In this document: in pieces, positions 1 through 60,337 of the stretch | Layout: every line of letters starts with the position of its first letter | Numbering within the stretch: the first letter of the stretch is position 1 | Source: a virus | Lineage: Duplodnaviria; Caudoviricetes | Direction: 5' to 3' (one strand) | Virus record (IMG/VR): IMGVR_UViG_3300011400_000003 | Span: 1-60,337 of that record | Length of the DNA stretch: 60,337 bases | Translations under genes and position numbers: made by a program | The notes under the pieces: generated by a model | The model's database searches: none | Seen by the model: only the letters and a program-made list of their open reading frames with translations | What the model was told of the DNA's origin: nothing

Positions 1-68
1 ATGTTAGGGGGGGTGTAGATTTGGCGACCCCCCCTCCCCCCTTTTAAAAATAGTCAGAGACACAAAAC

Positions 69-308
69 TCAAGGAATCTCCTTCTTTTCTTTTCGATAAA
101 GGCCTGAAACATTCTGGTCAACGATCTCATCAATTGCTTCTTCTATAGCTTTTGTTTGTAGCTCATCCGACAGTTCATCTGACACAACAGCAATCCTAGC
201 TAGGAAGGACGGTGTATGGTAGCCGGCCGATCTATCAAATTCATACCATTCATCATAACTAGTGAAAGGATCATGAGGGTTGTCTATTGTTGTTAACATA
301 GATCTCAT
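69..308 (-). CDS. Conserved hypothetical protein (last gene, downstream of RNAP)
   Basis: ORF MRSMLTTIDNPHDPF; start moved to the ATG just after the RNAP stop, with GAGGA RBS. Confidence 0.7.
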   Translation of the reverse strand: MRSMLTTIDNPHDPFTSYDEWYEFDRSAGYHTPSFLARIAVVSDELSDELQTKAIEEAIDEIVDQNVSGLYRKEKKEIP

Positions 309-312
309 CACA

Positions 313-3045
313 CTATTCCTCCTCTCCACTAGTTGATGCATCAAGAGTACTGAGCGATACACCAAGTCTTTGTGCAACTTCTGCTCTTGTTGCACCTTGT
401 GCTAGCAAGGAGCGAGCTAATGCAGTCTTAGATGCTGTCATCAATACTTGTCGTCTTGGTGTAGCTAGCTCTCGCACATTCTCAATGTCTGCCTTCTTAA
501 GTATCTGAGATAGTACATTGTCGCTAACCGCACCTGCTTGTACTGCATTCCATTCTTCAGGTGTGAACTTAATCTTCTTTGATCTAACACCTACTACTGC
601 ACGAGCACGCTCTAACTCACGCCCTCTAATCTTCTTACGGGAGGACTCTTCTAAATTGGGGTGTTCTGCAAAGTGCGCTCGTGTGATGGTGTTGGCTATA
701 GCCTGGGCCTTTCGTTCACGGGGGCGGTTACTAATGACTAATGAAAGCTTAGCCTTCAATGAATCAACTTCGTTCTTGTAGATCCTGGCTGCTGATGGTG
801 AACGTTGAAGCAATGGTGTATTCAATGCTTCAAGCCTGGCAGTGTTAGCTAAGTTCTTTAACTTGTTAGAGTGATTAGCATACAGCACTTCCATTGGTGT
901 ACCAGAAGAAAGTGTGTGTGCATCCTCTGCTATGGCTAGCTTGTTTACTTTTCTAGTCTTGGGTACTAACTCGCCTGCTTTGTTGCGACGCTTCTTACCT
1001 GTAGGTACGGTAACCTTACGACCAGTGACCCTATCAACGGGCCCACCCTCTGACTGAGGACGATCCTTAAAGTCGGGGAACTTACGTATCTCAGACTTTT
1101 TCCTAGAGATTAAGGTAGATGCGCCCCTGTTTGCGCCTTCCTGATACTCTGCTTTAAGGGCAGCAATACCATTACGTTTCTTAGATAGCTGCCAATCAAG
1201 GCCGTGTTTCTCTGAGTCAATCACTACCATAGAATGACGGATAGCACGAACAAGATGGTCATGTGGCGCAAGCTTAAGAGTCATGTCTGTAATTAAGTTA
1301 GAGACATTACCCATCTCTTGATTCTTCTTGTCCACTGTAATCTTAGGAATTACTAGATTCCCATCTTTGTCTTTAGGAATCTTATAGATCTGAGGATCGA
1401 AGTCTTTCAACCCATCAAGTGGATCAGTAGCAATGAACTTGTTAGAATTGTTAGGAATGACAAGTACAGTATCACCATCAAAGTCGGCACCAGACAACAC
1501 TTGTGCTGTGCTGTGATTAATACCAACAGCATCAATGGCTTCACCACCAATTAATTTCTGTCCTTCAGGATTCCTGTTATTAACTGTTAATCTAGGAATC
1601 TCAAATGTACCACCATGAGGATATCTAACAAGAACTACCTCTTCTCCATTGTTATAGTTAGGAGCATAGATCTCTCTCTTACCAAGGGTATCAAGAGGAA
1701 GGATGGCGTGCCAGTTTGATCTAGGTAAAGCGGCAGCTCTTAAGTGAACAGCAGCAGCATCTGCTTTGTCAGCAAACTTCTCAAGAAGAACCTTCTTAAC
1801 TGTAGGATTGGTTAACTCCATGATGTCTTCAAATTCTTTTTGTTCACGCTCGAAGGTAACATCAAGTTGTTCTTTAGCCAACTTAGGACTCTGCTTTGAA
1901 AGCATCTGAGAAGAAAGACTTTCTGCCCACTTGTGCCAGTCACCCTGCTCGTTGACAAGATTCATAGCAGAGACATTCTTTTCGTTAGGTTGTCCTTCAT
2001 TCTTAACAATCTGACGAACAACGGAACCAAAAGGATAGTCTGTATCTTCCTCAATCTCTTTCATAGCATCAAGTTTATTTCCTGTGTTCTTCTTATTAGT
2101 GTTGAACACAAGATCCACGCCATCAGGAAGGTTGTCCTTGTAGACAGCCATACCTTTCAGATAGTGGCCTTTACCTACTTGAATTCTAACTTGAGCATAC
2201 CGATTCTTACCTAAAGTAAGATCTTTTGCGCCTTCTCGAACATAGATTACACCATCAGCTTCTGCTCCACCTTCATCACCATAACGAATCATTACTCGTC
2301 TTGGACTGACTGGAATTGGAGGATGATTAGTTAAACCCCACTGTCTTCCACCATCAGATGTAAAGGCTTGAATTTGTTTGATGTTGAATCGCTGTTCCCA
2401 GGCTTCTTTTTGAGTAACACCAGGAGGAACGAGTACTTTGTTGTTGGTATCGAAAGTGGTCCCAACCTGTGGTGATTTAAACTGATGAACCCGGTATCCT
2501 TCTTCTTCAAGGATAGCTACTGCAGCAGAAAGTTTTTGTTGACTTATACCTTTGGATTCTAAACCATCACCAATTGGAACATAGCTTTCTACACCACTAC
2601 CAACATCAATTGGACTCTTAGTTTTCCAAGCTTCATCAACATGAGTCTTAAGCATGGCCGCTGTGTTAACGAGAATATCATTACGATCTTTAACACTAGG
2701 GTCTAAAAACGAACGGAAAGTAGTTTCAGGAACACCCATCGCGGCAGCCGCAGCTACACCAGACATACCCTTCTTATACTTTAACTCATGTGCACGTACA
2801 ATGTTATCTTGCCTCTGTCTGTGAAGCTCAATGGTTTTTCTCGCACGAAGTTGTGTTGTGGAAGAACACCCTAACGCTTCTGCTCGTTCTTTCTCAGTAA
2901 GTCCTTGTTTTCTAAGATCCGCTTCAAGATCTAAGAAAGAAGGATTACGAGGCGTTCCTTCATTACCTCCACTACCCCAAGGATAACGACCAGAATGACG
3001 AGGAGTACCATAGTGAGCAAGATAGTCGTCTTCTTCAATAATCAC
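313..3045 (-). CDS. Single-subunit two-barrel DNA-dependent RNA polymerase (YonO-like), with N-terminal LAH-YG tag and HTH segments
   Basis: LSGADFDGD catalytic motif with upstream YAP and RYPH motifs; 910 aa; C-terminal HTH (RAEVAQRLGVSLSTL). Confidence 0.88.
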   Translation of the reverse strand: MIIEEDDYLAHYGTPRHSGRYPWGSGGNEGTPRNPSFLDLEADLRKQGLTEKERAEALGCSSTTQLRARKTIELHRQRQDNIVRAHELKYKKGMSGVAAAAAMGVPETTFRSFLDPSVKDRNDILVNTAAMLKTHVDEAWKTKSPIDVGSGVESYVPIGDGLESKGISQQKLSAAVAILEEEGYRVHQFKSPQVGTTFDTNNKVLVPPGVTQKEAWEQRFNIKQIQAFTSDGGRQWGLTNHPPIPVSPRRVMIRYGDEGGAEADGVIYVREGAKDLTLGKNRYAQVRIQVGKGHYLKGMAVYKDNLPDGVDLVFNTNKKNTGNKLDAMKEIEEDTDYPFGSVVRQIVKNEGQPNEKNVSAMNLVNEQGDWHKWAESLSSQMLSKQSPKLAKEQLDVTFEREQKEFEDIMELTNPTVKKVLLEKFADKADAAAVHLRAAALPRSNWHAILPLDTLGKREIYAPNYNNGEEVVLVRYPHGGTFEIPRLTVNNRNPEGQKLIGGEAIDAVGINHSTAQVLSGADFDGDTVLVIPNNSNKFIATDPLDGLKDFDPQIYKIPKDKDGNLVIPKITVDKKNQEMGNVSNLITDMTLKLAPHDHLVRAIRHSMVVIDSEKHGLDWQLSKKRNGIAALKAEYQEGANRGASTLISRKKSEIRKFPDFKDRPQSEGGPVDRVTGRKVTVPTGKKRRNKAGELVPKTRKVNKLAIAEDAHTLSSGTPMEVLYANHSNKLKNLANTARLEALNTPLLQRSPSAARIYKNEVDSLKAKLSLVISNRPRERKAQAIANTITRAHFAEHPNLEESSRKKIRGRELERARAVVGVRSKKIKFTPEEWNAVQAGAVSDNVLSQILKKADIENVRELATPRRQVLMTASKTALARSLLAQGATRAEVAQRLGVSLSTLDASTSGEEE

Positions 3046-3596
3046 AGGGCCTCCTTTATCATCTCGATCTGTTGGTCAAAATCAATAATGGTTTGCATAA
3101 TAGAAACAATAAGTTCAGGAGGAGGTTCAAATTCTCTGATTTCCTCTCTTTGGTAGATCCTTAAAATGATTCTAATAGTAAACGGATCAACACCATACTC
3201 CAAACAAAAAAGAGCAGCGTAAATCTCAAGTTGTTTCTCAGAAGTAGCAGTTATGCCTGTTTTAAGATCGTGAATTCTTAATATGTTTCTCTTAAAACAA
3301 ATAGTATCGGCTGTTCCAAAACAATTTTCTGAGAAAAATAAGACTTGTTCGCAAACCATCCTGTACCCAATAGCGTCTGCTACATAAGTACACAATGATT
3401 GTTCACCTCTAGAAAGCTTAACGCCGAGATTAATTGCATCATGAGCAAGTTTATGAAGTGCTGTACCTCGACGAGCAGCCATAACAGTATAGAACCTAGC
3501 TTCTAATTTCTGATCAGTATAATTTAGCCAACTATGGTTGCTAGGACTAAGAAATGCGTGCTTGTCTTGCAGTTCCGAATGCCGATTGAAGATCAT
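3042..3596 (-). CDS. PD-(D/E)XK exonuclease, Cas4/RecB-like
   Basis: LSPS, RGTALH, GTAD, IHDLKTG, QLEIYA motifs. Confidence 0.8.
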   Translation of the reverse strand: MIFNRHSELQDKHAFLSPSNHSWLNYTDQKLEARFYTVMAARRGTALHKLAHDAINLGVKLSRGEQSLCTYVADAIGYRMVCEQVLFFSENCFGTADTICFKRNILRIHDLKTGITATSEKQLEIYAALFCLEYGVDPFTIRIILRIYQREEIREFEPPPELIVSIMQTIIDFDQQIEMIKEAL

Positions 3597-3858
3597 CTAA
3601 CACCCGCTCTTCATTCTGAGGATGGATGAAAGCAGCGAAAGACATTTCATCATACATCTCAATGTAGTAGTCTTGATTCGGCTGCTCGGGCGCATTGTAA
3701 GAAGCCTTAACTTCCAACATGGCCCACTGACTTCCAAAAAGAATAAGAAGATCAGGGATCCCTTGGCTGTTTTGTGGATCATTCTTTAAAATGACACAGC
3801 CAGGAAACAAGATGGTCAACTTTCGAATTAAATTTCGTTGGTAGGTGGTCTCGTTCAC
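3547..3858 (-). CDS. VRR-NUC domain nuclease
   Basis: GIPDL...LEVK...NQ motifs; GTG start with GGAGA RBS. Confidence 0.8.
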   Translation of the reverse strand: MNETTYQRNLIRKLTILFPGCVILKNDPQNSQGIPDLLILFGSQWAMLEVKASYNAPEQPNQDYYIEMYDEMSFAAFIHPQNEERVLDDLQSAFGTARQARIS

Positions 3859-3898
3859 GACATCTCCAGAAAAATTGAGAAACTGTGAGTTCCTCTCA

Positions 3899-3922
3899 TT
3901 ATATGGGATGTTTGGCGAGCGG
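3899..3922 (-). promoter_or_regulatory. Phage-specific promoter, divergent copy
   Basis: CCGCTCGCCAAACATCCCATATAA keeps the CGC / ACA / TATAA spacing of the 14 other copies. Confidence 0.55.
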
Positions 3923-3931
3923 AATGATACC

Positions 3932-4447
3932 CTATTTAACAATTTCGAAGATTGACCCATATGGAAAGAGTTCGACGCCTGAGTATGTAGATGTCCAAAT
4001 ATCCTCAAACAGTAAACCCTCTTTCATCCCTGCTTCTACAATACTAGAATAACAATCACCAGTCACAATATTGACACATGCCAGGTTTTGATAATGCACT
4101 GGTATTCTTGCTCTTAACTGATGTGTGTATTTCCATGCAAACCATCTAGGGCGCCAAATAAGATTATAGGCTGCCACATTAGAAAAATCCCCATCTAATA
4201 TCACAACGTGATCGCATAATAAATTAGGAGATTCAACAAAGTACTCAGCAACTAAACGAGCAACACTACGAGTATGTCTTCCACCATCCCATGGAGATTT
4301 CAAAGCGACCTTCAAGTGTCCGAACGTGTTAAAGCTCAGACTCATGATCATGTCTCTAGATGTGTTATAGATTCTACCAACGTTACTCACATGATATGTT
4401 GGAAATTCTCGTATTACTTCCCATTCCTCTTGAATTGTATCAAGCAC
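3932..4447 (-). CDS. NUMOD4 / degenerate HNH protein
   Basis: EEWEVIREFPTYHVSNVGRI (NUMOD4), RLVAEYF, DGDFSN...NL; catalytic His apparently lost; GTG start with GGAGG. Confidence 0.75.
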   Translation of the reverse strand: MLDTIQEEWEVIREFPTYHVSNVGRIYNTSRDMIMSLSFNTFGHLKVALKSPWDGGRHTRSVARLVAEYFVESPNLLCDHVVILDGDFSNVAAYNLIWRPRWFAWKYTHQLRARIPVHYQNLACVNIVTGDCYSSIVEAGMKEGLLFEDIWTSTYSGVELFPYGSIFEIVK

Positions 4448-4718
4448 GGCGCCTCCAGAACTGCCACCATCGTTTACGAACGAGTGCCAGAGACCAACCA
4501 TTAGCTGTACATTTGTCGCAAGGTAAGAATATACCTTGGTTCAAATCCAATACTGCTCCATTGTCCCCACATACAGTACACGGAACATTGTGTGATGCAC
4601 CTAAACCAAAATCAACAATAATCTGTGTTGCGAACGGTTGGGGTTCTGACAATCGGTCTTGGACCACACGATATCGAGAAACTTGCTGATAATTTGTAGC
4701 ATAACTTCTATTGGTCAT
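4440..4718 (-). CDS. Hypothetical Zn-ribbon protein
   Basis: CxxC...CxxC; AAAGGGA RBS. Confidence 0.6.
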   Translation of the reverse strand: MTNRSYATNYQQVSRYRVVQDRLSEPQPFATQIIVDFGLGASHNVPCTVCGDNGAVLDLNQGIFLPCDKCTANGWSLALVRKRWWQFWRRRA

Positions 4719-4979
4719 TATGTCCCTTTCACGTCAGTTTCAAAAATGTGGACAAATATTTCATTTTCTTTGAGAAAAGACTTTGTAGAAATTTACTAGA
4801 TACTCCCATTCTTACATCCATAAAGGGGGTATTATGTTAAAATATATATAGTCTTTTTTCTTTAAAACTGTGTAAAAAACGCCCCACGTCCGAATAATCC
4901 TTATTAACCTAGTAATGCCCACTATTCATGCCCCAATTTGTCCGTTTCACGTCAGTTCTCCAATTGTCTAAAATGTGCG
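4719..4979. other. Candidate replication origin (non-coding, AT-rich, direct repeats)
   Basis: TTTCACGTCAGTT at 4727-4739 and 4945-4957; AT-rich core ~4835-4867; adjacent to helicase. Confidence 0.45.
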
Positions 4980-6179
4980 TCATATTTGAACAAATTCGTC
5001 AGATTTCTCAGGAATTAGATACTCTCTAATAAATTTACGCTCGTTAAAATTCTTCTTATGGTCTAGTGACCACTTGATTCCACGGTCCATTTCAGAATTG
5101 CTCACAAATATGTAATAATAAAGACTAGCGTAAAAGGTATTTAACCTATCAATACGCCCTTGGCATTGTATAAAGTTCTTATAGGAATAAGTCAGACTGT
5201 ATAAAACCATAGAATCAGTGCTAGTACAGTTCCATCCTTCAGCTCCAGCAGTGTACTGAACTAAGAAAATCCAGCTGTCATGGCCGTCCGATTCGGGTAA
5301 TTCGTCGTGTCTGTGCCCATTCCACTCGAATACATCTATCTCTTTACTTAGCGTCCGAAGGATCTCCAACTCATAATCAAACGTGTAAAACACGATCAAT
5401 CGTGGATGGAAAGCCATAAGGAATCTAAGCGCCTCCAGACGAGAAGGGTCAGAGTTAACAACTCTTCGCATAACTCGATACATTTCAGCAGCATCAATAA
5501 TTGGTCTTTGTTCATATACGTGCCACCGATCTTTAGTAACTTTTTTCACTAATTTTTCATTATAGCTAACTGGTATTTCGTTAAGAAAGCGCTCTGCTTT
5601 ACTAACATATGGCATCTCTACCAGGATGTCGTTCCTGAGAACTTCGAGTTTTCTTTCGTTAATGTATCCACGAATTTTTGGATATTTGACAAAGGGTTCG
5701 TAGATAACGTGACGTTGTTTAAATTGAGAGGCGTTCTTGTAGAAACCATTAGCAATGAAAACAGGGGCATAATCGAGCCAGGTATCGCCAGGGGTCGCAC
5801 TAAGTAATACCCAGTGGTTCTTAGCAGCAATTTTGAGAAACGATCGAACCCAGGATCCTCGTCCGACAAGTCTTTGCTCATCAAATATGAAGAAAGCATC
5901 TTTTACTCCCTCGTACTTCCATAAATTGTTCCAACTATTAACTTCTAGAAGTCCATGGTTTGTATCGGGGAAACCAATTCCAAACTTAGCAGCTTCGACT
6001 TCCCAGTCTAATGAATCACGTTTCTTGGCTGTAGTTATCACATAAATGTGCCGGGGGGATTCTTTTTCAATGTAGTACTGAAGCACCGTTGCAGACTTAC
6101 CCGCTCCTACACCGCCCCACAAAATCTTACCGTTACCGAGATGTTCCACTGCCTCCAACTGGTGCTCCATCAATTCCAT
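4980..6179 (-). CDS. SF2 DNA helicase
   Basis: GVGAGKS Walker A, variant DEQR box, LSATP, AGAEGWN, QCQGRIDR. Confidence 0.88.
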   Translation of the reverse strand: MELMEHQLEAVEHLGNGKILWGGVGAGKSATVLQYYIEKESPRHIYVITTAKKRDSLDWEVEAAKFGIGFPDTNHGLLEVNSWNNLWKYEGVKDAFFIFDEQRLVGRGSWVRSFLKIAAKNHWVLLSATPGDTWLDYAPVFIANGFYKNASQFKQRHVIYEPFVKYPKIRGYINERKLEVLRNDILVEMPYVSKAERFLNEIPVSYNEKLVKKVTKDRWHVYEQRPIIDAAEMYRVMRRVVNSDPSRLEALRFLMAFHPRLIVFYTFDYELEILRTLSKEIDVFEWNGHRHDELPESDGHDSWIFLVQYTAGAEGWNCTSTDSMVLYSLTYSYKNFIQCQGRIDRLNTFYASLYYYIFVSNSEMDRGIKWSLDHKKNFNERKFIREYLIPEKSDEFVQI

Positions 6180-6305
6180 TATTCACCTCCTAATATGACC
6201 GCCATCAATAAGAGCTTCTCTCCACGCCCAGAAAACAAAACCCCAAACAATAATGACAAGAACAACAAAAACTACCCAACTAATGATTTCAATAAAAATC
6301 ATTAT

Positions 6306-6473
6306 TCACCTCGCTTTATGTGCGTGCATATTACCGCTTTTAGTTAAGGCACATTCCGTATTGCATTTCGAGCAGATGCCATAACCAGAAAAATTACCGT
6401 TTGGTGGCATGGTGACTGTGTTAGGTGGTAGTCCGCCGCCTTCGCATTTTATTCCTCTATTTGACCAACCCAT
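6306..6473 (-). CDS. Small hypothetical Cys/His protein
   Basis: MGWSNRG... with AAGGAG RBS; CxxC and HxH. Confidence 0.5.
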   Translation of the reverse strand: MGWSNRGIKCEGGGLPPNTVTMPPNGNFSGYGICSKCNTECALTKSGNMHAHKAR

Positions 6474-6484
6474 TATTATTCTCC

Positions 6485-6754
6485 TTAGAAATCGACTACC
6501 GGTCCAGCACCTTCCCAATATGCTTTGCTCGTAAGAAATTTCAGGATTGGTTTGAGTTTATCGTCATTTATTAGTAAATCATATAACTCAGCGCAAGATC
6601 TACAAATACTGGCTAAATTAAACTCTTTACGCGTCGTGCTGCAACTACAACCCTGATCCCCACGATGAACTGCTTTATTGCAAAACATACACGAATAAAA
6701 TCTAGGCATGAACAGCGTGCATTCCATTACCAAATCCAAACAAATAGAATCCAA
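6485..6754 (-). CDS. Hypothetical Cys-rich protein
   Basis: ORF track; CxxC pairs; start uncertain. Confidence 0.45.
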   Translation of the reverse strand: MDSICLDLVMECTLFMPRFYSCMFCNKAVHRGDQGCSCSTTRKEFNLASICRSCAELYDLLINDDKLKPILKFLTSKAYWEGAGPVVDF

Positions 6755-7008
6755 TATGCGAGCTTTAACACGGCCATCATTAATGCGATCGTTACAACCG
6801 TAACAGCAAGTGCGCCTAGACCTTCCATTATCTCATCCATTATGCTCTCCTATTAAGTTCATCCAACAGGTGTCGAGCAATATCAATTTCACCCATGGCT
6901 TTAATAAATAGAACGGCCTCAATGGATAGAGGAGGAGTATCTAGTTTTAGTGAAAGAAGTCTGTCTCTTTGTGTTGCTAGAGTTTCATTTATGTCAGACA
7001 ACGTTGTT

Positions 7009-7338
7009 TTATCCATCATTCACCTCGTAATCTTTATTATACTCCATACGTTCCATTTTAGGAAAACACAACAAACCCTCGATAACTGTTGGAATATATT
7101 CAGGTAAAAGTTCACCGGTGACTGCGTTAAACAAGAAACTGTTCATTTGACCACATGCCATACGATGCCAAACACACATCGATCCTTCATAAATATGGTC
7201 AGAAGTACTAGTCTTAAATCTTCCACGAATCTTAGCTTTACGAGGACACCCAGGAATCATACAAACATCAAAAGGTCTAACCCATAAAGGATTCTGTGCA
7301 TCAGTAATCATAACAATATCAAAATTAATATTCATCAA
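7009..7338 (-). CDS. Hypothetical protein
   Basis: Tightly packed minus-strand ORF. Confidence 0.55.
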   Translation of the reverse strand: MMNINFDIVMITDAQNPLWVRPFDVCMIPGCPRKAKIRGRFKTSTSDHIYEGSMCVWHRMACGQMNSFLFNAVTGELLPEYIPTVIEGLLCFPKMERMEYNKDYEVNDG

Positions 7339-7565
7339 TCCCCCTCACCCAACATTCTTTTAGTTGTAAGTCCTCTTCTAGTTGGTCTATCGTATGTGTC
7401 AATAGTAATGAGAACGGCTTTACCATCCTCAATCACAACCGCGTCTAAAATTTTAGCGTCACCAAAATCTTTAACCACAACATCAGTACCTATAGATCCT
7501 ACGAATGCCTGTTCATCGAATCGATCGTGTTGATTAGCGGGTATCTTGAACGTTAGTCGCATCAT
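7335..7565 (-). CDS. Hypothetical protein
   Basis: Packed ORF with GAGGG RBS. Confidence 0.55.
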   Translation of the reverse strand: MMRLTFKIPANQHDRFDEQAFVGSIGTDVVVKDFGDAKILDAVVIEDGKAVLITIDTYDRPTRRGLTTKRMLGEGD

Positions 7566-7872
7566 TGCCCTCGACAAACTTTAAGTATTGTTCTTCAGTT
7601 ATCTCGATTGGTTCGTGGTATCGATCTTCCTGATACCAAAATCTAGGATTTCCAAATGTGGTTGTTCGCATACTACGATTTGGAAGGCCATCAAAGGTTG
7701 GGCGTTCCATACCAAATTGAGGCCACCCCATCCAATCACGTTCTTCAGCTGGTTCGAGAATCGGTTTCCATGCCATTTGACACCGTCCTTTGATTAGTTT
7801 ATCGCAGCCCATGTAATCACAGCCTCTATATTTACCGTCGGGGCAAAATATATTTTTTACTTTAGCCATCAA
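7534..7872 (-). CDS. Hypothetical protein
   Basis: Packed ORF. Confidence 0.5.
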   Translation of the reverse strand: MMAKVKNIFCPDGKYRGCDYMGCDKLIKGRCQMAWKPILEPAEERDWMGWPQFGMERPTFDGLPNRSMRTTTFGNPRFWYQEDRYHEPIEITEEQYLKFVEGNDATNVQDTR

Positions 7873-8065
7873 TACTCTCGTATTCTACAAAGGTACAACC
7901 AGGATGTTGACAATGTCGTTTTTTAATACTAAATCTAATAACGTCACCAAGTAACCACGGCCCCCACATCGGAACATGAAACTCGCCATTGGGAGAAACT
8001 ATGCCGGTTGAAATATGAACTTCGTCACCGTTATCTCTAATTCCTATCCTCCAAGCAGCTAACAT
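7862..8065 (-). CDS. Hypothetical protein
   Basis: Packed ORF with AAGGA RBS. Confidence 0.5.
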   Translation of the reverse strand: MLAAWRIGIRDNGDEVHISTGIVSPNGEFHVPMWGPWLLGDVIRFSIKKRHCQHPGCTFVEYESIDG

Positions 8066-8073
8066 AAGTTTCC

Positions 8074-8298
8074 TTAAGGTTTAATATCATCCCAATCTTT
8101 ACCAAAAGGCCAGAACACAGCATATCCATAACCAAGCGTCGATACATGACGAAGTGCATCGATCTCTTCTTTATGTAACCCTATAGGATAAACAGAATCA
8201 TCATAGGCGAACACAAACCAAGCGCCTTCTTCTTTAGGATTATGAAGCTCTCGTAATTGATTAGGAGAAAGTATTTCTTTACCTGTTATTGCAACCAT
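8074..8298 (-). CDS. Hypothetical protein
   Basis: Packed ORF with GAGGTG RBS. Confidence 0.55.
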   Translation of the reverse strand: MVAITGKEILSPNQLRELHNPKEEGAWFVFAYDDSVYPIGLHKEEIDALRHVSTLGYGYAVFWPFGKDWDDIKP

Positions 8299-8585
8299 GC
8301 TCGCACCTCTTTAGTTCGTACGTTGTATCGCATGATCAAATCAACGCCAGTAACCTGAAGAATTTGAACTGTCTCGGGAGTGAGAACAAGCGTTCCAATA
8401 GCTTTTCCACGTAGATCAATGATGGGGTATTCAACAGGAGCCCGTACTGCTCGTCCTGTACATCCACCAACTCCACAGAGTAAAGTTGGGGGTAGTTGCT
8501 GCAGAAAAACCTCTGGGGCTTGAAAATCTCCCTGTTTGAGTGTTTTAGTTGAACCACAATTGGCGCAAGTGTACGTCATTTCCAT
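8286..8585 (-). CDS. Hypothetical Zn-ribbon protein
   Basis: CANC...CGVGGC. Confidence 0.55.
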   Translation of the reverse strand: MEMTYTCANCGSTKTLKQGDFQAPEVFLQQLPPTLLCGVGGCTGRAVRAPVEYPIIDLRGKAIGTLVLTPETVQILQVTGVDLIMRYNVRTKEVRAWLQ

Positions 8586-8794
8586 TAGTCAAACCTTTTG
8601 TCGGTAACTGCTACACCCTTACCGTCCGCATCGAATATGCCTGCACAATCCTTACACGTCTTGAGACCGGTGCTATTAGGTTCCTCGAAATTGTCTTTGG
8701 AGCAATTTGAATCATGTACATAAAACTGTCTGTTACCAGCTAAATCGTGTTCATCCATTGTAACTCCTAGGGGTGGGTGGTTGGGCATTCCCAC
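8585..8794 (-). CDS. Hypothetical protein
   Basis: Packed ORF; start may be the internal ATG (MDEHD). Confidence 0.5.
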   Translation of the reverse strand: MGMPNHPPLGVTMDEHDLAGNRQFYVHDSNCSKDNFEEPNSTGLKTCKDCAGIFDADGKGVAVTDKRFD

Positions 8795-8795
8795 A

Positions 8796-8853
8796 AAGAA
8801 AAGGATAGGCCTTGTGCCTGTTGGCAGAGGCTTCTCCTCTTTTGAACTACTTA
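8796..8853 (-). terminator. Intrinsic terminator
   Basis: AGGAGAAGCC...GGCCUAUCCU stem followed by UUUCUUU. Confidence 0.65.
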
Positions 8854-9065
8854 ATTCGTTTGATGTTGGCTTTTTTTGCGAACGTCATGGATGCTAGCGT
8901 ACGGCTAGGTAGACTGTCACATACCGTCATGTGGAATGTAACACCATCGTCTTCAGCGTCTTCAACGCGGTTAACCATGAATGCTACTTCCTCAGCGAAG
9001 GTAATTTCATCGCCTACCTCAATACTGTTTGCTGCAACCATTTCGTATTCGAAATTGGCTGTCAT
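8847..9065 (-). CDS. Cassette-encoded small protein
   Basis: AAGGAG RBS; own promoter (9091) and terminator. Confidence 0.7.
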   Translation of the reverse strand: MTANFEYEMVAANSIEVGDEITFAEEVAFMVNRVEDAEDDGVTFHMTVCDSLPSRTLASMTFAKKANIKRIK

Positions 9066-9090
9066 CAATTACTCCTTTGTAGTTGTTCCA

Positions 9091-9114
9091 TTATAAGGAG
9101 TGTAAAATATGCGA
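9091..9114 (-). promoter_or_regulatory. Phage-specific promoter
   Basis: TCGCATATTTTACACTCCTTATAA. Confidence 0.8.
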
Positions 9115-9115
9115 C

Positions 9116-9149
9116 AAAAGGAGAAGCCTTGTTAGGGCCTCTCCCTTTG
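9116..9149 (-). terminator. Intrinsic terminator
   Basis: GGGAGAGGCC-CUAACAA-GGCUUCUCCU followed by UUU, abutting the next promoter. Confidence 0.7.
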
Positions 9150-9168
9150 GATCGTTGGTCTACGTGTG

Positions 9169-9369
9169 TTAGTTCTTGTTGAACACGTTCGACGCTGTGC
9201 GCCATGCCGTTTTCGCCGTGACAACGCTGCCTACGGCGGCAAGCGCCACCATCGCAATTCCGAACAATTGGAATCGGATACTGGTCCTGCCCTCGTAGCC
9301 GGCATTGAATGCGTCACGCATGGTGAGGTTGTCTTTGCTGTTCAATTCACCGCTCCTTGTAGTGGTCAA
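9169..9369 (-). CDS. Cassette-encoded small membrane protein
   Basis: One hydrophobic segment; between promoter 9378 and terminator 9116. Confidence 0.65.
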   Translation of the reverse strand: MTTTRSGELNSKDNLTMRDAFNAGYEGRTSIRFQLFGIAMVALAAVGSVVTAKTAWRTASNVFNKN

Positions 9370-9377
9370 TTTCTCCG

Positions 9378-9401
9378 TTATAGACGCTGTAAAATATGCG
9401 A
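9378..9401 (-). promoter_or_regulatory. Phage-specific promoter
   Basis: TCGCATATTTTACAGCGTCTATAA. Confidence 0.8.
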
Positions 9402-9443
9402 AAAAAAAAGAAAAGGATAGGGCTTGTTGGGCCTTCTCCTTTT
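9402..9443 (-). terminator. Intrinsic terminator
   Basis: AAAAGGAGAAGGC...GCCCUAUCCUUUU followed by a long U tract. Confidence 0.7.
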
Positions 9444-9444
9444 A

Positions 9445-9627
9445 CTACGCATTGGCGAATGTTTTGAATTCAACAGATTCCATCATGATGTCTGTGACCT
9501 CTTCACCCAACGCTTCGATCAAGAGTGCTCGGAGCTTCTTGATAAGTTCCGTACGCTCTTTCTTCGTGGCGTTTGTTTGAATCTTCTCACATACATCAGA
9601 GATTTGCTTTTGAAGCTTTCGCATCAT
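9445..9627 (-). CDS. Cassette-encoded small helical protein
   Basis: AGGAG RBS; own promoter and terminator. Confidence 0.65.
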   Translation of the reverse strand: MMRKLQKQISDVCEKIQTNATKKERTELIKKLRALLIEALGEEVTDIMMESVEFKTFANA

Positions 9628-9649
9628 TACTCCTGTTGTAGTAGTATCA

Positions 9650-9673
9650 TTATAACACATGTAATTTATGCGA
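9650..9673 (-). promoter_or_regulatory. Phage-specific promoter
   Basis: TCGCATAAATTACATGTGTTATAA. Confidence 0.8.
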
Positions 9674-9684
9674 CCTCAAAAGGC

Positions 9685-9713
9685 AAAAAAGACGAGCCTT
9701 GTAGGGCCCGTCT
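9685..9713 (-). terminator. Intrinsic terminator
   Basis: AGACGGGCC-CUACAA-GGCUCGUCU followed by UUUUU. Confidence 0.7.
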
Positions 9714-9735
9714 AATTGGCTTTCGCCGGGTTTCG

Positions 9736-9936
9736 TTACGCCGGGTTGTTCTCCGGGGTAGCGACCGTCTTGGTCTTCCGGAACTTGCCGACGATCGACT
9801 GTGCTGCCGTCACGACGAGCGTTCCGACGAACAATCCACCAACCACCGCCATGGGTGTGATGAAGTTCATCTTCACGTTGTCGCCGACAGTCAAGTCACT
9901 CATCTTCGTGTTCCAGAGTCCTGTGGTCTCTTCCAT
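9736..9936 (-). CDS. Cassette-encoded small membrane protein
   Basis: AAGGAG RBS; one hydrophobic segment. Confidence 0.7.
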   Translation of the reverse strand: MEETTGLWNTKMSDLTVGDNVKMNFITPMAVVGGLFVGTLVVTAAQSIVGKFRKTKTVATPENNPA

Positions 9937-9967
9937 CGAATTACTCCTTGTGTAGCGAATATCTTCA

Positions 9968-9991
9968 TTATATTGTGTGTAAATTCTGCGA
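9968..9991 (-). promoter_or_regulatory. Phage-specific promoter
   Basis: TCGCAGAATTTACACACAATATAA. Confidence 0.8.
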
Positions 9992-10007
9992 GAGTATTCA
10001 CTAGAAA

Positions 10008-10298
10008 TTAGCGGTCCAAGCGGTTTTCTTCCTTGTCGTAGATGCGAATTCGATGATCTGATTCAGCAATATGAACCATAGCCATCCTTAAGAAGTCGTT
10101 TCTCTCCTGGAATTCAATCGCAAACTCGTCTGGAGTATTTGCATTATTGTATCCACCAGGCACCCAGGTAATTAGGTCCCCTTGAAGAGTAACTATCTCT
10201 TCCAACTTTTTAGCATATGTTCTATGCCACTTGTGGATAAACCCTACAACAGCACCGCCGATGAACGGTAATGCAAATTTTTCATATACTAGATTCAT
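10008..10298 (-). CDS. Hypothetical membrane-anchored protein
   Basis: N-terminal hydrophobic segment; AAGGAG RBS. Confidence 0.6.
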   Translation of the reverse strand: MNLVYEKFALPFIGGAVVGFIHKWHRTYAKKLEEIVTLQGDLITWVPGGYNNANTPDEFAIEFQERNDFLRMAMVHIAESDHRIRIYDKEENRLDR

Positions 10299-10444
10299 CT
10301 AGGCTCCTTCTGATTCATGTCACAAGTAGAGCACACGCCTTCGATTACTTCTTTGCCTCGTTCTTCCGCTCTTCTAACATCAGAAGTTGTTACATCTACC
10401 ATTCTAGATCTCTTACAAATAACGCACCAACCAAAAATTCTCAT
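10295..10444 (-). CDS. Small Zn-ribbon protein (49 aa, below the ORF track cutoff)
   Basis: MRIFGWCVIC...VCSTC; AAGGAG RBS. Confidence 0.6.
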   Translation of the reverse strand: MRIFGWCVICKRSRMVDVTTSDVRRAEERGKEVIEGVCSTCDMNQKEPR

Positions 10445-10464
10445 TATACTCCTTAATATAGAAA

Positions 10465-10621
10465 GAATGGGGGGAGCACAGGCCTCTCACTCTAGCCGGA
10501 AGGCACCTGTTACTCGAGTAAGTCCCACCACCAAACCGAGCGGGTGGCTCGGAGCGAAACCTTACTCAGGTTGTAGGGACCCCGGAACAACACGGCACTT
10601 CCCTCGAACCTACCCCCATTC
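10465..10621 (-). ncRNA. Candidate structured ncRNA (~157 nt)
   Basis: Intergenic; closing stem GAAUGGGGG/CCCCCAUUC with nested GGAAG/CUUCC, GAGUAAG/CUUACUC, CCGAGC/GCUCGG. Confidence 0.6.
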
Positions 10622-10625
10622 CGAA

Positions 10626-10943
10626 CTAAAACACCCACTTCCAAACTTCAATTAAGATTTTAATCATAACGAGAGACACAATACACAATAGACAAAAGAA
10701 CATTATAGAAAGAATTCCCCAAAAGAAAGTAGCTATAGTAGTCCGAAGTCTAACCCAACCGCCCTCCGGGATTTTTTCTAAGGTTGGAGGTTCAATTATA
10801 ATGTTGTCTTCGGGTACTACAATTCGCATAGCTGGTGAGTACCCTTCGTGTTCTAGATTTTCACAATATACTAGATCTTGATCTGGAATAAATGGTAATT
10901 CTTTGACTACTCCGCAGTCGTCGCAAATATAATAGTAAATCAT
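10626..10943 (-). CDS. Hypothetical Zn-ribbon plus C-terminal TM protein
   Basis: CDDC...C; long hydrophobic C-terminus. Confidence 0.55.
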   Translation of the reverse strand: MIYYYICDDCGVVKELPFIPDQDLVYCENLEHEGYSPAMRIVVPEDNIIIEPPTLEKIPEGGWVRLRTTIATFFWGILSIMFFCLLCIVSLVMIKILIEVWKWVF

Positions 10944-11299
10944 GGGCGTCTGTATCCATTCGTCGAGCGATTACGTAAAATATGTTGTTTTACTAGATCT
11001 TGTTTGACGGCCTCACGAGTAAGACCCGGCATAATGCGACCAAGAACAAAGTCTGGAGGACCGGTACTATCATTTCTCTCGACATGTGCCAAAGTTCCGC
11101 ACGTGATAAGTAACCTAGCATCTTCTCCCTCAAAAGAATCCCCGCCCACCATCGTTACTCCGCACTCTCGACCAGCAAATCCGTATGCTACCTCAAACCC
11201 GCTTCTCGTCCATGCAATCTCCATGTCTCCGAAAGCATGATCTTGCAACTCATCCCGATCACACCCATCAAGGATGGCCTTTGCTTCATTGACGTCCAT
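10940..11299 (-). CDS. Hypothetical protein
   Basis: GAGGAG RBS. Confidence 0.65.
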   Translation of the reverse strand: MDVNEAKAILDGCDRDELQDHAFGDMEIAWTRSGFEVAYGFAGRECGVTMVGGDSFEGEDARLLITCGTLAHVERNDSTGPPDFVLGRIMPGLTREAVKQDLVKQHILRNRSTNGYRRP

Positions 11300-11317
11300 G
11301 GAATTACTCCTCGGAGG

Positions 11318-11542
11318 TTAAGGATTTTTCTTTTCTTCTCGTTTTTTAGCTATACTTTCTCTGACTTTTGCAGAGAAGCCACCAAAAGTTTTAGGCACTG
11401 ACCGAGTTTCAGAATATGGTGCTTTTGCTTGTTGAATTTTCTTTTCTGCTTTTCTAATTTCTGAATTAGTCATCTCAGCTCTAGAAGAGGGTCCGCTTTT
11501 TAGTCCCATCTTTCTCAAACGTTTCGCTTTTGTTCCTCTCAT
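11318..11542 (-). CDS. Small basic protein
   Basis: Lys/Arg-rich packed ORF. Confidence 0.55.
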   Translation of the reverse strand: MRGTKAKRLRKMGLKSGPSSRAEMTNSEIRKAEKKIQQAKAPYSETRSVPKTFGGFSAKVRESIAKKREEKKNP

Positions 11543-11543
11543 A

Positions 11544-11750
11544 TCAACTCACAACATTCACGCCGACAAAGAAAAGCATCACAATAACAATCCATACAGC
11601 AACAGCGCAAAGCATAAGCCAAAAGAAATCAAATTTGCTTCTTGTGTACATGTTACTCCTTAACTTTCTATTGTTTCCATCTGTCTGGTCATAGGATTCA
11701 TCTTTGCTTTTAAAGAACCTATTGGACGGGTGGTGTGTGGAATTTTGCAT
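11544..11750 (-). CDS. Small membrane protein
   Basis: C-terminal hydrophobic helix. Confidence 0.55.
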   Translation of the reverse strand: MQNSTHHPSNRFFKSKDESYDQTDGNNRKLRSNMYTRSKFDFFWLMLCAVAVWIVIVMLFFVGVNVVS

Positions 11751-11826
11751 CGGTTCCCGTCTTTTGTTCTACACATTTCGTGTGGGCCGGCCTTACAGGT
11801 TGGACATGATTCATTCGCCCAGGCTC

Positions 11827-12108
11827 TCATAGCATCTCCGAATCTATGTTAATGAATCGACGATATGCGTCAGAATGCTTTGGCGTGAATGGAGTAACCT
11901 TATTAATGGCTTCTCCAATTTTTATGATGTTATTACCCAACAACTTAAAACTTACAAAGACGTCGTTCGCAGCGTATTGCATCATTTGAACGCCCTTTAC
12001 GTACTCCAAAATTAGTTTCCGCGCGTTCTTCCGCTCTTCCTCACGAACTAACCATGCCACGATTAAACAGAACACTAGGAATATGAATACCGCCCCGAGC
12101 GCTTTCAT
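11827..12108 (-). CDS. Membrane-anchored hypothetical protein
   Basis: N-terminal hydrophobic helix; ATGA overlap with upstream gene. Confidence 0.55.
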   Translation of the reverse strand: MKALGAVFIFLVFCLIVAWLVREEERKNARKLILEYVKGVQMMQYAANDVFVSFKLLGNNIIKIGEAINKVTPFTPKHSDAYRRFINIDSEML

Positions 12109-12296
12109 TCGTCGTCTTCTTTATACTTAACGGTCACAACAACTTTATCATCGATGCGTATACCCGTTAATGCGTTTTGCGCTTTGAACACGACGGTTGT
12201 TCCAAATATGTATCCGTCTGCAGTAACAATTACATCGTTACTTTTCTTTTCGACTTTAGATACTAGTGCTTCAAATGCTTGTTCCATTATTTGCAC
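12105..12296 (-). CDS. Hypothetical protein
   Basis: Packed ORF; probable start MEQAF. Confidence 0.5.
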   Translation of the reverse strand: MQIMEQAFEALVSKVEKKSNDVIVTADGYIFGTTVVFKAQNALTGIRIDDKVVVTVKYKEDDE

Positions 12297-12544
12297 CCCG
12301 CTTGTTTGGCATGAGCAAGATCAGTCTTAACAACATAACCATCAACCATGCATTGTATGCCTAGAAAAGTAGTCGATGTCGTTGTCGATGACAAAATCCG
12401 GTCGATTTTTGTTTCGTAGAAACCCTTGTTCGTCGATTTCCCAATCTGGAAAGAGAGAAAACTCAACAACAACACCACGACCATCATCATAAACTTTGTG
12501 AATTTTTCCGATCGGCTTTTCGGCACGTTTATTCTCCTCTTCAA
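12287..12544 (-). CDS. Hypothetical membrane protein
   Basis: TM segment; competes with overlapping ORF 12342..12575. Confidence 0.4.
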   Translation of the reverse strand: MKRRINVPKSRSEKFTKFMMMVVVLLLSFLSFQIGKSTNKGFYETKIDRILSSTTTSTTFLGIQCMVDGYVVKTDLAHAKQAGCK

Positions 12545-12779
12545 TTATCTGAAAAGCTTTGTCAAGAGGCATCATGTAGCGACTCCAAACCTAGTTAATT
12601 ACGGTTCCTATCTTCACTCATGAGTTGTTCATTTGCGTGCAATTCACTAAAAGAATATCCCGAAACATCCGCTCCTGCATCTGCTGAGTGTCCGTAACAG
12701 AAAGGCTCGTCGTCGAAGCTTACAGCACAGACGCAGTCTGGCATTTCACAAATATGTACTTCGTTCATTATTCGCCCCC

Positions 12780-13082
12780 CTAAGGTCGCACACTGTTTAT
12801 GTACTCAATTACAGAATATAGTGCCTTCTCGTGATCTAAACCATCTCGTCGAAGATCTAGCAATGTTGTAATTAGATGGACATGATTGACGCTCAATTCC
12901 TCAGCAAACGCAACCATGGTGTCCACGTATAAATCAGTCTCAGTCTTCAGAGTGAGAGAACTTAGTTGTAAGAACCGACCGTTTTTGTGTTCAATTTCAG
13001 CTAACAATGAAAGTCTGCCTGTCGCAACGTCGTAGATTTTCCATGCATCTAGAAAAGCTTGACCTTTAGCGGAGAGTTCCAT
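12780..13082 (-). CDS. Hypothetical protein
   Basis: AAAGGA RBS; TAATG overlap. Confidence 0.6.
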   Translation of the reverse strand: MELSAKGQAFLDAWKIYDVATGRLSLLAEIEHKNGRFLQLSSLTLKTETDLYVDTMVAFAEELSVNHVHLITTLLDLRRDGLDHEKALYSVIEYINSVRP

Positions 13083-13258
13083 TATTTAGTTCCTTTCGAA
13101 CAATTATCAAGATGTCTCTGCTTGTTTCCACAAGGGCAGTTCTTATCCATACAAGTTGCGCAACCGTTACAACGAAGTTTTGGTTCAGTAAAAATATGGA
13201 ATAGTTTATCGAAATCCGGTTCATCATTTGTTAGATTTTCGAGACCGTCAATTCCCAT
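13082..13258 (-). CDS. Small Cys-rich protein
   Basis: Start MGIDG after GAAGGAG RBS; the longer ORF-track version runs through the RNA element. Confidence 0.55.
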   Translation of the reverse strand: MGIDGLENLTNDEPDFDKLFHIFTEPKLRCNGCATCMDKNCPCGNKQRHLDNCSKGTK

Positions 13259-13287
13259 TAGTTCTCCTTCTAATTGTAAATATGAAA

Positions 13288-13370
13288 GGTTGTGGGTTAG
13301 GGTCTGCAGCCCCAACAGGAAGTCGTACCCCAGGCTTTTCACACCGTAGCACCCCGCTGTCCCCACAACC
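13288..13370 (-). ncRNA. Three-way-junction RNA element, copy A
   Basis: GGUUGUGGG-GACAGC...GUUG-GGG..CCC-UAA-CCCACAACC. Confidence 0.7.
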
Positions 13371-13384
13371 ATATATGGTTCTAC

Positions 13385-13813
13385 TTAAGCAGCAAGCTTG
13401 TTCATGACTGTGGACAAAGAGACCCCGAAGTGCTTAGCAATTTCCGCATTGGTGTATCCCATGCGCTTCATTTTCTTGAGTTCTTTGATCTCTTGCTCGT
13501 CCAGAATTACTCGTGCTTTACGAGCAGCAATCCGCTTCTTTGCTGTCTTGCTTTTCAGTTGTGTCGTGTTGTTATTTATTTGATCAGGTGTGAATGCCTG
13601 AACAACGACGCTAGAGTCCTGAAGCTTGACCCGAACGATCAAGTCTCGCTTGCTGGCTTCAGAATATACCTTGTACATGAAGCCACCAAGACCAATGTGA
13701 AAGTCAGAGTCTTTGGTGATCTTCCACACACTACCGTCAAGCCACTGACCCCAGGGGTACTGAGCCTCAGACTCTTTTTCGTCTTTCGGAAATTCACGCA
13801 AACGACTAGCCAT
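13385..13813 (-). CDS. HTH DNA-binding protein
   Basis: YPWGQWLDG N-domain; C-terminal HTH GYTNAEIAKHFGVSLSTV. Confidence 0.75.
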   Translation of the reverse strand: MASRLREFPKDEKESEAQYPWGQWLDGSVWKITKDSDFHIGLGGFMYKVYSEASKRDLIVRVKLQDSSVVVQAFTPDQINNNTTQLKSKTAKKRIAARKARVILDEQEIKELKKMKRMGYTNAEIAKHFGVSLSTVMNKLAA

Positions 13814-14005
13814 TATTATGTTCCTTTCAATTGTGGTTAGCTAACAACGAAGGGCTGTGAGTAATCATCGAGAATAATTAAGGTGAGCGCAGGAGTAAAT
13901 CCAGCCCTTAATGAAACTCTAGAAGTATTTCAGCGTACGCCCCTCCAGTAAGTTCCTTAGGCTTACCTTCTATAACGTACATCCATACTGTCCTCACAGC
14001 ACCAG

Positions 14006-14360
14006 TGGACCTGGGGGGAATCGAACCCCCGTCCAGAACTCCTTTAACTGCTCGTTTACTGCAATAGCCACTGGAACCGTGGCCGCTCTCACGCTCCACC
14101 ACCTTCTTTTTCTGCGGAGAATAAAGAAGGAAACGCATTACTCTTTCCTTACTTAGCCGTTAGTTAATAGGGTGGACCAACCCCAGACGTGGCTACTACT
14201 ACGCAGCAACCAGTTGAGCGTCAGCGCAAAGCGCCTCGTACTCAGCGTCGATGTCACCGATGTTGGTGTCATTTAGTTTGGTTCCGTGTTTTAACGTCAC
14301 TTCGGAGATGACGTGCAGAAGAAACAATCTCCAGTAGATCTGTCGAATCCTATCAGGCCC
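14006..14360 (-). ncRNA. ssrA: tmRNA (355 nt); tag ORF 14199..14270 encodes (A)DTNIGDIDAEYEALCADAQLVAA
   Basis: 5' GGGCCUGAUAGGAUUCGAC; 3' GGGGGUUCGAUUCCCCCCAGGUCCA; G3:U70 Ala identity pair; UAAAU before the resume codon; tag ends LVAA followed by three UAG. Confidence 0.95.
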
Positions 14361-14452
14361 AAATATCTACTTGCGCCTCAAATGCACGAGGCCAAGAAGT
14401 CCAGCAATTGTAATCACAACGACAGCAACAATTCCAATAATTTTAGTGTTCA

Positions 14453-14773
14453 TTATTCCTCAATTCTATGAAATATTACTCCGTCTATATTAAATACAAG
14501 ATTGAATTCTGTCATCTTACTTGGGTCGCCAATTCCTCCGAGACCGAAATCAAGAGAACCATCCCCACGGCTTTCATTCAAAAGCCAACCAGAAATAGCA
14601 CCCTCAACCGTTCGAGGTAAACCAAGAGCATCATATATTTCGTTTAAAAATACATGACCTCTAGAACGTAACATATGATTAAAGTAATTCTCATGTGCTC
14701 GAAGAAAATTCAAGTTCATTTCAGAATTGTCACTCCAAAGTTCGTTGTGTTCATCAAACACACTGGGTTTCAT
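14453..14773 (-). CDS. Stand-alone C-terminal DUF6353-like domain protein
   Basis: GHVFLNEIYDALGL...GW...FNIDG aligns with the C-terminus of 24713..25615. Confidence 0.7.
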   Translation of the reverse strand: MKPSVFDEHNELWSDNSEMNLNFLRAHENYFNHMLRSRGHVFLNEIYDALGLPRTVEGAISGWLLNESRGDGSLDFGLGGIGDPSKMTEFNLVFNIDGVIFHRIEE

Positions 14774-14808
14774 TACCCGCTCCTTCTAATTGTAAATATG
14801 ATTGATGG

Positions 14809-14912
14809 TTGTGGGTTAGGTGTCTAGAACACCAACTTCTCAAGCTCCCCTACCTACCGACACAGTCAGTGGATCAAACGGTTTAGTGTTTATCTTGAAG
14901 CTGTCCCCACAA
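14809..14912 (-). ncRNA. Three-way-junction RNA element, copy B
   Basis: UUGUGGG-GACAGC...GUU-GGUGU..ACACC-UAA-CCCACAA. Confidence 0.7.
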
Positions 14913-14919
14913 ATATCAA

Positions 14920-15087
14920 CTAACCTTCGTCTTGATTTCCTTGCCCGGAATTCGCTGTATCGGTAACCATACCGCTGTCAGTTTCCTGACCAGAAGAAGG
15001 CTCCGTTTCTTCCGTGCGCTCCGGAGTGGCCTGATCCTGGTCTTGCTGATCGTTCTGCTGTTCGACCTCGTTGGGGTCACGTTCCAT
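14920..15087 (-). CDS. Small acidic disordered protein (55 aa)
   Basis: MERDPNEVEQQNDQQDQD...; GAGGA RBS; below the ORF track cutoff. Confidence 0.55.
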   Translation of the reverse strand: MERDPNEVEQQNDQQDQDQATPERTEETEPSSGQETDSGMVTDTANSGQGNQDEG

Positions 15088-15127
15088 TTACTTGTTCCTC
15101 TCAAAAATATAGCCGATGTTGACTTGC

Positions 15128-15394
15128 TTAGTCGTCGTGGTCTGCGTTGTCTGCAATGGTTGTGAACCACAAACCCCATCGCTTCAGGGTGTCTGGATCA
15201 CCGGAACGAAGAAGCTTTGCGTCCTCTTCGAACTTCTCAACACGATCAGGATGCTCGTGTTCCACCGCAGCGAAATATTCAGCAATGTGTGCGGCACGCT
15301 CAATCGATCCACCATTACTTTGAATAGCTTCTGTAACTCGATGACCTGTGATCGTAAGCTTACTACCAAGATCTCGAAGAGTTGTTGCGTTCAC
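15128..15394 (-). CDS. Hypothetical protein
   Basis: GAAGGAG RBS, GTG start. Confidence 0.65.
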   Translation of the reverse strand: MNATTLRDLGSKLTITGHRVTEAIQSNGGSIERAAHIAEYFAAVEHEHPDRVEKFEEDAKLLRSGDPDTLKRWGLWFTTIADNADHDD

Positions 15395-15422
15395 TTTTCT
15401 CCTTCGTTGAAATATGATTCGT

Positions 15423-15493
15423 GTTATAGGGAGTTAGGCTAGACTTGCCAACACTGAACCCCTTCGGCGGCGCAATGCTGTCCTCCCTATAAC
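15423..15493 (-). ncRNA. Three-way-junction RNA element, copy C
   Basis: GUUAUAGGGAG-GACAGC...GUU-GGC..GCC-UAA-CUCCCUAUAAC. Confidence 0.7.
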
Positions 15494-15547
15494 CCTGGCT
15501 CATTACAAGCCCTACTTCATGTGATGTCCAATCTCTCAAAGTCTAGG

Positions 15548-15757
15548 TTAGTCAAATTTAAAGTTGGGGCCCATCGGTGTCATCCCCCTATCATAAGTTT
15601 TATACTCTTTAGAAGCGCATGAGTTATGGTCCATGCGCCGGGTTGAAACCCGATCCTCTAATTTAAATATACTTCGACATGTGAGTGCAACTGTGAAACC
15701 CACGGGCATTTCACCGATAAAGGCTGCATGGGCATTTTTGATTTTAACCGGAGCCAT
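15548..15757 (-). CDS. Hypothetical protein
   Basis: AGGAG RBS. Confidence 0.5.
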   Translation of the reverse strand: MAPVKIKNAHAAFIGEMPVGFTVALTCRSIFKLEDRVSTRRMDHNSCASKEYKTYDRGMTPMGPNFKFD

Positions 15758-15884
15758 TGCACCACTCCTAATCTAAAAATACCGTTTGTCGAAGAACAGC
15801 ATATTTAAACCTATGAAGATCGCGCCAAGACCCTAGTTACCACATTAACTATGCTCGTAGAGAATAAGGATCATTTCAATCCTC

Positions 15885-16280
15885 CTAGTTTTTGTGGTTC
15901 TCCGCCCACTCGAGAATGGAGTCGAACTCGTCGTCATCGATCTCACCTTCACCCGTCGTCTCCAATCGAATGATGGCAAGCTTGATGACTTCCAAGACTT
16001 CGTCTTTGGTCCGTCCAGGAGAGTCGTTGAAAGCGGGAATGGAGTGGTACTGCCGTCCGTATCGTTCTCCGATGATCTGAAGAACGACTTCCCGAGCACC
16101 TTTCTGAGCGTCGGTCAGTCCGTGCTCGTTGGAATTGCAATATCCGAACAAGGCGCCCTCCAAGCAGACGTAGTACTTGCCGTCAGAACCTTCAGTGCTC
16201 CAATCGCCTTGGGTCCAGCCCTTCTCGACCCGCTTGTATGCCGTTCGAAGCACCTTGATAGGGGTGCCGGCTTTACTCAT
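15885..16280 (-). CDS. DUF6197-like protein
   Basis: GWTQG, CLEGAL, FNDSPGRTKDEV motifs typical of this actinobacterial family (from recall). Confidence 0.65.
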   Translation of the reverse strand: MSKAGTPIKVLRTAYKRVEKGWTQGDWSTEGSDGKYYVCLEGALFGYCNSNEHGLTDAQKGAREVVLQIIGERYGRQYHSIPAFNDSPGRTKDEVLEVIKLAIIRLETTGEGEIDDDEFDSILEWAENHKN

Positions 16281-16451
16281 TAGTTACCCCTTTCGTGGGT
16301 TCGGGAGGAACAAACAGCTCGGGTTCTGTCTCGTAAAGCTTTGAGATGAAGCCGCAAATATCTTTCTGTTCCTCAGTAATGTTTTCAGGATCTACCACGT
16401 TTCCGTCAAGATCTCTAAAAACTACTTGCATGCTTCATCTCCTTAGAAGGC

Positions 16452-16537
16452 GGGGGTTAGACCAACCAAACCTGTCCGGTTCATTAGTTAGTCAACAGAG
16501 TCAGATGTGACCCTAGTCACGAGTCTGCTGTCCCCCC
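16452..16537 (-). ncRNA. Three-way-junction RNA element, copy D
   Basis: GGGGG-GACAGC...GUU-GACUAACUAA..UUGGUUGGUC-UAA-CCCCC. Confidence 0.7.
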
Positions 16538-16541
16538 ATGA

Positions 16542-16904
16542 CTAACGGATTAAGTATTTGTATTCTGAACACTCCACAATTATTGGAATGTTCTTCGCCG
16601 CTTTAGTAGGCTCAAAACGTAAAGCGGTTTGCTTGTTCTTGCTCATTGGGTGTTTGTCGACCTTCGGTTTGAGGTCTTTCAACACGCTGCAAGCTTTCTT
16701 AACGTCTTTGTCTCTAACCGACACATACGCCGTTGTTGAACGAATCTTTCCGTTCCCTAAAATGTCGCTGGGTCCACCTTGGCACGAGTAGAAAGTCTTG
16801 ATACCCGCCTCCCAAAGGCGCAAACAAACAGGAAGCACGTAAATATCAATCTCTACGTACTTGTCTTTCATGTAAACCGTTGGATGGAGGATTCTTTGTC
16901 TCAT
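16542..16904 (-). CDS. Hypothetical protein with ID...L...GIKT..SCQG motif
   Basis: Motif resembles the TYW3-like N-terminus; weak. Confidence 0.55.
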   Translation of the reverse strand: MRQRILHPTVYMKDKYVEIDIYVLPVCLRLWEAGIKTFYSCQGGPSDILGNGKIRSTTAYVSVRDKDVKKACSVLKDLKPKVDKHPMSKNKQTALRFEPTKAAKNIPIIVECSEYKYLIR

Positions 16905-16974
16905 TAGGCTCCATTCAAATGGACAGAAAATAAGAAAGAGGTACCTGATAAATCAGATATTGTCCTCTCTCCTA

Positions 16975-16998
16975 TTACAAGCGTTGTATATCTTGCGA
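16975..16998 (-). promoter_or_regulatory. Phage-specific promoter followed by leader hairpin 16927..16973
   Basis: TCGCAAGATATACAACGCTTGTAA. Confidence 0.75.
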
Positions 16999-17323
16999 AT
17001 CAGACAGCATGCTGGAGTTTCCAAATATTAACGTCTTCGGTGTACTTTATACCGTCTGATACGCCCCATAACACTGTGGCCGTATTGTCCTCATTGATTT
17101 GTTCAATTATCCCCGTCGGGGATTTTTGCCCTAAACGATTTACTCTATCACCCAAACAAATCATGATGCTCTCTGCTCAAATATGTTTTGCCGAGTTGGT
17201 TCAGTAGTTTCTTCATCAACAATAATGACTACTTGACAAATATGTTGATCGTGTGGACCTATCTGAGTGCATTTAATTTCTACGTCACCTTTACCGAAAT
17301 CAACCACGGTCCAAATATCACAG

Positions 17324-17692
17324 TCAACTAGCATTCTCCTCAGCTCCTACAATCTTCCCTTCTTCGGGGAAGTTGTCTGGCGATTCATTTTTATCAGCAT
17401 TCAAATTATCTAAGAACTCTTTCATCTCATCTGTAATTGCAACAAATTGAGATTTAAAAATAAATCCTGGAAAACAACGAACGTTCTTACCCATCTTCGT
17501 CATCCAAAAACCAGGTGTCACTTTGTAAACATTTGGAACCATACGCCGATCAACCAAAATATACTTTGATCCGTCTTCTTCTTCGCAGACAGTTCCAATG
17601 AATTCAGCTGCATCCCAGAGGTTCTCAGCCGTGATTTCAACGGCCTCTACTCGAAACGGATTGCGCACATAGTTCTTGTATTCCAAATCCAC
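17324..17692 (-). CDS. Conserved phage protein (Y.R.P..VEA...G.W....F...F family)
   Basis: YVRNPFRVEAVEI...PGFW...IFKSQF pattern. Confidence 0.6.
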   Translation of the reverse strand: MDLEYKNYVRNPFRVEAVEITAENLWDAAEFIGTVCEEEDGSKYILVDRRMVPNVYKVTPGFWMTKMGKNVRCFPGFIFKSQFVAITDEMKEFLDNLNADKNESPDNFPEEGKIVGAEENAS

Positions 17693-17735
17693 GATAGTGT
17701 CCCGTCTATTCCGATTTTAGGGGTTTTAAATATGT

Positions 17736-17954
17736 TTAAAGATCTAGTGCTGATCGAACGGCAGCGTCCTTTGCTTCTAAAAGTTTACGAAGTGCCACTG
17801 ACTTCTCTGGTCCATCTGGTAGATTGTCTTCAGTCCACCAGGCTAAATTTCTAAACTGTCGACTCACCCCCTGTAGATTCTCTGGAAGATGTTCATGTGC
17901 AAAATATCGCATAATGGGGCTGTGCCCAAGTTCCTCAAGTTTGTCGTGATCCAC
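17736..17954 (-). CDS. Acb2/Tad1-like helical-hairpin protein (putative nucleotide-signal sponge)
   Basis: F.H.HLP...F..LA...LPDGPEKSVALRKLLEAKD resembles the Acb2/Tad1 C-terminal helix pattern. Confidence 0.5.
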   Translation of the reverse strand: MDHDKLEELGHSPIMRYFAHEHLPENLQGVSRQFRNLAWWTEDNLPDGPEKSVALRKLLEAKDAAVRSALDL

Positions 17955-18505
17955 TAATCAGTTTTCCTTTCTGCAGTTTGATGGATCATACTTTCATCTA
18001 ATTTCTTACCAGCAGTTTCAGACAATAAGTAATATGTTTTAAAACAATCGTCGTTAGTAAAAGCTTCTGGATTACGGATACTCTGCCAACACGGAGTATC
18101 TCCCATTTCAACACTCATCCACTCAGTTGGTTCGTCTGTAAGTGGTGTGAGATTTTTGTACTGAAGAAGAGCATTCAACATTGGAATAGCAACTGAAGAA
18201 GAACCTCCAGAATGACCATATGTAGTGAATCCTTCGACGGCCGCAATGATACTGGCATTGAAATCTTCATCATTACCAGCAAGATCCAACTCTCGCATAG
18301 CATGAAGGACAAGATTTGAAGGTTCCACGGCTTTCTTTTCAAGAAGTCTTATAACTTCATCAGCTGTTCCTCCAACTACAGAAAGAATCTGCATTTCAGA
18401 AATATCCTCGAATACTTCTTTGACAACACCCATCCGTGTTGCTAGGTCCAATTCTAACAAAATTTTACGAGGAAAACTAAATATAATTACTGTTTGATCG
18501 TTCAT
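17954..18505 (-). CDS. Conserved phage protein (GHSGGS motif)
   Basis: F..YGHSGGS...LTPLT...EW. Confidence 0.65.
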   Translation of the reverse strand: MNDQTVIIFSFPRKILLELDLATRMGVVKEVFEDISEMQILSVVGGTADEVIRLLEKKAVEPSNLVLHAMRELDLAGNDEDFNASIIAAVEGFTTYGHSGGSSSVAIPMLNALLQYKNLTPLTDEPTEWMSVEMGDTPCWQSIRNPEAFTNDDCFKTYYLLSETAGKKLDESMIHQTAERKTD

Positions 18506-18705
18506 TAAGTCTCCTCTCGGTCTGGTAATCGTGCAGCAATAGCATCTACCTTTGTTTCTAATTTATTAATTACTTCAAAAATAGCACTTTCTTTTGCCTG
18601 TTTTAGATCTTCTCTTAACTGATTACCCATCTTGTCGGCTTCGTCCTTGAGGTGTTGTACTTTCGAGTCGATCCTCTCGTTCATCTCAAACCAAGGATCA
18701 CCCAT
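18505..18705 (-). CDS. Small coiled-coil protein
   Basis: TAATG-coupled; GAGGAG RBS. Confidence 0.6.
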   Translation of the reverse strand: MGDPWFEMNERIDSKVQHLKDEADKMGNQLREDLKQAKESAIFEVINKLETKVDAIAARLPDREET

Positions 18706-19169
18706 TATCGCTCCTCGAGTTGTGCGTACTTCAACTCCAAAGGATCTTCGTCAATAGTTACGAACATGGTCTTCAAATATGCTGCAGTACCTGACTTACC
18801 TGTGGCTTCGATGTTCCAATCATAAGGTCGAAATATAATGTCAACTTGCTTGAACTCCACCGAATCCAAAACGCCGATCAAACCTTCGTCCAAGAGCGTA
18901 CGACCAGTAGAGGTGATCATGTATACCTTCGGTGGCCTGACCTTGTACTTAACCTTAATTTGGAGAGTAATCAACTCATCGTCGCCCTCTTCTCTAGGCT
19001 CACGAGTCTTAACGTTCCATCCATCTTTGGCTAAATTGGATGCCGTCTCTTGATCTAAAATAACACAGAAGTTTCGATCACCAGATCGATTAAATGGCTT
19101 TTCCTCCCCGGAGAAATTTGGCCAAATAACTTCTACATCTTCCATAACAACATTGACTTCAGGATCCAT
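18705..19169 (-). CDS. ssb: Single-stranded DNA-binding protein
   Basis: NFSG...GDRNF, GWNVK, AYLKTMFVTIDED; located in the replication operon. Confidence 0.7.
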   Translation of the reverse strand: MDPEVNVVMEDVEVIWPNFSGEEKPFNRSGDRNFCVILDQETASNLAKDGWNVKTREPREEGDDELITLQIKVKYKVRPPKVYMITSTGRTLLDEGLIGVLDSVEFKQVDIIFRPYDWNIEATGKSGTAAYLKTMFVTIDEDPLELKYAQLEER

Positions 19170-19425
19170 TGCTCTTAGTCCCTTCGTATGTAATACATTG
19201 AATTGCGGTCCAAGGAATTTCTACAACTCCACCAATATCTCTATCAACAGAAACCATGATTGGATGAGCGTATGCATCTCTAACAAGCCAAACAACTTTA
19301 CCAACAAAAACTCCACCAAGTAAGGTGAACCTCCAAATATGATTCTTGTACTCTGGTTCTAGACTATCAAACGTCTTAAGAAAGAACGGCTTGTCATCAT
19401 CCATGCTTAGGCCACTCCTCGACAT
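19159..19425 (-). CDS. Hypothetical protein
   Basis: Packed ORF; probable start MDDDK. Confidence 0.5.
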   Translation of the reverse strand: MSRSGLSMDDDKPFFLKTFDSLEPEYKNHIWRFTLLGGVFVGKVVWLVRDAYAHPIMVSVDRDIGGVVEIPWTAIQCITYEGTKSNGS

Positions 19426-19582
19426 ACCCAGCAGCTATTAAATCTTCAGGAATCCTACCCCAAGTCCCATAGATCAAAATATGAGTGTCGATGTCTCCAT
19501 CTTTCTTAAGAATAAAACTCCGGTTCCCCAAGAGTACACGGATCCTTCGGTAAATCTTGAACTGAATCAGATGTCTTCGCAT
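19397..19582 (-). CDS. Hypothetical protein
   Basis: Packed ORF. Confidence 0.4.
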   Translation of the reverse strand: MRRHLIQFKIYRRIRVLLGNRSFILKKDGDIDTHILIYGTWGRIPEDLIAAGYVEEWPKHG

Positions 19583-19709
19583 TCATTCCTCTATTCGGTT
19601 TGTAGAAATATAGAATTAGCCGTCGAATAGCGTTCGCTACATCAAACTCTTTACGTCTTATAGCATCGAACAAAGCAACCTTAGCTTCTTGATACTCATT
19701 CTGGTTCAC
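19506..19709 (-). CDS. Hypothetical protein
   Basis: Overlaps the polymerase stop. Confidence 0.4.
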   Translation of the reverse strand: MNQNEYQEAKVALFDAIRRKEFDVANAIRRLILYFYKPNRGMNAKTSDSVQDLPKDPCTLGEPEFYS

Positions 19710-22700
19710 AGATGTTCACCCCGTCTTTAGCCAAGACAAGAAAAGCTTCGATTCCTTCTACTTCATCGAATTGACTTAGAGCGTCAACAGCTTTTTGTTC
19801 CAGCGTCTTGAAATATGTCATGTCTACGACCAAAACGCCTTCTTCATCACGCTTCTTAGCGGTTTCACGATCGATCCACAAATATCCCTTTGTCCCAGTG
19901 ACCGCATACTTCTTGTCTTCGTTGATGCGCCACAAGATTCCTCCACCATCCATGACCGGAACAAAACTTCCAGTTCGACCAACGTGCACCATATCTTTAG
20001 CTTCCGGATCTTCCTTACCAGAAAAGTCTAGGTACATGGTTCCTTTTTGGACGTTCTTGGTCTCACAGTAGTCGTCAAATATGATTGGCTTATCTGGATC
20101 GAACAACTTCTTGAACACGTACTTGTGCTGGAATTGTGCACCAACAGTGGTCCATTCTACACAATCTCTAGCAACATAGACTGCATCGTTAACTAAGAAG
20201 AACCTCACATAAGTATTTTCGAGTTCAAAGTCATAGCCATACTTCTTACCATAGTGAATAACAAAATCGACGATCTCTTTCGTAGCGTCAGGAATCTTAA
20301 TCGAATCGGTCTTAATATGAATTACCTTAAACCCTTTGCTTTGCACCTCGTGCTTAAGGTTAATCATAAACAAAGCGCCACGCTTCGCTACAATGTTATC
20401 TTTGTTACGGATGTCACGAAACGAGTTGGTAAACCTTGCACTCGTGAGACCATAGACGATGTTGATGACGATTTTAAGAGCATAGGAAAGATCCGCAGCG
20501 TGTTGATCGTCCCCCAAAAACTGGGCGAGCTTGCCGTCAAGCAGAGTCCTCGCCTTTTCGTAGTCCTTATGCTTGATTGCCATACGAGCATCTTTGAGTT
20601 CCGAGAACTTATGGGTGTATGGTCCAAAAAGATCGAGTAATTCGATACTCGTCGGATGCATACTCGCCACGTCCAAAACGGCGACATGCTCATAGATACC
20701 AGGCTCGGCATAAACATATCCACCTTCACCCGTTGTTTCTCCACGATACTTGCTCTCCATTCCATTAAATTCGTATCCTGGAAACATTTCACTTAGATCT
20801 GTATAAACAAATTGACTCTGAGGTTCACGATTGTCGCCAAATATAATCTTCGCTGTGTGTGTCTGTGTTGTGTGATTAACAGAAAGACCAGACAGCTCCG
20901 AAAGAATTTGCCGAGCTACGAAGTCCTGCTTTCGATCTTCGAATACTGCTTCTGTTCCAATCACATCATTCACACAATAGTCTTCAACAATCTTCCATTT
21001 TTCGGGCGGAACCGGTTCGTTATATGGAAGATCTAACTCCATGTGATGAAGACCTAATTCAATCATGAACTTCTTCAACCCTTGCTTCTTTGAGCTGAAG
21101 TCATAAATATCCGTATAGGATAGGTTATACGCCTCACCAAAGAAAGCATCCCTGTTGTTTCCCCCACCTATAAGCCTAATGCTTAATCGATGTAGTTCCT
21201 CAAGACCGAATCCTAAGAATCGAGCATAAAGAATATGATTGTCGTATCTACGATTGTTGAATCCGATAAGCTTCATTTCAAATAATGCTTCGACATCTTT
21301 TGATTCAGGGTTGATCATTCTAACAACGGTATCAGATCCTTGAACTTTCCAGCACACTACAAACAAATTAGGATATACCTCAACATCGTAGAACACTAAA
21401 GGTGCATTATCTACGACAACTTCAGGCATTGTGTTTTCGGACATAAATTTCATCTCTTGAACTAATCTCATACATGTTGCTGCATGGTGTGTACTCTTTG
21501 CTGCGAACGTTAAAATATCCGATCGCATGTCACGAACGTCATACGGTATTCCAGCAGCATAAACCTCATCAAGAATATCATGAATGAAGTCTACTGAAGA
21601 TTTAGTTCCAGCATGAATCTCTTTCCGAAGGTTCCTAGCAATTAAATCTCGAAGGCCCTTTTCACTTTGGATGCTCTTGTTACTGATCAAGGGCTTCTCC
21701 TTCTTAGGCAATCCTCCAGCCAGAGGCGTAATATTCACGTTATTGCTTGCTGTAACTTTTCTTCTAAGCGACGAGTCGCCCAAGAGAGACTTGATTTCAA
21801 TACCGGGTTCATAGGACGAAGCAAGCTCTCGAACGTCACCGCCGGCATATACATAATGCAAGTGAATACCAAACCCGGACTTACTAACCTCTGCGTAGGT
21901 GGCAGGCCAAGTTGACGCTTTAGCACAATTTAACTCCAGACTTTTGTTTCCGTCTTCGTCTGTTAGATCGAAGTCGATGATAATATGATTCTCTGGAACC
22001 TTTACATAATGTAGTTTACTTGTATCTAGATCCGACAACGTTGTGGTAACCTCTGCCCAGCGCTTTTCTGGAAACCCATCTGCATTTGCATATTGAGCAG
22101 GCAACCCAGGATTTTGTTCGTCAAATATAGAAGGACCTTCTCTAAGTTCAATTTCATATTGGCCCTCCGGTTTTATTGGAAATTCAGCGGCTGGCGCCAA
22201 GCTTTCCAAATGCTTAAACCCACGATAGTAGCTACGGACATTGACCCCATCAACACGAGCCTTCTCTTCGAAAATATAGAAGTAATTCTTGAGTTCCTCT
22301 CTAAGTTTGTATTGCGGGAGCCGTCGTTCGATCCCTGTGTCATCACACCATTCCTTATATAGTTGCCAAGCTCGCTTAAGTGTTATTGCATCTTCTGCTT
22401 TAAATATGTCGAAGCAAGATTCCACAAAGTTGTAAAACACATCTGTCTGAAGCATCATCTCTGTGGGTCGGTAACCACCGTAGTAATTCTTACCCATTGA
22501 AATATAACGTTGCAAACAGTGGTATGCAATTGCACCAAGTTCGAACTCAATTTGGTCCATTAATCTGAAATATGTATCGTGTTCGATCGTTCGTTGCGTA
22601 GGTACAACGTCGATTAGTCTTCTAATGATTCCGGATTTTGCGTCCGAGATTCGTACAGGAACGTTCGTCCCCATGAAGAGGAATGCATTTGACTTTGTCT

Positions 22701-23490
22701 CGAACGGTGTCTTGTACTTTTCGTTGACTGTGAGGGTCTCGTGTGCAACAATTGAATTAAGTTTGGTGTTGTCGTAGATTCTGGAGAGGTCCCCATCGTG
22801 TTGTATAGCAACCAGTGGATTTGATCGGAAAGCGGCAGTGGCAAACGCATTGTTGCTGCCGGCCAACTCCCTAGCGTCAAATACGCTGCAGTATCCTTTG
22901 AAGAGGGCTCCGATAATGTTAAGCACAGTAGACTTCCCACTACCTGGCGGCCCATAGAATACGAGAAACTTCTGTATGTATTTGGAATCCCCATGAACAA
23001 TCGCACCAATTGCCCATTCAATCTTGGATCTTTCTTCCTCATTATATAACGTTCCCACCAAGGTAGACCAGGCAAGGCACTCCGAGTTAGTAAGTGAATA
23101 GGATAATCGCTTACTCGCATAATCTTCCTTTCTGACTTCCGTGTCAGCAAATATAAGTGTTTCATCCAAATTGTGATAATTCATTCCGCTGTTGCGGACG
23201 AAACGCTGAAATTCATCCCAAAGCTTAGTGCTATTGACTTCCATTCGTGCAACTTTGTAGGTTACATTGTGCTTCTTGCTTAAGTGATCTGCATAGTCTT
23301 GTAAGTCTTGATCTACTAGACGTTGGACATCGTAAATATCCGTTGACCAGAGGCCTCGTTCAGCATCCCAGATTGCATAGAACGAACCACCACGAGTCAT
23401 CAGATCTTTTGATTTTCCAACCTTCCAGTCTGGACGAACTTGGAGGGTCCCGTCCTTCTTTTCATTGATAACAATGGTGTAAAAGTCCAC
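19696..23490 (-). CDS. Fused replicase: SF3 helicase + AEP-type primase + 3'-5' exonuclease + family B-like DNA polymerase
   Basis: YGPPGSGKST; IDFD...SKSGFGIHLHY; FYDVEV, GFNNRRYD, YCVNDV; LDVASMHP, KIVINIVYG, KTDS. Confidence 0.9.
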   Translation of the reverse strand: MDFYTIVINEKKDGTLQVRPDWKVGKSKDLMTRGGSFYAIWDAERGLWSTDIYDVQRLVDQDLQDYADHLSKKHNVTYKVARMEVNSTKLWDEFQRFVRNSGMNYHNLDETLIFADTEVRKEDYASKRLSYSLTNSECLAWSTLVGTLYNEEERSKIEWAIGAIVHGDSKYIQKFLVFYGPPGSGKSTVLNIIGALFKGYCSVFDARELAGSNNAFATAAFRSNPLVAIQHDGDLSRIYDNTKLNSIVAHETLTVNEKYKTPFETKSNAFLFMGTNVPVRISDAKSGIIRRLIDVVPTQRTIEHDTYFRLMDQIEFELGAIAYHCLQRYISMGKNYYGGYRPTEMMLQTDVFYNFVESCFDIFKAEDAITLKRAWQLYKEWCDDTGIERRLPQYKLREELKNYFYIFEEKARVDGVNVRSYYRGFKHLESLAPAAEFPIKPEGQYEIELREGPSIFDEQNPGLPAQYANADGFPEKRWAEVTTTLSDLDTSKLHYVKVPENHIIIDFDLTDEDGNKSLELNCAKASTWPATYAEVSKSGFGIHLHYVYAGGDVRELASSYEPGIEIKSLLGDSSLRRKVTASNNVNITPLAGGLPKKEKPLISNKSIQSEKGLRDLIARNLRKEIHAGTKSSVDFIHDILDEVYAAGIPYDVRDMRSDILTFAAKSTHHAATCMRLVQEMKFMSENTMPEVVVDNAPLVFYDVEVYPNLFVVCWKVQGSDTVVRMINPESKDVEALFEMKLIGFNNRRYDNHILYARFLGFGLEELHRLSIRLIGGGNNRDAFFGEAYNLSYTDIYDFSSKKQGLKKFMIELGLHHMELDLPYNEPVPPEKWKIVEDYCVNDVIGTEAVFEDRKQDFVARQILSELSGLSVNHTTQTHTAKIIFGDNREPQSQFVYTDLSEMFPGYEFNGMESKYRGETTGEGGYVYAEPGIYEHVAVLDVASMHPTSIELLDLFGPYTHKFSELKDARMAIKHKDYEKARTLLDGKLAQFLGDDQHAADLSYALKIVINIVYGLTSARFTNSFRDIRNKDNIVAKRGALFMINLKHEVQSKGFKVIHIKTDSIKIPDATKEIVDFVIHYGKKYGYDFELENTYVRFFLVNDAVYVARDCVEWTTVGAQFQHKYVFKKLFDPDKPIIFDDYCETKNVQKGTMYLDFSGKEDPEAKDMVHVGRTGSFVPVMDGGGILWRINEDKKYAVTGTKGYLWIDRETAKKRDEEGVLVVDMTYFKTLEQKAVDALSQFDEVEGIEAFLVLAKDGVNICEPE

Positions 23491-23499
23491 AACCCTCCC

Positions 23500-24021
23500 T
23501 TACAATAAGTGTCGGCGTTGAATATACTCACAGAATTGATACCAAATTTCTATTACCCTTTGATCGTTCGGAGTTTCTTCAATCGGAAACATACCACCAA
23601 ATCCGTTTGGTTCGTATGCTCTCCATGTAAAGGCATATAGAACGTCCTCGATTAACGGTACGTCCGATTCAGATATGCGCTTGAATCTATCCAATCCAAG
23701 ATTGGTAAGAAATTCCCAAAACCAATCCCTTGCTGGAATATCCGTTTGAAACGATGCCCTATTTGCAAAAGCAATCCAAACCTCAAGTATAGAGATAGGA
23801 ATCGCATCTAGTGCGTTACGTTTAATCGAACGCCTTCTTAAAAAGTCTCGTCTGATCTCCAATCCATCTGCGTATCTATGTTCATCAGCAGGAACCTCTT
23901 TGACCCATGTAAACGGAGTACCAAACAAAATATCCATAAGTTGAGCGTAATCTCGAGTATTAGGATCTAATACCTTCGCACAGAGCCAACTGAAGTATAC
24001 ATCTTCAAGAGGCTCATTCAT
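23500..24021 (-). CDS. Conserved hypothetical protein
   Basis: GGMFP...DQRVIEIWYQ; directly upstream of the replicase. Confidence 0.7.
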   Translation of the reverse strand: MNEPLEDVYFSWLCAKVLDPNTRDYAQLMDILFGTPFTWVKEVPADEHRYADGLEIRRDFLRRRSIKRNALDAIPISILEVWIAFANRASFQTDIPARDWFWEFLTNLGLDRFKRISESDVPLIEDVLYAFTWRAYEPNGFGGMFPIEETPNDQRVIEIWYQFCEYIQRRHLL

Positions 24022-24023
24022 AA

Positions 24024-24713
24024 CTATCTCTCTCTAAATTTTCTATCTGATGAATGTTTAAGATCCGTTGTAGATGCCTGTTCTTCAATTTCGTTGCCAA
24101 GAACTTCTACAGAGTAATGACCCGGATCTCTAATCACTTCGTATTCAGCAAGAAGCTTAGAATTTCGAATATAAACAACGTTCGGATCTTTGGATCCGTG
24201 TCCAAACAGTAACGGACCTAGAATTACTCCAGGATTATAAATTGGTACATTGTCTTCGTCTACTAAAATATCATCTCCAGCGTAATACGTTAGATTTGAT
24301 TGACGATACTCTCGTTCATCCGTAATGAACTCATCCTGATGAAGAATGTATGGTGCTTCCTCTGTGCGTTTACTAGTTTCATCTTCCCAATTCCACACTG
24401 TTCCGTCAGAATCAGTATCAAATATGGTTCGATGTTCTGGTTCTACTGGTTCGCCAAGAGTTTGTTCAATGAATGTCTTTCCTTTTTCAATTACTTCTGA
24501 AAATTCATCTGGAATATCAGTATCGGTTTCTTCTTCAGTATCAGAAACTACAGCTAAATCGCTCATGTCCCAATCTTGTGCAGGAACTGCATGAATGAAT
24601 TTTTGTTGACGCTTACCTAGCAAATATCCGATTCCAAAACCAATACCTAATGCAATAGCTCCTACAATTGCGACAGTTGGATCCGGACGTGGTTTCAAAA
24701 TTTCATCATCCAT
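24024..24713 (-). CDS. Membrane-anchored hypothetical protein
   Basis: N-terminal TM; PYI, LTYYAGD, VYIRN..EYEV. Confidence 0.7.
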   Translation of the reverse strand: MDDEILKPRPDPTVAIVGAIALGIGFGIGYLLGKRQQKFIHAVPAQDWDMSDLAVVSDTEEETDTDIPDEFSEVIEKGKTFIEQTLGEPVEPEHRTIFDTDSDGTVWNWEDETSKRTEEAPYILHQDEFITDEREYRQSNLTYYAGDDILVDEDNVPIYNPGVILGPLLFGHGSKDPNVVYIRNSKLLAEYEVIRDPGHYSVEVLGNEIEEQASTTDLKHSSDRKFRER

Positions 24714-25615
24714 TATGCCTCATCAATCAGATTCCAGACTTCACCATCTACATTGAAGTCAAGCCAAATTGCGGGTTCCCAATTACCTACGCCTTGCTCG
24801 TTTATCCCTTCCCAAATATGGAAATCGATGTATCCATCACCAGGACCGTTCTTGACCCAACCGACAATTGCTCCAATACTACTACGCTCCATACCAAGAG
24901 AATCATATACATCATTTAACAATAGATGACCGTTGGCTTGAAGTCGTTGAGAAGCAATATTCTGTTGACACATCAAGAAATTACGGTTTATTTCTGAACT
25001 GTTTACCCAATTACGATTGTGTTCGTCAAATAACCGTGCGTACGGAGAATGCTTACTCGGATTTACAGTTTCAATAGTCTTCTTCTTACCATCAATTTCA
25101 ATAACTTGCTTCTCTGCATCCAAATATAATGCACGCTCACGTTCTTCACCAAGCTCTTCACGAACTCGAGCACGATATGCTTCGAACGCTTCCATAACAG
25201 CAGCGAGTGTTGCAGAAAGCGCAGCATTACGTTTGGTCAACTGAACATGAGAACCAGTCAAACACGCAATAGAAACACTACCGAGAATAATCGAAGGACC
25301 ATACAACTTACAAATTTTAAGTGCGCCCTTCGTATACACATACATTACATCTCTACGGTATTCTGCTTGTGTATACCGTACAGGATTTTCACTTGTCTCA
25401 GCAAGTTCACTGTAACCACCAACGTCAGTTACAGAATTGAAGTCATCTTTAATCTCGTCAACCACATCGCCTAATCTTAAAGTTGCTCGAGATGAAAGGA
25501 ATGCTGTTCCAATCACTCCAAATACTCCACCTACGAACAGAATATGCGGAGAATTCTTTTTTGTTTTCAGAATTGTTCTAGCAAGTTTGCTAGACACAGA
25601 AGTAGGTAGTTTCAT
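24713..25615 (-). CDS. DUF6353-like membrane-associated protein
   Basis: KNSPHIL-TM...LYGPSI...GHLLLNDVYDSLG...GW...LDFNVDG. Confidence 0.75.
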   Translation of the reverse strand: MKLPTSVSSKLARTILKTKKNSPHILFVGGVFGVIGTAFLSSRATLRLGDVVDEIKDDFNSVTDVGGYSELAETSENPVRYTQAEYRRDVMYVYTKGALKICKLYGPSIILGSVSIACLTGSHVQLTKRNAALSATLAAVMEAFEAYRARVREELGEERERALYLDAEKQVIEIDGKKKTIETVNPSKHSPYARLFDEHNRNWVNSSEINRNFLMCQQNIASQRLQANGHLLLNDVYDSLGMERSSIGAIVGWVKNGPGDGYIDFHIWEGINEQGVGNWEPAIWLDFNVDGEVWNLIDEA

Positions 25616-25634
25616 TCAGCAACCTTTCATTAAA

Positions 25635-25829
25635 TTATCGTTTGGCTGCACGCTTGCAGTTCTTACAACTGAAGACTGATGTCCAAAACTTCTTCATCTT
25701 CATTTCGAACGGTTCATAGTTGTCGTTTAAAATAAGACCACAAACAGTAACTTTTAATCCATTCACAATTTGCAAATGCTTTAGACGACTTACTTTGTGC
25801 TCAATGATTTTGTAATCAACATCCGTCAT
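25635..25829 (-). CDS. Small Zn-finger protein
   Basis: H...CG...CKNC. Confidence 0.55.
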   Translation of the reverse strand: MTDVDYKIIEHKVSRLKHLQIVNGLKVTVCGLILNDNYEPFEMKMKKFWTSVFSCKNCKRAAKR

Positions 25830-26089
25830 TACGGACCTTTCGTCGATTTAGGTTGAGGAAGAACTAACATGAATCCACTAGGAGGAACTTCTCTGATTTC
25901 AACATCTTTAAGTTCTGTCCATCCTACGTGTTCGTCTGTATGTACGGATGGTACTCCAACTAGACTCTTTAGATCGCCAAGAGTTACACACGAAAATTGA
26001 TCTATGATATCGCTCATGGCATCAAAAACTTTTACCGCTTCGTCTTTGGTTGCAAAAATATAATCAAACATTAGCAACCTTCCTTTCAT
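25829..26089 (-). CDS. Paralog of the C-terminal domain of 26086..26745
   Basis: ATKDEA...VTLGDL..LVG.P..HTDE..GW...LPQP. Confidence 0.7.
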   Translation of the reverse strand: MKGRLLMFDYIFATKDEAVKVFDAMSDIIDQFSCVTLGDLKSLVGVPSVHTDEHVGWTELKDVEIREVPPSGFMLVLPQPKSTKGP

Positions 26090-26745
26090 CCTCGCAGTGG
26101 TTGTGGTTGTGGTAGATCTAGCAAATATCCTTCACGAATCTGTTGAACCTGAGCACTTCGGATATCGTCCCAACCCCAAGCTTCATCTACGTGCGTCGCA
26201 GGAAGTCCAACCATGTTGTACAAGTCGCCCACGGTTACAGTCCCATACTGCTCGATGATGTTGCCCATCTGTTCGATGGTGCTATCTGCTTCATCCTTGG
26301 TCGCAAGAACCAAACCAGTATTCAGAGAATGCCTACTGGAATATCGTGGTCCAGTACCGAGTTGCTGTGGCGTTAGTCCTCGTCTATCGAGGTTGTCACC
26401 TCTACCAACTACAGAGCTGTATCCACGTTGCACAGGACTTTGGTATGAAATATGCGACGCCCTATACCCACGTTGCACCGCACGCTCACCAAACAACATA
26501 CGATCCACGCCTCTAGACGCACCATCAGCAAGCATATTCTTGAGCGCAGGAATCATCACGTCATAGAACACGTAGTTGGTCACGTTTCTAAAATCGGCAG
26601 CAACAAACATGTCCTTAAATCGTTGCCCAAGAGACTTCTTCTGAATGAGAACTTCTCCAGTTGTAACTCGTTCTACTTTCTTTTCTACCTTCTCACTTTC
26701 CTTTTTTGCTTTGTCTTTGTTAGAATTACTATAATTGTTAGGCAT
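26086..26745 (-). CDS. Conserved hypothetical protein
   Basis: ATKDEA...YGTVTVGDLYNMVGL...GW...LDLPQP. Confidence 0.75.
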   Translation of the reverse strand: MPNNYSNSNKDKAKKESEKVEKKVERVTTGEVLIQKKSLGQRFKDMFVAADFRNVTNYVFYDVMIPALKNMLADGASRGVDRMLFGERAVQRGYRASHISYQSPVQRGYSSVVGRGDNLDRRGLTPQQLGTGPRYSSRHSLNTGLVLATKDEADSTIEQMGNIIEQYGTVTVGDLYNMVGLPATHVDEAWGWDDIRSAQVQQIREGYLLDLPQPQPLRG

Positions 26746-26753
26746 TAGACTCC

Positions 26754-27197
26754 TTAATTATTTGTAGATGATGTCGGAGGCGCCTTAGGCTTATCCTGAT
26801 CTTGTAATTTCTTATTGAACTCGTCGATGTCCTTGGGCATAATTCCCTCAACAAATTTCGCTGCTGCTTCAGCATCTGTCATAAACTCAGTCATAATAGA
26901 TTCAAAAGCTAAACTTTGTACAAACTTCTCACGAAGTTCGTCCGATTTTTCAAATCTTTTTCCATCAGGAGATTTTACACCATAGGACATAAGAAGAACT
27001 TCTTTAATCTTTTTGAAAATTTCCTTTTCGTTTGACTCATCGATGATTCTTTGAAGGAACTTACCAAGCCCTCCTTCAATATCAACTTGCATTTCAAGAA
27101 GTTCTACCTTGGACAGATGAAACCAGCAAATATCAACTACTTCTTCATCATCCCAATTTTTATACTTGACATCAAGCTTCAACATCAGGCGCCTCAT
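26754..27197 (-). CDS. Conserved protein, possibly tail-assembly-chaperone-like
   Basis: SYGVKSPDGKRFEKS...FVQS...F..GIMP; start probably MLKLD. Confidence 0.6.
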   Translation of the reverse strand: MRRLMLKLDVKYKNWDDEEVVDICWFHLSKVELLEMQVDIEGGLGKFLQRIIDESNEKEIFKKIKEVLLMSYGVKSPDGKRFEKSDELREKFVQSLAFESIMTEFMTDAEAAAKFVEGIMPKDIDEFNKKLQDQDKPKAPPTSSTNN

Positions 27198-27348
27198 TTA
27201 AATTAGCGTATCTACGAGCAACAATAAATTTGTCGTAACCATCATCCACAAGCCGTGTGGCTACTGCAGTAATAATTAAAAGAATTGCTCCTTTCGCAAC
27301 ATCATCGAAAGCAGCTAGCATCTTTCGTCTAGCTTCCAATCTATTCAT
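27172..27348 (-). CDS. Small membrane protein (58 aa)
   Basis: MNRLEARRK...ILLIITAVA; AAGGAG RBS directly after the promoter. Confidence 0.6.
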   Translation of the reverse strand: MNRLEARRKMLAAFDDVAKGAILLIITAVATRLVDDGYDKFIVARRYANLNEAPDVEA

Positions 27349-27374
27349 AAAATATCTCCTTGTAGGGTCTTCCG

Positions 27375-27398
27375 TTATACGGCTTGTATAATTTGCGA
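27375..27398 (-). promoter_or_regulatory. Phage-specific promoter heading the replication operon
   Basis: TCGCAAATTATACAAGCCGTATAA. Confidence 0.8.
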
Positions 27399-28160
27399 TT
27401 ACAATATCTTCCTATCACTGGCACGAAGATGCTTATAGTCAAATGCCAAGCAAGGTTCACCCTCTGGCGACATTGTTGTAGAAAATTCCAACTCAAGTAA
27501 CTTGTCAGTATCCCAACCTAGATTGTCTGACTCAGATGTGTGATCCAAATTAAGAAGATCATAGAAGTCTGACATTGTTACCCAATAAGTATTCACAACC
27601 ATTTGGTTGATGTCGTTCTCTGCCTTGCGCAGACTTTCCATGTCACTCTTGAAATATCTTCCTGTCCACAACTCACAGCACAGAACCTCTCCTTTACCAA
27701 GCATCAGTATCTGAGAGTTTGGAGGATTATCCGTAATCTTCTTCTGTGCTAACTCGTCACGAATCTTTTGTTCTTTTCCCTTACCGAATTGTTCTATTAC
27801 GTGATCCTTGTACTCTGAGAATGCACGTTCGGTAATGGAATATGCGGCTACTGCAGCAGATGTGCGTCGTCCGGATGCTCTTTGAGATCCGATAATGCAT
27901 GCAATCGTAGCTGCGCCTGAAATCACAGGTGGAATATATAACACCCATGTTTCTTGCACTGATCTTATAAAATACTCTCTACGATTTCTGAACGGTTGCT
28001 CCTTTTTTAATTCCTCCAGTGGTTGGACCGCTTTGAACGACGCTTTCGCCGTTAAATATGATGTCGTTACTACACCCGCAACACCAAGACCTGTGAAAAT
28101 TTCAGGAGAGTTTCTTTTAAGTGTTTTTAATGACCTATTAAAAATATCTGATGCGGTCAA
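27399..28160 (-). CDS. DUF6353-like membrane-associated protein
   Basis: RNSPEIFTGLG...YIPP...GRYFKS...VTMSDFYDLL...GW; start uncertain. Confidence 0.75.
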   Translation of the reverse strand: MTASDIFNRSLKTLKRNSPEIFTGLGVAGVVTTSYLTAKASFKAVQPLEELKKEQPFRNRREYFIRSVQETWVLYIPPVISGAATIACIIGSQRASGRRTSAAVAAYSITERAFSEYKDHVIEQFGKGKEQKIRDELAQKKITDNPPNSQILMLGKGEVLCCELWTGRYFKSDMESLRKAENDINQMVVNTYWVTMSDFYDLLNLDHTSESDNLGWDTDKLLELEFSTTMSPEGEPCLAFDYKHLRASDRKIL

Positions 28161-28285
28161 CGGTTCCTCATTTCTCGGACAAATATCCAAATTAGCCAAA
28201 GTCCTCCAGTGATAACTGTCATGAAACAGTCACCAATGAACTTGAAGAATCCGTACTTTTTCTTACAACAATACGCTGGATACAT
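28157..28285 (-). CDS. Small membrane protein (42 aa)
   Basis: MYPAYCCKKKYGFFKFIGD...TGGLWLIWIFVREMRNR. Confidence 0.65.
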   Translation of the reverse strand: MYPAYCCKKKYGFFKFIGDCFMTVITGGLWLIWIFVREMRNR

Positions 28286-28506
28286 CATCCCTCCTCAAAT
28301 ATAAGTCCTACTTTTTCAAGGGCATCTACCGCTAGCTCTGCAACAACTTTAGAAGTATCAAACACTGTAAGATCTTCTGGTAGTTGTTTTTCAAAGGCCA
28401 AAGCTTGTCTTACAAACTCTTCACCAGATTCCTCTGGGTCTAGAGCAACCACCAGTTGAACCGCCATTGCTTCCATTATGGCTTCAAGAGCCACTGAGCG
28501 TTTCAC
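28285..28506 (-). CDS. Hypothetical protein (73 aa)
   Basis: GTG start after AAAGGAG; the longer ORF-track version runs through RNA units. Confidence 0.65.
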   Translation of the reverse strand: MKRSVALEAIMEAMAVQLVVALDPEESGEEFVRQALAFEKQLPEDLTVFDTSKVVAELAVDALEKVGLIFEEG

Positions 28507-28532
28507 GATTCTCCTTTGCAATTTGTAAATAT

Positions 28533-28614
28533 AAAAAAGAGGACTGGTTGAACCGCTAAGGTGTTTACATATTAGCAATTTCGTAAACTGTCTTAGTCGG
28601 ACAAGTGTCCTTTC
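28533..28614 (-). ncRNA. Promoter-driven hairpin RNA or attenuator leader (~82 nt)
   Basis: Starts at G right after TGTAAT; AGGAC/GUCCU closing stem followed by U6. Confidence 0.5.
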
Positions 28615-28615
28615 A

Positions 28616-28639
28616 TTACAAGCCATGTAAATTCGGCGA
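28616..28639 (-). promoter_or_regulatory. Phage-specific promoter
   Basis: TCGCCGAATTTACATGGCTTGTAA. Confidence 0.75.
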
Positions 28640-28640
28640 G

Positions 28641-28758
28641 AAAAAAATGAGAAGCAGGGGTTACTGGCCCAACGCAAACCAGTCGTTAAGTCCTTTTTCA
28701 GGGACCACCGAGTAGGTATGAGTTTTCTCCCATACACCTGCGTGTCTTACTCCTTCTC
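28641..28758 (-). ncRNA. ORF-less small RNA (~118 nt)
   Basis: Between two promoters; GAGAAG/CUUCUC closing stem followed by U7. Confidence 0.6.
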
Positions 28759-28759
28759 G

Positions 28760-28783
28760 TTATAGACCATGTATAAATTGCGA
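28760..28783 (-). promoter_or_regulatory. Phage-specific promoter
   Basis: TCGCAATTTATACATGGTCTATAA. Confidence 0.8.
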
Positions 28784-28790
28784 AAAATAT

Positions 28791-28843
28791 AAAAGAGGCC
28801 TGTCCCCGAGTTCGGGGTGGTACTGGTAATTTACAGACCTCTC
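28791..28843 (-). ncRNA. ORF-less small RNA (~53 nt)
   Basis: Between two promoters; GAGAGGUCUGU/ACAGGCCUCUU stem, inner CCCCG/CGGGG hairpin, U tract. Confidence 0.6.
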
Positions 28844-28844
28844 G

Positions 28845-28868
28845 TTACAAGAGTTGTATTTCTAGCGA
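28845..28868 (-). promoter_or_regulatory. Phage-specific promoter
   Basis: TCGCTAGAAATACAACTCTTGTAA. Confidence 0.75.
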
Positions 28869-28914
28869 AAAACCTAAGCTTTGTGTAAGCCTAGGTCTTG
28901 AGGCCCTTGGGTTA

Positions 28915-29088
28915 TTATTTCTCCAGTGAGTCAAACCATTTCTTTGCAAGATAGGTTGCCCCAAAAATCAGGATCCACTTGAGCAGCATGAAGCTGCCGA
29001 ATTGCTTCAGCGCTTTGATGCCAAGTTTCCTGTTCAGGGCCGACGCTTCTTCGTCAGACATGTTTCGAATATCTTCAATGGTGTACAT
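28915..29088 (-). CDS. Cassette-encoded small membrane protein (57 aa)
   Basis: MYTIEDIRNMS...LLKWILIFGA; AAAGGA RBS; terminator 28868..28898. Confidence 0.65.
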   Translation of the reverse strand: MYTIEDIRNMSDEEASALNRKLGIKALKQFGSFMLLKWILIFGATYLAKKWFDSLEK

Positions 29089-29109
29089 AATATTCCTTTC
29101 GTGGCCTCA

Positions 29110-29133
29110 TTATGAAAGGTGTAAAATATGCGA
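29110..29133 (-). promoter_or_regulatory. Phage-specific promoter
   Basis: TCGCATATTTTACACCTTTCATAA. Confidence 0.8.
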
Positions 29134-29176
29134 AAAAAGTGTCGAGGAAAGGCCCTGTTTGGCCCCTCCTCTTTGG

Positions 29177-29401
29177 TCACGCTGCCGTTGGCTTCTTCGT
29201 GAAAGTTTGGGTATCGCCGTTCTTTAGTCGCACGATGATGGCTTGTGCACCTTCGTCGTTGTGCCAGTGCCCCACCTTGTCGATCCTGTATCCACGTGCT
29301 TGATGCACGGCGAATAGGGCGCCAAGGGCGGCAAAGCCCACGATTGCGGTGTCGCAACCATCCTTGTGGTTCTGATAGAAACGCTTGATCCGCTCTTTCA
29401 T
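29177..29401 (-). CDS. Cassette-encoded membrane-anchored protein
   Basis: Start MKERIK after AAAGGA; one TM segment. Confidence 0.65.
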   Translation of the reverse strand: MKERIKRFYQNHKDGCDTAIVGFAALGALFAVHQARGYRIDKVGHWHNDEGAQAIIVRLKNGDTQTFTKKPTAA

Positions 29402-29429
29402 TTCAATTTCCTTTCGGTCGTTGTGTCCA

Positions 29430-29453
29430 TTATATGCCATGTAGAATATGCGA
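29430..29453 (-). promoter_or_regulatory. Phage-specific promoter
   Basis: TCGCATATTCTACATGGCATATAA. Confidence 0.8.
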
Positions 29454-29454
29454 A

Positions 29455-29646
29455 TTAAACGTGGCCTTGGCGATGGTGCTCCAAAAGTTCTTCCACAGTC
29501 CATGGAGTTGAATATTCAACAATTTCCAGAGTCACTGGGTTGTTACGTTCTTCTGGGTGTTGTTCAATAAATTTCATCAGAATTTCGTACTGATACTCGC
29601 CTTCAATTATTACGTTAACCTTCTCTGTTTTAATTCGCATTTTCAT
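29455..29646 (-). CDS. Hypothetical protein
   Basis: Start MKMRIK after AAAGGAG. Confidence 0.55.
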   Translation of the reverse strand: MKMRIKTEKVNVIIEGEYQYEILMKFIEQHPEERNNPVTLEIVEYSTPWTVEELLEHHRQGHV

Positions 29647-29675
29647 TATCCGCTCCTTTGTTAAAAATATGAGAG

Positions 29676-29758
29676 TACCGGGCACGGGATTCGAACCCGT
29701 ACGTCCTTTCGGACCGAGGATTTTAAGTCCACTGCGTCTGCCGTTTCGCCAGCCCGGC
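29676..29758 (-). tRNA. tRNA-Leu, anticodon UAA (reads TTA); CCA not encoded
   Basis: GCCGGGC/GCCCGGU acceptor stem, CUUAAAA anticodon loop (29725-29723), long variable arm GUCC-GAAA-GGAC, GGUUCGAAUCC T-arm. Confidence 0.95.
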
Positions 29759-29764
29759 TGAAAG

Positions 29765-29929
29765 CTAATCCTTACTAATTAGAACCAACAATCCGTTTCG
29801 ATACTCAACATCATCAACGGTAAAACTTTCTTCGGCCGGAAGGCCATCTTTTTGAACTTCAAATATGACGTGAGGATCATGATCCGCAACCCTCTCACCG
29901 ACTGAATTTACAATTTGTGAAAAATGCAT
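29765..29929 (-). CDS. Small hypothetical protein (54 aa)
   Basis: MHFSQIV...; AAAGGAG RBS. Confidence 0.55.
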   Translation of the reverse strand: MHFSQIVNSVGERVADHDPHVIFEVQKDGLPAEESFTVDDVEYRNGLLVLISKD

Positions 29930-29954
29930 TATGTCTCCTTTGTTCTGTCAAATA

Positions 29955-30206
29955 TCAAGTAAAAGGATCTTCGTCGCCGTCCAAAGTACGAAGCCCAGTT
30001 ATAAGTAAACCTCGTGCTCTATGAGGAGGCATAACACCACCCGAAAAAAGTATGGGATATCCATATGTTCCATCTTCGTCCGTGTTTGTTACGCATCCTA
30101 CAAACACCCACTCGATAAGCATGTCACTTTTCTCAACTTCTTCAAAAACTCCAAGAGCTTGTGTTGCAGCTTGTTCGATAAGACTGGAAGCTTCGTTACT
30201 ATCCAT
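29955..30206 (-). CDS. Hypothetical protein
   Basis: EWVFVG...PPHRARGLL. Confidence 0.65.
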   Translation of the reverse strand: MDSNEASSLIEQAATQALGVFEEVEKSDMLIEWVFVGCVTNTDEDGTYGYPILFSGGVMPPHRARGLLITGLRTLDGDEDPFT

Positions 30207-30357
30207 CAGATTCTTCCAGTTCTGCCATCAAGGCGTCATACTCATCTTGAAGCTGATCTGACTTTGCGAAATATGTGGCAGTTAATCTCGCCCGCCTTTT
30301 GAAGTAGTCGTCAAATCTTTCTTCTAGAGTTTTCTCTTTAGGCTTAGTTTGTGGCAT
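30199..30357 (-). CDS. Small hypothetical protein (52 aa)
   Basis: MPQTKPKEKTLEERF...; AAAGG RBS. Confidence 0.55.
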   Translation of the reverse strand: MPQTKPKEKTLEERFDDYFKRRARLTATYFAKSDQLQDEYDALMAELEESDG

Positions 30358-30432
30358 TTTGAACCTTTCGAGAAAAAGAATATGGGATGAAGGACGATTA
30401 ACGTCCGGCTGCGAAAATATCGCGACCTCCCG

Positions 30433-30456
30433 TTACAAGGCTTGTAAATTCTGCGA
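30433..30456 (-). promoter_or_regulatory. Phage-specific promoter followed by leader hairpin 30373..30431
   Basis: TCGCAGAATTTACAAGCCTTGTAA. Confidence 0.8.
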
Positions 30457-30496
30457 AAAGTGTCAGGGAAAAGCCTTGTGGCTAATCCCCTTAGGA

Positions 30497-30667
30497 TCAC
30501 CTCCCGTTTCGTTCTCGCCTCCTGACTTCTTTCTTCCAAGTCTTCGAGTTCCTTCGTGCGGTGTTGGCACGGACGAGGCCCGTCATAGCGCTAACTACGA
30601 GAGCCAAAACCGTAGCAACTCCAAGAGGGTTCTCTTCGAATTGGGCTTTCAGCTTGTCAAGGTTCAC
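30497..30667 (-). CDS. Cassette-encoded small membrane protein (56 aa)
   Basis: MNLDKLK...ENPLGVATVLALVV...basic tail; AAAGGA RBS. Confidence 0.65.
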   Translation of the reverse strand: MNLDKLKAQFEENPLGVATVLALVVSAMTGLVRANTARRNSKTWKKEVRRRERNGR

Positions 30668-30695
30668 GAGTGTCCTTTCGGCTAGGTTATTCCCA

Positions 30696-30719
30696 TTATA
30701 CTGGCTGTAAAATATGCGA
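30696..30719 (-). promoter_or_regulatory. Phage-specific promoter
   Basis: TCGCATATTTTACAGCCAGTATAA. Confidence 0.8.
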
Positions 30720-30936
30720 TTTTTGATTAGACCCTCGTATTTTGCCTTCTAAGCGATTTTTGACGTTCGCCGGCACTGAGTACCGGACACCTTTCTAAAT
30801 ATGTCTCAGAATGTACGCTGACGCGTACCAATTTTGGAAAGTTCCTCAAAAATGGCCCCCCGGGGATTTTCCAGGGCAAAAAAGAAGAATCCTTGTACAG
30901 AATGTCCTTAAATGTCCCTTTCCCATCGCGACGGCG

Positions 30937-30989
30937 AAAACACAGAAGCCATGTAGGATCTTTTCAGGGATCCCACAGGCTTCCTGTGC
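30937..30989 (-). terminator. Intrinsic terminator
   Basis: CACAGGAAGCC-UGUGGGAUC...GAUCCUACA-UGGCUUCUGUG followed by UUUU. Confidence 0.65.
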
Positions 30990-31012
30990 TTAGCAACAGT
31001 CTGGTTCTGTGC

Positions 31013-31309
31013 TCATGGTACTTTCGGTCGTAGTTTGAGTTGGTAGCCTTTAGATGTCATCACGTGCTTCTGTTCGTATGCAACCAACAAGAACATCTCG
31101 ATGAAACTCCCAAAGACGATCAGCATCGTGTCTCGACTTACGGGCTTTCGACTTTCACTATTCTTAAGCTCGTAGAGTCGTTCCAACAATTCCATCATCT
31201 TAGGGTAGTCTGCATGATCTACTTTTATTGCTTCCATCTTCTTCAGAACAGCACTGATCTGTCCATCTAAAGGCGACGGCTTCTTAAAACTCGGAAAATG
31301 CCGTAGCAC
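31013..31309 (-). CDS. Hypothetical membrane protein
   Basis: VSRDTMLIV...YEQKHVMTSK; GTG start after AAAGGAAGG. Confidence 0.65.
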   Translation of the reverse strand: MLRHFPSFKKPSPLDGQISAVLKKMEAIKVDHADYPKMMELLERLYELKNSESRKPVSRDTMLIVFGSFIEMFLLVAYEQKHVMTSKGYQLKLRPKVP

Positions 31310-31332
31310 TGCCTTCCTTTCTGTTGTTTCCA

Positions 31333-31356
31333 TTATAGGCAATGTATAGATTGCGG
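31333..31356 (-). promoter_or_regulatory. Phage-specific promoter, first copy after the tail module
   Basis: CCGCAATCTATACATTGCCTATAA. Confidence 0.7.
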
Positions 31357-31358
31357 CA

Positions 31359-31580
31359 TCATTCATAGCTAAACAACGTGCCCTTGAACGGAACCACCTT
31401 AAATATAACCCGCTTCTTCTTTGGCAGATCGTCTAACGGCGTAGCGATTTCAAAGCTATACCTAACTTTCCCGTCTTCCGGACGTTCCTCAATAATTTCT
31501 CCACCATAAGTCAACTTGATCGATCCACGACCAAGAATGAACCCAACTATAAGAGCAATGATAACGGCTAGAATAATCAT
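31359..31580 (-). CDS. Small membrane protein
   Basis: N-terminal TM; ATGA overlap with upstream gene. Confidence 0.65.
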   Translation of the reverse strand: MIILAVIIALIVGFILGRGSIKLTYGGEIIEERPEDGKVRYSFEIATPLDDLPKKKRVIFKVVPFKGTLFSYE

Positions 31581-32701
31581 GCGTCTTCTAACTCCAGACT
31601 TAATGTAGGATATGCTACTGTTCCATTTTCATCTTCAATTTCAACAAATTCGCTTACACGCATTACTGTACTTTCGTTGTAATCACCAACAACCCGCACA
31701 AGATCTCCAACGTTGAAGTCTACTCTGTATCTAGATTCAACAGTCTTCTTTGATACTTCTGCTTTGGTAAGATTAATATCTTTTTGTGATTTAAGAACTT
31801 CTCTACCTTTTTGCTGTAATGCATCATTAATAATAACCCAATTAGCCAAAACTTCTGTTTCCTCAAAATCCTCGTCAATTTCTGGTGCGGACACTTGCAT
31901 CATACGTCGATTGTAGTGATCAAGTCCAGGAAGATGAACAATTGTTTGAACCCACTTACCTGTTACAACAGCTGAAGTTTTTAAATTTTTATTACTCCAT
32001 AAATAATCAGCATTTACAATTTGACCAGAATCATAAGAAAATATAATGCTGGCCGTTCTGTCAATTCCTTTATGAACGAAAATTAATGTGTTTGGCGAAA
32101 ATTCGCCAAGAGGCGACCAAATTCCTGGGCGAATAATTCTAATACCAATATCGTCAATAGACATAAGTTCTATTATCGAAGAATATAAATCTTTAACATC
32201 GAGCTTTCTTGATGTGTTAACCCCAGCTCCAGTGATTGTGGTATCAACAGTAATGTAACCAATTGAATTGTTGTCATCTGATAAATATTCTGAGGAAAGG
32301 TGATGGTTGATCAAATGAACAACTTGATCCCACGTTTTTTGAGCTGGAATAAGAACCTTTCCGTCAGAAACTAGCCTTGGGAAGATTCGATTGCTCCCTA
32401 CAACTCGTTGTTCAAAATATGTTTCGAACCCTCGACCTGTAACGGTAATTATAGATTCTTCATCTTGGGAATCGTTAATCTCATGATTTTCTACAATCAT
32501 TAATTCTGGAGTATTAAGATGAGAAACAAAGGAACCAATAGGAAGCTTTTCTTTTAAACCAGAATATACCGGGGCAACGAATTTAAATTCTCCACCTTCA
32601 TCATAACGTTCAATCCACATTTTACTGGTAATATCATTAATGATTTCGCCCTGTTGCATTAACAACGGTGCCTCTGGATTTTTCATTGAAATAACGTCCA
32701 T
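31577..32701 (-). CDS. Minor tail / hub protein (ReqiPepy6 Gp37-like)
   Basis: MWIERY..GEF, GRGFE, DFNVGDLV, RVSE, YPTL; follows the Dit genes. Confidence 0.8.
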   Translation of the reverse strand: MDVISMKNPEAPLLMQQGEIINDITSKMWIERYDEGGEFKFVAPVYSGLKEKLPIGSFVSHLNTPELMIVENHEINDSQDEESIITVTGRGFETYFEQRVVGSNRIFPRLVSDGKVLIPAQKTWDQVVHLINHHLSSEYLSDDNNSIGYITVDTTITGAGVNTSRKLDVKDLYSSIIELMSIDDIGIRIIRPGIWSPLGEFSPNTLIFVHKGIDRTASIIFSYDSGQIVNADYLWSNKNLKTSAVVTGKWVQTIVHLPGLDHYNRRMMQVSAPEIDEDFEETEVLANWVIINDALQQKGREVLKSQKDINLTKAEVSKKTVESRYRVDFNVGDLVRVVGDYNESTVMRVSEFVEIEDENGTVAYPTLSLELEDA

Positions 32702-32702
32702 A

Positions 32703-33536
32703 CTACACCCCCCAGTAAGTCTCGTAATGTGAAATTGAGTGCCAAAACACATAAGAATGATTACTTATACTGTATTCGTTTGTTCCTGGAAATATAATTG
32801 GCCATATAGGATTAAGATCGATTACATCGCCTAAATGAGTTACAACGGAGTCTCTCACCACATACAAATACTTGTTGTTAAACTCACTGGAGAAATGTAA
32901 AACGTCGTTATTGAAAAACAAATCTCTAGGCCTAATTATAAAACTAAATCCTTCCGATTCGTTTGTAATACCAAACTCTGTAAGCGTTGAATTAAATTCC
33001 GCAATAAAAGAAAAACCATGAGGTGCCGTTGAAACATTATCTTCAAGAATTAAAAGTCCCGGATTTGAAATATCAAAATCAACGTTTACTGGAGCCAGCG
33101 ATTTTAACATTGGATCTCTGCACTCAATTGTTAGCTTTACTTCTTGATCTCTATCAAAATGATCAGTTTCAAGCTTTAGTATAAATCCAGATATTGCCGC
33201 AACAACTGTGGAATTGTTTTTAAAATGTAATTGAACTTCTCCGCCTCTAGCTGCAGAAACTAGACGATACAAGTCATCTCTTAGTTGAAAATATGATTCA
33301 GATTCAGCATAATTTGGATTCAAACCAATTTGAATAACTACCGTTCGTTTCTTACGCATAAGGTTATATAACTTAGACTCTTGATCCGTTCCATAATACT
33401 TTGGAACTACTAAGTCTGAATCTAAGCCTTCAATGGATACAGCATTATATGGATTCAAAGCGGTTGGATCTCTAAAACTAAGAACAAGTTCATCAGCGTT
33501 TGACGGCGGGTGTATTTCTACACTAGTTAATTTCAT
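32703..33536 (-). CDS. Distal tail (Dit-like) protein, copy 2
   Basis: SIEGLD, CRDP, IFPGTN, YWGV end; position after tape measure. Confidence 0.75.
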   Translation of the reverse strand: MKLTSVEIHPPSNADELVLSFRDPTALNPYNAVSIEGLDSDLVVPKYYGTDQESKLYNLMRKKRTVVIQIGLNPNYAESESYFQLRDDLYRLVSAARGGEVQLHFKNNSTVVAAISGFILKLETDHFDRDQEVKLTIECRDPMLKSLAPVNVDFDISNPGLLILEDNVSTAPHGFSFIAEFNSTLTEFGITNESEGFSFIIRPRDLFFNNDVLHFSSEFNNKYLYVVRDSVVTHLGDVIDLNPIWPIIFPGTNEYSISNHSYVFWHSISHYETYWGV

Positions 33537-33538
33537 AT

Positions 33539-34480
33539 TTATACACCCCAGTATGCTCGATAATATGAAAGACTTTGCCAACTCAGAGAGTCAGAATTAT
33601 TAAAAGAAAGACGATTGCTACCTGGAAATATAATTGGCCAGATAGACTTTCCTGTTACTCTATCCATCAAATTTCTCGCTGTTGTTCTAATTTCTTTTCT
33701 ACCAAATTCACTTGAAAAATGTAATACCTCTCCAGCATCAAATCCACCAATAGGAATAACTCTGAAATTCCAGGAAGCATCTGTTGGGTCTGTAATGATC
33801 AAATCTGGAATGGCTTCATTAATTTTTATTCTAAATGACACTCCATGAGGGGCTGTTGAAATATCATCAGAAATTGTGAAGTCAGAAAAATCAAGAAGAT
33901 CATAATTAATTACAATTGGAGATGGAGATCTAAGAACTGGGTCTTCACAATAAACAGTTACCGCCATCATTTGATCTCTATCTGATGGGTTTGATTCAAC
34001 TTTAGTAACAAAACCAGTTAAAACAGCTACAATTTCATCATCATTCATAAAATGAATATCAACTCTTCCTGTTTTAGATATACTTGTGACTTTATAGACA
34101 CCAGCTCTAAGATCAGAAAAAGTTTCATTAGCACTAAAATCTGGATTCAAACCAATCTTAAATATAACCTCAACTGGCTCTTTTTCAAGAGTATAAAATT
34201 TTTGACCAGATTCTGAACTATAATACTTTGGTTTAAATATACCATCTAATCCATCAATAGATCTCGCATTATATGGGTTCAAAGCTTTAGGATCTCTAAA
34301 GCTAAGAACAATTCCTTCCGGTGTCGGAGTTAACGGTCCTGCTGTACCTATAAAATTAAAATATACAGCATCAGGAGGAGGTTCTGCTTCACCATCATAT
34401 TGAAAAAGAGTATTGACAAAATCAAAATCGCCTTCATCATAATCAATTGGATCATCTTCAAATACGAAATATGGACTCAT
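33539..34480 (-). CDS. Distal tail (Dit-like) protein, copy 1
   Basis: Paralog of 32703..33536 (LSFRDP.ALNPYNA, STAPHG, HFSSEF, IWPIIFPG, YWGV). Confidence 0.75.
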   Translation of the reverse strand: MSPYFVFEDDPIDYDEGDFDFVNTLFQYDGEAEPPPDAVYFNFIGTAGPLTPTPEGIVLSFRDPKALNPYNARSIDGLDGIFKPKYYSSESGQKFYTLEKEPVEVIFKIGLNPDFSANETFSDLRAGVYKVTSISKTGRVDIHFMNDDEIVAVLTGFVTKVESNPSDRDQMMAVTVYCEDPVLRSPSPIVINYDLLDFSDFTISDDISTAPHGVSFRIKINEAIPDLIITDPTDASWNFRVIPIGGFDAGEVLHFSSEFGRKEIRTTARNLMDRVTGKSIWPIIFPGSNRLSFNNSDSLSWQSLSYYRAYWGV

Positions 34481-35544
34481 CCGTTTGACCCCCATGGGGT
34501 TGTTACAATTACAGGCACCACCCCTGGTACATGTACATCAGTTACAGCAGTAATCTGACCATCGTTATCCACAACAAACGAAAAAGCTGGATCTGTACCA
34601 AATTCAACATCAGTAGTATCAGTAAAATATGCGCCAGTTATAACTACTGAAGTACCTCCAGCAGGAGGGCCATTGGTCGGAATTACCGAAGAAACAATTG
34701 GAGGAGGATTAATAAATTCAAATTCATCAGCTGCTACTAATGCGTTATCTCCATCTGCATTTGTAACAATAATATCAGTTACTCCAACAGCATGCGCAGG
34801 AGACGTTGCCTCTATGTATCCGTCACTAACGACCGTAAAAGAAGTAGCTGCAGTAGCACCAAATTTAACAGCAGTTACACCAGTAAAATTATGACCAGCA
34901 ATTGTAACCACTGTTCCACCACTAGCTGGACCTTCGGTAGGCCCAATTTGTAAGATTTCTGGAAGCCCTAAACCACCCTCCCAAATCTCAATATCCCTTA
35001 GAGATCCAGCACCTATTAAAAACCCATGTTTGGTAGCGCTAATGTGAGCCGTGTCATAAACAGTAAATACAGATATTCCATTAACTGTACATTCGATTTT
35101 TGAACCTGAGGTTTTTATTTTGTAAATAATACCTGTCGCAACACCACCAAGATTAAGAGCACCAGATACGGTGGTCCATGTGCCAGCAACTTTTTTATAT
35201 AATTTTGTTGTCGATCCGTCTAAAGCAAGAAAAGCCCAATAATTATTTATATCATCATAACGAAATATAATTCCATGTCTAACACCACTACCGCCGAAGT
35301 TGTTTTTCAATAGTATTTCTATATTTGAAATTCCTGTATCAATATAATTTATAACAACGGCAGTATAACCTGTAATACCTATGTTTAATGTGGCCGAACC
35401 ACCCAATTGAGCAGTGTTACTAATAATATCTGCTACTTCTGGATTACCAAGCCAAGGTGTAGGATCTAGAATGCCAACCCCATCTGTGTTACCAAGAGAA
35501 GTACTATCTAATCGATCAAATGTATCTGATGTAAGTAAAGCCAT
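34477..35544 (-). CDS. Tail-associated protein: lectin-like beta-sandwich plus two IPT/TIG domains
   Basis: P.GP..GGT.V.I.G..F...T.V.FG repeated twice. Confidence 0.75.
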   Translation of the reverse strand: MALLTSDTFDRLDSTSLGNTDGVGILDPTPWLGNPEVADIISNTAQLGGSATLNIGITGYTAVVINYIDTGISNIEILLKNNFGGSGVRHGIIFRYDDINNYWAFLALDGSTTKLYKKVAGTWTTVSGALNLGGVATGIIYKIKTSGSKIECTVNGISVFTVYDTAHISATKHGFLIGAGSLRDIEIWEGGLGLPEILQIGPTEGPASGGTVVTIAGHNFTGVTAVKFGATAATSFTVVSDGYIEATSPAHAVGVTDIIVTNADGDNALVAADEFEFINPPPIVSSVIPTNGPPAGGTSVVITGAYFTDTTDVEFGTDPAFSFVVDNDGQITAVTDVHVPGVVPVIVTTPWGSNG

Positions 35545-35561
35545 TTAAATCTCCTCTTGGT

Positions 35562-36317
35562 TCAGGAACTACTATTTAAATGATAATATGCAACGGGACT
35601 CATTGCTAATTGGGCCACAATATAATCATCAGGATCTATACGAGCATCATAGAGCGCCTCTACTGTTGCGTCATCAACAATACCTGTACCTAATGCTATT
35701 TCGTCATATACGTTTATTCCAGATCCAACTGGGCTTCCACCAACAAGAAAGGTGTCAACATCAACAGGACCGGAATATCCAGCAGCACCTTGCGTCAATT
35801 TAAGAACCCCATCTTCATATAGTTTTACCACATTTGCCGTAGCATTATAGCTTCCAAATATAAAGTGTGGGCCTGGTGTGTCAGGAACACTAACCGATAT
35901 AGTATCCAGTTCTGTAAAAATAATAAGAAAATGACTAACTCCTGGAATATCAGGTACACTTCCAACGTTAGCTACTGAACTACCATTTATTTGCATAAGA
36001 GTTCTATAATCTTCAATACTATCAACCCAACCGCACATCCACCAAGAATCATCTAAAATATCTAATGGTGTTGGTGATATGTATTGTCCTATATAACCCG
36101 GAACCTCTGACACACCTATAGCACCAGCATCTCCAGCAATAAGACTACTCTCTACAATGATAGTATCAGGAACATACTCTGTTAAATGATACTCATTACC
36201 AGAATAGTCATTTAAATCGAAACTTGGACCTGGATCAACGGGTGGTTCCGGTTCAGGAACAGGATCAAATATCCCTGAAAAACCAGAAGGTCCAATTACA
36301 ATTTTTGTCACCTTCAT
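35562..36317 (-). CDS. LamG/concanavalin-like minor tail protein
   Basis: HFIFGSY...KLYEDGV...DEIA; PVAYYHLN. Confidence 0.65.
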   Translation of the reverse strand: MKVTKIVIGPSGFSGIFDPVPEPEPPVDPGPSFDLNDYSGNEYHLTEYVPDTIIVESSLIAGDAGAIGVSEVPGYIGQYISPTPLDILDDSWWMCGWVDSIEDYRTLMQINGSSVANVGSVPDIPGVSHFLIIFTELDTISVSVPDTPGPHFIFGSYNATANVVKLYEDGVLKLTQGAAGYSGPVDVDTFLVGGSPVGSGINVYDEIALGTGIVDDATVEALYDARIDPDDYIVAQLAMSPVAYYHLNSSS

Positions 36318-39300
36318 GATATGCTCAACTTTTCCTTCGCCAATGCAAATTGACTCTTAGTATTACGATAAATATCATTAGTAGACAAAGGTTCTGGAGA
36401 GTTAATCGTTTGCTCAAAGGTATTATTGATTACTGTAGATTCACCAGTACCCGTTTCTTCTCCTACTTCTGGGTTAGTACTTGAAATAGCACGAGCTTGA
36501 TCGAACGATACTTCTGGGGTTAATATCGGAATGCTCATAAGAGTGGCAATATCTCCAGAAGCAGTTTCAATGTTTGTTAGATCTAATACTGGAGTAATCG
36601 TAGGATTGAACTCATCCATACCTTCTAATATGGCTGGAACTTGTGCTAAAGCCGTAACAAATTTATCTATTGCAGGAGTTTCATCAGTAAAACTAGCTGT
36701 TGTAAATATTGCATCTATATTTCCAGGAGGCGCAGGTTCTGGTCTAGGTCCTGGTAATACTTCTCTTTCCGGTCCTAATAAATCTGGAACAGGAACGGCG
36801 TCTTTTGCTGCTTGTTTTGCAGCTTCCACAAATATAGTTCGAAATGCCTTTGCCAAAGATCCAGCAAATCGTCCTATTGCTCTACCAAGTTCTTCATCTC
36901 TAGAATCAATAGCATTAGCCATACCATTAAATAATGCAATAAGCATATCAAATCCAGCAGCTACAATAATTGGGACTTGTTTTCCAATTTCACTAGCAAC
37001 TGAAGTTAATACTGCTGTAATTGCCGCAGCAAGAGCCCCAATAACTTTTGGAGCTTTACTTGCCAGACCATTAAAGAATTTGATAATGGAATCAGCACCT
37101 GAAGTTACAATCTTATGCGCTTGATTTCCTATTTCAGTAATAAATCTAGTAATAACCTCACCAACCGTAGCAACAATTTTAACTAAATTATCACCAATAC
37201 CTTTAAGGAAATCGGTCAGTACCTTAACGCCAGCACCTATAACTTTTACGGCATGTGTGCCCATAGCTGTAATAAATTCAGTAATAATTTCACTTACTGC
37301 ACCAACAACCCTACTAACATTATCGCTAATTCCTTTTAGTACATTAACAAGTAGTCCTAATCCTGCAGCAACTACGTCTTCTGCGTGATTTCCAAGTTCG
37401 TTCAAGAATGCTACAATTAACGAAGCTGCACTAGTAGCTATTTCTGGAAGCTTTAGTCTAATAGCATCCATGAAATTAATCATAATGTCTGATGCAGCAG
37501 TAGCAATTTCACCAATATTATCTCGAACTCCTTGGAGGAAAACGAGTAACATTTCAATACCGGTTTGAACAACATCTGGAAATATCTCTCTAACACCCAA
37601 CAAGAAGCTTTGAATCACTACGATCGCTGCTTCAGCCATCTTAGGTGCCAAATCAATAACGGTTTCAAGCAATTGCATTACAAAAGCTTGGAACAAACGC
37701 AATAACAATGGAGCTGCTTTTAAAATATCTTTTGCGAAGCCAATAGCAAAATCAAACAGCGCTTTCTGAATGTTGGGCATTGCTGTAATGATAATCTTTA
37801 AAGCTTCGACAATGCCCTTTGCTCCTGCAGCTCCAGAGTTTGCCATAATCTCGAAAGCTTTGGCGATTAACGCTGCTCCGACTCCGAATAGAGCAAAAGC
37901 AACCCCAAGAAGGCTTAAAGCGGCACCTAGAGCAAGAATGTTAGGTATAACTGGACTAAGTAATGCTGCTGCAATACCAAGAACGGCAAGTACCCCTGCA
38001 ATTGCTCCTAGTCCCATAGCAAGTTGAGCTATACTAAGTTCACCCAAACTCTTCAGTACTTTAGCAAGAATTCTCAGTGCTACAGCAACGATAAGTATTG
38101 AAAACGCTCCTCCTGCTGCTCCTTGCATAAGATTTGTTGCTACAACAAGAACCAATAATATTGCAGCAAGAGCACCAATACCCTTTGCCAAAGTTCCAAT
38201 AGCAAGACCGCCCATCTTTTCTATAGCGCTGGCCATAATGTTCATAGCAATACCAATGGCAATCATTGCAATACCAGCAGCAATTAAGCCAGCGGAGTTT
38301 GTTAAAATAAAGTTCATAGCAACAATAAGTGTTGTTAATGCTGCTGCCACGCCTAAGAAGCCCTTAGCCATCTCACCAAGCGACATCGAAGCAAACAATC
38401 TTATTGCCCTATTAAGAATAATAAGAGAAGTAGAAATTAAAGCGATCGCGATTGCTGCAGAAACTAGTCCTGTGGTGTTTGCGGAAATCTTATTAAGAGA
38501 AGTAACTAGAAGTGCAAGAGCAAACGCTATAGCACCCATACCTTTAGCCAATTCGCCCATAGACATTTGAGCGAACTGTTTTACAGCCTGACTAAGAATT
38601 ATAAGTGATGTAGATATAATTATTAAAGCTATACCAGCAGAAATCATCCCTGCAGTATTTGCAGAAATAGAATTAACTGCAACAACTAACAAACCAAGGC
38701 CAACTGCTACTCCGCCTAGACCCTTTGCTAAATCACCCAACTTCATAGTAGACAAAATCTTAATAGCCACGGCTAATACAACAGCAGCACTAGCAATTAA
38801 AATCATGGCTGTGGCAACTAATTGTAATCGAAGAGCATGCGCACCCAAATCAAACTTACCAATCAAAGCTAGTGCTCCAAGTAACTGTCCAAAACTAACA
38901 CTAAGAGCAACAAGAGCCTTAGTTAATGCTTTTGAGTCGATCAAAGATAGAACAAGTAATGCTCCGGCAATAATTGCAATAGCAGCAGCAATTTTCATTA
39001 ATGCTTCAGCCTTAAGCTTTATTTGCATAGCTTGAAATTTTTCATTAACGGTATCAAGAAGACCGTTAAGTCTATTTATAAAACCGCCACTTAAAATATT
39101 AAGTCCACCAAATCCACCATCGACGAACTTTTTAATTAAAACAGCAATACCAGCAAGAAGACCAACATTAATTACATCTAATGCCGCGTTGAAATCACCA
39201 GGTTGAAACGCTTCTGCAATCTTATCGCCAAGACTCTTAAACCAATCAGTCATGTAATCTAAAACTGGTTGCAAGAAGTCGTTGACCTTGGCGAATGCTG

Positions 39301-40954
39301 ATTGTACTCTATCCCAAATACTATGAACCTGTTCCATTCTTTGGCCTACACGACCAAGCCCAACTTCTACTTTATTGCCAATATTAATGTTGAAGAAATT
39401 AAATATCTTGTCACGAAGATCCTGCAAAGCTTTAATAGGACCATCAGATGAGAAATTAACTCCCTCAAAGAAGTCAACTATAGCGTTCTTTAACTTCTTG
39501 AAAGCTTCAACGGGGTTAATAAGAATGGCACTAAGATCTTCGAAGAACCTCTTTATTCCTCCACCTTCAACAAGAGCCTTGTTAAGGTTTGTAATAAAGT
39601 CTCCGGTGTTTTCTCCGAAACCAAGTAACCCTTTCCCAGCAGGAAGCAGAGCTTGTAGAACATCCCCAATGGTACGAACAACACCCTTTACAATTTCAAA
39701 ACCAATCTCTACTGCTGCAAAGAAACCACGGAAAATGCTCTTAAGACTATTGAGCGTATCTGCTCCTATTTTGATTCTTTCTGTGAACTCTTTAAATGAC
39801 TCAGCCAATTCAACGAAGTTCTTACCAGCAGACCCAGAAAAGATGTCTTTGAATGCCCCTTTAAACACTTTAGCAATAGGCTTAAGTGCATGATACAAAT
39901 TTACTAAACCATCAACAAATAGTTGAATGCCGAATTGAAAGAACGTAACGTTTATACCTTTGATAAACTCAATAAGATTGTCAACGTTAATTCTCTTTAA
40001 TAAAACAAACGCATCAATAAGAGGTTTAAGTCCTTCTGCAACATTATCAATAACTGGAGTTAACGCATTAAATAGATCTCTTTGTTGCTGCAAGTGAGGG
40101 GTGGCGAACTGTGCGCCAAGTCTTGAGAAGGCAGCACGCATGTTAGCTAACGAACCAGAATAGGTCTTGTTAGCCGATGTGGCGTGCTCACCGAATGCGT
40201 CATCCATGGCCTTTGCGAAGGTCTTAAAGTCAATCTCGCCGTTGCTTGCCATTTCGTTAACTTTTTCTTCGGTAACACCAAGCTGTTTTGCTAAAGCGGA
40301 AGCGGCATTAAGTCCTCTGGTAGCAAATTGCATAAGATCTTGTCGGTTTACTTCATTCATACCAGCGGAACTAACGAAAATGTCTCCAATTTCGCCAAAT
40401 GACGAACCTGTAAGCGCCGCAACACCAGCTACACCACGAAGAGCGGTTGACATTTCTTCGCCAGCTTTAAGTCCTGAAGCACCAAACTGTGCTGCGATTT
40501 TTGCAGCTTCGTCAAGCCCAAACGCCGTGCCCTTTACAGCCTTTAAAGCCGCATCCATACCCTCTTTTACATTAATCCCGATGCCTTCGAACAAGAATGC
40601 TGCTTGCTCGAGATTCTTTGCTCTTGATGTACCGCCACCAATAATTGGCGCTAGAATATCGCCACCAATTCTTCTAGTAAACCTTAAAACTCCTGTGGTT
40701 AAATTGTTAATAACACTAAAAGCAACCGCGCCCATTGATGTAAATCTAGATGCAATGTGATCAATAGCTTGACCCATGTGATCAGTATTAAAACTATTTA
40801 ATGCAGTAGAAGCTCTTTCAATACCTTTACCAGCATTTGAAAATTGAAGGCTTTCAGACAGCTTGTCTAAACTACGTAATGTCTGTTCAATACGTCGTTC
40901 GAACGATCTGTTGTCAAATTGAATTGATACAATCCTGTCATCAACTTCGCTCAT
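36314..40954 (-). CDS. Tape measure protein
   Basis: ~1546 aa; DDRIVSIQFDN start; Ala/Gly/Leu-rich amphipathic repeats; ITPVLDL. Confidence 0.92.
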   Translation of the reverse strand: MSEVDDRIVSIQFDNRSFERRIEQTLRSLDKLSESLQFSNAGKGIERASTALNSFNTDHMGQAIDHIASRFTSMGAVAFSVINNLTTGVLRFTRRIGGDILAPIIGGGTSRAKNLEQAAFLFEGIGINVKEGMDAALKAVKGTAFGLDEAAKIAAQFGASGLKAGEEMSTALRGVAGVAALTGSSFGEIGDIFVSSAGMNEVNRQDLMQFATRGLNAASALAKQLGVTEEKVNEMASNGEIDFKTFAKAMDDAFGEHATSANKTYSGSLANMRAAFSRLGAQFATPHLQQQRDLFNALTPVIDNVAEGLKPLIDAFVLLKRINVDNLIEFIKGINVTFFQFGIQLFVDGLVNLYHALKPIAKVFKGAFKDIFSGSAGKNFVELAESFKEFTERIKIGADTLNSLKSIFRGFFAAVEIGFEIVKGVVRTIGDVLQALLPAGKGLLGFGENTGDFITNLNKALVEGGGIKRFFEDLSAILINPVEAFKKLKNAIVDFFEGVNFSSDGPIKALQDLRDKIFNFFNINIGNKVEVGLGRVGQRMEQVHSIWDRVQSAFAKVNDFLQPVLDYMTDWFKSLGDKIAEAFQPGDFNAALDVINVGLLAGIAVLIKKFVDGGFGGLNILSGGFINRLNGLLDTVNEKFQAMQIKLKAEALMKIAAAIAIIAGALLVLSLIDSKALTKALVALSVSFGQLLGALALIGKFDLGAHALRLQLVATAMILIASAAVVLAVAIKILSTMKLGDLAKGLGGVAVGLGLLVVAVNSISANTAGMISAGIALIIISTSLIILSQAVKQFAQMSMGELAKGMGAIAFALALLVTSLNKISANTTGLVSAAIAIALISTSLIILNRAIRLFASMSLGEMAKGFLGVAAALTTLIVAMNFILTNSAGLIAAGIAMIAIGIAMNIMASAIEKMGGLAIGTLAKGIGALAAILLVLVVATNLMQGAAGGAFSILIVAVALRILAKVLKSLGELSIAQLAMGLGAIAGVLAVLGIAAALLSPVIPNILALGAALSLLGVAFALFGVGAALIAKAFEIMANSGAAGAKGIVEALKIIITAMPNIQKALFDFAIGFAKDILKAAPLLLRLFQAFVMQLLETVIDLAPKMAEAAIVVIQSFLLGVREIFPDVVQTGIEMLLVFLQGVRDNIGEIATAASDIMINFMDAIRLKLPEIATSAASLIVAFLNELGNHAEDVVAAGLGLLVNVLKGISDNVSRVVGAVSEIITEFITAMGTHAVKVIGAGVKVLTDFLKGIGDNLVKIVATVGEVITRFITEIGNQAHKIVTSGADSIIKFFNGLASKAPKVIGALAAAITAVLTSVASEIGKQVPIIVAAGFDMLIALFNGMANAIDSRDEELGRAIGRFAGSLAKAFRTIFVEAAKQAAKDAVPVPDLLGPEREVLPGPRPEPAPPGNIDAIFTTASFTDETPAIDKFVTALAQVPAILEGMDEFNPTITPVLDLTNIETASGDIATLMSIPILTPEVSFDQARAISSTNPEVGEETGTGESTVINNTFEQTINSPEPLSTNDIYRNTKSQFALAKEKLSIS

Positions 40955-41331
40955 GCTGTCACCTTCTTCCATACATCATTAACAATATCGTCAAATACCA
41001 CTCTCATTGCTGGATTAATGTAATCTATACCTGAAATATAAGTTCCGCCTCTTGTTCCATGTCCGTATTGAATAAGAATTGCTACTGAAGGCCAACCTGG
41101 TCCCGCTTCATTAGTATTGAACCATTCAATACCAGTCCAAGTTCCATCATGTGTAATTCTATAATCCCAAGAATCAGCAGTAAGGCCAGTATCAACAGGA
41201 GTTGCACTACTAAGAGCCTCCACACCCATTAATCCATATCGATCAAGATCTGATAAGTTTTTACCACTCTGAAGCCGATTAAGATCTTCTCTAGTTTTAC
41301 TATAATTTCCTTTGCTAAAGACCTTGAACAT
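40951..41331 (-). CDS. Tail-completion / HK97 gp10-like protein
   Basis: TPVDTG.TA.SW, QYGHGT, YINPA. Confidence 0.75.
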   Translation of the reverse strand: MFKVFSKGNYSKTREDLNRLQSGKNLSDLDRYGLMGVEALSSATPVDTGLTADSWDYRITHDGTWTGIEWFNTNEAGPGWPSVAILIQYGHGTRGGTYISGIDYINPAMRVVFDDIVNDVWKKVTA

Positions 41332-41339
41332 GGTGTTCC

Positions 41340-42041
41340 TTAGGCGTCTGTAAATCTACCTGAAATATAACAAACCGATTCATTATCCAGTCTGAGGGCT
41401 CCAGTGCCACTAAGTCGTTCTGCCTTAACTCTAAACAACTGCGTTGAAGAAGTCATATCAGACACATCTGCAGTACCCATAAGCATAATGTCTCGTTCGT
41501 TGCTAGAAGCAAGAGTTGCCCAACGAATTCGTTTATGTGCAATTACTCTTGACCCAATAAGCAATTCTAATTCTGTATTACTGGTATCTGTTACCTGATG
41601 AGCCTGGCCAAGTAAAGCAAAAGCTTCAAAATCTTTAGCCCACGGTGGAATATCTACTGAAATTTCAAGAGCAGTAGGCCAAGTGGCTGGACCCGTGGCA
41701 TCTTCATCAGTAGCAACTTCGACCTCGTGTCTTACTTTATCTTCACCATTCTGAGACCACATCCATCGCCAAGATCCTCCAGGCCAAATATAAACTCTAT
41801 TAGTATCGGTTTCCCAAATCATATCTCCTTCAGCAGGAGATCCAGGACGAGTACCACTCGTACAAATAATAAGACCACTTCCGGCAGGTCCGGTTGGGCC
41901 AATTACGGGACCGGCATTAACTGTTCCACCATTATTTCTTTCAAGAATTAAATCTCCGGCTATAACTTCTCCACCAATAATCGCTTGATCTTCAATGTCT
42001 TGGGCCCGTGCTGCTGTAAATCCAGTTACACTAACAACCAT
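41340..42041 (-). CDS. Minor tail / fibre-like protein
   Basis: GPTGPAG; TSGTRP.SP.EG..IWETDT motif. Confidence 0.6.
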   Translation of the reverse strand: MVVSVTGFTAARAQDIEDQAIIGGEVIAGDLILERNNGGTVNAGPVIGPTGPAGSGLIICTSGTRPGSPAEGDMIWETDTNRVYIWPGGSWRWMWSQNGEDKVRHEVEVATDEDATGPATWPTALEISVDIPPWAKDFEAFALLGQAHQVTDTSNTELELLIGSRVIAHKRIRWATLASSNERDIMLMGTADVSDMTSSTQLFRVKAERLSGTGALRLDNESVCYISGRFTDA

Positions 42042-42056
42042 AGGAATCTCCTTAAA

Positions 42057-42857
42057 CTAAGGCGTACTAGAAATTTCATAGGTTTGAGCATCCAAAAATT
42101 CTCCAAACACCTCACTAATAGCAAATTCTCCAGCAGCAGGAAAAGTAATAGGGTTCTCACCTTCTGGTAATGATGAATATGCGGTCCAAGTACCATCACC
42201 ATTGTCCACAACTACGACACTGAACCAACTAAGAAGATAAATAAGCAACTCAGACATTGGAATAAGTTCTGCTTCTGTATCTTCGGTTCCATAAAGCAAA
42301 TTTTCTAGTAATGTCAATAACTCTGGATCAATGTCTGTTGAATCAATAATAATGTGGGCCGTTGGACGAAAACCAATTACTTCTTCTGGTACAGAAAAAA
42401 TATCCCATTCAAATTCAGTAATAGAAGGAGAACCAGTATTAGTTTCAAAAGCTTTATCTCTAGGAATAGCTGTAACATTATACAAAATATGAATTTTATA
42501 GCCTAGATCCTCGTCAAGAGAGTTTCCTATTTTAGTTCTATATGAGAGTCCAAAGCTCTTAGGTTTTTGATTTGTAATATACATACCAGGATTAACTTGA
42601 ACTACGCCTTCTAAATCTGAAAATTCATCTGGATATGTTATAGCCTTCATAGACGCTTCGAAATCCCCAAGAATCACTAAATCATTAATTTTCATCCCAT
42701 CCCAATGAATGGGTTTTAACTGTTGATCTGATTTTTCTACAATTGAAGTAAGACCATTCCAAGGAACTGCCGGAGCGGATGGCGGATACAAAACGCCTCT
42801 ATCTACACCAGATTCATACTCTCTATCTTCAGCACTATCCCAAACTAAAACCGACAT
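42057..42857 (-). CDS. Second major-tail-tube-like protein
   Basis: WD..R.YE.GVDRGVLY, WNGL, FGLSYRT, GYKIH match 43425..44300. Confidence 0.8.
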   Translation of the reverse strand: MSVLVWDSAEDREYESGVDRGVLYPPSAPAVPWNGLTSIVEKSDQQLKPIHWDGMKINDLVILGDFEASMKAITYPDEFSDLEGVVQVNPGMYITNQKPKSFGLSYRTKIGNSLDEDLGYKIHILYNVTAIPRDKAFETNTGSPSITEFEWDIFSVPEEVIGFRPTAHIIIDSTDIDPELLTLLENLLYGTEDTEAELIPMSELLIYLLSWFSVVVVDNGDGTWTAYSSLPEGENPITFPAAGEFAISEVFGEFLDAQTYEISSTP

Positions 42858-42867
42858 GTTCCTCCTC

Positions 42868-43410
42868 TCAGCCCTTTGTACCTAATTGCGCTCTTCTTCT
42901 AGCATTCTCTTCCGCATAATGTCTAGAAAGTTCACCTTTCGACATCTTCTTAGGCTTTGAATTTTTAACTCCACAAATTCTGATTAAAGAAAACAATCTG
43001 TTCAAATGCCATTGTTCACATTCAAGTGGAATGTTGAAAGATACCATCCAGTAATAAATTAACTCTGAAGTGATAACCTCTCCTGGACCCCGAGATCCTG
43101 GCATGTTGCCAAAAGTTGTTGCAGATTGAGGAGAATCAATATACGCTTGAATCTCATCAACATTATTCTGCGTCAAGTTTTTAAAGATCTCAGGGTCCAG
43201 ATTTGGTTCAATACTCATGCATCTAATGTAGTCAAGAACTTCCTCCGAATCTTTCTTCACAGAAGATAGAAACGGTTTATTATGAATTGACTCCCATTTT
43301 GACACTGAAAGTAAAGAATGCTCTAACTTAACTAAAACACCACCAACTGTTGAAAATAAATTTTCAACTTCGTCATAAATCTCATCTTCTCCAATGGTGA
43401 TTATTAGCAT
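42868..43410 (-). CDS. Tail assembly chaperone-like protein
   Basis: LEHSL.S.SKWES, TSELIYYWM, WHLNRL; directly after the tail tube gene. Confidence 0.7.
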   Translation of the reverse strand: MLIITIGEDEIYDEVENLFSTVGGVLVKLEHSLLSVSKWESIHNKPFLSSVKKDSEEVLDYIRCMSIEPNLDPEIFKNLTQNNVDEIQAYIDSPQSATTFGNMPGSRGPGEVITSELIYYWMVSFNIPLECEQWHLNRLFSLIRICGVKNSKPKKMSKGELSRHYAEENARRRAQLGTKG

Positions 43411-43424
43411 TCCTTAACTCCTAA

Positions 43425-44300
43425 TTAACTAAAATTAATGAACCATGCGTTAACGGCAGTAGGACCAAAGACATATCCAGCATTTGGCTGAGCAGTAACA
43501 ACGGTGTCTTCAGTGATAACCACATCGCCAGTAACAACTTCACCGTCAATGTAGTATGTAACGCCGGTAACCACCGGAATAGTAATTTCATCGGCTCCAG
43601 AGTCATACGTCGGAGCAGTAAGCATGTCACCAGTGATAACAGTAAACGTGCCATCAAACAATGCAATAACAGCATCCGGCGTGGGAAGTGCAGGATCAAC
43701 TCCAACAGTACCATAAAGAGCCGTCTCAAGAGCGGCTAATGCAGCAGCATCTGCAGTCCTTGAGTCGATAGTAATAATTGAAGTCGGCTTCAAGCCAGTA
43801 ACAAGCGCCGGAGTAGTAGTAACTTCCCAACTAAACGTAATGGGTTCTGGAGAGTCACTAACTGTGGTGTATGCTTTCTCAGACGGACTGGCCTTGCACC
43901 CCCAAATCAGGTGGAGCTTATAACCAAGATCATCACCTTCAATGTCGTTACCAACTTTTGTTCTATACGATAAACCAAACACCTTACGAGCCTGTTGGCC
44001 AACAGTAACACCCGGCTCAGGTACAGAAAGACCATCAAACTCAGCAAATTCATCTGGAAAAGTAAACGCTTCAAGCGTTGCACCAAATTCTTCTGCTGAA
44101 AAAAGATTAAGATACTTGATGTTATCTGCAAATTGTGCGTTAGGTTCTGCGCCGGAAGGCTTTTCGGTAACGGAAACTAAACCGTTCCAAGCAACCCCAT
44201 CGTCGTAAACACCTCCAGCATCGGGAATGTAAAGGACGCCGTGGTCAACGCCGGTTTCGTAAAACCGTTCGCCGGTGCCGTCCCATGTAAGTGCGGTCAT
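43425..44300 (-). CDS. Major tail tube protein with C-terminal Ig-like domain
   Basis: ETGVDHGVLY, AWNGL, ADNIKY, FSWEVTTTP. Confidence 0.88.
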   Translation of the reverse strand: MTALTWDGTGERFYETGVDHGVLYIPDAGGVYDDGVAWNGLVSVTEKPSGAEPNAQFADNIKYLNLFSAEEFGATLEAFTFPDEFAEFDGLSVPEPGVTVGQQARKVFGLSYRTKVGNDIEGDDLGYKLHLIWGCKASPSEKAYTTVSDSPEPITFSWEVTTTPALVTGLKPTSIITIDSRTADAAALAALETALYGTVGVDPALPTPDAVIALFDGTFTVITGDMLTAPTYDSGADEITIPVVTGVTYYIDGEVVTGDVVITEDTVVTAQPNAGYVFGPTAVNAWFINFS

Positions 44301-44312
44301 TCGGGTTTCTCC

Positions 44313-44615
44313 TTAAAAGTAAAGACTAAAAACGTCGTGATTCAACTGATCTGAAGTGAAAAAACGATCAAAAGCACAAAGCGATAAAGCTCCAACTTCA
44401 TCAGGAATATCACTATCAGGATTAGGATCAATAACTGTGACCTGATATCGCTTCATTGTATTATATGGCAAATCATCTGCAAATTCTGTTATTACGGCTG
44501 ACCGTTGATAAACAATACAAGGATACTCCATCCGTACTGTTTCAGGCGGTTGAAAATATACATTACCTGTAATTGCTTTCAACATAATGTGTAATTCAGT
44601 CCGGGGTCGGGCCAT
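44313..44615 (-). CDS. Tail terminator
   Basis: NVYFQPP, YPCIVY, LNHDVF. Confidence 0.75.
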   Translation of the reverse strand: MARPRTELHIMLKAITGNVYFQPPETVRMEYPCIVYQRSAVITEFADDLPYNTMKRYQVTVIDPNPDSDIPDEVGALSLCAFDRFFTSDQLNHDVFSLYF

Positions 44616-44931
44616 TATACACACCCCCAAAATTTAAGATGAGTCTGGGACGCTTGACGTCTACAGAATTTACTCGCCAGCGAATCCCCGACCACATCAC
44701 ATACTTAATATAGATGAAATTGTCGATGGCGTATTGGTCGGCCACAACACTGATACTATTAGAAACTGTAATATCATCCTTAAGTTTCTCCGGGGATTCT
44801 TGTAGATTTCTATTATCACGAACTACATCACCTTGGTAGTCGTATTCCGTAATTGTATCTACAAATATCCCAGAATCATCAGGAGTCTCTACAGATATGC
44901 CATAACCAACTTTTCCGTAGAATCTTGCCAT
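44596..44931 (-). CDS. Head-to-tail stopper/closure protein
   Basis: YQGDV, ISVVAD.YA, RPRLIL..GGVYNG; position after capsid. Confidence 0.7.
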   Translation of the reverse strand: MARFYGKVGYGISVETPDDSGIFVDTITEYDYQGDVVRDNRNLQESPEKLKDDITVSNSISVVADQYAIDNFIYIKYVMWSGIRWRVNSVDVKRPRLILNFGGVYNGPTPD

Positions 44932-44946
44932 CTAAACTCCTTGAGA

Positions 44947-46989
44947 TTACAGAGCCGTAAAGGTCCAGTCATCAACCTCACTGGTTGCAAAGTACTTGCC
45001 CGAGGCAGGAGTTGCAACGATCTCAACCGTCTCACCCGAAGGAATCGTGTAAGGCGATCCAGCGTTATCAACAACGGTATCGGTGTCAGTACGTGTGTAC
45101 ACGACGCCAGTGGTGTCATTAATAGTAAGCTCACCGGTCTCCTCATCGAATGTCGGAGCCAGAGGAGTAACCAGAACATCACCCGAAGCAACCTTACGGA
45201 TAACCAGAGCCGACTTCAGCTTGGTAAGAGCGCCGCAAAGACGGGTTTCAATCAGGTACTTGTGCTTGTTGTAGTCAATGTCGAAATCGTCGAACAAGTT
45301 GACTTCGCCACCCTTAGTGGCACCAAACACATAGTCAATGGGGTTCACGATAATGCCAAGAAGCTCTTCATCATCGTCCATTGCCTCAACCGGAATGATG
45401 CTTGCAACACGCAGAACAGTCGCAACCTCGTCCAAGCTCCTGTAAAGCGAACGACCAAGCGTATCCTTCAACAGAAGGAACATGGCAATGACCGTCTCGG
45501 AGGTGTAGAGATTCGGCTGTCCACTACCCTTGTAATACTTGCGATTGGTGATAACCGCGTCGATGAATTCCTGAATCGACGAGCTTGCGTCACCAATGTT
45601 GACGTAAAGGGTGGTCACATACAATTCGTGATCAGTAGCGATCGGACGAATGTTAGCTTCCTGAATCTTGTCTTCATCTGAAATATCCCGACCATCGCCC
45701 ATAAGCGCTGCACGAGCGATTTCCTCGTCGAGCATGATCCGCATCTCAGCCTTGAGCCAAGACACGATATCAAAGTCGGTGATGTCGACAATGTCGTCAC
45801 GGTCCAGAGACTGCTTCTTGTAGATAGTCTGAGGAGTCGTAGTACGACGCAGAATCGGGAAGAACTCTTCCTTCTTCAGATCACCCTTAATGTAACCACG
45901 GGCTCGAGCTTCGTCCATCGTAATATCCGCAGCAAAGGTCTTGATACGACTAAACGGGCTCTTACGAGTGGCGGCAAGAAACGAGCCTACCCATTCCGTA
46001 CGACGCTGAAGAAACTCGGGAACTGCATCGGTTGCAACAGCATCTGGGAACAGAATATCAATGTCCGTAATACCGTGAGACAGTGCATAGTTCTCTGCAG
46101 CGTGCTTCAATGAACCGGTACGAATGGCGTCTTTGAGGATCGCATCACGATCTTCATGAGAAAGAATCGACTCTCCTTCCTTACCATCATCACCGCTTTC
46201 AAACACGTTGTGCTTCACTTCTCCACCCTTCTTTTCTTTGTCATCGTCGTCGTCTTCGTCATCGTCCTCATCGGAAGACTGCTTCATGTCACTCTTCTTG
46301 ATTCCAAGAGCTTCTCCAACGAGGAACTGAACTACTTCCTGTTGCTCGGTGTTCATTGAAGCATAAATATCCCCAACAGTACGATCATCAGCATGCTCGA
46401 TGTCTTCACCGCTTCTCACACCAATCAAAGTGTGGAGAAATTCACGGTCTTCGTCATCCATCTTATCGAGAAACTCGACAATATCCTTCTTTGCTTCGGT
46501 TTTGCTACCCATTCCTCCACCTACTGTGTTGGTGTGCTCGAAACTGAGCCCAGTGTAAATGATTGCTTCATCTTCAATAATCTCATCCCCATCATCATGG
46601 CGGATGGTAATAGGATCAATAAGAGCGCCAGGATTAGCGCCACCAAGTACAAGACTAACTTCACGGATTGCCCCGTGAAACACTTTCTTTCCTCGTTCAA
46701 TGAGTTGATTAGCCCAGATGGAAAGCATAGTGATGTCGCCATGTTGGACTAACCCTTTAGCATGCTGCGCTTGCCTAGAATCGTTGAAATATGCACTACA
46801 CCAAACACCTTCTGGGCGATTTTCAAGAATTGCATGGCCCAAAACATTCTCTGGTGTCTTTTTATCATGCTGCCAAACAAGAGGAACCGTAAGGTTATCC
46901 TGATGCTCGAAAGCGTTGGGCATGATTGTGCGGCCGTCGGTGCATTGAAGCCCTGCCTTGGTGGCCCAGCCGCAGAAATCTGCTTCCAT
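44947..46989 (-). CDS. Prohead protease-scaffold-major capsid fusion with C-terminal Ig-like domain
   Basis: VPLVWQH, LSI, EVSLV (HK97-type protease); acidic linker; LDEEIARA.L.GDGR; FDIDYN...ETR. Confidence 0.92.
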   Translation of the reverse strand: MEADFCGWATKAGLQCTDGRTIMPNAFEHQDNLTVPLVWQHDKKTPENVLGHAILENRPEGVWCSAYFNDSRQAQHAKGLVQHGDITMLSIWANQLIERGKKVFHGAIREVSLVLGGANPGALIDPITIRHDDGDEIIEDEAIIYTGLSFEHTNTVGGGMGSKTEAKKDIVEFLDKMDDEDREFLHTLIGVRSGEDIEHADDRTVGDIYASMNTEQQEVVQFLVGEALGIKKSDMKQSSDEDDDEDDDDDKEKKGGEVKHNVFESGDDGKEGESILSHEDRDAILKDAIRTGSLKHAAENYALSHGITDIDILFPDAVATDAVPEFLQRRTEWVGSFLAATRKSPFSRIKTFAADITMDEARARGYIKGDLKKEEFFPILRRTTTPQTIYKKQSLDRDDIVDITDFDIVSWLKAEMRIMLDEEIARAALMGDGRDISDEDKIQEANIRPIATDHELYVTTLYVNIGDASSSIQEFIDAVITNRKYYKGSGQPNLYTSETVIAMFLLLKDTLGRSLYRSLDEVATVLRVASIIPVEAMDDDEELLGIIVNPIDYVFGATKGGEVNLFDDFDIDYNKHKYLIETRLCGALTKLKSALVIRKVASGDVLVTPLAPTFDEETGELTINDTTGVVYTRTDTDTVVDNAGSPYTIPSGETVEIVATPASGKYFATSEVDDWTFTAL

Positions 46990-47003
46990 TTTGATTGTCC
47001 TTT

Positions 47004-48257
47004 CTAAGAATTCGGCGGCTGTTCTTCCGGCTGATTCTTAGGTTTTAATTCGCCAGTATTAACAACTACACCTGGTTGTGGCATGTTGCTATTAACTAAT
47101 TCATCTGCTTTAGGATCTTGCGAAGGAGGAAGACCCATGCCAGCTCTAACTTCGTTGCTAGACAAGATTTCATTACGAGTAAATTTGTCTGCAATTTCAG
47201 CAAGATCTTTAAGCGGAACCAACTGGAACGGATTTCTAAAGTACTGAACTGCTTTTAGATCTTTAGTACCTTGATACCCAATGAATGAACGCTGCATTGC
47301 TTCTCTAATAGCATCAATGATTGGTTTAACTGTTCTGTTGAAATAGTTAATCATGGTTGCTTCGGTAGCTGTGCCATTCATTACCTCTTCAGTAAGACCA
47401 AGTTGACTATAAAGCATTGCGGTAAGGTACTCAACTTGCTTAAGGAGGTTATTCTCAGCCGGTCGATTTAATTGTGTGACCTTTTCGGTGCTATCAGTAT
47501 ACGCAATACCATACTGACTACCTTTTAATTGAAGTTCAATGTCAGAACGACGCGTTTCTGCTTGTTGCCGTCGGGCCTCAGACTTAATTACATACGGAAG
47601 TTGAATAATCAGGTCTAACTTTCCAGAACTCGACTGTTCATCAACCGCATCAAGTAAAGACAACTTTTTAATGAGTCTTTGAAGGGTTGAATTCGGCTCA
47701 TTCATTACAGAATAAAGCGGATTTTCAACAATTGCAACAGAATTTTTCTTTAACGTAATCTCTTCTCTTAAGCCCTTTGCCTCATTATATACTCTGACTC
47801 TGACGTGGCTTGGGTACCAAGCACGAATTTCTCCTACACGAAGACTATAAATATCAATAGTTTCTTCGCTACTAGGATCAATTGTTGTATCTACTGGAAC
47901 AATAGCAGCACATCCACCATCAAACAAAGTCAAAGCGATGTCTTGTCTAAATGCTCGAGGCGCTTGATCAATATTCGCTTCTAGAGTTAAACAATTATTA
48001 AAAAAACTTTCAATGTCTTCTAGATAGCGTTTCTTATCATCCAATTTTACATGTCTGAAGTCAATTCCAGCAACATCAATAGCAATACGATTGTAAATTG
48101 AAGAAATGATAGTTCGTTCGTTATTGAAACTTCTTCTTGGTACTGATGGAGAACTACCACCAGAATATGTTGGTGTACCAGTACCATAATCTAATCTTGT
48201 TTCTTCCTGACTACGAAAAGCATTAACAGCTCTTCGTAACCGAGCACGAATAGCCAA
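47004..48257 (-). CDS. Portal protein
   Basis: IYNRIAIDVA, GKLDLIIQLPY, NEILSSNEVR. Confidence 0.9.
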   Translation of the reverse strand: MAIRARLRRAVNAFRSQEETRLDYGTGTPTYSGGSSPSVPRRSFNNERTIISSIYNRIAIDVAGIDFRHVKLDDKKRYLEDIESFFNNCLTLEANIDQAPRAFRQDIALTLFDGGCAAIVPVDTTIDPSSEETIDIYSLRVGEIRAWYPSHVRVRVYNEAKGLREEITLKKNSVAIVENPLYSVMNEPNSTLQRLIKKLSLLDAVDEQSSSGKLDLIIQLPYVIKSEARRQQAETRRSDIELQLKGSQYGIAYTDSTEKVTQLNRPAENNLLKQVEYLTAMLYSQLGLTEEVMNGTATEATMINYFNRTVKPIIDAIREAMQRSFIGYQGTKDLKAVQYFRNPFQLVPLKDLAEIADKFTRNEILSSNEVRAGMGLPPSQDPKADELVNSNMPQPGVVVNTGELKPKNQPEEQPPNS

Positions 48258-48290
48258 GAGGTGTCACCTCCCTTCAAATATAATTATTAT

Positions 48291-48353
48291 CTATGGTGCT
48301 GGAATGCCATGATGCTCAAGGAACTCCGATAAATCCATTTCCATAGTATTCAC
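48291..48353 (-). CDS. 20-aa micro-ORF consisting of the FLEH-HGI tag
   Basis: MNTMEMDLSEFLEHHGIPAP; AGGAGG RBS. Confidence 0.5.
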   Translation of the reverse strand: MNTMEMDLSEFLEHHGIPAP

Positions 48354-48381
48354 TAATCCTCCTTTTTAAATATGATGGAGG

Positions 48382-48777
48382 TTAGGTGTAAGCACCAACT
48401 TGATTCAGAACCGTTCCATCAAAGAAGAACAAGGCCACACCATCGGCAGCAAGAGTGAACTTAGCAGCAGCGCTTGCAGTCCCACCAAGCTTAATAGCTC
48501 TAGCGTCTCCACCGTCAAACGCGACGGTCGGAGTTTCTGCAGAGTTTCCATTGGTGAACTTAATGGCAACAAGAGTGTTTGCCTCCGGTTCAGCAGCAGT
48601 AGTAGTCTTCGCTGCAGTACCAATTGCCGTTGCAACAGTGATCGGAACTGATTCTAAATCACTAGCAGTAAACGGTGAACCACCTGCATTAAACAAAGCA
48701 ATTTCTGCGGTTGGCCGATCAAGTCGAAGTGTCTGACGACGTGAACGCTCAACAACATTATACTGATGAACTTCCAT
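48382..48777 (-). CDS. Ala/Thr-rich structural (decoration/fibre-like) protein
   Basis: TAAKT...IKFTNGNSA.TPT fibre-type motif. Confidence 0.6.
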   Translation of the reverse strand: MEVHQYNVVERSRRQTLRLDRPTAEIALFNAGGSPFTASDLESVPITVATAIGTAAKTTTAAEPEANTLVAIKFTNGNSAETPTVAFDGGDARAIKLGGTASAAAKFTLAADGVALFFFDGTVLNQVGAYT

Positions 48778-48796
48778 TTTGAATCCTTTTTCTAAG

Positions 48797-49339
48797 TTAC
48801 CGCTGAGCGGTTTTGATGAGTCGGTTTACAGTTCTTTTTAGTCGTTGAGATTCAACGACATCTTTAACTTTACTTATACTATTACTCATTACTGTTTGGC
48901 CTTTTGGACTAGAAAGGAAAGCAGCACCTCCAGCAGCGATTGCTACAAAAGCGGCTTTCGTTCCCATTTCTCCAGTAATTCGACGAGCAATAGCACCGCC
49001 GGTTTGCTTAGCAGCTTTGCCCTTATTTTTTCTAGATCGTTCTGATCGAGCTTTGGATGCGTGCTTAGATAAATCTTGATTATTAAGATGTCTGTCAAAC
49101 GCCTTTGCGTAAGTTGGATCTTTCTTTTTCTTTGCTTCTACGGTAGCCTTAATCAATTTTCGACGAGTTCCAGCACCTTCGCCAAAGAATAATTTTGCTC
49201 TTGCGAACTCTTTTGCATCTTTAGCAGCTGCACGATCAGTGCCTCTAGAAGCACCGCCTCGATCATCATTACGAATACCCCATCGCATTCCTTTAATACC
49301 GAAGTGTTCTAGGAACTCCTCGGTTTGTAAATCGTTCAC
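48797..49339 (-). CDS. HxGxKGMRWG-tag protein (putative internal virion protein)
   Basis: FLEHFGIKGMRWGIR; basic body; C-terminal hydrophobic segment. Confidence 0.75.
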   Translation of the reverse strand: MNDLQTEEFLEHFGIKGMRWGIRNDDRGGASRGTDRAAAKDAKEFARAKLFFGEGAGTRRKLIKATVEAKKKKDPTYAKAFDRHLNNQDLSKHASKARSERSRKNKGKAAKQTGGAIARRITGEMGTKAAFVAIAAGGAAFLSSPKGQTVMSNSISKVKDVVESQRLKRTVNRLIKTAQR

Positions 49340-49352
49340 TTGAACACCTCCT

Positions 49353-50882
49353 CTATAAAACTGCGGCTACTTTTCTATCAAATCTCTTATTAAGAATTTC
49401 TGCAAAGTTTGAGAACTGACTAGCATCCATCTTACCTTCAGCACGCATTCTTCTTAACGAATACATTTGTGTTTCACGTTGACTTTCGATGAACTCTTGA
49501 GCTGTTTGAGATACGTTTCTAGCTCTTCCAGCATTGCCTCTAGCATTATAACCACCAAAGTTAGGAGGATCAAACTTAAAATTACGTGGACCACTGTTTT
49601 CTTGACGAAGAGCATATAAAGCTAGAGCAAATGGAACTGTAAAAACTAAACTTTTTGCGGCGCCAATTGCGGCACCCTTTGCGGCTTTTCTTCTCATCTT
49701 TCGTGCTCTACGTTGACGAGGTGTCAATTTTACATCACGAGCAAGCCTACGTTTATCATTTCTAACACCCCATCGCATTCCTTTAATACCGAAATGCACA
49801 AGAAAATTATCTACGTCATTAATTGCCGCCATAAATAATTCACCTAAAGTCATTTGCATCAATTTAATCTCAGATTCCCCAACAAAGGTATGCGCATTTA
49901 AGGTATCAAGTTGAAAATCCGACCCATTTAAAAGACGCAATGGTGTTTTAGCAAGTCTTCCTGAATCATTAAAATCAATTAACGCATTATATCCACTATC
50001 TTTTACCATCTTAAAAAATTGTTGTACATCAGGATGACCGTCCAGCCCATTAGCCCATTGAATAACAAAATTTCCGAAATTTTGTTTAGCTAATCCATCA
50101 ATTGCTTTTTCTTTATCTACTTCACTTAATGTTCCCCAAATTCTTCCAACTGGCGTATTGGCTATAATTCTTTGATCTCTAAGAAGGTTTTTAAAAATAT
50201 TAAACGTTTCTTCTCCTGATGGCGCTTTAATTGGAACCTGAGATCTAAGATTAACCAGCCAACCACTTTTATTATCATAACCCCAAGTTTTCCACCATTT
50301 TGGTAATTCTGCTTTATAACGTTGAACATCTGAATCTTCAAAAGCAGCGAAAAACCCTTGAGGTCTAATTTCTGTTTCTTGAATGGTCGATAATCTTTTA
50401 AAAATAGAACCAGCAGGAAGATCTATTTTAGTGCCCCAATGATCGTCTAAGCCAGGTACAACCCCTTCTAACGTACTCATTGGAGATTCTGAAAGAACTT
50501 TAAGTTGCTCTAAATTAAGCTGAGCATAATCATCTTGAAGGCCTTTTACATCTAATAGAAAATCGCTGCCAACACCATACTTTTTACCTAAATATATAGC
50601 TCCACCGGCTAAAAGTGCACCACCAACACCTATACCAACACCTAAAGCAATTTTCTTTTGCTTATCGGTTAAATGAAAACCTTTATCGTCATCTTTTCCG
50701 GTATATGGACCGTACTTTCGGTTAAGTTGATCGCTTCGAAAATCTTTATCTGAAAATACGCCCTTAATTTTCTTTTGTACATCATCATTAAATTGTGAAA
50801 TGCTATTTGTGATATCTTTTCTAATCCCCCATCGCATTCCTTTAACACCATAGTGCTCAAGGAAGACGTCTACGTCATTCAC
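49353..50882 (-). CDS. Double HxGxKGMRWG-tag protein (two fused modules)
   Basis: FLEHYGVKGMRWG at the N-terminus and internal FLVHFGIKGMRWG; two TM-like segments. Confidence 0.8.
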   Translation of the reverse strand: MNDVDVFLEHYGVKGMRWGIRKDITNSISQFNDDVQKKIKGVFSDKDFRSDQLNRKYGPYTGKDDDKGFHLTDKQKKIALGVGIGVGGALLAGGAIYLGKKYGVGSDFLLDVKGLQDDYAQLNLEQLKVLSESPMSTLEGVVPGLDDHWGTKIDLPAGSIFKRLSTIQETEIRPQGFFAAFEDSDVQRYKAELPKWWKTWGYDNKSGWLVNLRSQVPIKAPSGEETFNIFKNLLRDQRIIANTPVGRIWGTLSEVDKEKAIDGLAKQNFGNFVIQWANGLDGHPDVQQFFKMVKDSGYNALIDFNDSGRLAKTPLRLLNGSDFQLDTLNAHTFVGESEIKLMQMTLGELFMAAINDVDNFLVHFGIKGMRWGVRNDKRRLARDVKLTPRQRRARKMRRKAAKGAAIGAAKSLVFTVPFALALYALRQENSGPRNFKFDPPNFGGYNARGNAGRARNVSQTAQEFIESQRETQMYSLRRMRAEGKMDASQFSNFAEILNKRFDRKVAAVL

Positions 50883-52627
50883 TCGAACGCCTCCTTGTTA
50901 AGCTTGTAAGCAACATAAGCGTCCATCATAGCAGAAACGTTATCAATCTTGTCTTCTGCTCGTTTCTTGAACAATTTTCGATTTCCGTTAGTATCTTCCA
51001 GAGTAACAGCATTACCCATAGCAAAAGTCATAAGTTCTTGATCAAATATAAGTGCTCGTTGCTCAGCTAAAATCTTCAATTCGCCAAGAGGAACCGACTC
51101 TGTTCTTGCTCCTTGAATGACTTTCTCTATACCATACGGGCCGTTTTCTTGTTCCCATCTGGTAACAAAGGCCTTAGCGTTGTATGGATCGAAGCCAAAG
51201 CATCGAACATCATACTCTTTTGCTAATATAAAAGCATCGAGATCATCATAAACTTCATTATCAACATCAAGAACGTTTCCGTCCATGATAACAAGACTTC
51301 CCTCTCGAATGAATTCTTCATACTTCATTCGCATGGCGCCTGGAAGTTTAAGCAAAGTCAATTCTGTAATATAACTTCGAGTCTTGACGCCAAAGCTTCC
51401 GTTTGAAAGCGGAAACAGAAAAGTAAACGCACAGAAGTCGTCGCCTTGGGATAGGTCAGCACCAAGAGCACACGGAATCTGCCAGAACTCTTTCGGTGGA
51501 TGTGGAAGAGTGTCTTCGTAAGTGAAGAAATATGTATAGCCTTCCATTGGAATACCGAAACGCTTAGCTAAAATATCATTACGAGCAGCAGGAGCTTTCT
51601 CGGCTCTTTCTACATCTAAATGATAGACGTCATACGTTACGGTTTTTCCTAGATTAGGCTGAGCTTTCAACCACATCTCTGGTTGAGCAACTTCTTCAAT
51701 ATCGTCAAGTTTGTAATGCCAGATTGAAATATGAGGAGCGTGATACTCTCCTCTAAGAATTTTACCCAATTCTAATTTAATAGTGTCGCCAGATCCGTTT
51801 CTAACCGTTCCTTCAGAACTAATAGCGACAATCAACCAGTCGTCCATCTTGGAAGCGCCCTGCTCGATTGCTCCAACGACATCCTCTCGAATATCGCCGG
51901 AAAGCCATTCGTCAACAGTTGAAATTTTTGGTCTTAATCCCTGCAGCTTGTTGATAGCCATAGGACGAATCTCAAGTATTGACCCAGTTAGAAAATTTTC
52001 AATTCCCTTTTTAGTTGAAGCCAGTTTTTGACGCATAGCGGTTGATCCACTAGTGTTTCTAACTGTTCCCTCTGTAAGGAATTTGAACAACGGACCTCTA
52101 GCTCTGGTAATTGCAGTTCTAAAAGGGGATAGAACTTCATCTGCTTGCTTCATGGTTGGAGCGGTATTGATTTGGTGAGTGGTTGCAACATCAACATTAA
52201 GAAAATATGCTTGAATGCAACAAGCATACATTGATTTAGCAGCACCTCTAGCCACAATCAAATATTGTTTTGTAACTAATCGTTTCTTAAGTAATTTCGT
52301 AACGTATCCACCAGGTTCACCTTCTTCTCCTGGTTGATAAACGCTTCGTTCAACATAGTAATACCAACCAAATATCTGTTCTGCCCATACTTTGAACGTA
52401 TCAAGAAGATACAAATCAGTACCATCAGTAAGCGTTAATTCCCATTCGCAATACTTGATGAAACCTTCAACTGCTTCTGAATCATACCAAATATCTGGAT
52501 TAGCTATAAGATCATCGATACGATTCATCTCTAGAGAAATTAATTCGTTTACAGGAATTTCTCCACGTAAAACTTGGTCTCTAAATATACCATAGTACTG
52601 TGGCGTAGCGGTATTTGATAAAACCAA
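50879..52627 (-). CDS. terL: Terminase large subunit
   Basis: VARGAAKS Walker A, VDEW Walker B, GADLS, FDPY, KIDNVSAMMDA. Confidence 0.95.
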   Translation of the reverse strand: MVLSNTATPQYYGIFRDQVLRGEIPVNELISLEMNRIDDLIANPDIWYDSEAVEGFIKYCEWELTLTDGTDLYLLDTFKVWAEQIFGWYYYVERSVYQPGEEGEPGGYVTKLLKKRLVTKQYLIVARGAAKSMYACCIQAYFLNVDVATTHQINTAPTMKQADEVLSPFRTAITRARGPLFKFLTEGTVRNTSGSTAMRQKLASTKKGIENFLTGSILEIRPMAINKLQGLRPKISTVDEWLSGDIREDVVGAIEQGASKMDDWLIVAISSEGTVRNGSGDTIKLELGKILRGEYHAPHISIWHYKLDDIEEVAQPEMWLKAQPNLGKTVTYDVYHLDVERAEKAPAARNDILAKRFGIPMEGYTYFFTYEDTLPHPPKEFWQIPCALGADLSQGDDFCAFTFLFPLSNGSFGVKTRSYITELTLLKLPGAMRMKYEEFIREGSLVIMDGNVLDVDNEVYDDLDAFILAKEYDVRCFGFDPYNAKAFVTRWEQENGPYGIEKVIQGARTESVPLGELKILAEQRALIFDQELMTFAMGNAVTLEDTNGNRKLFKKRAEDKIDNVSAMMDAYVAYKLNKEAFE

Positions 52628-52646
52628 CTAAACCACCTCCTATGAT

Positions 52647-53039
52647 TTAAATAAATGATGAACCTGGTTTAAGATTAATTCTTCTACCTTTATGTCTATT
52701 AATAAATGCCGCAATTGGTTTTCCTGCAGGACTGTTTGCAATAGCTGCAACAGAAGAAATAAGCCCTGCAGTAGCAACAACTGCTTTAATATGCTTTTCG
52801 CCTCGTTTAATTGTTCCAGGATTAAGACGATCAAAATTCTGCTCTAAACCAAGTCGAGTATTCACTGTTTGTAATTGTTTATTGGTTAAAGAAGTTTTTG
52901 GCTTCTTTCGAAGATCGTTCGCTGTTTTATAATCTACAGTTACTCGACCGGTTCTTGAGTCTACCTTATTACGAATACCCCATCGCATTCCTTTAATACC
53001 GTGGTGTGCAAGCACACCTTCTACATCCATAAATATCAC
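52647..53039 (-). CDS. HxGxKGMRWG-tag protein
   Basis: VLAHHGIKGMRWGIR; LTNKQL...RL.LE; hydrophobic segment. Confidence 0.75.
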   Translation of the reverse strand: MIFMDVEGVLAHHGIKGMRWGIRNKVDSRTGRVTVDYKTANDLRKKPKTSLTNKQLQTVNTRLGLEQNFDRLNPGTIKRGEKHIKAVVATAGLISSVAAIANSPAGKPIAAFINRHKGRRINLKPGSSFI

Positions 53040-53054
53040 CTCCTTATTAATAAC

Positions 53055-54407
53055 TCACGCTAGAGCAGCAATCAAATCAGTTTCCATGGCATCTCTAGTT
53101 GCGGTCCATGGGTTTCCTGTTTCTGGATCGTTTGCTCCAGAGTTTGCTAAATTAACAACTTCGTGTGGATCAGTATCCAACGCATACAACTCAAATTCGT
53201 CTTCAGGAAAATTAATGTCAAAACAAAAATGATTCGTGTGATACCTTATAAGTTTACGAGTACTAGTACTAATTGCATCAAATGATGGTTGGTCTTGCGG
53301 AATACTAAACGGATCACCTAAAGGATCGGTTCTACCCTGGATAAGTAATTCTCTATCATCATAATTAATAGGATTAACTGCTACATCAGTTAAATCTTCT
53401 CCAGTTACATCAGTAAGACCTGGAGTTACACCTTGTATGGCACAAATTGTAGATGTAATATCTATGTTAGTGGTCTGGGGTGTTACTATGTTATTCTCTG
53501 GGAAGGAAGGACCTGCACATATTAAAGGAACCCTAAGAGATCCGTAATCATATGGTGTGTTCTTAGCAGGACCAGTTACCGCCTTTAAAAGAACCTCTCC
53601 ATAATGAATCGAATTGTCATTTGTAAATATAACGTCAGTATCGCTCATATCTATAAGATCTAAAATACTTGCTAAAAATGCGTCAGCTCCACTACATTCT
53701 CGAAGTTGTCTACGAAACAATTGACGAATAGCATTTCTATCATCTGTATCTAATGCATTACGTAACTGAACCCAATGGGCTCTAAGATTAAGTGATGTTT
53801 CTTCAATTATGCTATGCTTAGCATGACTCCAAATATGATTATGTTGAGGTCGAGGATGCATGGGATCATGGGGATTTGTTGGAGCTACATATAAAAACCA
53901 AGGCTCAGTAGCTGCTGCAAGAAAATCTTGAACCTGGGTATAATAGTAATCTAAATGATAATCAGACGGTGTTGAAACTCCTCCTGGACTACCATTATAA
54001 ATAGAATATCCATGTGCCCACCCAAGTTTACCGGCAGCATTATGCACTAGCTGACGCCAAAAATCCCAACCATCACCAACCGGTCGTTCGTCATTTAACA
54101 TTCCTCGATCATTTAAATACTTACCTATAAGTCCTGTATAAATCCCATCATCATTCAACCAAGCAGCAATAGTATTATCAAAATCGTAATCGACATTATC
54201 TAAATCATAATCATTATTATCAAAAACACCATGGTGTTTACCCAATTGACCAGTCATAAAACCAACTCTAGCCGGTTGGCAAAGACCAATTGACTGTCTT
54301 GTATTAATAAATGTGGTGCCTAATCGTTTTAACCTTGATAATGTTGGCATATAAAACGAACAATCATATCGCATGTCGTCAGTAACAAACATCAAAGTGT
54401 TAGTCAT
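53055..54407 (-). CDS. Formylglycine-dependent (type I / S1) sulfatase
   Basis: TDD, CQPAR..FMTG, GKYLN, PWFLYV...PH, NDN, K..Y...RVPL, ELY.L.TDPHE..NLA; no signal peptide. Confidence 0.88.
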   Translation of the reverse strand: MTNTLMFVTDDMRYDCSFYMPTLSRLKRLGTTFINTRQSIGLCQPARVGFMTGQLGKHHGVFDNNDYDLDNVDYDFDNTIAAWLNDDGIYTGLIGKYLNDRGMLNDERPVGDGWDFWRQLVHNAAGKLGWAHGYSIYNGSPGGVSTPSDYHLDYYYTQVQDFLAAATEPWFLYVAPTNPHDPMHPRPQHNHIWSHAKHSIIEETSLNLRAHWVQLRNALDTDDRNAIRQLFRRQLRECSGADAFLASILDLIDMSDTDVIFTNDNSIHYGEVLLKAVTGPAKNTPYDYGSLRVPLICAGPSFPENNIVTPQTTNIDITSTICAIQGVTPGLTDVTGEDLTDVAVNPINYDDRELLIQGRTDPLGDPFSIPQDQPSFDAISTSTRKLIRYHTNHFCFDINFPEDEFELYALDTDPHEVVNLANSGANDPETGNPWTATRDAMETDLIAALA

Positions 54408-55270
54408 GTATGCTCAACCCTTAAGAAATATCGACCCACCCTAAAGCCCTTACTACCAGAACCCGCAGTCTTAATGACTTTAAACACTGGTCCATATATA
54501 TCACCAACATCTGGAATAGTATTAGCTGTAGAATGTGTCGCTACTGGAGTAGCATTTCCATTATCCCAATCCGCCAAACTATCTTCAATCCATGCACGAA
54601 TCATTGGTGAAGAAGGATCACCATCACATTGAATAATAAACCATACCCATCCTGTGCTAGCCGCCACATTTGTGTCAGTGTCGCCACGAGTGCTTGCGTC
54701 TGCTGTCTTAAAATGCCATGTATTATCAGCCGAACTATACCTAAAGTAATATCCATTGGTATGTTCGGTTCCAGTTTTTACATTCCCTAAACCAATTTCA
54801 ATCGTAAAATCATTAGTTCCATTATTAAGTACTGGAATTTTACATCTACACGCCCAAGTAAATGCCGGTGATCCCTCCATATGAACTATGTGTCTAGAAA
54901 TAGTTGCAACATCAGCATTCGCAACCACACTCATAATAGCAAAGCCAAAATTACCTGAGTCTGCAGCTGCAGCCAAAGTAATGTTAGCTGTTGCAACTAA
55001 ATCAGCAAGCCAACCAAGTTGTCCAATTTCTCCATCTTCTGTGGTTCCACCGAAAAAATAATCTCTCTCTTCAATGAAAGAATCCATCTCAATAAGACGG
55101 CGTAATGAACCAATTCTAGAATCTAACTCGTCTAATTGCTCTTGTGTAGTGTCGCCACTAAGTTCTCCACCGGGTGTGGCCGGTTGTTCTGTAGCAGTCA
55201 TCGGAATATCAACACCGTCAATTTCTGCTCCAGCTACAAAATTTGGTTTACGACGAACAGTTTGAGGCAT
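54404..55270 (-). CDS. Putative virion beta-sandwich (receptor-binding-like) protein
   Basis: TTQEQLDEL linker followed by a lectin-like beta domain; coupled to the fibre and sulfatase genes. Confidence 0.55.
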   Translation of the reverse strand: MPQTVRRKPNFVAGAEIDGVDIPMTATEQPATPGGELSGDTTQEQLDELDSRIGSLRRLIEMDSFIEERDYFFGGTTEDGEIGQLGWLADLVATANITLAAAADSGNFGFAIMSVVANADVATISRHIVHMEGSPAFTWACRCKIPVLNNGTNDFTIEIGLGNVKTGTEHTNGYYFRYSSADNTWHFKTADASTRGDTDTNVAASTGWVWFIIQCDGDPSSPMIRAWIEDSLADWDNGNATPVATHSTANTIPDVGDIYGPVFKVIKTAGSGSKGFRVGRYFLRVEHT

Positions 55271-55273
55271 AAT

Positions 55274-56182
55274 TTACACTCCAGCGATGACTAATATTCT
55301 ACGACCAGAAGCAATGTTGGACCCAGTTTCATCTGTTAAAATAAGCCTATCTGCTGTTGAACCTACAGCTTCGTACTCTTCTTCTGCCCCAGTTGCACTA
55401 ACAACCACACGAACAATGAAATCGTGAATGTTAGTCAAGTTTAGATTATGATCAACATTAGCGGTTGGTGCTCCATTAGGAACTACCCCAGCAAAGAAAC
55501 GAGGACGCAGAGCTATCGCAGAAGTAAGAGCAGCAACTGCATCGTCGTTATCTTCAAGTAATCCTTGAATCTCGATTAAAGTATCATAAGCAGCAGCGGC
55601 GCCATTACTAATAGCAGCAACTGCAGCGGCTACCACTTGTGCAAAACTGTTACCTTCAAGTAATGGAGAGTCAAGAACAGTACCACTAAATACTCCACTA
55701 GAATATGCTAGATCTAATGATGCTGTGTCACTTATACTAATTGAAGAACGTACTTCATTAGTAAAGTCCAAAATCGCTCTTACTTGAGCAGCAGTTAAAT
55801 CAGTTGGATCACCAGAACCAGCACCTAACGCACGACCCTTTATAGTAGCTGCAGCCATATCAGCAAGTTCAGTATTAGTAATAATACCCGGCTTGATCGT
55901 AGCTACTAAAATTCCAGGAGAACCAGCATTATCTGTATAACTCCAATCAAGGAAACTATTATCATTGATCATCACCGCAATAAAATCTTCAACTTCTTCT
56001 TGCGTAAGTCCGCCGCCTCCACCAAGTTCGCTGGCAAGAGGAACTAAAATATCAACTCCACCCAGACGAAACGCAAGCTTTCCTTCCACTGAATCAAACC
56101 AAATATCCTGATTAGCCGGAGTTGATTGATCTAGAGGAAGTTTAACTCTGCCCTTAAACTCATAGTCTTTGAAAGTCTCCAC
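55274..56182 (-). CDS. Fibre-like structural protein
   Basis: LADMAAATIKGR...GDPTDLTAAQV and AYDTLIEI motifs common in phage fibres; VDHNLN. Confidence 0.65.
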   Translation of the reverse strand: METFKDYEFKGRVKLPLDQSTPANQDIWFDSVEGKLAFRLGGVDILVPLASELGGGGGLTQEEVEDFIAVMINDNSFLDWSYTDNAGSPGILVATIKPGIITNTELADMAAATIKGRALGAGSGDPTDLTAAQVRAILDFTNEVRSSISISDTASLDLAYSSGVFSGTVLDSPLLEGNSFAQVVAAAVAAISNGAAAAYDTLIEIQGLLEDNDDAVAALTSAIALRPRFFAGVVPNGAPTANVDHNLNLTNIHDFIVRVVVSATGAEEEYEAVGSTADRLILTDETGSNIASGRRILVIAGV

Positions 56183-56191
56183 TGCTTCCTC

Positions 56192-56764
56192 CTAGGAAAC
56201 ATTCCAATCTCCAGCAATAGCCACGGGCCAAGTTGCTAGCGAACGATTAAGGTTGACATACGTGATACTTTGTGGTTCAATCTCATTACCATCTTCATCT
56301 CTGAATTGAAACCCAGCAGGGTTGTAACCCAAATTGTGATCCATGATCCAAACAATAGCCGGCGTGGCTTGAGTTCCAGATGCTGCCGGATCTGATAATC
56401 CCACGTCGTCCTCCTCGTCATCCTCAGCAAGAGCCACCTCTCTCAGATAGCTAAGTCTTGTTAAGAATTCATCTCGTTGTTTTTCAATAGCATTAATATT
56501 AAAAGACGTTGTTGGTGGATCAAATAAGAGACGAACACTTACATACATCAACGTTTTAAGATTACTCAATTGATCTACTGGAAGACTCAAGTCAACCCAA
56601 TTAGCTGTATCATCTTCAATACTAAATCCTGGGGGACCAACACCTATTTGGTTTACTATGGAGAATGTAGCATTAATGTGTGTAATAATATCAAGATCGA
56701 ATGCTGTATCTGCTTCCCCAACACCTAAGTTCTTCTTGGTACTAGTAAGAATACTGTCTTCCAT
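56192..56764 (-). CDS. Head-to-tail adaptor with C-terminal extension
   Basis: SILTSTKK.LG, FD.DII.HIN, QIGVG, VRLLFDPP; extra W...HNLG..P domain. Confidence 0.8.
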   Translation of the reverse strand: MEDSILTSTKKNLGVGEADTAFDLDIITHINATFSIVNQIGVGPPGFSIEDDTANWVDLSLPVDQLSNLKTLMYVSVRLLFDPPTTSFNINAIEKQRDEFLTRLSYLREVALAEDDEEDDVGLSDPAASGTQATPAIVWIMDHNLGYNPAGFQFRDEDGNEIEPQSITYVNLNRSLATWPVAIAGDWNVS

Positions 56765-56773
56765 CTAAGCTCC

Positions 56774-57190
56774 TCACCAAAGTTTAGTGTCATGGGGAGT
56801 TCTCCTAGTAACAACTCTTGGGCTAGATCTCGACACACCGAAGTGAATCTCGTTATGGGTTCGATGAGTCGTAAGAATTAGAAACTCTGGATCAAGAATC
56901 CAATCTTCTCTATGTAAAATATCATCAAGAGCAACAGGATTCATGTGATGAACTAACGGTTCATGATGAATTTCATACCCAGGAATACCTAAATCACATC
57001 CATTATCTCTAATAATTACTTCTCGTCGAAGGTCTTCCCAATATCTCGAGTTATAAAAATCTTGACTAACGTGACGATCGAACCCAAAAGTCGCATGGCC
57101 TACTGCTCCTTCAAGTCTTAAGTAACCAAAGCGTCCTTCAAACGTGTCGAATTGGAGTAGTTCAGAATATGATCTAGTAATCATAGTCAT
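56774..57190 (-). CDS. HNH endonuclease (packaging-associated type)
   Basis: RDNGCDLG, VHHMNP, THNEIHFG. Confidence 0.85.
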   Translation of the reverse strand: MTMITRSYSELLQFDTFEGRFGYLRLEGAVGHATFGFDRHVSQDFYNSRYWEDLRREVIIRDNGCDLGIPGYEIHHEPLVHHMNPVALDDILHREDWILDPEFLILTTHRTHNEIHFGVSRSSPRVVTRRTPHDTKLW

Positions 57191-57509
57191 CATACTCCGG
57201 TGTGTCGTCTGGTTCACCTCTGTAAATCTTAAAGGCACTCAAAGCTTCACCATAAAGCTCTTCGATTCTTGCCTGAGAAGCAATCTGTTCACGCCTTGCG
57301 CTGAGCAACATATTCTCATGACGAATTTTCTCTTGTTCTAATTGCTCTCTTGTAGTACCCAGCTTCAAAAAATGCGTAATTACTTGGGCCGATGCAGTAC
57401 CTTGAACAATCTGTTGCTCAGCAAGATCTGTAGCAAGGGAGATAAGCTGATTCTCTCTGCCTTCAAGTGTCTCTGCGGGCCGTAAAGGCTTACGACTAGA
57501 TCGACTCAT
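57174..57509 (-). CDS. Conserved protein, possible terminase small subunit
   Basis: RENQLISLA...GTASAQVITHFLKLG; position in the packaging region. Confidence 0.55.
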   Translation of the reverse strand: MSRSSRKPLRPAETLEGRENQLISLATDLAEQQIVQGTASAQVITHFLKLGTTREQLEQEKIRHENMLLSARREQIASQARIEELYGEALSAFKIYRGEPDDTPEYDDYDY

Positions 57510-57524
57510 CTCCCCTCCTTTCAA

Positions 57525-57965
57525 TTATTCTTCTGGAACAGACAGCTGTAATGTTGTTGTAGTTGAAGAAGTTTCTAATGTGGCTGGTGTTGTTAAAGTG
57601 CTAGTGGTTGTAGTAACTGCACCCAGATTTTCTCCACAACGATTCTTTACTTCTGTAACATAATTCGGTCTATTCTCCATAGCAACTAATAGTTGTTGTT
57701 GTACTTCTCTTTCCTCAGCCCCATCTGCTTCTTGGCCGGAAAGAATAATTAATCTAGATAAATCTTTTCTAAACGTTTCTTGAATTTCTTGGGATACCAA
57801 TCCTCTACATGCATTTTGTTCTTGGTCTCTATTAAAATCTGAAACAATTACAGTTAAATATGCTAAAAGAATGAACACTAAAATTGTTAAAATTGAAGGA
57901 ATTACTATGATTGCTGCTTGTCCTACATTAATCTTTTGTTCGAACTTATCTGAAGGAGCCGACAT
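57525..57965 (-). CDS. Membrane-anchored protein (lysis cassette)
   Basis: N-terminal TM; two Cys; Thr-rich tail. Confidence 0.6.
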   Translation of the reverse strand: MSAPSDKFEQKINVGQAAIIVIPSILTILVFILLAYLTVIVSDFNRDQEQNACRGLVSQEIQETFRKDLSRLIILSGQEADGAEEREVQQQLLVAMENRPNYVTEVKNRCGENLGAVTTTTSTLTTPATLETSSTTTTLQLSVPEE

Positions 57966-58273
57966 TAATCAACCTCCTTTTCCCAGATAGTTTCTGGAAC
58001 TTGAATGTTGTTCTTCTGTAATGTGTAAATTAAAATATTAGATACCCGTTCACACTTTCGATGTCTTTTATCAGCGGCAGTCATGTCTTCAGCATGTTTT
58101 GCTTTGAGTTGTGAAATTTCATCTTTAAGATTCTTGACTTCAGTATCGCGTTCTAATTTAAGATCCTCCGCCCTTTGCCTTTGCGCTGAAACTAACGAAA
58201 ATACAAATCTAATGTTAATTAACAGAAGGACAAAGGCCACCCCCCCTACTGGAATCAGTAGGCTATTATCCAC
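57965..58273 (-). CDS. Membrane-anchored coiled-coil protein (lysis cassette)
   Basis: N-terminal TM followed by coiled coil. Confidence 0.6.
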   Translation of the reverse strand: MDNSLLIPVGGVAFVLLLINIRFVFSLVSAQRQRAEDLKLERDTEVKNLKDEISQLKAKHAEDMTAADKRHRKCERVSNILIYTLQKNNIQVPETIWEKEVD

Positions 58274-58294
58274 TTCATCCTCCTAGGACGTGTG

Positions 58295-58645
58295 TTATGC
58301 AGCCTTACCTAATCCATGAGTCGGAGAAATATCTCTAACTGCAGGAGTTCCAACGTGCTTGGTGAAACCATAGTAAGAAAGAATAGCGACAGCAAATGTA
58401 GTAACAAAGCTAGTCAAAAATGTCTTAGTGTTAACAACACCGTTGACATCAATGACGTCTTGGAGCGCAGTTGCAAGAATAGTAAGACCTAATGTCGTAA
58501 TCGCTTTAACGGCCGCACTAGCGTTTGCCTTTGTGATGAGGGCAGTGAGAAGAGGAATAAGCACACCAACGATAACAGTAAGAATGCTAACATTGACAAC
58601 AGCTTTCTCTTCAACTGTTGAAACTTCAGCTAAAAGGTCTAACAT
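58295..58645 (-). CDS. Holin
   Basis: Three TM segments; directly after the endolysin. Confidence 0.75.
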   Translation of the reverse strand: MLDLLAEVSTVEEKAVVNVSILTVIVGVLIPLLTALITKANASAAVKAITTLGLTILATALQDVIDVNGVVNTKTFLTSFVTTFAVAILSYYGFTKHVGTPAVRDISPTHGLGKAA

Positions 58646-58666
58646 TTAATTCTCCTTAGTCAAACA

Positions 58667-59467
58667 TTAAGTGTTCTTCTGAGCCGATGGCGTAGCAGAA
58701 CTACCATCAGTAAACACAACTACATAACCGTGATGCAACACACCATCTCTTGTATAGTCTCGACGCTCAAGACGGGAAACATGCTTCTTAACTCCTTGTG
58801 TATCATAGGTCTTGAGCAAATCAGCACCACTAATCAAGCCTCCAGTAAGTGCAGCTTGACCAGGAACCGGGGGAAGAAAGTCAACTCGACCACCGTCGTA
58901 TGCTGTCCACCATCCACCATCAGGATGCTGAAGTCGTGCGGCAAGTTTTAAGTTAGGATCAAACATAGGCCTTACCTTTGGTGGAGGCGGCGGAGGAGCC
59001 GCAACTTGATCGGATTCAGAAAATGCAACAAAACCGACTATGAAGTGACGATCTCGTTTACGGTACTTAACTGCGTTTGAGGTATTACCCCCAATGAACA
59101 CAATCCAAGCACCATCATCTTCATAAACCACTTCACCATGATCGGTTTGCCCGCCATCCCATTGAAATATACCCCAGTCACCTGGTTTTGCTCTCCAGTT
59201 CTTATCCCGCCAAAGACCTTTCGACCGAGCCCAAGCTTCTGCAGCTCCAGTAAACGAGAACCCCCGTTCACCATGAGTAGCTCCTTCAAAACGATACCCA
59301 CCCTCAACAGTCACCTTTGAGGCGAAGGAGATACACCATCCACCACCAGGACAACGAACACCATACTGCCAATCAGAATACCCCTGACAATTAGACCCCC
59401 ACGGAACCTCGACAACTCCAACCTGGCTTTGCGCATATTGAATTGATTTTGGAATGATGTAAGTCAT
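58667..59467 (-). CDS. CHAP-domain endolysin
   Basis: A.SQVG..E...SN, WCISF, PGD, DHGEVV, IGGNT; Pro-rich linker; C-terminal binding domain. Confidence 0.88.
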   Translation of the reverse strand: MTYIIPKSIQYAQSQVGVVEVPWGSNCQGYSDWQYGVRCPGGGWCISFASKVTVEGGYRFEGATHGERGFSFTGAAEAWARSKGLWRDKNWRAKPGDWGIFQWDGGQTDHGEVVYEDDGAWIVFIGGNTSNAVKYRKRDRHFIVGFVAFSESDQVAAPPPPPPKVRPMFDPNLKLAARLQHPDGGWWTAYDGGRVDFLPPVPGQAALTGGLISGADLLKTYDTQGVKKHVSRLERRDYTRDGVLHHGYVVVFTDGSSATPSAQKNT

Positions 59468-59595
59468 TCGTTCTCCTCTGATGCTGGAGAACCTTTGATC
59501 TTTCCATCAGGAGTCATAAGATCATCAAGGTCATCCGATTCGTCAAGAGGAGGGGGCATCTCTGTTGATTGTTCAGTTTCTTCTAAATCAGGCAT
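59464..59595 (-). CDS. Small acidic protein (43 aa)
   Basis: MPDLEETEQ...; AAGGGG RBS; ATGA-coupled to the lysin. Confidence 0.5.
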   Translation of the reverse strand: MPDLEETEQSTEMPPPLDESDDLDDLMTPDGKIKGSPASEENE

Positions 59596-59771
59596 TAGTA
59601 ACCCCCTTTAAATATTCGGAATTCCACAAGCTCGTTCCCAAGCACGATGATGAAATCCTACACATAATCTATAACCGGAAGCTCGCTTAATCCACTCTGT
59701 AACTGTCGCAACCAATGCCCAACGTCGATTTACAACTGGTTGCGCCCATCCGTAACCAAACCATGTTAGCA

Positions 59772-60266
59772 CTAGTGACCTCCTGTTAAACTAAAAACTA
59801 ATTCCTGATCTCCCCATGCAACCATCAGTTTGTCGAATCTCAAAAATGATGGAGGATTCTCAACGATGGTTCCACGAGGACCAATTGTTACGTGCGGAGT
59901 GAATGGCCATTCGCTGGCGTCCCACTTCTCAACAGCCCTACGTAAAGCTCTCAACTGCGGAGTTGATTCCAACGTGAACACTTCGACCGGTGGGTTGTCG
60001 GCCGTGTTGCCACCGAATTCGTCAGTACCAGTAACCCTAAGAGAAAATGGATTAGTGAGTACAGCCAGGTCAGAAGCTTCCTTACCTAACTCGTTGAAGA
60101 AAGTTGGATTGAGATCCTCAACTTTGCCGACGTATACTAACGTCATGTGTGGACACTTGGTCTTGCACCACTCGGTATTGGTTGGAATAAGCGCAATCAT
60201 GACTCCTTGGGAGCCAATCTTGTCCACAGTATCTACACTACCTGACCAATCAGGTTCGTTCATCAT
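59772..60266 (-). CDS. 2H phosphoesterase (2'-5' RNA ligase / Acb1-like fold)
   Basis: Two HxT motifs: PHMTLVY and FTPHVTI. Confidence 0.85.
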   Translation of the reverse strand: MMNEPDWSGSVDTVDKIGSQGVMIALIPTNTEWCKTKCPHMTLVYVGKVEDLNPTFFNELGKEASDLAVLTNPFSLRVTGTDEFGGNTADNPPVEVFTLESTPQLRALRRAVEKWDASEWPFTPHVTIGPRGTIVENPPSFLRFDKLMVAWGDQELVFSLTGGH

Positions 60267-60337
60267 GAAAAATCCTTCCAGCCACGCTGACCTGTCGAAA
60301 AGTTCCCACCAAAATTCCCCCCGGAGAAATTTTAGGG

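What the first reader, a model, noticed from the sequence alone, without database searches (positions are those of the whole stretch)
313..53039. Putative head-loading and maturation system: one LxH tag links the RNA polymerase, the capsid scaffold and a set of cargo proteins
Seen: the DFDGD RNA polymerase begins DDYLAH-YGTPRHSGRYPWG. Three genes around terL carry four tags (FLEH-FGIKGMRWG, FLEH-YGVKGMRWG, FLVH-FGIKGMRWG, VLAH-HGIKGMRWG). A 20-aa micro-ORF carries FLEH-HGI. The capsid scaffold is studded with hydrophobic-x-H sites ending in LSH-GI. Established: HK97-type prohead proteases cleave scaffold sites, and T4 internal proteins use cleavable capsid-targeting sequences. Inference: acidic-LxH is the prohead protease site and the aromatic-G...W-G peptide is a head-targeting signal. 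The phage would then package and eject its own RNAP plus interchangeable cargo proteins. This would make the enzyme a virion RNAP, unlike SPbeta YonO, which transcribes late genes.
Basis: partly seen in the sequence, partly recalled or inferred. Interest (0 to 1): 0.9.

Follow-up and report, generated by a model that had tools for sequence, protein, structure and literature searches.

The report
His-site cargo tag on phage proteins
This uncultured tailed phage puts one short peptide tag, opening with the same Leu-x-His site that studs the spacer of its capsid precursor, on several small proteins and in half-form on its own RNA polymerase, so these proteins are probably loaded into the virus head and trimmed there, though nobody has measured this.

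Summary
The window is a complete 60-kb uncultured siphovirus of the known Lactococcus-1706/actinophage lineage. Four copies of a roughly 20-residue tag (Pfam DUF7211) sit in three genes beside terL. A 17-20-codon micro-ORF carries the first half of the tag. The two-barrel RNA polymerase opens with that same first half, then continues with a different invariant sequence.

The capsid gene is a protease-spacer-capsid fusion. All 8 His in its spacer follow hydrophobic-x. In relatives the figures are 498 of 574 and 258 of 293, the second set chosen by tag alone. Tag His is essentially invariant (188 of 190; 445 of 445).

In 1706, the depositors label both the two-tag protein and the polymerase "structural protein".

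My best reading, at about 0.5: hydrophobic-x-His is the head-protease site, and tagged proteins, probably including the polymerase, are loaded into proheads, trimmed and ejected. Cleavage, loading and ejection are all inferred, not shown.

It works like the T4 capsid-targeting sequences and like known virion polymerases, so I class it as a new variant of a known kind. I found no paper on the tag. This scan has already reported the same system on at least eight other genomes.

The parts
313..3045 (-). Single-subunit two-barrel RNA polymerase, 910 aa, with DFDGD at residues 521-525 and a C-terminal helix-turn-helix
   Evidence: phrog_4291 E=0 and Pfam HTH_23; Pfam RdRP 17.8 bits is under its cut-off. 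DFDGD is invariant in 56 aligned homologues. AlphaFold model mean pLDDT 80.4. Foldseek best hit QDE-1 E 3.6e-10; phage P32 gp64 RNA polymerase E 1.7e-6.
2965..3045 (-). N-terminal motif of the RNA polymerase (residues 1-27): acidic leader, Y-L-A-H, then YGTPRHSGRYPWGSGG
   Evidence: Nearly invariant in the 120 best of 4325 homologues; His is residue 11 in 87 of 115. It lies in the only model segment with pLDDT<50, residues 1-32. hhalign against the tag profile: 94.8%, residues 1-14 only. My own tag HMM gives E 0.04.
52647..53039 (-). 130-aa tagged protein; tag at 52971-53027
   Evidence: DUF7211 33.5 bits; PF23847 match.
50879..52627 (-). Terminase large subunit
   Evidence: PF20441 E 8e-32 and phrog_9 E 4e-106.
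49353..50882 (-). 509-aa two-tag protein: tag 1 at 50814-50879 (N-terminal), tag 2 at 49752-49820 (residue ~355, preceded by M-A-A-I-NDVDN, which mirrors the N-terminus)
   Evidence: DUF7211 83.3 bits with 2 stretches. Two-tag and multi-tag proteins are common in relatives.
48797..49339 (-). 180-aa tagged protein (phrog_6291); tag at 49262-49327
   Evidence: DUF7211 36.6 bits; phrog_6291 E 6e-52.
48291..48353 (-). Micro-ORF of 17-20 codons carrying only the first half of the tag (SEFLEHHGI), with its own ribosome-binding site. It is in frame with the portal gene but separated from it by two stops.
   Evidence: My tag HMM gives E 3e-4 over HMM positions 1-14. No analogue was seen in 155 related loci. 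Probably a remnant of a tag gene.
47004..48257 (-). Portal protein
   Evidence: PF04860 E 4e-12 and phrog_12 E 8e-42.
46645..46989 (-). Protease domain (residues 1-115) of the protease-spacer-capsid fusion
   Evidence: phrog_3270 'head maturation protease' E 7e-227. Pfam Peptidase_S78 19.5 bits is under its 21-bit cut-off. Confident beta-rich fold. H41, H52, S90 and S112 are invariant.
46075..46644 (-). Spacer (scaffold-like, residues 116-305) with eight hydrophobic-x-His sites: His 131, 152, 186, 199, 260, 278, 296, 305
   Evidence: Conserved His columns: 131 (74 of 74), 152 (64), 199 (42), 278 (71), 305 (66 of 74).
44947..46074 (-). HK97-fold major capsid domain (residues 306-680), beginning GITDIDILFP right after His305
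   Evidence: Foldseek against PDB: gene-transfer-agent, Bxb1, HK97 and encapsulin shells, best E 1.2e-9.

Best explanation
Hydrophobic-x-His is the cutting site of the head-maturation protease that this phage lineage fuses to its capsid protein.

Inferred cuts in the fusion. The spacer would be cut at these sites. The last cut, after His305, would free the mature HK97-fold capsid protein.

The tag. DUF7211 is a bipartite signal. It has an acidic leader ending in phi-L-x-His, which is the same site, followed by [YFH]-G-[VI]-K-G-M-[KR]-W-G-[VI]-R, which stays on the product. It stands at the start of, or between, unrelated and mostly small, basic cargo modules encoded around terL and portal.

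Proposed sequence of events (all inferred). Tagged proteins are taken into the assembling prohead, possibly by docking on the roughly 400 protease/spacer copies or on the shell interior, as encapsulin cargo peptides do. They are cut after His, stay with the DNA, and leave with it at infection.

The polymerase. It carries the site half on a disordered N-terminus, so it is probably packaged and delivered in the same way. It would then start phage transcription in the cell.

Shown here: the motifs, their conservation, their co-occurrence, and the disorder of the polymerase N-terminus.

Inferred: cleavage, loading and ejection.
For: 1. The site is real in the spacer.
- In 74 aligned fusions (window, 72 IMG/VR loci, ReqiPoco6), His columns sit at window residues 131 (74 of 74), 152 (64), 199 (42), 278 (71) and 305 (66), each with L/I/V two residues before.
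- 498 of 574 spacer His have a hydrophobic residue at -2, against 118.5 expected. The window has 8 of 8.

2. An independent set chosen by tag alone agrees.
- Of 75 GTDB loci, 20 were too short. 48 of the remaining 55 carry the fusion downstream on the same strand.
- 258 of 293 spacer His fit, against 62.0 expected.

3. The tag His is essentially invariant: 188 of 190 parsed tags and 445 of 445 in the 150 best database proteins.

4. Tags separate modules in polyproteins with 2-5 tags (27, 102, 20 and 1 of 150). The window's 509-aa protein has two.

5. Cargo is unrelated.
- 13 PHROG families share the tag in one window protein.
- Of 43 tagged ORFs, all 43 hit DUF7211, 4 hit LigT-like families, 3 hit GNAT and 1 hit a glutamine-deamidase fold.
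- The 30 residues after the tag carry a mean net charge of +5.4.

6. The polymerase N-terminus.
- It is near-invariant.
- It is the only disordered segment of the model.
- It matches the tag's first half: hhalign score 28.7, against at most 15.7 in 20 column-shuffled controls.
- 16 of the tag-selected loci also hold such a polymerase.

7. In GenBank EU081845 the depositors label 1706 orf7 (tags at residues 34 and 183) and orf75 (the polymerase homologue) 'structural protein'.

8. The capsid fusion and the polymerase occur in the same cultured phage groups: 244 and 250 records, with identical genus counts for Arthrobacter, Gordonia, Streptomyces and Lactococcus.
Against: - No experiment stands behind any step.
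- The 1706 label is a database annotation. I could not read the paper. 1706 orf62 and orf71 bear the same label without a tag, so the label is not specific.
- The polymerase fails DUF7211 and shares only the first half of the tag.
- The residue after His is aromatic in tags but S/A/G/D in spacer sites.
- The motif alone cannot define a cut. It is also enriched in the folded parts of the fusion (357 of 732 against 201.5 expected). It is only mildly depleted in cargo bodies (88 of 555 against 112.3) and in polymerase bodies (413 of 1917 against 459.3).
- His131 is invariant and could belong to the protease rather than be a site.
- Pfam S78 is under its cut-off.
- 7 of 55 tag-selected loci showed no fusion.
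- The polymerase gene is the last gene of the genome. An ordinary early, non-virion enzyme therefore remains possible.
- A 100-kDa enzyme would have to unfold to pass through a siphovirus tail.
Confidence: 0.5

Rival explanations
1. Processing without delivery. The tag is only a head-protease site that cuts polyproteins and leaders. The products would be assembly or internal head proteins (scaffold helpers, DNA-condensing proteins) with no role in the next host. The polymerase would not be ejected.
For: Multi-tag polyproteins. Basic stretches follow the tags. The genes sit in the head-assembly block. Most cargo has no enzyme domain: 35 of 43 hit only DUF7211.
Against: Some cargo are enzymes typical of host take-over: LigT-like 4, GNAT 3 and a deamidase fold 1 of 43. 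The second half of the tag is more conserved than a cut site needs to be.
Confidence: 0.2
2. Docking without cutting. The whole 20-25-residue tag is a binding peptide for the shell interior, the portal or DNA, like an encapsulin cargo-loading peptide. The His would be a contact residue. Its likeness to the spacer sites would reflect binding of the same partner.
For: The Gly/Trp-rich half is invariant (G14, G17, M18, W20, G21 in 78 tags). The capsid domain resembles encapsulin shells. Tags within one genome resemble each other, down to an identical 18-nt DNA core here.
Against: Internal tags at module borders and short leaders of constant length before His fit cutting better. The spacer must in any case be removed from an HK97-type capsid protein.
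Confidence: 0.12
3. The polymerase is not a virion protein. Its conserved N-terminus would serve the enzyme itself or its regulation, for example late inactivation by the head protease or a contact with a host or phage factor. The enzyme would be made after infection, like SPbeta YonO or P23-45 gp64.
For: The polymerase fails DUF7211 and has its own invariant second half. Its gene lies with the replication genes at the genome end. The nearest phage fold matches, P74 gp62 and P32 gp64, belong with the non-virion P23-45-type enzyme (abstract and outline).
Against: The 1706 orf75 annotation as structural protein. The shared, disordered site half. Strict co-occurrence with this head type.
Confidence: 0.3
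4. A chance or DNA-level repeat with no role as a peptide.
For: The four tags share an identical 18-nt core.
Against: 0 of 200 shuffles reach the observed count. The peptide is kept across 32,849 cluster representatives from many host phyla. Between copies, identical residues use different codons in 2-4 of 13-14 positions.
Confidence: 0.01

Closest known systems
Phage T4 capsid-targeting sequences on internal proteins IPI-III and Alt, removed by prohead protease gp21 (recalled, not from a call)
   Same: A short N-terminal peptide on unrelated proteins. It ends in a hydrophobic-x-residue site that also occurs in the scaffold and capsid precursors. Cargo includes host-modifying enzymes that are injected with the DNA.
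   Different: The P1 residue is His, not Glu. The protease is the HK97/S78-like type and is fused to the capsid protein. A conserved half of the tag would remain on the product. Tags also lie between modules of polyproteins. The virus is a siphovirus. Nothing has been tested.
Virion two-barrel RNA polymerases: crAss-like phi14:2 gp66 (10.1101/2020.03.07.982082, abstract read) and P23-45 gp96 fused to the tape measure (10.1101/2022.12.01.518664, abstract read); also N4 vRNAP (search listing only)
   Same: A single-chain enzyme with the DxDGD-type loop that could be delivered with the DNA to transcribe early genes.
   Different: Here it is a compact 910-aa stand-alone protein. It is not fused to a tail protein. 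Its putative address is a head-protease-site leader. Virion location rests on one annotation in a relative.
Pfam PF23847 (DUF7211), function unknown
   Same: The four tags of the window are members, scoring above the cut-off.
   Different: The family has no assigned role. The polymerase N-terminus and the micro-ORF match only its first half.
Lactococcus phage 1706 / actinophage supercluster and its RdRP-like HTH protein (Koert et al., 10.1101/842583; Results read, other sections searched by term)
   Same: The same genome plan, capsid fusion, TerL, portal and polymerase (45-52% identity to cultured members).
   Different: In the Results, which I read, and in passages elsewhere found by searching for 'RNA polymerase', 'virion' and 'structural protein', the preprint names the polymerase as a lineage signature. 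It does not mention the tag, the His sites or virion packaging.
Encapsulin cargo-loading peptides (recalled)
   Same: A short Gly-rich peptide on diverse cargo, addressed to the inside of an HK97-fold shell.
   Different: Encapsulin peptides are not cut, and no DNA or ejection is involved. Binding of the tag to the shell is untested here.
MuF-fused polymorphic toxins of temperate phages (recalled)
   Same: Interchangeable effector domains carried in the head through a common head-protein module.
   Different: The carrier there is a folded MuF domain bound to the portal, not a 20-residue peptide with a protease site.

Membership tests
Pfam DUF7211 (PF23847) | Score above the 27-bit gathering cut-off | tested here: met
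   The three tag proteins score 33.5, 83.3 (two stretches) and 36.6 bits. There are 4 matches over the cut-off in the record.
Pfam DUF7211 (PF23847), applied to the RNA polymerase N-terminus and the micro-ORF | Score above the 27-bit gathering cut-off | tested here: not met
   The polymerase is not listed at E<=0.01. Neither element is among the 4 matches of 6 candidates. My own tag HMM gives the micro-ORF E 3e-4 and the polymerase E 0.04, both over the first half only.
T4-type capsid-targeting sequence system | The leader ends in the same site motif as the scaffold and capsid-precursor cuts | tested here: met
   phi-L-x-His occurs in tags and phi-x-His in spacers. The residue after His differs.
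T4-type capsid-targeting sequence system | The leader is removed by the prohead protease, and the peptide is sufficient for encapsidation | not testable with these tools
   Needs N-terminal proteomics and reporter fusions.
T4-type capsid-targeting sequence system | Cargo is present in mature heads and injected | tested here: inconclusive
   The only support is the depositors' 'structural protein' labels for 1706 orf7 and orf75. Untagged orf62 and orf71 bear the same label.
HK97-type (S78) prohead protease | Pfam Peptidase_S78 above its cut-off | tested here: not met
   19.5 bits against a cut-off of 21, E 0.0011.
HK97-type (S78) prohead protease | Membership of a head-protease family, with conserved His/Ser and a compact beta-rich fold ahead of the capsid domain | tested here: met
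   phrog_3270 E 7e-227. H41, H52, S90 and S112 are invariant in 41 sequences. Residues 1-115 are confidently folded. Catalysis was not tested.
HK97-fold major capsid protein | Fold match to solved HK97-type shells | tested here: met
   Foldseek E 1.2e-9 to 6tsu; also Bxb1 and HK97 prohead. No PDB relative by sequence.
Single-subunit two-barrel RNA polymerase (YonO / QDE-1 / crAss gp66 kind) | DxDGD catalytic loop and a two-barrel fold | tested here: met
   DFDGD at 521-525 is invariant. Foldseek: QDE-1 E 3.6e-10, P32 gp64 E 1.7e-6. Pfam RdRP 17.8 bits is under its 23.8-bit cut-off.
Virion RNA polymerase | The enzyme is in purified virions, and early transcription is independent of host polymerase and of new protein synthesis | not testable with these tools
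   Only the 1706 orf75 annotation bears on this.

The most novel reading that the evidence does not exclude
A general, programmable cargo system of a very large siphovirus lineage. Any protein headed by DUF7211 would dock inside the assembling HK97-type head, on the capsid-fused protease/spacer or on the shell. It would be cut after His by a His-specific prohead protease and be ejected with the DNA. The phage's own compact two-barrel RNA polymerase would travel the same way and start transcription at the phage-specific TCGCA..TTTACA-N5-TATAAT sites, independently of the host enzyme.
Probability: 0.3. Interest if true: 0.8.

Novelty: new variant of a known kind. Interest (0 to 1): 0.6.

Why it matters
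If true, it gives a function to a Pfam family with 32,849 cluster representatives. It would define an unusual His-specific head protease. It would explain how a widespread siphovirus lineage delivers changing sets of effectors, and perhaps its own polymerase, into hosts. That lineage includes hundreds of cultured teaching-collection phages and a dairy phage.

It is directly testable, because cultured relatives exist. A 20-residue loading tag would also be a handy tool for packing foreign proteins into phage heads.

For this window alone it is one more instance of something the scan has already reported on other genomes.

Tried and rejected
- Complex prediction. I folded the protease domain (A1 residues 1-125) with the tag (A2). 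Verdict: no answer, scores 0.01 and 0.00 against a mark of 0.32. This is no evidence either way.
- Solved structures. phmmer of the capsid fusion and of the polymerase against PDB gave 0 matches. No cryo-EM N-terminus could be read.
- Papers not held. Garneau 2008 (1706) and Summer 2011 (Rhodococcus phages) are not in the library. Whether 1706 orf7, orf10 and orf75 are processed stays unknown. Supplements were closed.
- Literature for the tag. 'DUF7211' gave 0 papers. The motif strings gave 1 unrelated paper. 'YonO / virion RNA polymerase / actinobacteriophage' and 'phage 1706 / RNA polymerase / virion' gave nothing on packaging. One search was badly posed and useless.
- The search for related loci with the single polymerase sequence found nothing. 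I used the search for homologous proteins instead.
- tblastn with the 37-aa tag is too insensitive to count cultured phages: 13 records.
- Idea that cargo are membrane proteins. Only 56 of 252 modules have a strongly hydrophobic 19-mer, against 200 of 2285 control frames. It is enriched but not general.
- Idea that mature cargo avoids the site. The depletion is only mild.
- Idea that the portal is tagged. 68 of 117 relatives have R-L-K-H-A-W-N-A-F at the N-terminus, but the others have K, S or N in place of His. The window has R-L-R-R-A-V-N-A-F. Not a required site.
- Micro-ORF. No analogue in 155 related loci, so I read it as a remnant.
- Central domain of the 509-aa protein. Atlas leads to RES / ART-PolyVal score 0.86-0.87, under the 0.9 mark. 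Pfam finds nothing.
- ReqiPepy6 and ReqiPoco6 'structural' labels are copied from 1706 by similarity. They are not independent.

Full report
WHAT THE WINDOW IS. The window is a whole IMG/VR virus record, 60,337 bases and rated complete. Every gene lies on the minus strand. The gene order runs as follows:
- a LigT-like gene, lysis genes and a connector;
- a tag gene, TerL, two tag genes, a 131-aa ORF, a micro-ORF and the portal;
- a protease-spacer-capsid fusion, tail genes and a 1552-aa tape measure;
- small early genes, a primase-polymerase, a helicase, an HNH nuclease and an exonuclease;
- the RNA polymerase as the last gene.

The capsid fusion and the polymerase are 45-52% identical to those of cultured Gordonia, Arthrobacter, Streptomyces and Rhodococcus phages. 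The polymerase is 39% identical to that of Lactococcus phage 1706. This lineage and its RdRP-like polymerase were described by Koert et al. (10.1101/842583; Results read; term search of the rest).

The loose pattern [FVLIMY]L.H[FYHW]G matches only these six places in all six frames. Shuffles gave a mean of 0.745, and 0 of 200 reached six. The four full tags are Pfam DUF7211, above the cut-off.

I built a tag HMM from 81 distinct tags of related loci, leaving the window out. It ranks the four tag ORFs first (E 1e-27 to 9e-12). The micro-ORF follows (3e-4, first half only), then the polymerase N-terminus (0.04, first half only), then noise from E 1.6.

The micro-ORF has its own ribosome-binding site. 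It lies in frame with the portal gene, behind two stops.

THE CAPSID PRECURSOR AND ITS HIS SITES. The AlphaFold model shows four regions:
- a folded beta-rich protease domain, residues 1-115;
- a long region that is largely low-confidence (pLDDT under 50 at 116-167, 190-203 and 226-272) and carries helices at 165-188 and 205-229;
- two helices at 278-291 and 294-304;
- a capsid domain that matches HK97-type shells.

I aligned 74 fusions. I dropped 8 of the 80 IMG/VR loci because their match did not span the protein. In the otherwise poorly conserved spacer, His columns stand out at residues 131, 152, 199, 278 and 305, each with L/I/V two residues before. Site 305 reads E-x-Y-A-L-x-H|G-I-x-N-I-D, directly ahead of the capsid domain.

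Across the set, 498 of 574 spacer His follow hydrophobic-x, against 118.5 expected. The window has 8 of 8, and 1 of 100,000 shuffles reached that. The sequences are related, so these counts are not independent events. The surrounding spacer sequence, however, is largely unalignable.

AN INDEPENDENT TEST. I fetched 75 loci from species-representative genomes using the tag pattern alone. By record title the hosts span Actinomycetota, Bacillota, Bacteroidota, Acidobacteriota, Patescibacteria and others.
- Of the 55 loci with enough DNA after the first tag, 48 carry the fusion on the same strand. 20 loci were too short.
- The seven exceptions include a second site on a contig that does hold the fusion, one contig that ends early, and one locus with a protease hit in a 1318-residue frame.
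- In those 48 fusions, 258 of 293 spacer His fit the motif, against 62.0 expected.
- Sixteen of these loci also show a roughly 900-residue polymerase that opens with ...L-M-H-Y-G-[VM]-[KP]-R-R-S-G-R-Y-P-W-G-S-G.

THE TAG.
- His is present in 188 of 190 parsed tags of the tag-selected set. The residue two before it is L 167, I 15, F 4, V 2, M 2.
- A profile search of 1.84 billion representatives finds 32,849 proteins at E<=0.001.
- The 150 best carry 2 to 5 tags each, about 200 residues apart, with His in 445 of 445 tags. Ranking by summed score favours multi-tag proteins, so this is not a census.
- In the 80 capsid-selected loci, 65 tagged ORFs have the His mostly 9-30 residues from the first start codon, or internally. 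Twelve have two tags.
- The cargo is unrelated. It is basic just after the tag. It sometimes carries LigT-like, GNAT or deamidase domains.
- Tags within one genome resemble each other. Here they share an identical 18-nt core. That fits either a common partner or gene conversion.

THE POLYMERASE.
- DFDGD is invariant.
- The fold matches QDE-1 and Thermus-phage two-barrel polymerases.
- In the 120 best of 4325 homologues, the N-terminus M-I-I-D-E-D-D-Y-L-A-H-Y-G-T-P-R-H-S-G-R-Y-P-W-G-S-G-G is nearly invariant. The region as a whole is only about 50% identical.
- In the model it lies in the only segment under pLDDT 50, residues 1-32.

A disordered yet invariant stretch is what a motif read by another protein looks like. 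Profile comparison aligns its first 14 residues with the first half of the tag. The score is 28.7 at 94.8% probability, and 20 column-shuffled controls reached at most 15.7. The second half is a different sequence.

EVIDENCE FROM A CULTURED RELATIVE. In the original 1706 record, the depositors call orf7 and orf75 'structural protein'. orf7 has two tags and orf75 is the polymerase homologue. The ReqiPepy6 and ReqiPoco6 labels are copied from that record.

I recall that the 1706 labels came from mass spectrometry of virions, but I could not read the paper. Two untagged early-region proteins, orf62 and orf71, have the same label. The label alone is therefore weak evidence.

HOW IT MOST LIKELY WORKS, AND WHAT SPEAKS AGAINST IT. 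The most economical reading has three parts:
- hydrophobic-x-His is the head-protease site;
- the tag joins that site to a retained Gly/Trp-rich peptide;
- tagged proteins, and probably the polymerase, are loaded, trimmed and delivered.

Against it:
- nothing has been measured;
- the residue after His differs between tags and spacer;
- the motif is not rare in folded domains, and it is only mildly avoided in cargo;
- His131 may belong to the protease;
- the polymerase could be an ordinary non-virion enzyme whose N-terminus has another role.

COMPARISON AND NOVELTY. The system works like T4 capsid-targeting sequences (recalled). Delivered two-barrel polymerases are known in crAss-like phages and in siphovirus P23-45 (abstracts read). 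Four things differ here:
- His stands at the cut site;
- the protease is fused to the capsid protein;
- half of the tag is retained;
- tags divide polyproteins.

I found no paper on the tag. I found none that places this lineage's polymerase in the virion.

The scan has reported the same system on at least eight other genomes. My tests agree with those notes. They add the tag-selected co-occurrence test, the disorder of the polymerase N-terminus, the multi-tag polyproteins and the candidate promoter family.

Noticed in passing
window 9101-9114, 9388-9401, 9660-9673, 9978-9991, 27385-27398, 29120-29133, 29440-29453, 30443-30456, 30706-30719 (minus strand); also about 28775: A repeated intergenic motif, TCGCATATTTTACA-N5-TATAAT-GG. 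The 14-mer has 11 matches at up to 2 mismatches, against 0.61 expected. Nine are intergenic, mostly after a terminator-like hairpin and 25-35 nt before a gene start. TTTACA lies only 5 nt from TATAAT, so the spacing is not sigma-70-like. This is a candidate phage-specific promoter, possibly for the phage polymerase with its sigma-region-4-like HTH.
   Followed up: partly
window 59772-60266 (-): A LigT-like 2H phosphoesterase (PF13563, E 8e-11) without a tag. In ReqiPoco6 gp015 and in 4 of 43 tagged ORFs of relatives, the same kind of domain carries a DUF7211 tag.
   Followed up: partly
window 53055-54407 (-): A sulfatase-family gene (PF00884, E 2e-22) sits in the head-gene block, directly upstream of the first tag gene. 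This is unusual cargo for a phage. Its role is unknown.
   Followed up: no
window 48230-48257 (portal N-terminus) and portals of L007-L165: Portal N-termini of relatives carry R-L-K-H-A-W-N-A-F. 68 of 117 have hydrophobic-x-His there. The rest have K, S or N instead of His, and the window has R-L-R-R-A-V-N-A-F. The portal may be trimmed in some relatives, as lambda gpB is (recalled).
   Followed up: partly
window 52977-53000, 50826-50849, 49767-49790, 49277-49300: All four tags share an identical 18-nt core (TAAAGGAATGCGATGGGG). Two of them share 33 identical bases. This could drive cassette exchange or gene conversion between tag genes.
   Followed up: partly
window 49848-50585 (-), central domain of the 509-aa two-tag protein: The language-model look-alike search points to RES and ART-PolyVal (NAD-using toxin-like) clusters at 0.86-0.87, which is under the 0.9 mark. 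Pfam finds nothing. If real, it would parallel T4 Alt.
   Followed up: partly
P0121-P0270 (database proteins): Polyproteins of 259-1569 residues carry 2-5 DUF7211 tags, about 200 residues apart.
   Followed up: partly
L007, L028, L029, L044, L053, L060, L065, L113, L135, L139, L156, L163: A tag variant with Gln in place of Met (G-V-K-G-Q-K-W-G) is common in some relatives.
   Followed up: no
L005 45052-45330 and L003 1659-2012 (phage 1706 orf62, orf71): Two small early-region proteins of 1706 are annotated 'structural protein' but have no tag or N-terminal His site.
   Followed up: partly

Follow-up and report, generated by a model that had tools for sequence, protein, structure and literature searches.

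The 60,337-nt Caudoviricetes virus record IMGVR_UViG_3300011400_000003 (positions 1 to 60,337; this whole stretch is called the window below) carries fifteen copies of a 30-base motif which are probably the promoters of the phage's own 910-aa RNA polymerase, the enzyme that we infer to be their reader. The motif is common to hundreds of related phages, whose hosts are very different bacteria. Since it is shared across these hosts together with the same single-chain polymerase, it is most likely the start signal of that polymerase and not a host promoter.

The initial annotation of the window described fifteen copies of a 24-bp minus-strand element with the consensus YCGC(A)-N5-TACA-N5-TRTAA. 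The pattern YCGC-N7-ACA-N6-RTAA matched exactly fifteen times, at these same positions and always on the minus (coding) strand, whereas dinucleotide shuffles averaged 0.07 matches and never had more than 1. The core of that consensus held, but the site at 3899 contains AACA instead of TACA and the site at 29110 CATAA instead of TRTAA; CCGC, not TCGC, opens two sites in the window. The length of 24 bp proved too short. The fuller consensus is a T-rich stretch (the four bases 5' of the conserved block), TCGCA, N5, TACA, N5, TATAAY and then G-R-R-A. After TAA, the fifteen copies have Y (T in 10, C in 5), G (14/15), R (15/15), R (14/15) and A or G (14/15). TAAC was indeed present in five copies (9378, 27375, 28760, 28845 and 30433), and TGTAA occurs in four (16975, 28616, 28845 and 30433). 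The spacing is fixed, as had been described: TACA-N5-TATAAT was counted 296 times compared to 2–7 times at other gaps, and CGCA-N5-TACA 346 times compared to 14–31. The fifteen sites were turned into a weight matrix of 30 positions, on which they themselves scored 24.0–38.7 bits (12.5–36.0 when each was left out in turn), and both strands of the window were scanned with it. The scan revealed no sixteenth copy. Because nothing else on either strand exceeded 8 bits, the reported absence of the motif from the structural half (31.4–60.3 kb) was borne out.

All copies are intergenic. Each is followed either by an SD sequence and start codon at a distance of 8–30 nt or immediately by a structured RNA, and a run of T often precedes the copy. 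Along the minus strand, the copy at 31327..31356 (CCGCA..TACA..TATAAT-GGAA) opens the first unit after the tail genes, with an SD and start codon within ~25 nt. It is followed by the copies at 30690..30719 (TATAAT-GGGA), 30427..30456 (TGTAAC-GGGA), 29424..29453 (TATAAT-GGAC) and 29104..29133 (CATAAT-GAGG), the last with an SD from 9 nt past the hexamer. Three copies precede short RNAs: 28839..28868 (TGTAAC-GAGA) a hairpin RNA of ~50 nt that ends in a T-run (28792..28843), 28754..28783 (TATAAC-GAGA) a multi-branched RNA of ~114 nt (28645..28758) whose 5' GAGAAG forms a stem with CTTCTC immediately ahead of the T-run, and 28610..28639 (TGTAAT-GAAA) an RNA of ~80 nt without an ORF. The copy at 27369..27398 (TATAAC-GGAA) heads a 10-kb block with DUF6353 genes and the primase/polymerase, and that at 16969..16998 (TGTAAT-AGGA) is directly followed by a hairpin and T-run, with an ORF at +70. 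Four copies lie at 9962..9991 (TATAAT-GAAG), 9644..9673 (TATAAT-GATA), 9372..9401 (TATAAC-GGAG) and 9085..9114 (TATAAT-GGAA). The fifteenth (3893..3922, CCGCT..AACA..TATAAT-GAGA) heads the nuclease-polymerase operon.

The motif was also found on the coding strand in phages of Gordonia, Arthrobacter, Rhodococcus, Streptomyces and Lactococcus and in oral phages. Gordonia phage Kerry has 11 copies on the plus strand and 0 on the minus strand, Arthrobacter phage Mudcat 7 and 0, and Rhodococcus phage ReqiPoco6 13 on the coding strand and 0 on the other. There are 5 copies in the oral Caudovirus D_HF5_2C and 2 in Streptomyces phage Scap1 (as TATAGT-GAGACCCC), and variants occur in the Lactococcus phages 1706 (~12) and P162 (12). 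The GC content of motif-bearing relatives ranges from 33% to 61%. Each of the named relatives encodes a homologue of the polymerase (35–52% identical) at the same genome end. In IMG/VR, the exact 16-base motif occurred in at least 109 stretches, and the reversed motif, used as a control, gave 21 single matches. Among the 50 motif stretches in which the polymerase was sought, 32 encoded it, including 14/14 of those at least 90% complete, compared to 0/21 control records. Conversely, the upstream flanks of loci picked by the polymerase gene alone contained 46 plus-strand core matches versus 2 on the minus strand. These findings support the motif as a hallmark, across host phyla, of the lineage of phages with this RNA polymerase. 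The polymerase gene is only one member of the conserved gene set that accompanies the motif. A primase-polymerase, a helicase and nucleases are likewise common to the lineage, which means that TCGCA and TACA could be read by a different common factor.

The 910-aa ORF (313..3045, minus strand) was present as annotated, and its ADFDGD loop (residues 520–525) is invariant among the aligned homologues (17/17 and 8/8). The best PDB matches of its AlphaFold model (pLDDT 77.8) were QDE-1 (E 1e-8) and RDR2, followed by the RNA polymerases gp62 of phage P74-26 and gp64 of phage P23-45 (E 3e-5) and bacterial β' (E 2e-3); the protein is thus modelled as a two-barrel fold like those of QDE-1 and P23-45 gp64. 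The closest solved folds, QDE-1 and RDR2, belong to RNA-dependent polymerases, which bears on the template preference of the enzyme and counts against the DNA-promoter reading. Three helix-turn-helix (HTH) motifs, two N-terminal (residues ~49–70 and 89–113) and one C-terminal (880–901), would bind duplex DNA and may read TCGCA, TACA and TATAA, three blocks on the same side of the helix at intervals of ~10 bp; a comparison of promoter variants with HTH residues across homologues gave no clear link. The polymerase would then melt the AT-rich TATAAY and start the RNA on the conserved G right after it, the promoter thus extending from about −25 to +4. The fourteen strong copies would drive the small early genes and the replication genes of the right arm together with three short structured RNAs, and the weak AACA-type copy at 3899 would drive the nuclease-polymerase operon.

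The position of the downstream RNAs bears on the start point, which we infer to be the G after TAAY. It had been claimed that the closing stem starts on the first base after TAAY wherever a hairpin RNA follows. Folding of five downstream units confirmed this behind 28845, 28760 and 30433 (3/5), but the stem starts one base earlier behind 16975 and on the fourth base behind 28616. The respective z-scores were −4.43, −1.82 (a weak value), −3.84, −4.71 and −2.98; the hairpin RNA at 28792..28843 had an MFE of −24 kcal/mol and 0/200 shuffles were as good. Neither this RNA nor that at 28645..28758 had a match in Rfam. A purine directly follows the hexamer in 217 of the 227 family sites. In relatives, tRNA or tRNA-like genes begin 0, 3, 3, 4, 7 and 7 nt past the hexamer, so that a start 7 nt downstream would truncate four of the six; the tRNA-like genes in this argument are mostly atypical (ARAGORN type undetermined for two, one at 28.9 bits in Rfam compared to a gathering score of 29, and the P162 case judged by eye only). 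The RNA stems and tRNA-like genes close behind the hexamer favour initiation at the conserved G, and the claim of initiation directly at the motif therefore stands as a start at or next to this base.

The main rival to transcription by the phage polymerase is a host σA promoter which relies on the −10 hexamer alone, with TCGCA and TACA bound by a phage factor, either an activator replacing the −35 contact or a repressor of early genes. The target of the phage polymerase would in that case be a different one, e.g. the promoter-less 29-kb structural block, much as YonO acts on the SPβ late genes. We regard this explanation as possible but rather doubtful. The hexamer is the exact σ70 −10 consensus TATAAT in 7/15 copies, and T occupies its position 6 in 216/227 family sites (95%). 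With TATAAT placed at −12 to −7, the TCGCA block occupies −31 to −27, approximately the position of the MotA box, MotA being the activator that stands in for the −35 contact at T4 middle promoters. The base 7 nt past the hexamer is A in 10/15 copies and a purine in 12/15, so the copies with the consensus hexamer may have a σ70-type start. Terminators made of a hairpin and a T-run, as used by bacterial polymerase, close the units. A related Gordonia motif was read as a σ70 −10 element in two genome announcements (PMC9671010, PMC10868162), and YonO serves just one late operon (PMC5467207), the structural half here having no motif.

The architecture of the motif is nevertheless not σ70-like, in agreement with the initial annotation. 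A −35-like hexamer at 16–18 bp was found in 1/15 copies (9085..9114, by chance) and TG in front of the hexamer in 0/15. C replaces T−7 in 5/15 copies, as had been pointed out, and G replaces A−11 in 4/15; one or the other is broken in 7/15, and the two TGTAAC copies, in which both are broken, have perfect upstream blocks. Position 2 is not A in 44 of the 227 non-ascertained family sites. The middle bases T-A-A are invariant in the window, the reverse of the usual σ70 conservation pattern, and like the G-R-R-A after the hexamer this is a non-σ70 feature. The spacing never varies, and structured RNAs and tRNA-like genes begin 0–4 nt past the hexamer. Sites of σ70 type were at or below chance in the three stretches scanned (1–32 kb, 44–60.3 kb), with 20, 22 and 35 found compared to 31.1, 31.9 and 36.3 expected. 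Moreover, the polymerase is the only DNA-binding protein listed lineage-wide in what a preprint reports on these phages (bioRxiv 10.1101/842583).

Site 3899 forms a separate, weaker sub-class. It has the lowest matrix score (24.0; 12.5 when left out), and the polymerase gene begins ~850 nt downstream of it; in 18 of the 33 related loci with a match, an AACA-type site stands 862–991 nt upstream of that gene. The upstream block of such sites in relatives is often degenerate, and often AG rather than GA follows the hexamer. The polymerase gene is the last in the promoter-controlled arm and is itself preceded by the motif, a point against the phage polymerase as reader; its first molecules could be virion-borne or come from host transcription of the weak site. 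A division of labour, in which the host polymerase reads 3899 and the phage enzyme then reads the fourteen strong copies, seems improbable to us. Site 3899 has kept a perfect TATAAT and lost TCGCA and TACA, and the conservation of the sub-class in relatives agrees with such a role, but the site also has neither a −35 nor a TG element, and its downstream G-A-G-A fits the strong class. The phage 1706 homologue is a 'structural protein' in GenBank, which, if based on virion proteomics, would provide an alternative source of the first enzyme. That the repeats are not promoters but sites of the 910-aa HTH protein for a purpose such as replication, packaging or genome organisation is very improbable: its three HTH motifs and the confinement of the repeats to one genome arm would suit this, but the copies are co-oriented with genes, stand just before SD/start sites or RNA genes and often after terminators, directly precede tRNA genes in relatives and combine an AT-rich element for melting with a conserved purine behind it.

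T7-type promoters are contiguous, rigid elements of ~25–30 bp that end in TATA with the purine-rich start GGGAGA, are often followed by a 5' stem-loop and occur in many copies before non-structural genes. The window motif is likewise contiguous, rigid, of similar length, TATA-ending and multi-copy before non-structural genes, with GRRA at the proposed start and often a 5' stem-loop behind it, whereas its sequence is unrelated and the polymerase does not have a right-hand fold. With σ70 and T4 MotA/AsiA middle promoters it shares TATAAT and, if the hexamer is placed at −12 to −7, an upstream block near the place of the MotA box; unlike them, it has no −35 element, its spacing is rigid and it is kept across host phyla. 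Among phage two-barrel RNA polymerases, the non-virion P23-45 gp64 and P74-26 gp62 and the virion gp96 of Thermus phages use GC-rich and AT-rich promoters (PMC10770324). The window protein resembles them as a predicted single-chain two-barrel enzyme, and conserved motifs upstream of early genes were tied to the Thermus enzymes partly by co-occurrence as well (PMC10770324). In contrast, it has no detectable sequence similarity to them, is ~300 residues longer and has HTH motifs at both ends, and the promoter proposed for it includes TATAAT within a rigid three-part element of 30 bp. For P23-45, the assignments come from Cappable-seq and ChIP-seq (PMC10770324), whereas the promoter described here was deduced from sequence.

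YonO of the Bacillus prophage SPβ, set beside the window protein by its description, is also a single-chain polymerase, ~100 kDa in size, and has the DxDGD loop known from multisubunit RNA polymerases (PMC5467207). The phage 1706 protein, 39% identical to that of the window, was placed among five YonO-like families (Ruprich-Robert and Thuriaux 2010; PMC2919709). YonO acts from a single start on one long late operon, the promoter being given as undetermined in the 2017 account of that operon (PMC5467207), whereas the window has fifteen copies with a clear consensus in the non-structural arm only. On the model of YonO, the late genes of the motif-free structural half may instead be the target of the window polymerase. 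The late promoters of the φKZ non-virion RNA polymerase, T(-3)ATG(+1), combine a σ-less two-barrel enzyme with a G start after an AT-rich TAT, the geometry proposed here, but that enzyme has five subunits and a 4-bp consensus without upstream blocks, in contrast to a single chain and a 30-bp consensus (PMC7598289). The cluster DJ Gordonia phages Vardy and Conley have an intergenic 43–50-bp repeat containing TATAAT in five copies mid-genome (PMC9671010, PMC10868162). Cluster DJ phages encode the polymerase homologue, and the repeat is very probably the same element; the remarks on it in the two announcements interpret it as a σ70 −10 and mention neither the phage polymerase nor the upstream blocks nor conservation outside the cluster.

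A small conserved ORF after the polymerase gene (69..395, minus strand) matches phrog_4303, whose function is unassigned in phrog. The match covers residues 31–106, and the true start probably lies later than annotated. The position of this ORF is kept in Scap1, Mudcat, Kerry, P162, ReqiPoco6 and 1706.

All long ORFs of the complete virus record (60,337 bp, 41.5% GC) lie on the minus strand. The structural genes, including those for the tape-measure protein and minor tail proteins, lead on this strand (60.3 to 31.4 kb) and are followed by a non-structural arm with many small ORFs, two DUF6353 genes and genes for a 1264-aa primase/polymerase, a helicase, an HNH endonuclease and an exonuclease. 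The gene for the 910-aa polymerase (313–3045) is the second-to-last gene read along the minus strand. Searching with the pattern of the repeated motif described in the initial annotation returned 15 matches, exactly at the starts listed there (3899, 9091, 9378, 9650, 9968, 16975, 27375, 28616, 28760, 28845, 29110, 29430, 30433, 30696 and 31333) and all on the minus strand, versus 0.07 in shuffled sequences. A stricter consensus with two mismatches allowed found 14 of the same sites (0.44 expected). With a weight matrix built from the 15 sites, these scored 24.0–38.7 bits, site 3899 being the lowest, and since no further match exceeded 8 bits on either strand, the confinement of the motif to the non-structural half is real. 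The conserved block was found to be about 30 bp long, not 24 bp as first described. It opens with T-rich bases and TCGCA; after five AT-rich bases come TACA, a five-base spacer that is GC-rich in the middle, and TATAAY. This terminal hexamer occurs as TATAAT (seven copies), TATAAC (three), TGTAAT (two), TGTAAC (two) and CATAAT (one). The base after the hexamer is G in 14/15 copies, and the next three are R (15/15), R (14/15) and A/G (14/15). Many copies are directly preceded by a T-run, and a ribosome-binding site with a start codon lies 8–30 nt downstream of most of them. The motif is a promoter.

An exact 16-base scan of IMG/VR matched at least 109 stretches, many of them with 2–8 copies on one strand; the reversed motif used as a control matched 21 stretches, once each. 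The polymerase is encoded in 32 of the 50 motif-bearing records tested (the first 50 of the at least 109), including each of the 14 with a completeness of 90% or more, and in none of the 21 control records. The 18 tested records without it are fragments, 11–69% complete. In loci selected for at least one exact motif copy, TACA-N5-TATAAT was counted 296 times versus 2–7 at gaps of 2–4 and 6–9, and CGCA-N5-TACA 346 times versus 14–31 at other gaps. One gap dominates at both block junctions, as was claimed for the window copies, and the spacing of the three blocks is rigid. Relatives of the polymerase are encoded in at least 450 IMG/VR stretches, and in the 66 polymerase-selected loci kept, each with an upstream flank of 2 kb or more, 46 occurrences of the core motif lie on the coding strand and two on the opposite strand. 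In 18 of the 33 related loci having a match, the motif lies 862–991 nt upstream of the polymerase gene. It usually has a weak form there, with AACA, an upstream block that is degenerate and AG following the hexamer; site 3899 of the window is also of this form.

Homologues of the polymerase with 35–52% identity were found in 250 sequenced phages that infect Arthrobacter, Gordonia, Streptomyces, Rhodococcus, Microbacterium, Curtobacterium and Lactococcus or come from human oral and gut samples, and the gene lies at the right genome end in every relative examined. Counting dyads de novo and searching with patterns recovered the motif on the coding strand of several of these phages. Gordonia phage Kerry has 11 copies (TCGCA..TACACGTCCTATAATGAGACCCC), Arthrobacter phage Mudcat seven of a TCGCG variant and Rhodococcus phage ReqiPoco6 13 of the standard form, with none on the opposite strand of these three; Caudovirus D_HF5_2C has five copies of the standard form and Streptomyces phage Scap1 two (TATAGTGAGACCCC). 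The motif takes the form yCACA..TTTTACA..CTATAGTAGAAAG in Lactococcus phage 1706 (about 12 copies) and TTTTACAyrCCCTATAATGAAAGGA, without the TCGCA block, in Lactococcus phage P162 (12 copies). The GC content of these motif-bearing genomes ranges from 33% to 61%. A TCGTA variant stands beside TCGCA within one genome, and no clear link between promoter variants and the HTH recognition helix was apparent when eight homologues were aligned and the variants in polymerase-selected loci compared. A megablast search of sequenced phages with the 27–32 kb part of the window gave no match.

In σ70 −10 elements, A at position 2 and T at position 6 are nearly invariant and matter most, and the middle positions are weaker. 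The hexamers of the window do not follow this pattern: positions 3–5 are invariant in all 15 copies, position 2 is G in 4/15 and position 6 is C in 5/15, which bears out the five TAAC copies said to break the −7 T, and A at position 2 or T at position 6 is missing from 7/15. The motif also lacks a σ70-type −35 element or extended −10; a TTGACA-like −35 hexamer at 16–18 bp was detected at site 9091 only (TTGTCG, 16 bp), and none of the 15 hexamers is preceded by the TG of an extended −10. Among the 109 related IMG/VR stretches listed, 575 candidate sites were counted, and 414 of them carry a TATAAT-like hexamer at exactly this spacing. After the 187 sites matching the search pattern itself were set aside, position 2 was not A in 44 of the remaining 227, position 6 was T in 216, and the following base was G in 175 and A in 42. 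As a separate observation, σ70-type sites in two stretches of the non-structural arm (1–32 kb) numbered 20 versus 31.1 (sd 6.0) and 22 versus 31.9 (sd 5.2) in shuffled sequences, and those in the structural end (44–60.3 kb) were at chance (35 versus 36.3). The promoter SD13 of Streptomyces phage phiSASD1 (PMC13722658) was set aside as a parallel; the phage is unrelated and the promoter has a normal −35/−10.

The polymerase carries the catalytic DFDGD loop assigned to it in the initial annotation (ADFDGD, residues 520–525), which is invariant in 17/17 and 8/8 aligned homologues, and it shows the DxDGD loop and double-psi β-barrel of the single-chain two-barrel RNA polymerases (the QDE-1/YonO/crAss gp66/P23-45 gp64 class). 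The Pfam RdRP family PF05183 matches residues 512–662 weakly (E 1.4e-3, below the cut-off), phrog_4291 spans the full length, and NCBIfam has no model for the protein. The AlphaFold model (pLDDT 77.8, pTM 0.57) is predicted to adopt the overall two-barrel fold; its Foldseek matches are QDE-1 (E 1e-8), plant RDR2 (2e-6), the Thermus phage polymerases P74-26 gp62 (2.9e-5) and P23-45-type gp64 (4.3e-5), and bacterial β′ (1.9e-3), with low TM-scores of 0.25–0.40. Neither a right-hand (Pol A-like) single-subunit Pfam family nor a fold match to such an enzyme was obtained, all fold matches being two-barrel enzymes. The motif may work like a T7 promoter, but the polymerase is not of the T7 type. HTH motifs were located near residues 49–70, near 89–113 and at 880–901, the last two also weakly matching σ70 region 4. 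The PDB sequence match 8vd6 ('CAP repeat') reflects a repeat of the generic HTH consensus and was discarded as uninformative on function.

Residues 1–34 of the polymerase (window 2944–3045, minus strand) are predicted to be disordered, yet they contain the invariant peptide L.HYG..R.SGRYPWGSG, which is kept from Lactococcus to Streptomyces phages. The peptide is absent from the rest of the window outside the polymerase and might be a packaging or partner-binding signal. A small phrog_4303 ORF (window 69–395, minus strand), which comes next after the polymerase gene in all relatives examined, is a candidate partner. The homologue in Lactococcus phage 1706, orf75, has the GenBank product name 'structural protein', copied by similarity to ReqiPoco6, and this label hints at virion delivery of the polymerase, as in the N4, crAss-like, P23-45 gp96 and phiKZ type. 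The same homologue was classed among YonO-like proteins in 2010 (accessible part of PMC2919709). In the accessible text of bioRxiv 10.1101/842583 from 2021, the protein is described as possibly a polymerase and as a signature for the present Actinobacteria–Firmicutes phage supercluster, and promoters are mentioned 0 times in that text. Our literature search found no paper linking the motif to the polymerase or assaying the enzyme, and none on DNA-dependent, promoter-specific RNA synthesis by this family.

A reader encoded by the phage itself is suggested by the rigid spacing of the three blocks, the conserved initial purines, the acceptance of substitutions that would disable a −10 element, and the strict association of the motif with this phage lineage whatever the host phylum. 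The natural candidate is the polymerase, which has HTH modules of its own and probably reads the motif. The main alternative, somewhat unlikely, is that the host polymerase acts at the hexamer, which is TATAAT in seven window copies, with a phage factor bound to TCGCA and TACA, and that the phage enzyme serves the promoter-less structural block in a YonO-like manner. T4-type middle promoters combine a MotA box at −30 with a σ70 −10 and depend on MotA and AsiA; no MotA- or AsiA-like protein was found among the 18 window proteins scanned against family libraries, a set that includes few of the small ORFs. The structural half may be reached by transcripts that start at the 3899-type promoter and continue through joined genome ends. 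The most far-reaching scheme, a self-sufficient system in which a sigma-less, virion-borne, single-chain two-barrel polymerase reads the rigid tripartite duplex promoter with one HTH per block, starts at the edge of the TATAAT-like hexamer and expresses early and replication genes without the host polymerase, appears unlikely as a whole.

In a start at the hexamer edge, the G and the purines that follow would be +1 to +4. The hairpin stem said to begin directly after TAAY does so in three of five motif-headed RNA units; in one it begins one base earlier and in one at the fourth base. Four of the five units fold better than all but 0–3 of 200 shuffles. However, a purine is present 7 nt downstream of the hexamer, about where a σ70-type start would lie, in 12/15 window copies. 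RNA stems and tRNA-like genes begin 0–4 nt after the hexamer: tRNA-like genes of undetermined type (ARAGORN) at 0 nt and 3 nt in relatives L104 and L123, one at 3 nt in D_HF5_2C (Rfam tRNA, 28.9 bits, E 2.5e-4) and a tRNA-Ile at 4 nt in L043; a tRNA-Ala of ReqiPoco6 and a tRNA-like gene of P162, recognized by eye, begin at 7 nt. Of these six tRNA or tRNA-like genes, several of them atypical, four would be cut short if transcription began 7 nt downstream, which is suggestive of a start nearer the hexamer. A tally of first-helix starts downstream of 419 family sites was abandoned, since the SD region pairs with the GC-rich spacer and this obscures the signal.

To our knowledge, the workhorses of expression technology are phage polymerase–promoter pairs, the common ones all T7-like, and how two-barrel single-chain phage polymerases recognize promoters is still largely an open question. 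According to the accessible part of PMC5467207, the promoter of YonO had not been determined as of 2017. The present family offers a well-defined 30-bp consensus, 450 or more metagenomic relatives and 250 sequenced phage records, most of which bear the name of a culturable host (Arthrobacter, Gordonia, Streptomyces, Lactococcus), so that sigma-less promoter finding by a two-barrel enzyme is directly testable with existing phages. If the far-reaching scheme above is true, it would provide a compact, portable polymerase–promoter pair unrelated to T7, and independence from the host polymerase would help to explain how one lineage with one promoter has hosts in Actinobacteria and Firmicutes alike and why its GC content is far from that of its hosts. 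The finding bears on the phage lineage crossing host phyla outlined in the accessible text of bioRxiv 10.1101/842583. In addition, the motif would no longer be read as a host −10 element, as it was in cluster DJ phages, where a 43–50-bp repeat was noted with 'a sigma70 -10' (accessible parts of PMC9671010 and PMC10868162).

Several further features were observed. At 28536–28868 (minus strand), three consecutive promoter copies each precede an ORF-less structured RNA (about 50, 114 and 80 nt) ending in a T-run; these RNAs matched nothing in Rfam up to E 1, and the 150-aa ORF at 28285–28737 extends over both a terminator and a promoter and is unlikely to be a gene. In relatives (L012 20054–20170; L104, L123 and L043; L010 18667), tRNA-like genes with an odd anticodon arm abut the promoter, 0–7 nt past the hexamer, and have a T-run at their end, forming minimal promoter–RNA–terminator units. 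A tmRNA gene (14003–14360, minus strand; Rfam RF00023, 78.8 bits, gathering threshold 47, full-length model; ARAGORN tag peptide DTNIGDIDAEYEALCADAQLVAA) has no promoter motif within 150 nt upstream, and no copy stands directly upstream of the tRNA-Leu gene (anticodon TAA; 29676–29758, minus strand) of the early gene cluster. The paralogous DUF6353 genes (24713–25615 and 27399–28199, minus strand; E 8e-63 and 1e-72) belong to an operon headed by promoter copy 27375. G/C runs at the record ends (window 1–60 and 60300–60337), GGGGGGAGGGGGGG and CCCCCCC near bases 1–50 and CCGGGGGG near the other end, may be remnants of genome termini; the annotation of ReqiPoco6 gives a 3′ cos overhang.

What the first reader, a model, noticed from the sequence alone, without database searches (positions are those of the whole stretch)
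13288..16537. Four-copy covarying three-way-junction RNA family that I cannot match to a known class
Seen: four intergenic elements (13288-13370, 14809-14912, 15423-15493, 16452-16537) share P1-G-GACAGC-[variable P2]-GUU-[G..P3..C]-UAA-C-P1'. P1 differs but always pairs (GGUUGUGGG, UUGUGGG, GUUAUAGGGAG, GGGGG). P2 and P3 vary in length and sequence while junction nucleotides are invariant, which is the signature of a protein- or ligand-binding or catalytic core. Each copy sits ~5-20 nt upstream of a strong RBS in the operon that carries the tmRNA. Copies A and B also share a 22-bp downstream repeat (13264-13285 = 14780-14801). The core does not fit the hammerhead, twister, pistol or HDV consensus as I recall them. 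Inference: a new cis-regulatory, processing or antitermination element, a ribozyme, or a decoy RNA.
Basis: partly seen in the sequence, partly recalled or inferred. Interest (0 to 1): 0.85.

Follow-up and report, generated by a model that had tools for sequence, protein, structure and literature searches.

The report
Uncatalogued three-armed phage leader RNA
Four small three-armed RNA folds between genes of this uncultured phage belong to an uncatalogued RNA family that in other phages usually sits before selfish DNA-cutting-enzyme genes and covers their ribosome landing site, but these four copies keep the conserved core without that covering loop, so what they do here is still open.

Summary
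Four minus-strand elements (13288-13370, 14809-14912, 15423-15493, 16452-16537) share P1-GAC-[AGC..P2..GUU]-[G..P3..C]-UAA-P1'. AGC pairs with GUU as the base of P2.

Covariance model R2 was built without copies A, B and D. It finds all four at E 4e-7 to 4e-6 and nothing else convincing in the window.

Rfam 15 has no match, even at E up to 10.

The fold is a real family. I found 18 further distinct core-matching copies in unrelated viral and metagenome contigs, plus two variant-core copies. Of the paired cells, 97.4% form standard pairs against 70.2% in shuffles.

Outside the window, the P3 loop is complementary to the Shine-Dalgarno or start codon in 12 of 16 copies with a predicted start. 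Pfam finds nuclease domains in 5 of 10 downstream proteins tested.

The window copies differ. None of the four has loop-to-start-site complementarity, their Shine-Dalgarno sequences are predicted open, and the genes behind them are small unknown ORFs.

My reading is a cis-acting leader RNA whose mechanism here is only inferred.

Earlier notes of this scan describe what seems to be a similar leader on other DNA. I could not check that it is the same family.

The parts
13288..13370 (-). Copy A of the three-way-junction RNA. P1 is 9 bp. Core GGACAGC lies at 13362-13356 and CUAAC at 13300-13296. P2 is expanded to 45 nt. P3 is GGGGCUGCAGACCC.
   Evidence: R2 scores it 35.3 bits, E 3.7e-7, and it was not in the training set.
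14809..14912 (-). Copy B. P1 is 7 bp. P2 is expanded to 72 nt. P3 is GGUGUUCUAGACACC. Its 3' half is paralogous to that of copy A.
   Evidence: R2 scores it 32.6 bits, E 2.1e-6, and it was not in the training set.
15423..15493 (-). Copy C. P1 is 11 bp. P2 is 30 nt. P3 is GGCAAGUCUAGCC.
   Evidence: MFE equals the drawn structure, z -4.0, and 0 of 200 shuffles fold as well; 33.4 bits. This copy is in the training set of R2.
16452..16537 (-). Copy D. P1 is 5 bp, or 6 bp with a U-G pair. P2 is 36 nt. P3 is expanded to 34 nt.
   Evidence: R2 scores it 31.7 bits, E 3.5e-6, and it was not in the training set.
13264..13285 (-). A 22-nt module between copy A and its gene: UCAUAUUUACAAUUAGAAGGAG, including the Shine-Dalgarno sequence. 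It is identical to the module after copy B. Its first half resembles the upstream box of the phage's own repeated promoter.
14780..14801 (-). The same 22-nt module after copy B.
15399..15417 (-). A related module after copy C: UCAUAUUUCAACGAAGGAG.
   Evidence: read from the sequence.
15539..15546 (-). CUAGACUU, lying 2 nt after the stop codon of the upstream ORF. It is a perfect 8-nt complement of the P3 loop of copy C and lies 46-53 nt upstream of P1.
   Evidence: duplex -9.4 kcal/mol, loop-shuffle p 0.028. Seen for one copy only.
13082..13258 (-). ORF behind copy A, 58 aa and Cys-rich, with no Pfam or PHROG match.
14453..14773 (-). ORF behind copy B, 106 aa. It matches only the C-terminal part of DUF6353.
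   Evidence: E 7.7e-18, profile positions 160-247 of 253; tblastn hits in 67 of 160 related loci.
15128..15394 (-). ORF behind copy C, 88 aa with a GUG start, no family match.
16273..16431 (-). ORF behind copy D, 52 aa, no family match. It overlaps the start of a DUF6197 gene (15885-16280).

Best explanation
The four elements are RNA structures made on the coding (minus) strand. They belong to an uncatalogued family of phage leader RNAs. Each is a compact three-way junction with a fixed core: a G-C pair closing P1, unpaired GAC, a P2 base of A-U, G.U and C-G, a P3 that follows directly and opens with G-C, then unpaired UAA.

In the family at large, the loop of P3 base-pairs with the Shine-Dalgarno sequence or start codon of the gene just downstream. 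That gene is often a homing-endonuclease-type nuclease. The fold therefore acts as a built-in brake on translation.

In this phage the core has been kept four times in one operon of a hypervariable accessory region, each time just after an upstream stop codon (3, 3, 14 and 54 nt) and 7-23 nt before a strong Shine-Dalgarno sequence. The loop-to-start-site pairing is missing and the downstream genes are small ORFs of unknown function.

My best guess for these four copies is that they still act in cis on the polycistronic mRNA as rigid intercistronic leaders. They would set how much the downstream ORF is translated. A ribosome terminating on the upstream ORF must melt P1. Without upstream translation, the folded junction stands directly before the start site.

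Shown here: the fold, its family, its strand, its position, and the loop-to-start-site covariation in relatives.

Inferred, not shown: any effect on translation in this phage, and the coupling mechanism.
For: 1. Real and local. All four copies are detected by model R2, which was trained without A, B and D.

2. Family.
- 18 other distinct core-matching copies turned up in unrelated contigs, plus variant-core copies L418 and L290b.
- On the 23 distinct rows of alignment A6, 97.4% of paired cells are standard pairs against 70.2% in shuffles.
- 113 cells change on both sides against 33.7 in shuffles.
- 12 of 16 pairs show two-sided changes. Sliding the partner by 1-3 columns drops pairing to 38-54%.

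3. Strand. The G.U pair in P2 is present in 23 of 23 rows. It would be an A-C mismatch on the other strand. The minus strand also gives lower folding energy for all four copies.

4. Function in relatives.
- The P3 loop has a perfect complement of 6 nt or more within -25..+8 of the predicted start in 12 of 16 non-window copies (loop-shuffle p 0.0005-0.033).
- This pairing covaries: CCUGCAU/AUGCAGG in L243 and L268 against CCUACAU/AUGUAGG in L318.

5. Downstream genes in relatives: GIY-YIG in L360, L403, L411 and L564, and DUF559 in L279.

6. Maintained in this lineage.
- One related phage (L097 record, primase 72% identical) has a homologous copy about 4.9 kb downstream of the primase gene; the window copies lie 3.2-6.4 kb downstream of theirs. 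Its third P2 pair is changed on both sides, C-G to U-A.
- A and B share their 3' halves but differ in P3 in a way that keeps pairing.

7. Position. The upstream stop codon is within 21 nt of P1 in 11 of 19 copies with a measurable upstream ORF.
Against: - 0 of 4 window copies has 5 nt or more of P3-loop complementarity to the start region. RNAduplex of the loops against 90 nt on either side gives nothing beyond shuffles except for copy C upstream.
- The Shine-Dalgarno sequences are predicted mostly unpaired: 1.00, 0.61, 0.74 and 0.80. The mechanism that explains the family does not apply here as such.
- The genes behind the window copies have no nuclease signature: Pfam up to E 10 for three of them (the fourth matches only DUF6353), and blastx of the whole window against 14 proteins from behind other copies.
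- Only 1 of 50 related phage records has a copy. The element is dispensable for this phage group.
- No RNA data exist. No experiment bears on translation.
- All database members were fetched with patterns that fix the core letters. The core's invariance outside the window is therefore partly built into the search.
- A6 is fitted to the model, which favours its structure.
Confidence: 0.5

Rival explanations
1. Orphan leaders. The four copies are leftovers of mobile nuclease cassettes whose nuclease gene and matching start region were replaced by recombination. They have no present function.
For: - No nuclease gene or remnant is present.
- There is no loop-to-start-site pairing.
- The region is hypervariable: 18 of 25 ORFs between 10.9 and 19.2 kb have no tblastn hit in 160 related loci.
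- A and B carry an identical 22-nt start module that looks like a swapped-in cassette end resembling the phage's promoter box.
- Only 1 of 50 relatives has a copy.
- B has lost the two outer P1 pairs that A has.
Against: - All four keep every core letter and uninterrupted P1, P2 and P3 helices, although the rest of their sequence is unalike.
- The copy in a related phage carries a two-sided change in a core pair.
- P3 of A and B differs while keeping pairing.
Confidence: 0.25
2. The conserved junction is itself the active part. It could be a binding site for a host protein, a metal or a small ligand, or a self-cleaving ribozyme. The loop-to-start-site pairing seen elsewhere would then be an add-on.
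For: - About 16 positions are fixed, including an invariant G.U pair. That is as much as in small ribozymes and aptamers; this comparison is recalled.
- The window copies keep the core although the masking loop is gone.
- The core is shared by leaders of unrelated genes in unrelated phages.
- A Pistol ribozyme (44.2 bits, cut-off 34.5) lies about 830 nt upstream of the copy in the related phage.
Against: - No Rfam ribozyme or riboswitch model matches any copy at E up to 10.
- No other ribozyme lies near 16 further members.
- There are no cleavage or binding data.
- The genes served are too diverse for a metabolite sensor.
- The covarying antisense-type pairing already accounts for most family members.
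Confidence: 0.13
3. A DNA-level element: a promoter part, a recombination site for cassette shuffling, or a nuclease target.
For: - The module after A, B and C resembles the upstream box of the phage's 15 repeated promoters.
- A weak sigma-70-like match (9 of 12) runs from the P3 loop of B to that module.
- The elements bound gene cassettes in a shuffled region.
Against: - The helices covary while their sequences differ, which DNA-binding sites do not do.
- The invariant G.U pair works on one strand only.
- The promoter-like module lacks the TATAAT half.
- The P1 arms differ between copies, unlike transposon ends.
Confidence: 0.08
4. An intrinsic terminator or attenuator between cistrons.
For: P1 of copy A is followed by UUUCAUAUUU.
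Against: - None of the 9 terminator-like sites of the scan overlaps a copy.
- Copies B, C and D have no U-run after P1.
- The closing helix of a three-way junction is not the usual terminator form.
Confidence: 0.04

Closest known systems
int-alpA RNA motif (Rfam RF02996)
   Same: It is a small three-way junction just upstream of a gene start. In three of the ten real examples I fetched (L507, L510, L511), read by eye, the P3 loop (..UCGUCA..) is complementary to GACGA sites downstream, one of them at the Shine-Dalgarno sequence. The working principle looks the same as in most members of the present family.
   Different: - The junction differs: roughly P1-UA-P2-GAAAA-P3-CU-P1', against P1-GAC-P2-P3-UAA-P1' here with no P2/P3 linker.
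- RF02996 does not match the window at E up to 10, nor six other members.
- My model R2 does not find any of the ten int-alpA examples.
- int-alpA was found in 14 of 121 genomes of the family of an Enterobacter genome. The present family was found only in viral and metagenome contigs.
RBS-sequestering RNA structures of T-even phage homing-endonuclease genes (I-TevI, I-TevII, I-TevIII, segB, mobE)
   Same: These are cis RNA structures that hide the ribosome-binding site of mobile nuclease genes (PMC2988022, passages of section 12 read). The same review mentions seg43(25) of Aeromonas phage 25, where a very stable hairpin lies just upstream of the RBS without covering it. That resembles the four window copies.
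   Different: Those are simple, gene-specific hairpins without a shared sequence core. Here a conserved three-way junction with fixed junction letters recurs before unrelated genes in unrelated phages, and the masking is done by a loop (a pseudoknot), not by a stem.
UAA/GAN internal-loop motif (recalled from the structural literature; not confirmed by any search)
   Same: The two unpaired junction strands read 5'-GAC-3' and 5'-UAA-3' across from each other next to P1. This is the letter pattern I recall for that motif.
   Different: Here the strands sit in a three-way junction, not in an internal loop. I could not test the 3D fold. My paper search for the name found nothing.
Small self-cleaving ribozymes with three-way junctions (hammerhead, twister-sister)
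   Same: Similar size, a three-way junction, conserved junction letters, variable helices, and occurrence in phages.
   Different: No Rfam ribozyme model matches, the core letters are different, and there is no evidence of cleavage.

Membership tests
   4 of 4 window copies.
   4 of 4 copies, 7-23 nt from P1' to AAGGAG.
   0 of 4 window copies against 12 of 16 other copies. The Shine-Dalgarno sequences are predicted open.
   Window: no family match for the ORFs behind A, C and D up to E 10, and only DUF6353 for the ORF behind B. No blastx similarity to proteins from behind other copies. Others: a Pfam nuclease domain in 5 of 10 tested, so this is a tendency, not a rule.
int-alpA (RF02996) | Score at or above the Rfam gathering cut-off (35.8 bits) | tested here: not met
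   No match at E up to 10 in the window or in other members.
int-alpA (RF02996) | Junction layout with a GAAAA linker between P2 and P3 | tested here: not met
   Real examples have this linker. The window copies have no P2/P3 linker. R2 misses all ten examples.
Known self-cleaving ribozymes in Rfam 15 (hammerhead, twister, twister-sister, pistol, hatchet, HDV-like and others) | Match to the family covariance model | tested here: not met
   window; compact members; 16 member loci at gathering threshold.
Known self-cleaving ribozymes in Rfam 15 (hammerhead, twister, twister-sister, pistol, hatchet, HDV-like and others) | Site-specific self-cleavage | not testable with these tools
   This needs an in vitro transcription and cleavage assay.
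Intrinsic terminator | G+C-rich hairpin followed directly by a U-run | tested here: not met
   None of the 9 terminator-like sites overlaps a copy.
T-even type RBS-sequestering hairpin | The RBS lies inside a stable stem | tested here: not met
   Unpaired probability of the Shine-Dalgarno sequence is 0.61-1.00 in folds of element plus start region.

The most novel reading that the evidence does not exclude
The conserved junction (GAC/UAA plus the A-U, G.U, C-G and G-C closing pairs) is an autonomous functional module: a binding pocket for a host factor or ligand, or a new catalytic core. Mobile phage genes carry it with them. The four window copies would then show its function stripped of the start-site-masking loop.
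Probability: 0.15. Interest if true: 0.85.

Novelty: new variant of a known kind. Interest (0 to 1): 0.6.

Why it matters
RNA structures that hide the ribosome-binding site of selfish nuclease genes are known from T-even phages, but only as one-off hairpins. Here the same small junction fold, with fixed core letters and covarying arms, recurs before unrelated genes in unrelated uncultured phages, and it is in no catalogue. That makes it a portable regulatory module, a candidate for a new Rfam family, and a possible compact part for tuning translation.

This window adds two things. It holds the highest copy number I saw, four in one operon. Its copies also keep the core but have lost the masking loop and the nuclease gene. 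This separates the conserved core from the only mechanism so far inferred for the family, and so poses a testable question: what does the core do on its own?

Tried and rejected
- **Rfam.** No family matches the elements at the gathering threshold. None matches at E up to 10 on 13200-16600, on a compact member or on five member loci.

- **int-alpA.**
  - It does not hit the window.
  - I looked for an example near intA/alpA of E. coli K-12 and found none.
  - Four genomes reached through loci had none.
  - A draw of 121 genomes gave 14 with a match.
  - Their sequences have a different junction, and R2 does not find them.

- **Relatives.**
  - The search for related loci with the DUF6197 protein found no relative.
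  - With the HTH protein it found 7 distant loci without the element.
  - blastn of 12500-17500 against the phage collection found no match.
  - blastn against my loci found only short pieces.
  - The strict motif scan of 171 loci plus the window found no true copy outside the window.

- **Pattern scans.**
  - Most hits were chance. In one search, 11 of 20 stretches were one coding sequence, and only L174 looked real.
  - The metagenome scan gave 117 stretches, of which 3 passed my structural filter.
  - The genome-contig scan with a P2-only pattern, meant as an unbiased test of the junction letters and a way to find hosts, gave 83 stretches. None had GGAC before the pattern. No host was learned, and the unbiased test failed for lack of true hits.

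- **Rows set aside as chance.** My filter passed these, but they are long, lie in coding sequence or pair poorly: L009-L011, L107, L180/L181, L184, L221, L253.

- **Expression.** No RNA holder is listed. Contigs of four DNA runs, labelled freshwater sediment metagenome, laid on 12800-17000 showed no differences and no joints. There was therefore no natural variation to read.

- **Palindromic P3 loops.** CUGCAG in A and UCUAGA in B might suggest kissing dimers. I rejected this as a signal because both hexamers are common in the genome (29 each, against 9.3 and 18.7 expected).

- **Loop pairing with flanks in the window.** Nothing beyond shuffles, except copy C upstream.

- **Nuclease remnants.** Pfam up to E 10 found nothing for seven small ORFs of the region, three of them behind copies. 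blastx of the window against 14 proteins from behind other copies gave only E above 3.

- **Papers.** Four terms on homing endonuclease plus three-way junction: 0 papers. 'int-alpA': 2 papers, seen in the listing only. 'UAA GAN' plus 'internal loop': 0 papers. Weinberg 2017 (PMC5737381) has no 'int-alpA' in its main text. Its supplements are closed and may hold the motif's drawing.

- **Limits of my own models.** R1 and R2 derive from sequences fetched with core-fixing patterns.

Full report
**What the window is.** The window is a whole IMG/VR virus record of 60,337 bases, rated 100% complete by CheckV. It encodes a terminase, a portal, a Sipho_Gp37-like protein and a D5-type primase/helicase. 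Of the 25 ORFs of 200 aa or more, 24 lie on the minus strand. The finding must therefore be read on the minus strand.

**The observation.** Read this way, the four stretches have the stated architecture.
- One correction: AGC and GUU are not junction letters. They pair with each other (A-U, G.U, C-G) as the base of P2.
- The junction is therefore P1, unpaired GAC, P2, P3 directly (opening with G-C), unpaired UAA, then P1'.
- The core pattern occurs four times on the minus strand and never on the plus strand. It also never occurs when read backwards.
- The 22-bp repeat after A and B is exact.
- The tmRNA lies between A and B.

**Not in the catalogue.** Rfam 15 gives only the tmRNA and a tRNA-Leu at gathering thresholds. 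Nothing lies on the elements at E up to 10. The same holds for compact relatives.

**A wider family.**
- None of 80 loci around the primase gene of related phages held the strict motif. Nor did 80 terminase loci or 7 HTH loci.
- Pattern scans of IMG/VR did find copies in unrelated contigs. Most pattern hits were chance, so I filtered them by helix pairing. The first filter run gave 22 hits against 4 on reversed sequences.
- A metagenome scan added 3 copies from 117 stretches.
- This gives 18 distinct non-window copies. They lie in L174, L195, L196 (also in L225), L243 (identical in 10 more contigs), L268, L273, L279, L290, L318, L326, L360, L365, L403, L408, L411, L544, L564 and L578. Many are only 50-63 nt long.

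**The models.**
- I built model R1 from four near-equal-length copies and used it to align ten copies.
- From that alignment I built R2. R2 contains only copy C of the window.
- R2 finds A, C, B and D at 35.3-31.7 bits and nothing else above 13.2 bits in the window.
- On the final alignment A6 (24 rows, 23 distinct), 97.4% of paired cells are standard pairs against 70.2% in shuffles. 113 cells change on both sides against 33.7. Sliding the partners lowers pairing to 38-54%.
- Caveats: the sequences were fetched with patterns that fix the core, they were filtered for pairing, and A6 is fitted to the model.
- Two copies found by the models rather than by pattern show that the core can vary.
  - L418 lies in a related phage and has AGU..AUU instead of AGC..GUU, a two-sided change.
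  - A second copy in L290 has AGG..CUU and AUUA.

**What the family does elsewhere.**
- In the L243 group the P3 loop CCUGCAU is the exact complement of AUGCAGG, which overlaps the Shine-Dalgarno sequence. In L318 both sides have changed, to CCUACAU and AUGUAGG.
- Across the 16 non-window copies with a predicted start, 12 have a perfect complement of 6 nt or more between the P3 loop and positions -25..+8 (loop-shuffle p 0.0005-0.033). Four do not: L174, L196, L326 and L360.
- In a subgroup (L279, L360, L365, L403 and L564), the P2 loop is also complementary to the loop of a hairpin further downstream, with covariation (read from the sequences).
- Downstream proteins:

| Locus | Pfam result |
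|---|---|
| L360, L403, L411, L564 | GIY-YIG |
| L279 | DUF559 |
| L365 | DUF723 plus a treble-clef finger |
| L326 | phage DsbA |
| L243 | HTH only |
| L268, L290 | nothing |

- In L174 the element lies between the major tail protein and tape-measure genes.
- The family is thus mostly, but not only, a leader of mobile nuclease genes, and its likely action there is to mask the start site.
- This parallels the hairpins described for T-even homing-endonuclease genes (PMC2988022, passages of section 12 read).

**How the window copies differ.**
- None of the four has 5 nt or more of P3-loop complementarity to its start region.
- Duplex energies against 90 nt on either side do not beat shuffles. 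The exception is copy C, whose loop matches 8 nt just after the upstream stop codon.
- Folding each element with its start region leaves the Shine-Dalgarno sequence mostly unpaired.
- The ORFs behind A, C and D have no Pfam match up to E 10, and the one behind B matches only DUF6353. None resembles the proteins found behind other copies.
- P2 is expanded to 30-72 nt here, against 15-23 nt in compact copies.
- The surrounding 11-17 kb is hypervariable: 18 of 25 ORFs have no hit in 160 related loci.
- Only 1 of 50 related records has a copy.
- After A, B and C comes a module whose first half resembles the upstream box of the phage's repeated promoter (TCGCATATTTTACA..TATAAT), but it lacks the TATAAT half.

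**Reading.**
- The copies are RNA on the coding strand. The G.U pair is invariant in 23 of 23 rows.
- They have been kept as a structure in this phage lineage, given the two-sided change in L418 and the pairing-preserving differences between A and B.
- I therefore prefer a present cis function over pure relics. The masking mechanism cannot simply be transferred to them.
- The upstream stop codon is 3, 3, 14 and 54 nt from P1 here. It is within 21 nt in 11 of 19 measurable copies overall. A terminating ribosome would thus have to open P1. This makes a coupling or insulating role plausible, but it is inference only.

**Alternatives.**
- Terminator: no terminator-like site lies on any copy.
- Ribozyme or aptamer: no model match. 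The only hint is a Pistol ribozyme about 830 nt upstream of the L418 copy. None was found near 16 other members.
- DNA-level element: it does not fit the covariation or the one-strand G.U pair.

**Comparison with int-alpA.**
- Earlier notes of this scan describe a three-armed, start-site-masking leader before phage nucleases, and some call it a divergent relative of int-alpA. I cannot see their sequences. Look-ups by sequence found nothing, so identity with my family is unproven.
- I fetched ten true int-alpA examples. They share the principle: three arms, and in three examples read by eye a loop complementary to downstream GACGA sites.
- Their junction is different, and neither model finds the other family.

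**Verdict.**
- It is a new variant of a known kind, namely start-site-controlling leaders of mobile phage genes.
- The four local copies are unusual in lacking the masking loop.

Noticed in passing
L418:624-673 (+), in the record of related-phage locus L097: A Pistol self-cleaving ribozyme (RF02679, 44.2 bits, cut-off 34.5) lies about 830 nt upstream of that phage's copy of the three-way junction. The window itself has no Pistol match.
   Followed up: partly
L418:1144-1718 (+): About 575 nt have no plus-strand ORF of 40 aa or more apart from one 70-aa TTG ORF (1497-1709) that I take as spurious. The stretch is G+C-rich with long complementary arms (for example GUGGGGUCUC..GAGACCCGCCCCAC after the junction copy). 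It may hold further unassigned structured RNA.
   Followed up: no
The modules after copies A, B and C carry only the first box (TCATATTTACA / TCATATTTCAA).
   Followed up: partly
window 14453-14773 (-): The gene behind copy B matches only the C-terminal third of DUF6353. tblastn finds relatives in 67 of 160 related loci. In the three loci whose DNA hits I saw (L093, L107, L110), the match lies upstream of the primase gene. It looks like a truncated extra copy of a conserved gene.
   Followed up: partly
window 15539-15546 (-): An 8-nt perfect complement of the P3 loop of copy C lies 2 nt after the stop codon of the upstream ORF. This would be an upstream rather than downstream pseudoknot partner. 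It is seen for this copy only.
   Followed up: partly
L279, L360, L365, L403, L564 (downstream of their elements): In this subgroup the P2 loop (6-7 nt) is the exact complement of the loop of a hairpin that lies between the junction and the start codon. It covaries: UUGCCG/CGGCAA, UUCCCG/CGGGAA, UUCCAG/CUGGAA, CUACUAA/UUAGUAG. This is a second long-range contact besides the pairing of the P3 loop with the start site.
   Followed up: partly
L290:6027-6094 (+): A second, divergent copy in one contig has a variant core (AGG..CUU, AUUA). Its hairpin loop GUACCGC is complementary to GCGGUAC just before the start codon.
   Followed up: partly
L273 (minus strand, 2595-2656): This copy lies inside a phage tRNA gene cluster (Asn, Lys, Phe, Trp). 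It is followed by a tRNA-like fragment that ARAGORN does not call. No ORF follows it.
   Followed up: no
L507, L510, L511 (int-alpA examples): In these int-alpA RNAs the P3 loop (..UCGUCA..) is complementary to two GACGA sites downstream, the second at the Shine-Dalgarno sequence. This suggests that int-alpA is itself a start-site-masking leader.
   Followed up: partly
whole window: Some 6-bp palindromes are absent (GAGCTC, CCGCGG, GCGCGC: 0 found, 4.6-9.3 expected), while CTGCAG is threefold over-represented (29 against 9.3). This may reflect avoidance of restriction sites.
   Followed up: no
window 14368-14454 (-): By eye, a short ORF for a hydrophobic peptide of about 28 aa lies between the DUF6353-like gene and the tmRNA gene. 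My one translation, of 14368-14454, came out with an internal stop, so the frame is not confirmed.
   Followed up: no

Follow-up and report, generated by a model that had tools for sequence, protein, structure and literature searches.

The minus strand of a 60,337 bp siphovirus-type phage contig (41.5% GC), the whole of which is referred to here as the window, carries three consecutive promoter-proximal units that lack ORFs, and one of these, RNA2, is a member of a conserved family of predicted ~120-nt four-way-junction RNAs with no Rfam match. Covariance models assign 26 members to this family, comprising the window, 23 phage or metagenome contigs and two MAG contigs. Our preferred explanation, to which we give about an even chance of being right, is that all three units are promoter-proximal, partly terminating modules and that the conserved core of RNA2 binds a factor setting the balance between termination and read-through. 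The features of the region, in the direction of transcription, are as follows.

28844-28868, minus strand: promoter copy 1 (TCGCT-N-ATACA-N5-TGTAAC; matrix score 32.4), the weakest of the three
28783-28843, minus strand: RNA1, 61 nt to the U-run (53 nt to the first U stretch), an 11-bp stem enclosing a CCCCG/CGGGG hairpin
28759-28783, minus strand: promoter copy 2 (TCGCA-N-ATACA-N5-TATAAC; matrix score 38.3)
28641-28758, minus strand: RNA2, 118 nt, predicted four-way-junction family member, then a U-run
28615-28639, minus strand: promoter copy 3 (TCGCC-N-TTACA-N5-TGTAAT; matrix score 40.2), with 0 mismatches to the degenerate pattern
28533-28614, minus strand: RNA3, 82 nt, a closed structure followed by a U-run, leader of the 73-aa ORF
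28285-28506, minus strand: 73-aa ORF, GTG start at 28506 with AAAGGAG 5 nt upstream, served by promoter copy 3
27399-28199, minus strand: DUF6353 membrane-protein gene (266 aa; E 1.3e-72), the conserved downstream neighbour of the RNA2 family

Genome context and structure of the three units

Almost every long ORF of the window is encoded on the minus strand. Matches to PHROG and Pfam indicate a siphovirus layout (terminase, portal, protease, tape measure and minor tail genes) and include a 1264-aa primase-polymerase, a helicase and an exonuclease. The sequencing runs bearing the sequence are labelled freshwater sediment metagenome, and none is recorded as RNA. DNA contigs from four other runs are identical to the window over 28.2-28.9 kb and offer no variants for a pairing test. 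The genome also encodes a full-length tmRNA (14003-14360, minus strand; Rfam 78.8 bits), whose tag peptide ends in LVAA according to ARAGORN, and a tRNA-Leu(UAA) (29675-29758, minus strand) called by both ARAGORN and Rfam. Directly upstream of the tmRNA gene there is no copy of the promoter motif described below. A tRNA-Leu(UAA) gene is likewise found in the small-gene region of two related contigs, L066 (1375-1461, minus strand) and L056 (556-638, plus strand), and in these and the window it lies 0.04-0.9 kb upstream of the RNA2 family member.

A sequence-only reading of this DNA had placed promoters at 28845, 28760 and 28616, each followed by a self-closing structure (~53, ~118 and ~82 nt) ending in a U-run. 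These positions match -10-like hexamers on the minus strand, TGTAAC (28849-28844), TATAAC (28764-28759) and TGTAAT (28620-28615), which are part of a longer motif, and the structures were recovered at nearly the same lengths. Counted from the G that follows the hexamer as far as the U-run, they measure 61 nt (53 nt if ended at the first U stretch), 118 nt and 82 nt. In each unit the first bases of the predicted transcript pair with those just before the U-run, the outer stem beginning at base 1 in units 1 and 2 and at base 4 in unit 3. Stretches of 56, 123 and 82 nt fold at -17.7 (z -2.7), -35.4 (z -1.0) and -19.6 kcal/mol (z -3.3), respectively, and the folding z-score of RNA2 is modest, ranging from -1.0 (123 nt) to -2.4 (126-nt version). 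All three closing stems are followed by a U-run and the P1 stems are AU-rich, but the enclosed "loops" span 28-100 nt and exceed the 3-8 nt limit of a simple terminator scan, which therefore does not list these structures. The three RNAs are not repeats of one another.

The typical cassette of this genome consists of the motif, a Shine-Dalgarno site within ~25 nt and a small ORF, with a hairpin and U-run preceding the next copy, and the earlier suggestion that the units occupy the same slots as small-ORF cassettes agrees with the pattern around them. The accompanying proposal of RNAs with no ORF stands for RNA1 and RNA2, after which the next promoter comes at once, but not for unit 3, which leads the 73-aa ORF. 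The latter matches no Pfam family, tblastn finds no relative of it in phages, and it is followed by a 43-aa ORF and then by the DUF6353 gene.

A conserved RNA family represented by RNA2

Relatives of RNA2 were sought in loci around DUF6353 homologues taken from viral and metagenome contigs. One such locus (L002), encoding a DUF6353 protein 49% identical to that of the window, has a promoter-proximal leader with an exact 17-mer of RNA2 and several paired changes relative to it. Searching 342 kb with a covariance model based solely on the window turned up 10 more members, each encoded on the gene strand with a DUF6353 homologue downstream. The inner helix initially assigned to RNA2 (GCAGG/CCUGC) was rejected in favour of P2, a helix of 5 bp that RNAalifold proposed from an independent MAFFT alignment of 11 sequences, all of which show its covariation, and all scores then rose. 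From this alignment RNAalifold recovers P1, P2, P2a and P4, with compensatory changes in 18 of 25 pairs. Scored with model R2, made from the window alone, other family members reach 39-118 bits, the closest being L066 at 118 bits.

A pattern of conserved blocks matched 20 viral contigs, 19 of which were tested and 17 confirmed by covariance model. The same pattern matched 57 loci in 596 Gb of genome contigs; 55 of these were rejected as chance, leaving two real members, both on short MAG contigs, which score 79-91 bits with model R3. This model was built from 24 sequences with the window among them, so that the 125 bits obtained for the window itself are partly by construction. An exact search of viral contigs for the RNA2 17-mer returned the known relative only, two other matches being chance occurrences inside unrelated coding sequence. 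With R3, the loci of seven named phages and of other relatives (50 sources, 339 kb) yielded no RNA2 member, which suggests that only an uncultured subgroup carries the family.

In the consensus, P1 is a closing stem of 6-7 bp whose 5' strand begins with the G that follows TATAAT. P2 (5 bp) encloses an invariant AGACACG internal loop and a variable distal hairpin and is followed by GGUG, and P3 is a variable hairpin followed by UAA. P4 combines covarying outer pairs with a conserved U-N-C-G-N-U-G loop flanked by U-G pairs, and the 3' end consists of an AACCC junction, the 3' strand of P1, an A and a U-rich tail. Among 24 distinct sequences 98.2% of 663 cells hold standard pairs and both partners vary in 24 of 29 pairs, in an alignment that was fitted to the covariance model and so favours structure, the independent check being the MAFFT alignment with RNAalifold. 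None of 500 shuffles reached any of the measures, and partners slid by 1-3 columns pair in only 39-44% of cases. Covariation among homologues, which the sequence-only reading had named as a check on its proposal, is thus strong for RNA2. The AGACACG loop may also pair with the P4 loop as a pseudoknot; these positions are 99% paired with one compensatory change only, and we regard this pairing as a lead.

No Rfam family accounts for these sequences. A search of the whole window against Rfam 15 (4227 families) at the gathering score returned the tmRNA and the tRNA only, and relaxing the threshold to E 10 for the region 28400-28950 gave three chance-level rows, none of them on RNA2. Across the loci of seven relatives (E up to 5), the RNA2 homologues were unmatched save for one skipping-rope row at E 1.8, and neither ARAGORN nor the Rfam tRNA model calls RNA2 as a tRNA or tmRNA.

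The homologues also bear on whether the region encodes protein, either as micro-ORFs or as a 150-aa frame (28285-28737, minus strand) running through RNA2, promoter copy 3 and RNA3 into the 73-aa ORF. This frame of 150 codons opens with a GTG inside RNA2, 12 nt downstream of AAGGAG, and might be mistaken for a gene by gene-calling software. Its first 77 codons, however, cross a promoter copy and two U-runs, and the upstream part is unconserved as a frame: none of the frames remains open in all 24 RNA2 homologues, whose substitutions are paired stem changes rather than codon-like ones. RNA1 contains no ATG, GTG or TTG, and RNA3 offers one 3-codon and one 1-codon closed frame plus one TTG without a Shine-Dalgarno site. 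We consider a coding role hardly credible.

A promoter-like motif shared across the phage group

The motif preceding each unit has the form TCGCA-N4-TACA-N5-TATAAT-G and is present in 14 strong copies in the window, all on the minus (coding) strand and all in the non-structural half of the genome (nine at 31.3-27.4 kb, one at 17.0 kb and four at 10.0-9.1 kb). A degenerate 18-mer matches the window 16 times against 1.95 expected and a maximum of 6 in 100 shuffles; 15 of these matches are on the minus strand, and a site on that strand overlaps the sole plus-strand match. With a weight matrix derived from the 14 copies, those same 14 are recovered, together with one weak minus-strand site and nothing on the plus strand. 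A weaker core (AACA-N5-TATAAT-GAGAGG, ~3896-3912, minus strand) was assigned to an HNH-endonuclease-like ORF (3932-4501) and is upstream of the exonuclease and polymerase-like genes.

Over 58 sources (364 kb) the motif matches the coding strand 160 times and the opposite strand not once, with 0-3 matches in shuffled sequence, and is followed by G (136/160), A (122/160), a purine and A (117/160). The full motif is present in loci of Streptomyces (61% GC), Gordonia, Arthrobacter and Curtobacterium phages, spanning 45-61% GC, the locus of Lactococcus phage P118 (32% GC) has the core only, and no motif was found in the single Faecalibacterium phage locus tested (FP_oengus). In the named phages (L059-L064 and L142) the motif is always on the coding strand and is followed by GAGA, often with a conserved GAGACCCCUAC...GAAAGGA leader, ahead of small genes. 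The SPbeta record contains it at chance level (five matches versus four for the reversed control).

Sigma-70-type promoters have -35 and -10 hexamers 16-18 nt apart, a spacing not seen at any of the three sites, none of which is listed by a promoter scan. Upstream of TATAAT the conserved blocks are TACA, 5 nt away, and TCGCA, ~14 nt away. Transcription from sigma-70 promoters starts ~6-9 nt after the -10 hexamer, and here the covarying P1 pairs of RNA2 begin at the G directly after TATAAT, so this G should be part of the transcript. On the strength of this pairing, to which we owe the assignment of the start site, transcription most likely starts at the G itself. Since the conserved blocks are too near TATAAT for sigma-70 and pairing begins at the G, we infer a promoter for a phage-encoded enzyme. 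The purine run after the motif could instead act as a discriminator for the host polymerase. Searches of a limited literature collection returned no description of the motif or of the RNA2 family, and nothing relevant on the promoter of Arthrobacter cluster AM phages, on DUF6353 or on actinobacteriophage promoters. A paper on promoters of phiSASD1 was rejected as a precedent, as it concerns a sigma-70-type promoter of another phage.

A candidate polymerase

The motif would most likely be read by a YonO-like protein encoded at the far end of the genome, as follows.

313-3045, minus strand: 910-aa YonO/RdRP-like protein with a DFDGD loop (residues 521-525) and a C-terminal HTH

This protein, which carries HTH domains, matches a family labelled "RNA-dependent RNA polymerase" and has relatives of ~50% identity in Streptomyces, Gordonia, Arthrobacter, Curtobacterium, Lactococcus and Faecalibacterium phages. 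It has been proposed as a YonO-like RNA polymerase and as a signature of this phage group in a preprint (10.1101/842583). Like YonO of SPbeta (PMC5467207), it would be a phage-encoded, single-chain, two-barrel RNA polymerase. The two proteins are only distantly related, however, and differ in the HTH domains of the window protein and in the motif, which is at chance level in SPbeta. The study of YonO (PMC5467207) leaves its promoter undetermined and places a YonO start site upstream of an unannotated non-coding RNA. A 142-aa protein of the window (13385-13813, minus strand) has a C-terminal HTH resembling the C-terminus of the 910-aa protein (PHROG 4291, profile positions 846-906).

A bolder scheme, which we consider unlikely, would have the non-structural genes of this phage group driven by a compact promoter for its own single-chain YonO-like polymerase. 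The same promoter would also drive a set of genes for RNA only, with RNA2 as a sensor (a riboswitch or an element bound by a protein or the polymerase) gating the DUF6353 operon and other units as hairpin-repeat or tRNA-like decoys against host defences.

Neighbourhood and possible role of RNA2

In 24 of 28 loci RNA2 has a co-oriented DUF6353 gene downstream, and three of the remaining four end within 1 kb. In 16 of 26 members a Shine-Dalgarno site and the start of an ORF of at least 38 aa follow 14-26 nt past the modelled stretch (U-run included), a gap that leaves no room for another promoter, so that these genes need read-through. This ORF is DUF6353 itself in L066, L069 and L058, the order in L066 being promoter-RNA2-DUF6353 with neither RNA1 nor RNA3. 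The U-run is not always adjacent to P1 (e.g. L066, L002, L032). Phage gene order is generally conserved, and the DUF6353 neighbourhood is for this reason weak proof of regulation.

Under the partial-termination explanation, transcription would start at the G after TATAAT of a phage-group-specific promoter and the unit would end at the U-run, the preceding stem pairing the first bases of the transcript with its last. Stopping at the U-run would release a compact small RNA with both ends paired, and reading through it would leave the same fold as the 5' leader of a downstream message (73-aa ORF, 43-aa ORF and DUF6353). The junction and loops of RNA2 would bind a small ligand, a protein or the polymerase, thereby setting the balance between the two outcomes; that RNA2 binds something is suggested by the conservation of its junction and loops. 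The DUF6353 protein gives no clue to the ligand, having no known function and no PDB match (Foldseek, E up to 0.001) for its AlphaFold model (mean pLDDT 65.7).

Alternatively, the units may be free-standing genes for trans-acting small RNAs (decoys for host or defence proteins, tRNA-like mimics or antisense RNAs), with adjacency to DUF6353 merely reflecting conserved gene order, a reading that we hold to be possible though doubtful. Paired 5' and 3' ends followed by a U-run are typical of stable RNAs, the same genome has tRNA and tmRNA genes, and relatives contain units with near-identical hairpins and, in a Gordonia phage, one with tRNA-like D and T arms. A promoter directly follows RNA1 and RNA2 in the window, and in six of the 26 members (the window, L070, L073, L032, L045 and L080) a further copy intervenes between RNA2 and the next gene, so that RNA2 is not needed in cis in these six, which fits a free RNA better. 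A trans role as the sole role is at odds with the 16 members in which the next ORF can have no 5' leader other than RNA2, and antisense matches longer than 11-12 nt are absent from the phage and from the relatives' loci.

The sequence-only reading had cast the units as early small-RNA effectors such as decoys for defence proteins, antitoxin mimics or antisense regulators. This agrees with units that are promoter-driven, with a first product that is only RNA and with the conservation of RNA2, but unit 3 and the 16 of 26 RNA2 members are ORF leaders, and a role in cis, as leader or attenuator, is therefore no less likely than one as a free effector. Type III antitoxin RNAs consist of tandem direct repeats of a short unit followed by a toxin gene; here RNA1 and RNA3 have no similarity longer than 11 nt within the window and the downstream ORFs belong to no toxin family, so that a ToxI-like arrangement was not found. 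RNA anti-CRISPRs, which are solitary repeat units, resemble the CRISPR repeat of the host.

ORF-less units in the window and its relatives

Of 153 promoter copies in the window and the relatives' loci, 102 have a Shine-Dalgarno site and an ORF within 70 nt and 51 do not. Most of these 51 are ORF-less, begin with G-A/G-G-A and end in a pyrimidine-rich strand and a U-run. Judged strictly on the minimum-energy fold, end-to-end closure holds for 27 of 38 such units, a figure to be read against a weak control in which 15 of 38 still closed after shuffling of the first 10 nt, because purine-rich starts pair easily with pyrimidine-rich tails. In the deposited genomes examined, ORF-less units are annotated as empty gaps. 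Two further promoter-proximal units of this kind lead ORFs in the window.

30373-30431, minus strand: closed unit of two hairpins plus U-run, leader of a 52-aa ORF
16927-16973, minus strand: closed hairpin plus U-run (z -3.0), leader of a 120-aa ORF

RNA1 and RNA3 fit this class, which is common across the phage group. Neither has a detectable relative: blastn-short against all loci gave only chance matches of 11-16 nt, scans of viral contigs for an exact 19-mer and 18-mer gave 0 hits, and neither shares anything longer than 11 nt with any other part of the window. As the nearest RNA2-bearing contig (L066) has neither, both are likely to be additions of the window's lineage. This, together with their simple interiors, would be expected if RNA1 and RNA3 had no specific function and were ORF-less cassette leftovers, generic 5' stabilising hairpins or insulating terminators between promoters, which we judge to be quite improbable. 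An 11-bp pairing of the ends is not expected from chance deletion, and in RNA1 this pairing runs from the first base of the predicted transcript, which argues for selection. Many relatives also have units of the same build, and these frequently stand in tandem before DUF6353 (e.g. three in L032, two in L009).

Several relatives carry units with two or three near-identical hairpins (L053 493-608; L033 1122-1272; L012 3239-3322; L029 42-129), and in L032 two ORF-less units (1670-1749 and 1778-1846) have two or three hairpins with near-identical stems and loops; from their sequences these units look like arrays of binding sites. In Gordonia phage OhMyWard, the gap separating annotated genes 40 and 41 contains an ORF-less unit (L060 1929-2012) whose D and T arms are tRNA-like and whose "anticodon" arm is very short; ARAGORN does not call it as a tRNA. 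Arthrobacter phage ElephantMan likewise has the promoter with an ORF-less unit (L062 3862-3925), immediately ahead of its DUF6353 gene. A second conserved ORF-less unit of ~86 nt is found upstream of the RNA2 homologue in L028 (1470-1555) and downstream of it in L056 (991-1077).

Comparison with known systems and implications

Lambdoid phages produce short RNAs such as oop RNA and the pR'-tR' "6S" RNA, the latter read through after Q action. The units described here share with them a promoter followed within 50-200 nt by a hairpin and U-run, which would give a short RNA unless read-through occurs. They differ in being numerous, with three in tandem, in pairing the first bases of the predicted transcript within the stem and in including one four-way junction, and a Q-like factor or qut-like site was not identified in this phage. 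Cis-acting antitermination RNAs, such as put of HK022 and EAR of Bacillus, the latter included in Rfam, are likewise conserved structured RNAs at the extreme 5' end of an operon containing terminators, in the present case a phage operon. Unlike the RNAs of this study, put consists of two stem-loops and is not closed by a stem and U-run, and the lack of an Rfam match sets our family apart from EAR. Transcriptional riboswitches resemble RNA2 in having a conserved junction core, variable outer loops, a 5' leader position and a U-run after the closing helix, but none of the 4227 Rfam families matches and no alternative antiterminator fold was found. Phage tRNA regions encode small stable RNAs and bacteria have tRNA-like Y RNAs, with which the units share size (~60-120 nt), paired ends and proximity to tRNA genes, although the arm lengths of RNA2 and the 8-9-nt junction before the 3' strand of P1 do not fit a cloverleaf. 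Apart from general layout, the units have no defining feature of any named family.

The findings join a new RNA family to a recurring arrangement of cassettes, and each of these is linked to an apparently phage-specific promoter. The family is a well-supported candidate with strong covariation across its membership, and the motif supplies a precise promoter candidate for a phage group with many culturable members (Arthrobacter, Gordonia, Streptomyces and Lactococcus phages). We know of no promoter for the YonO-like polymerase of this group, and if the motif belongs to that enzyme it would be the first promoter defined for the enzyme class. ORF-less units may be a common, overlooked layer of early regulation or counter-defence in phages.
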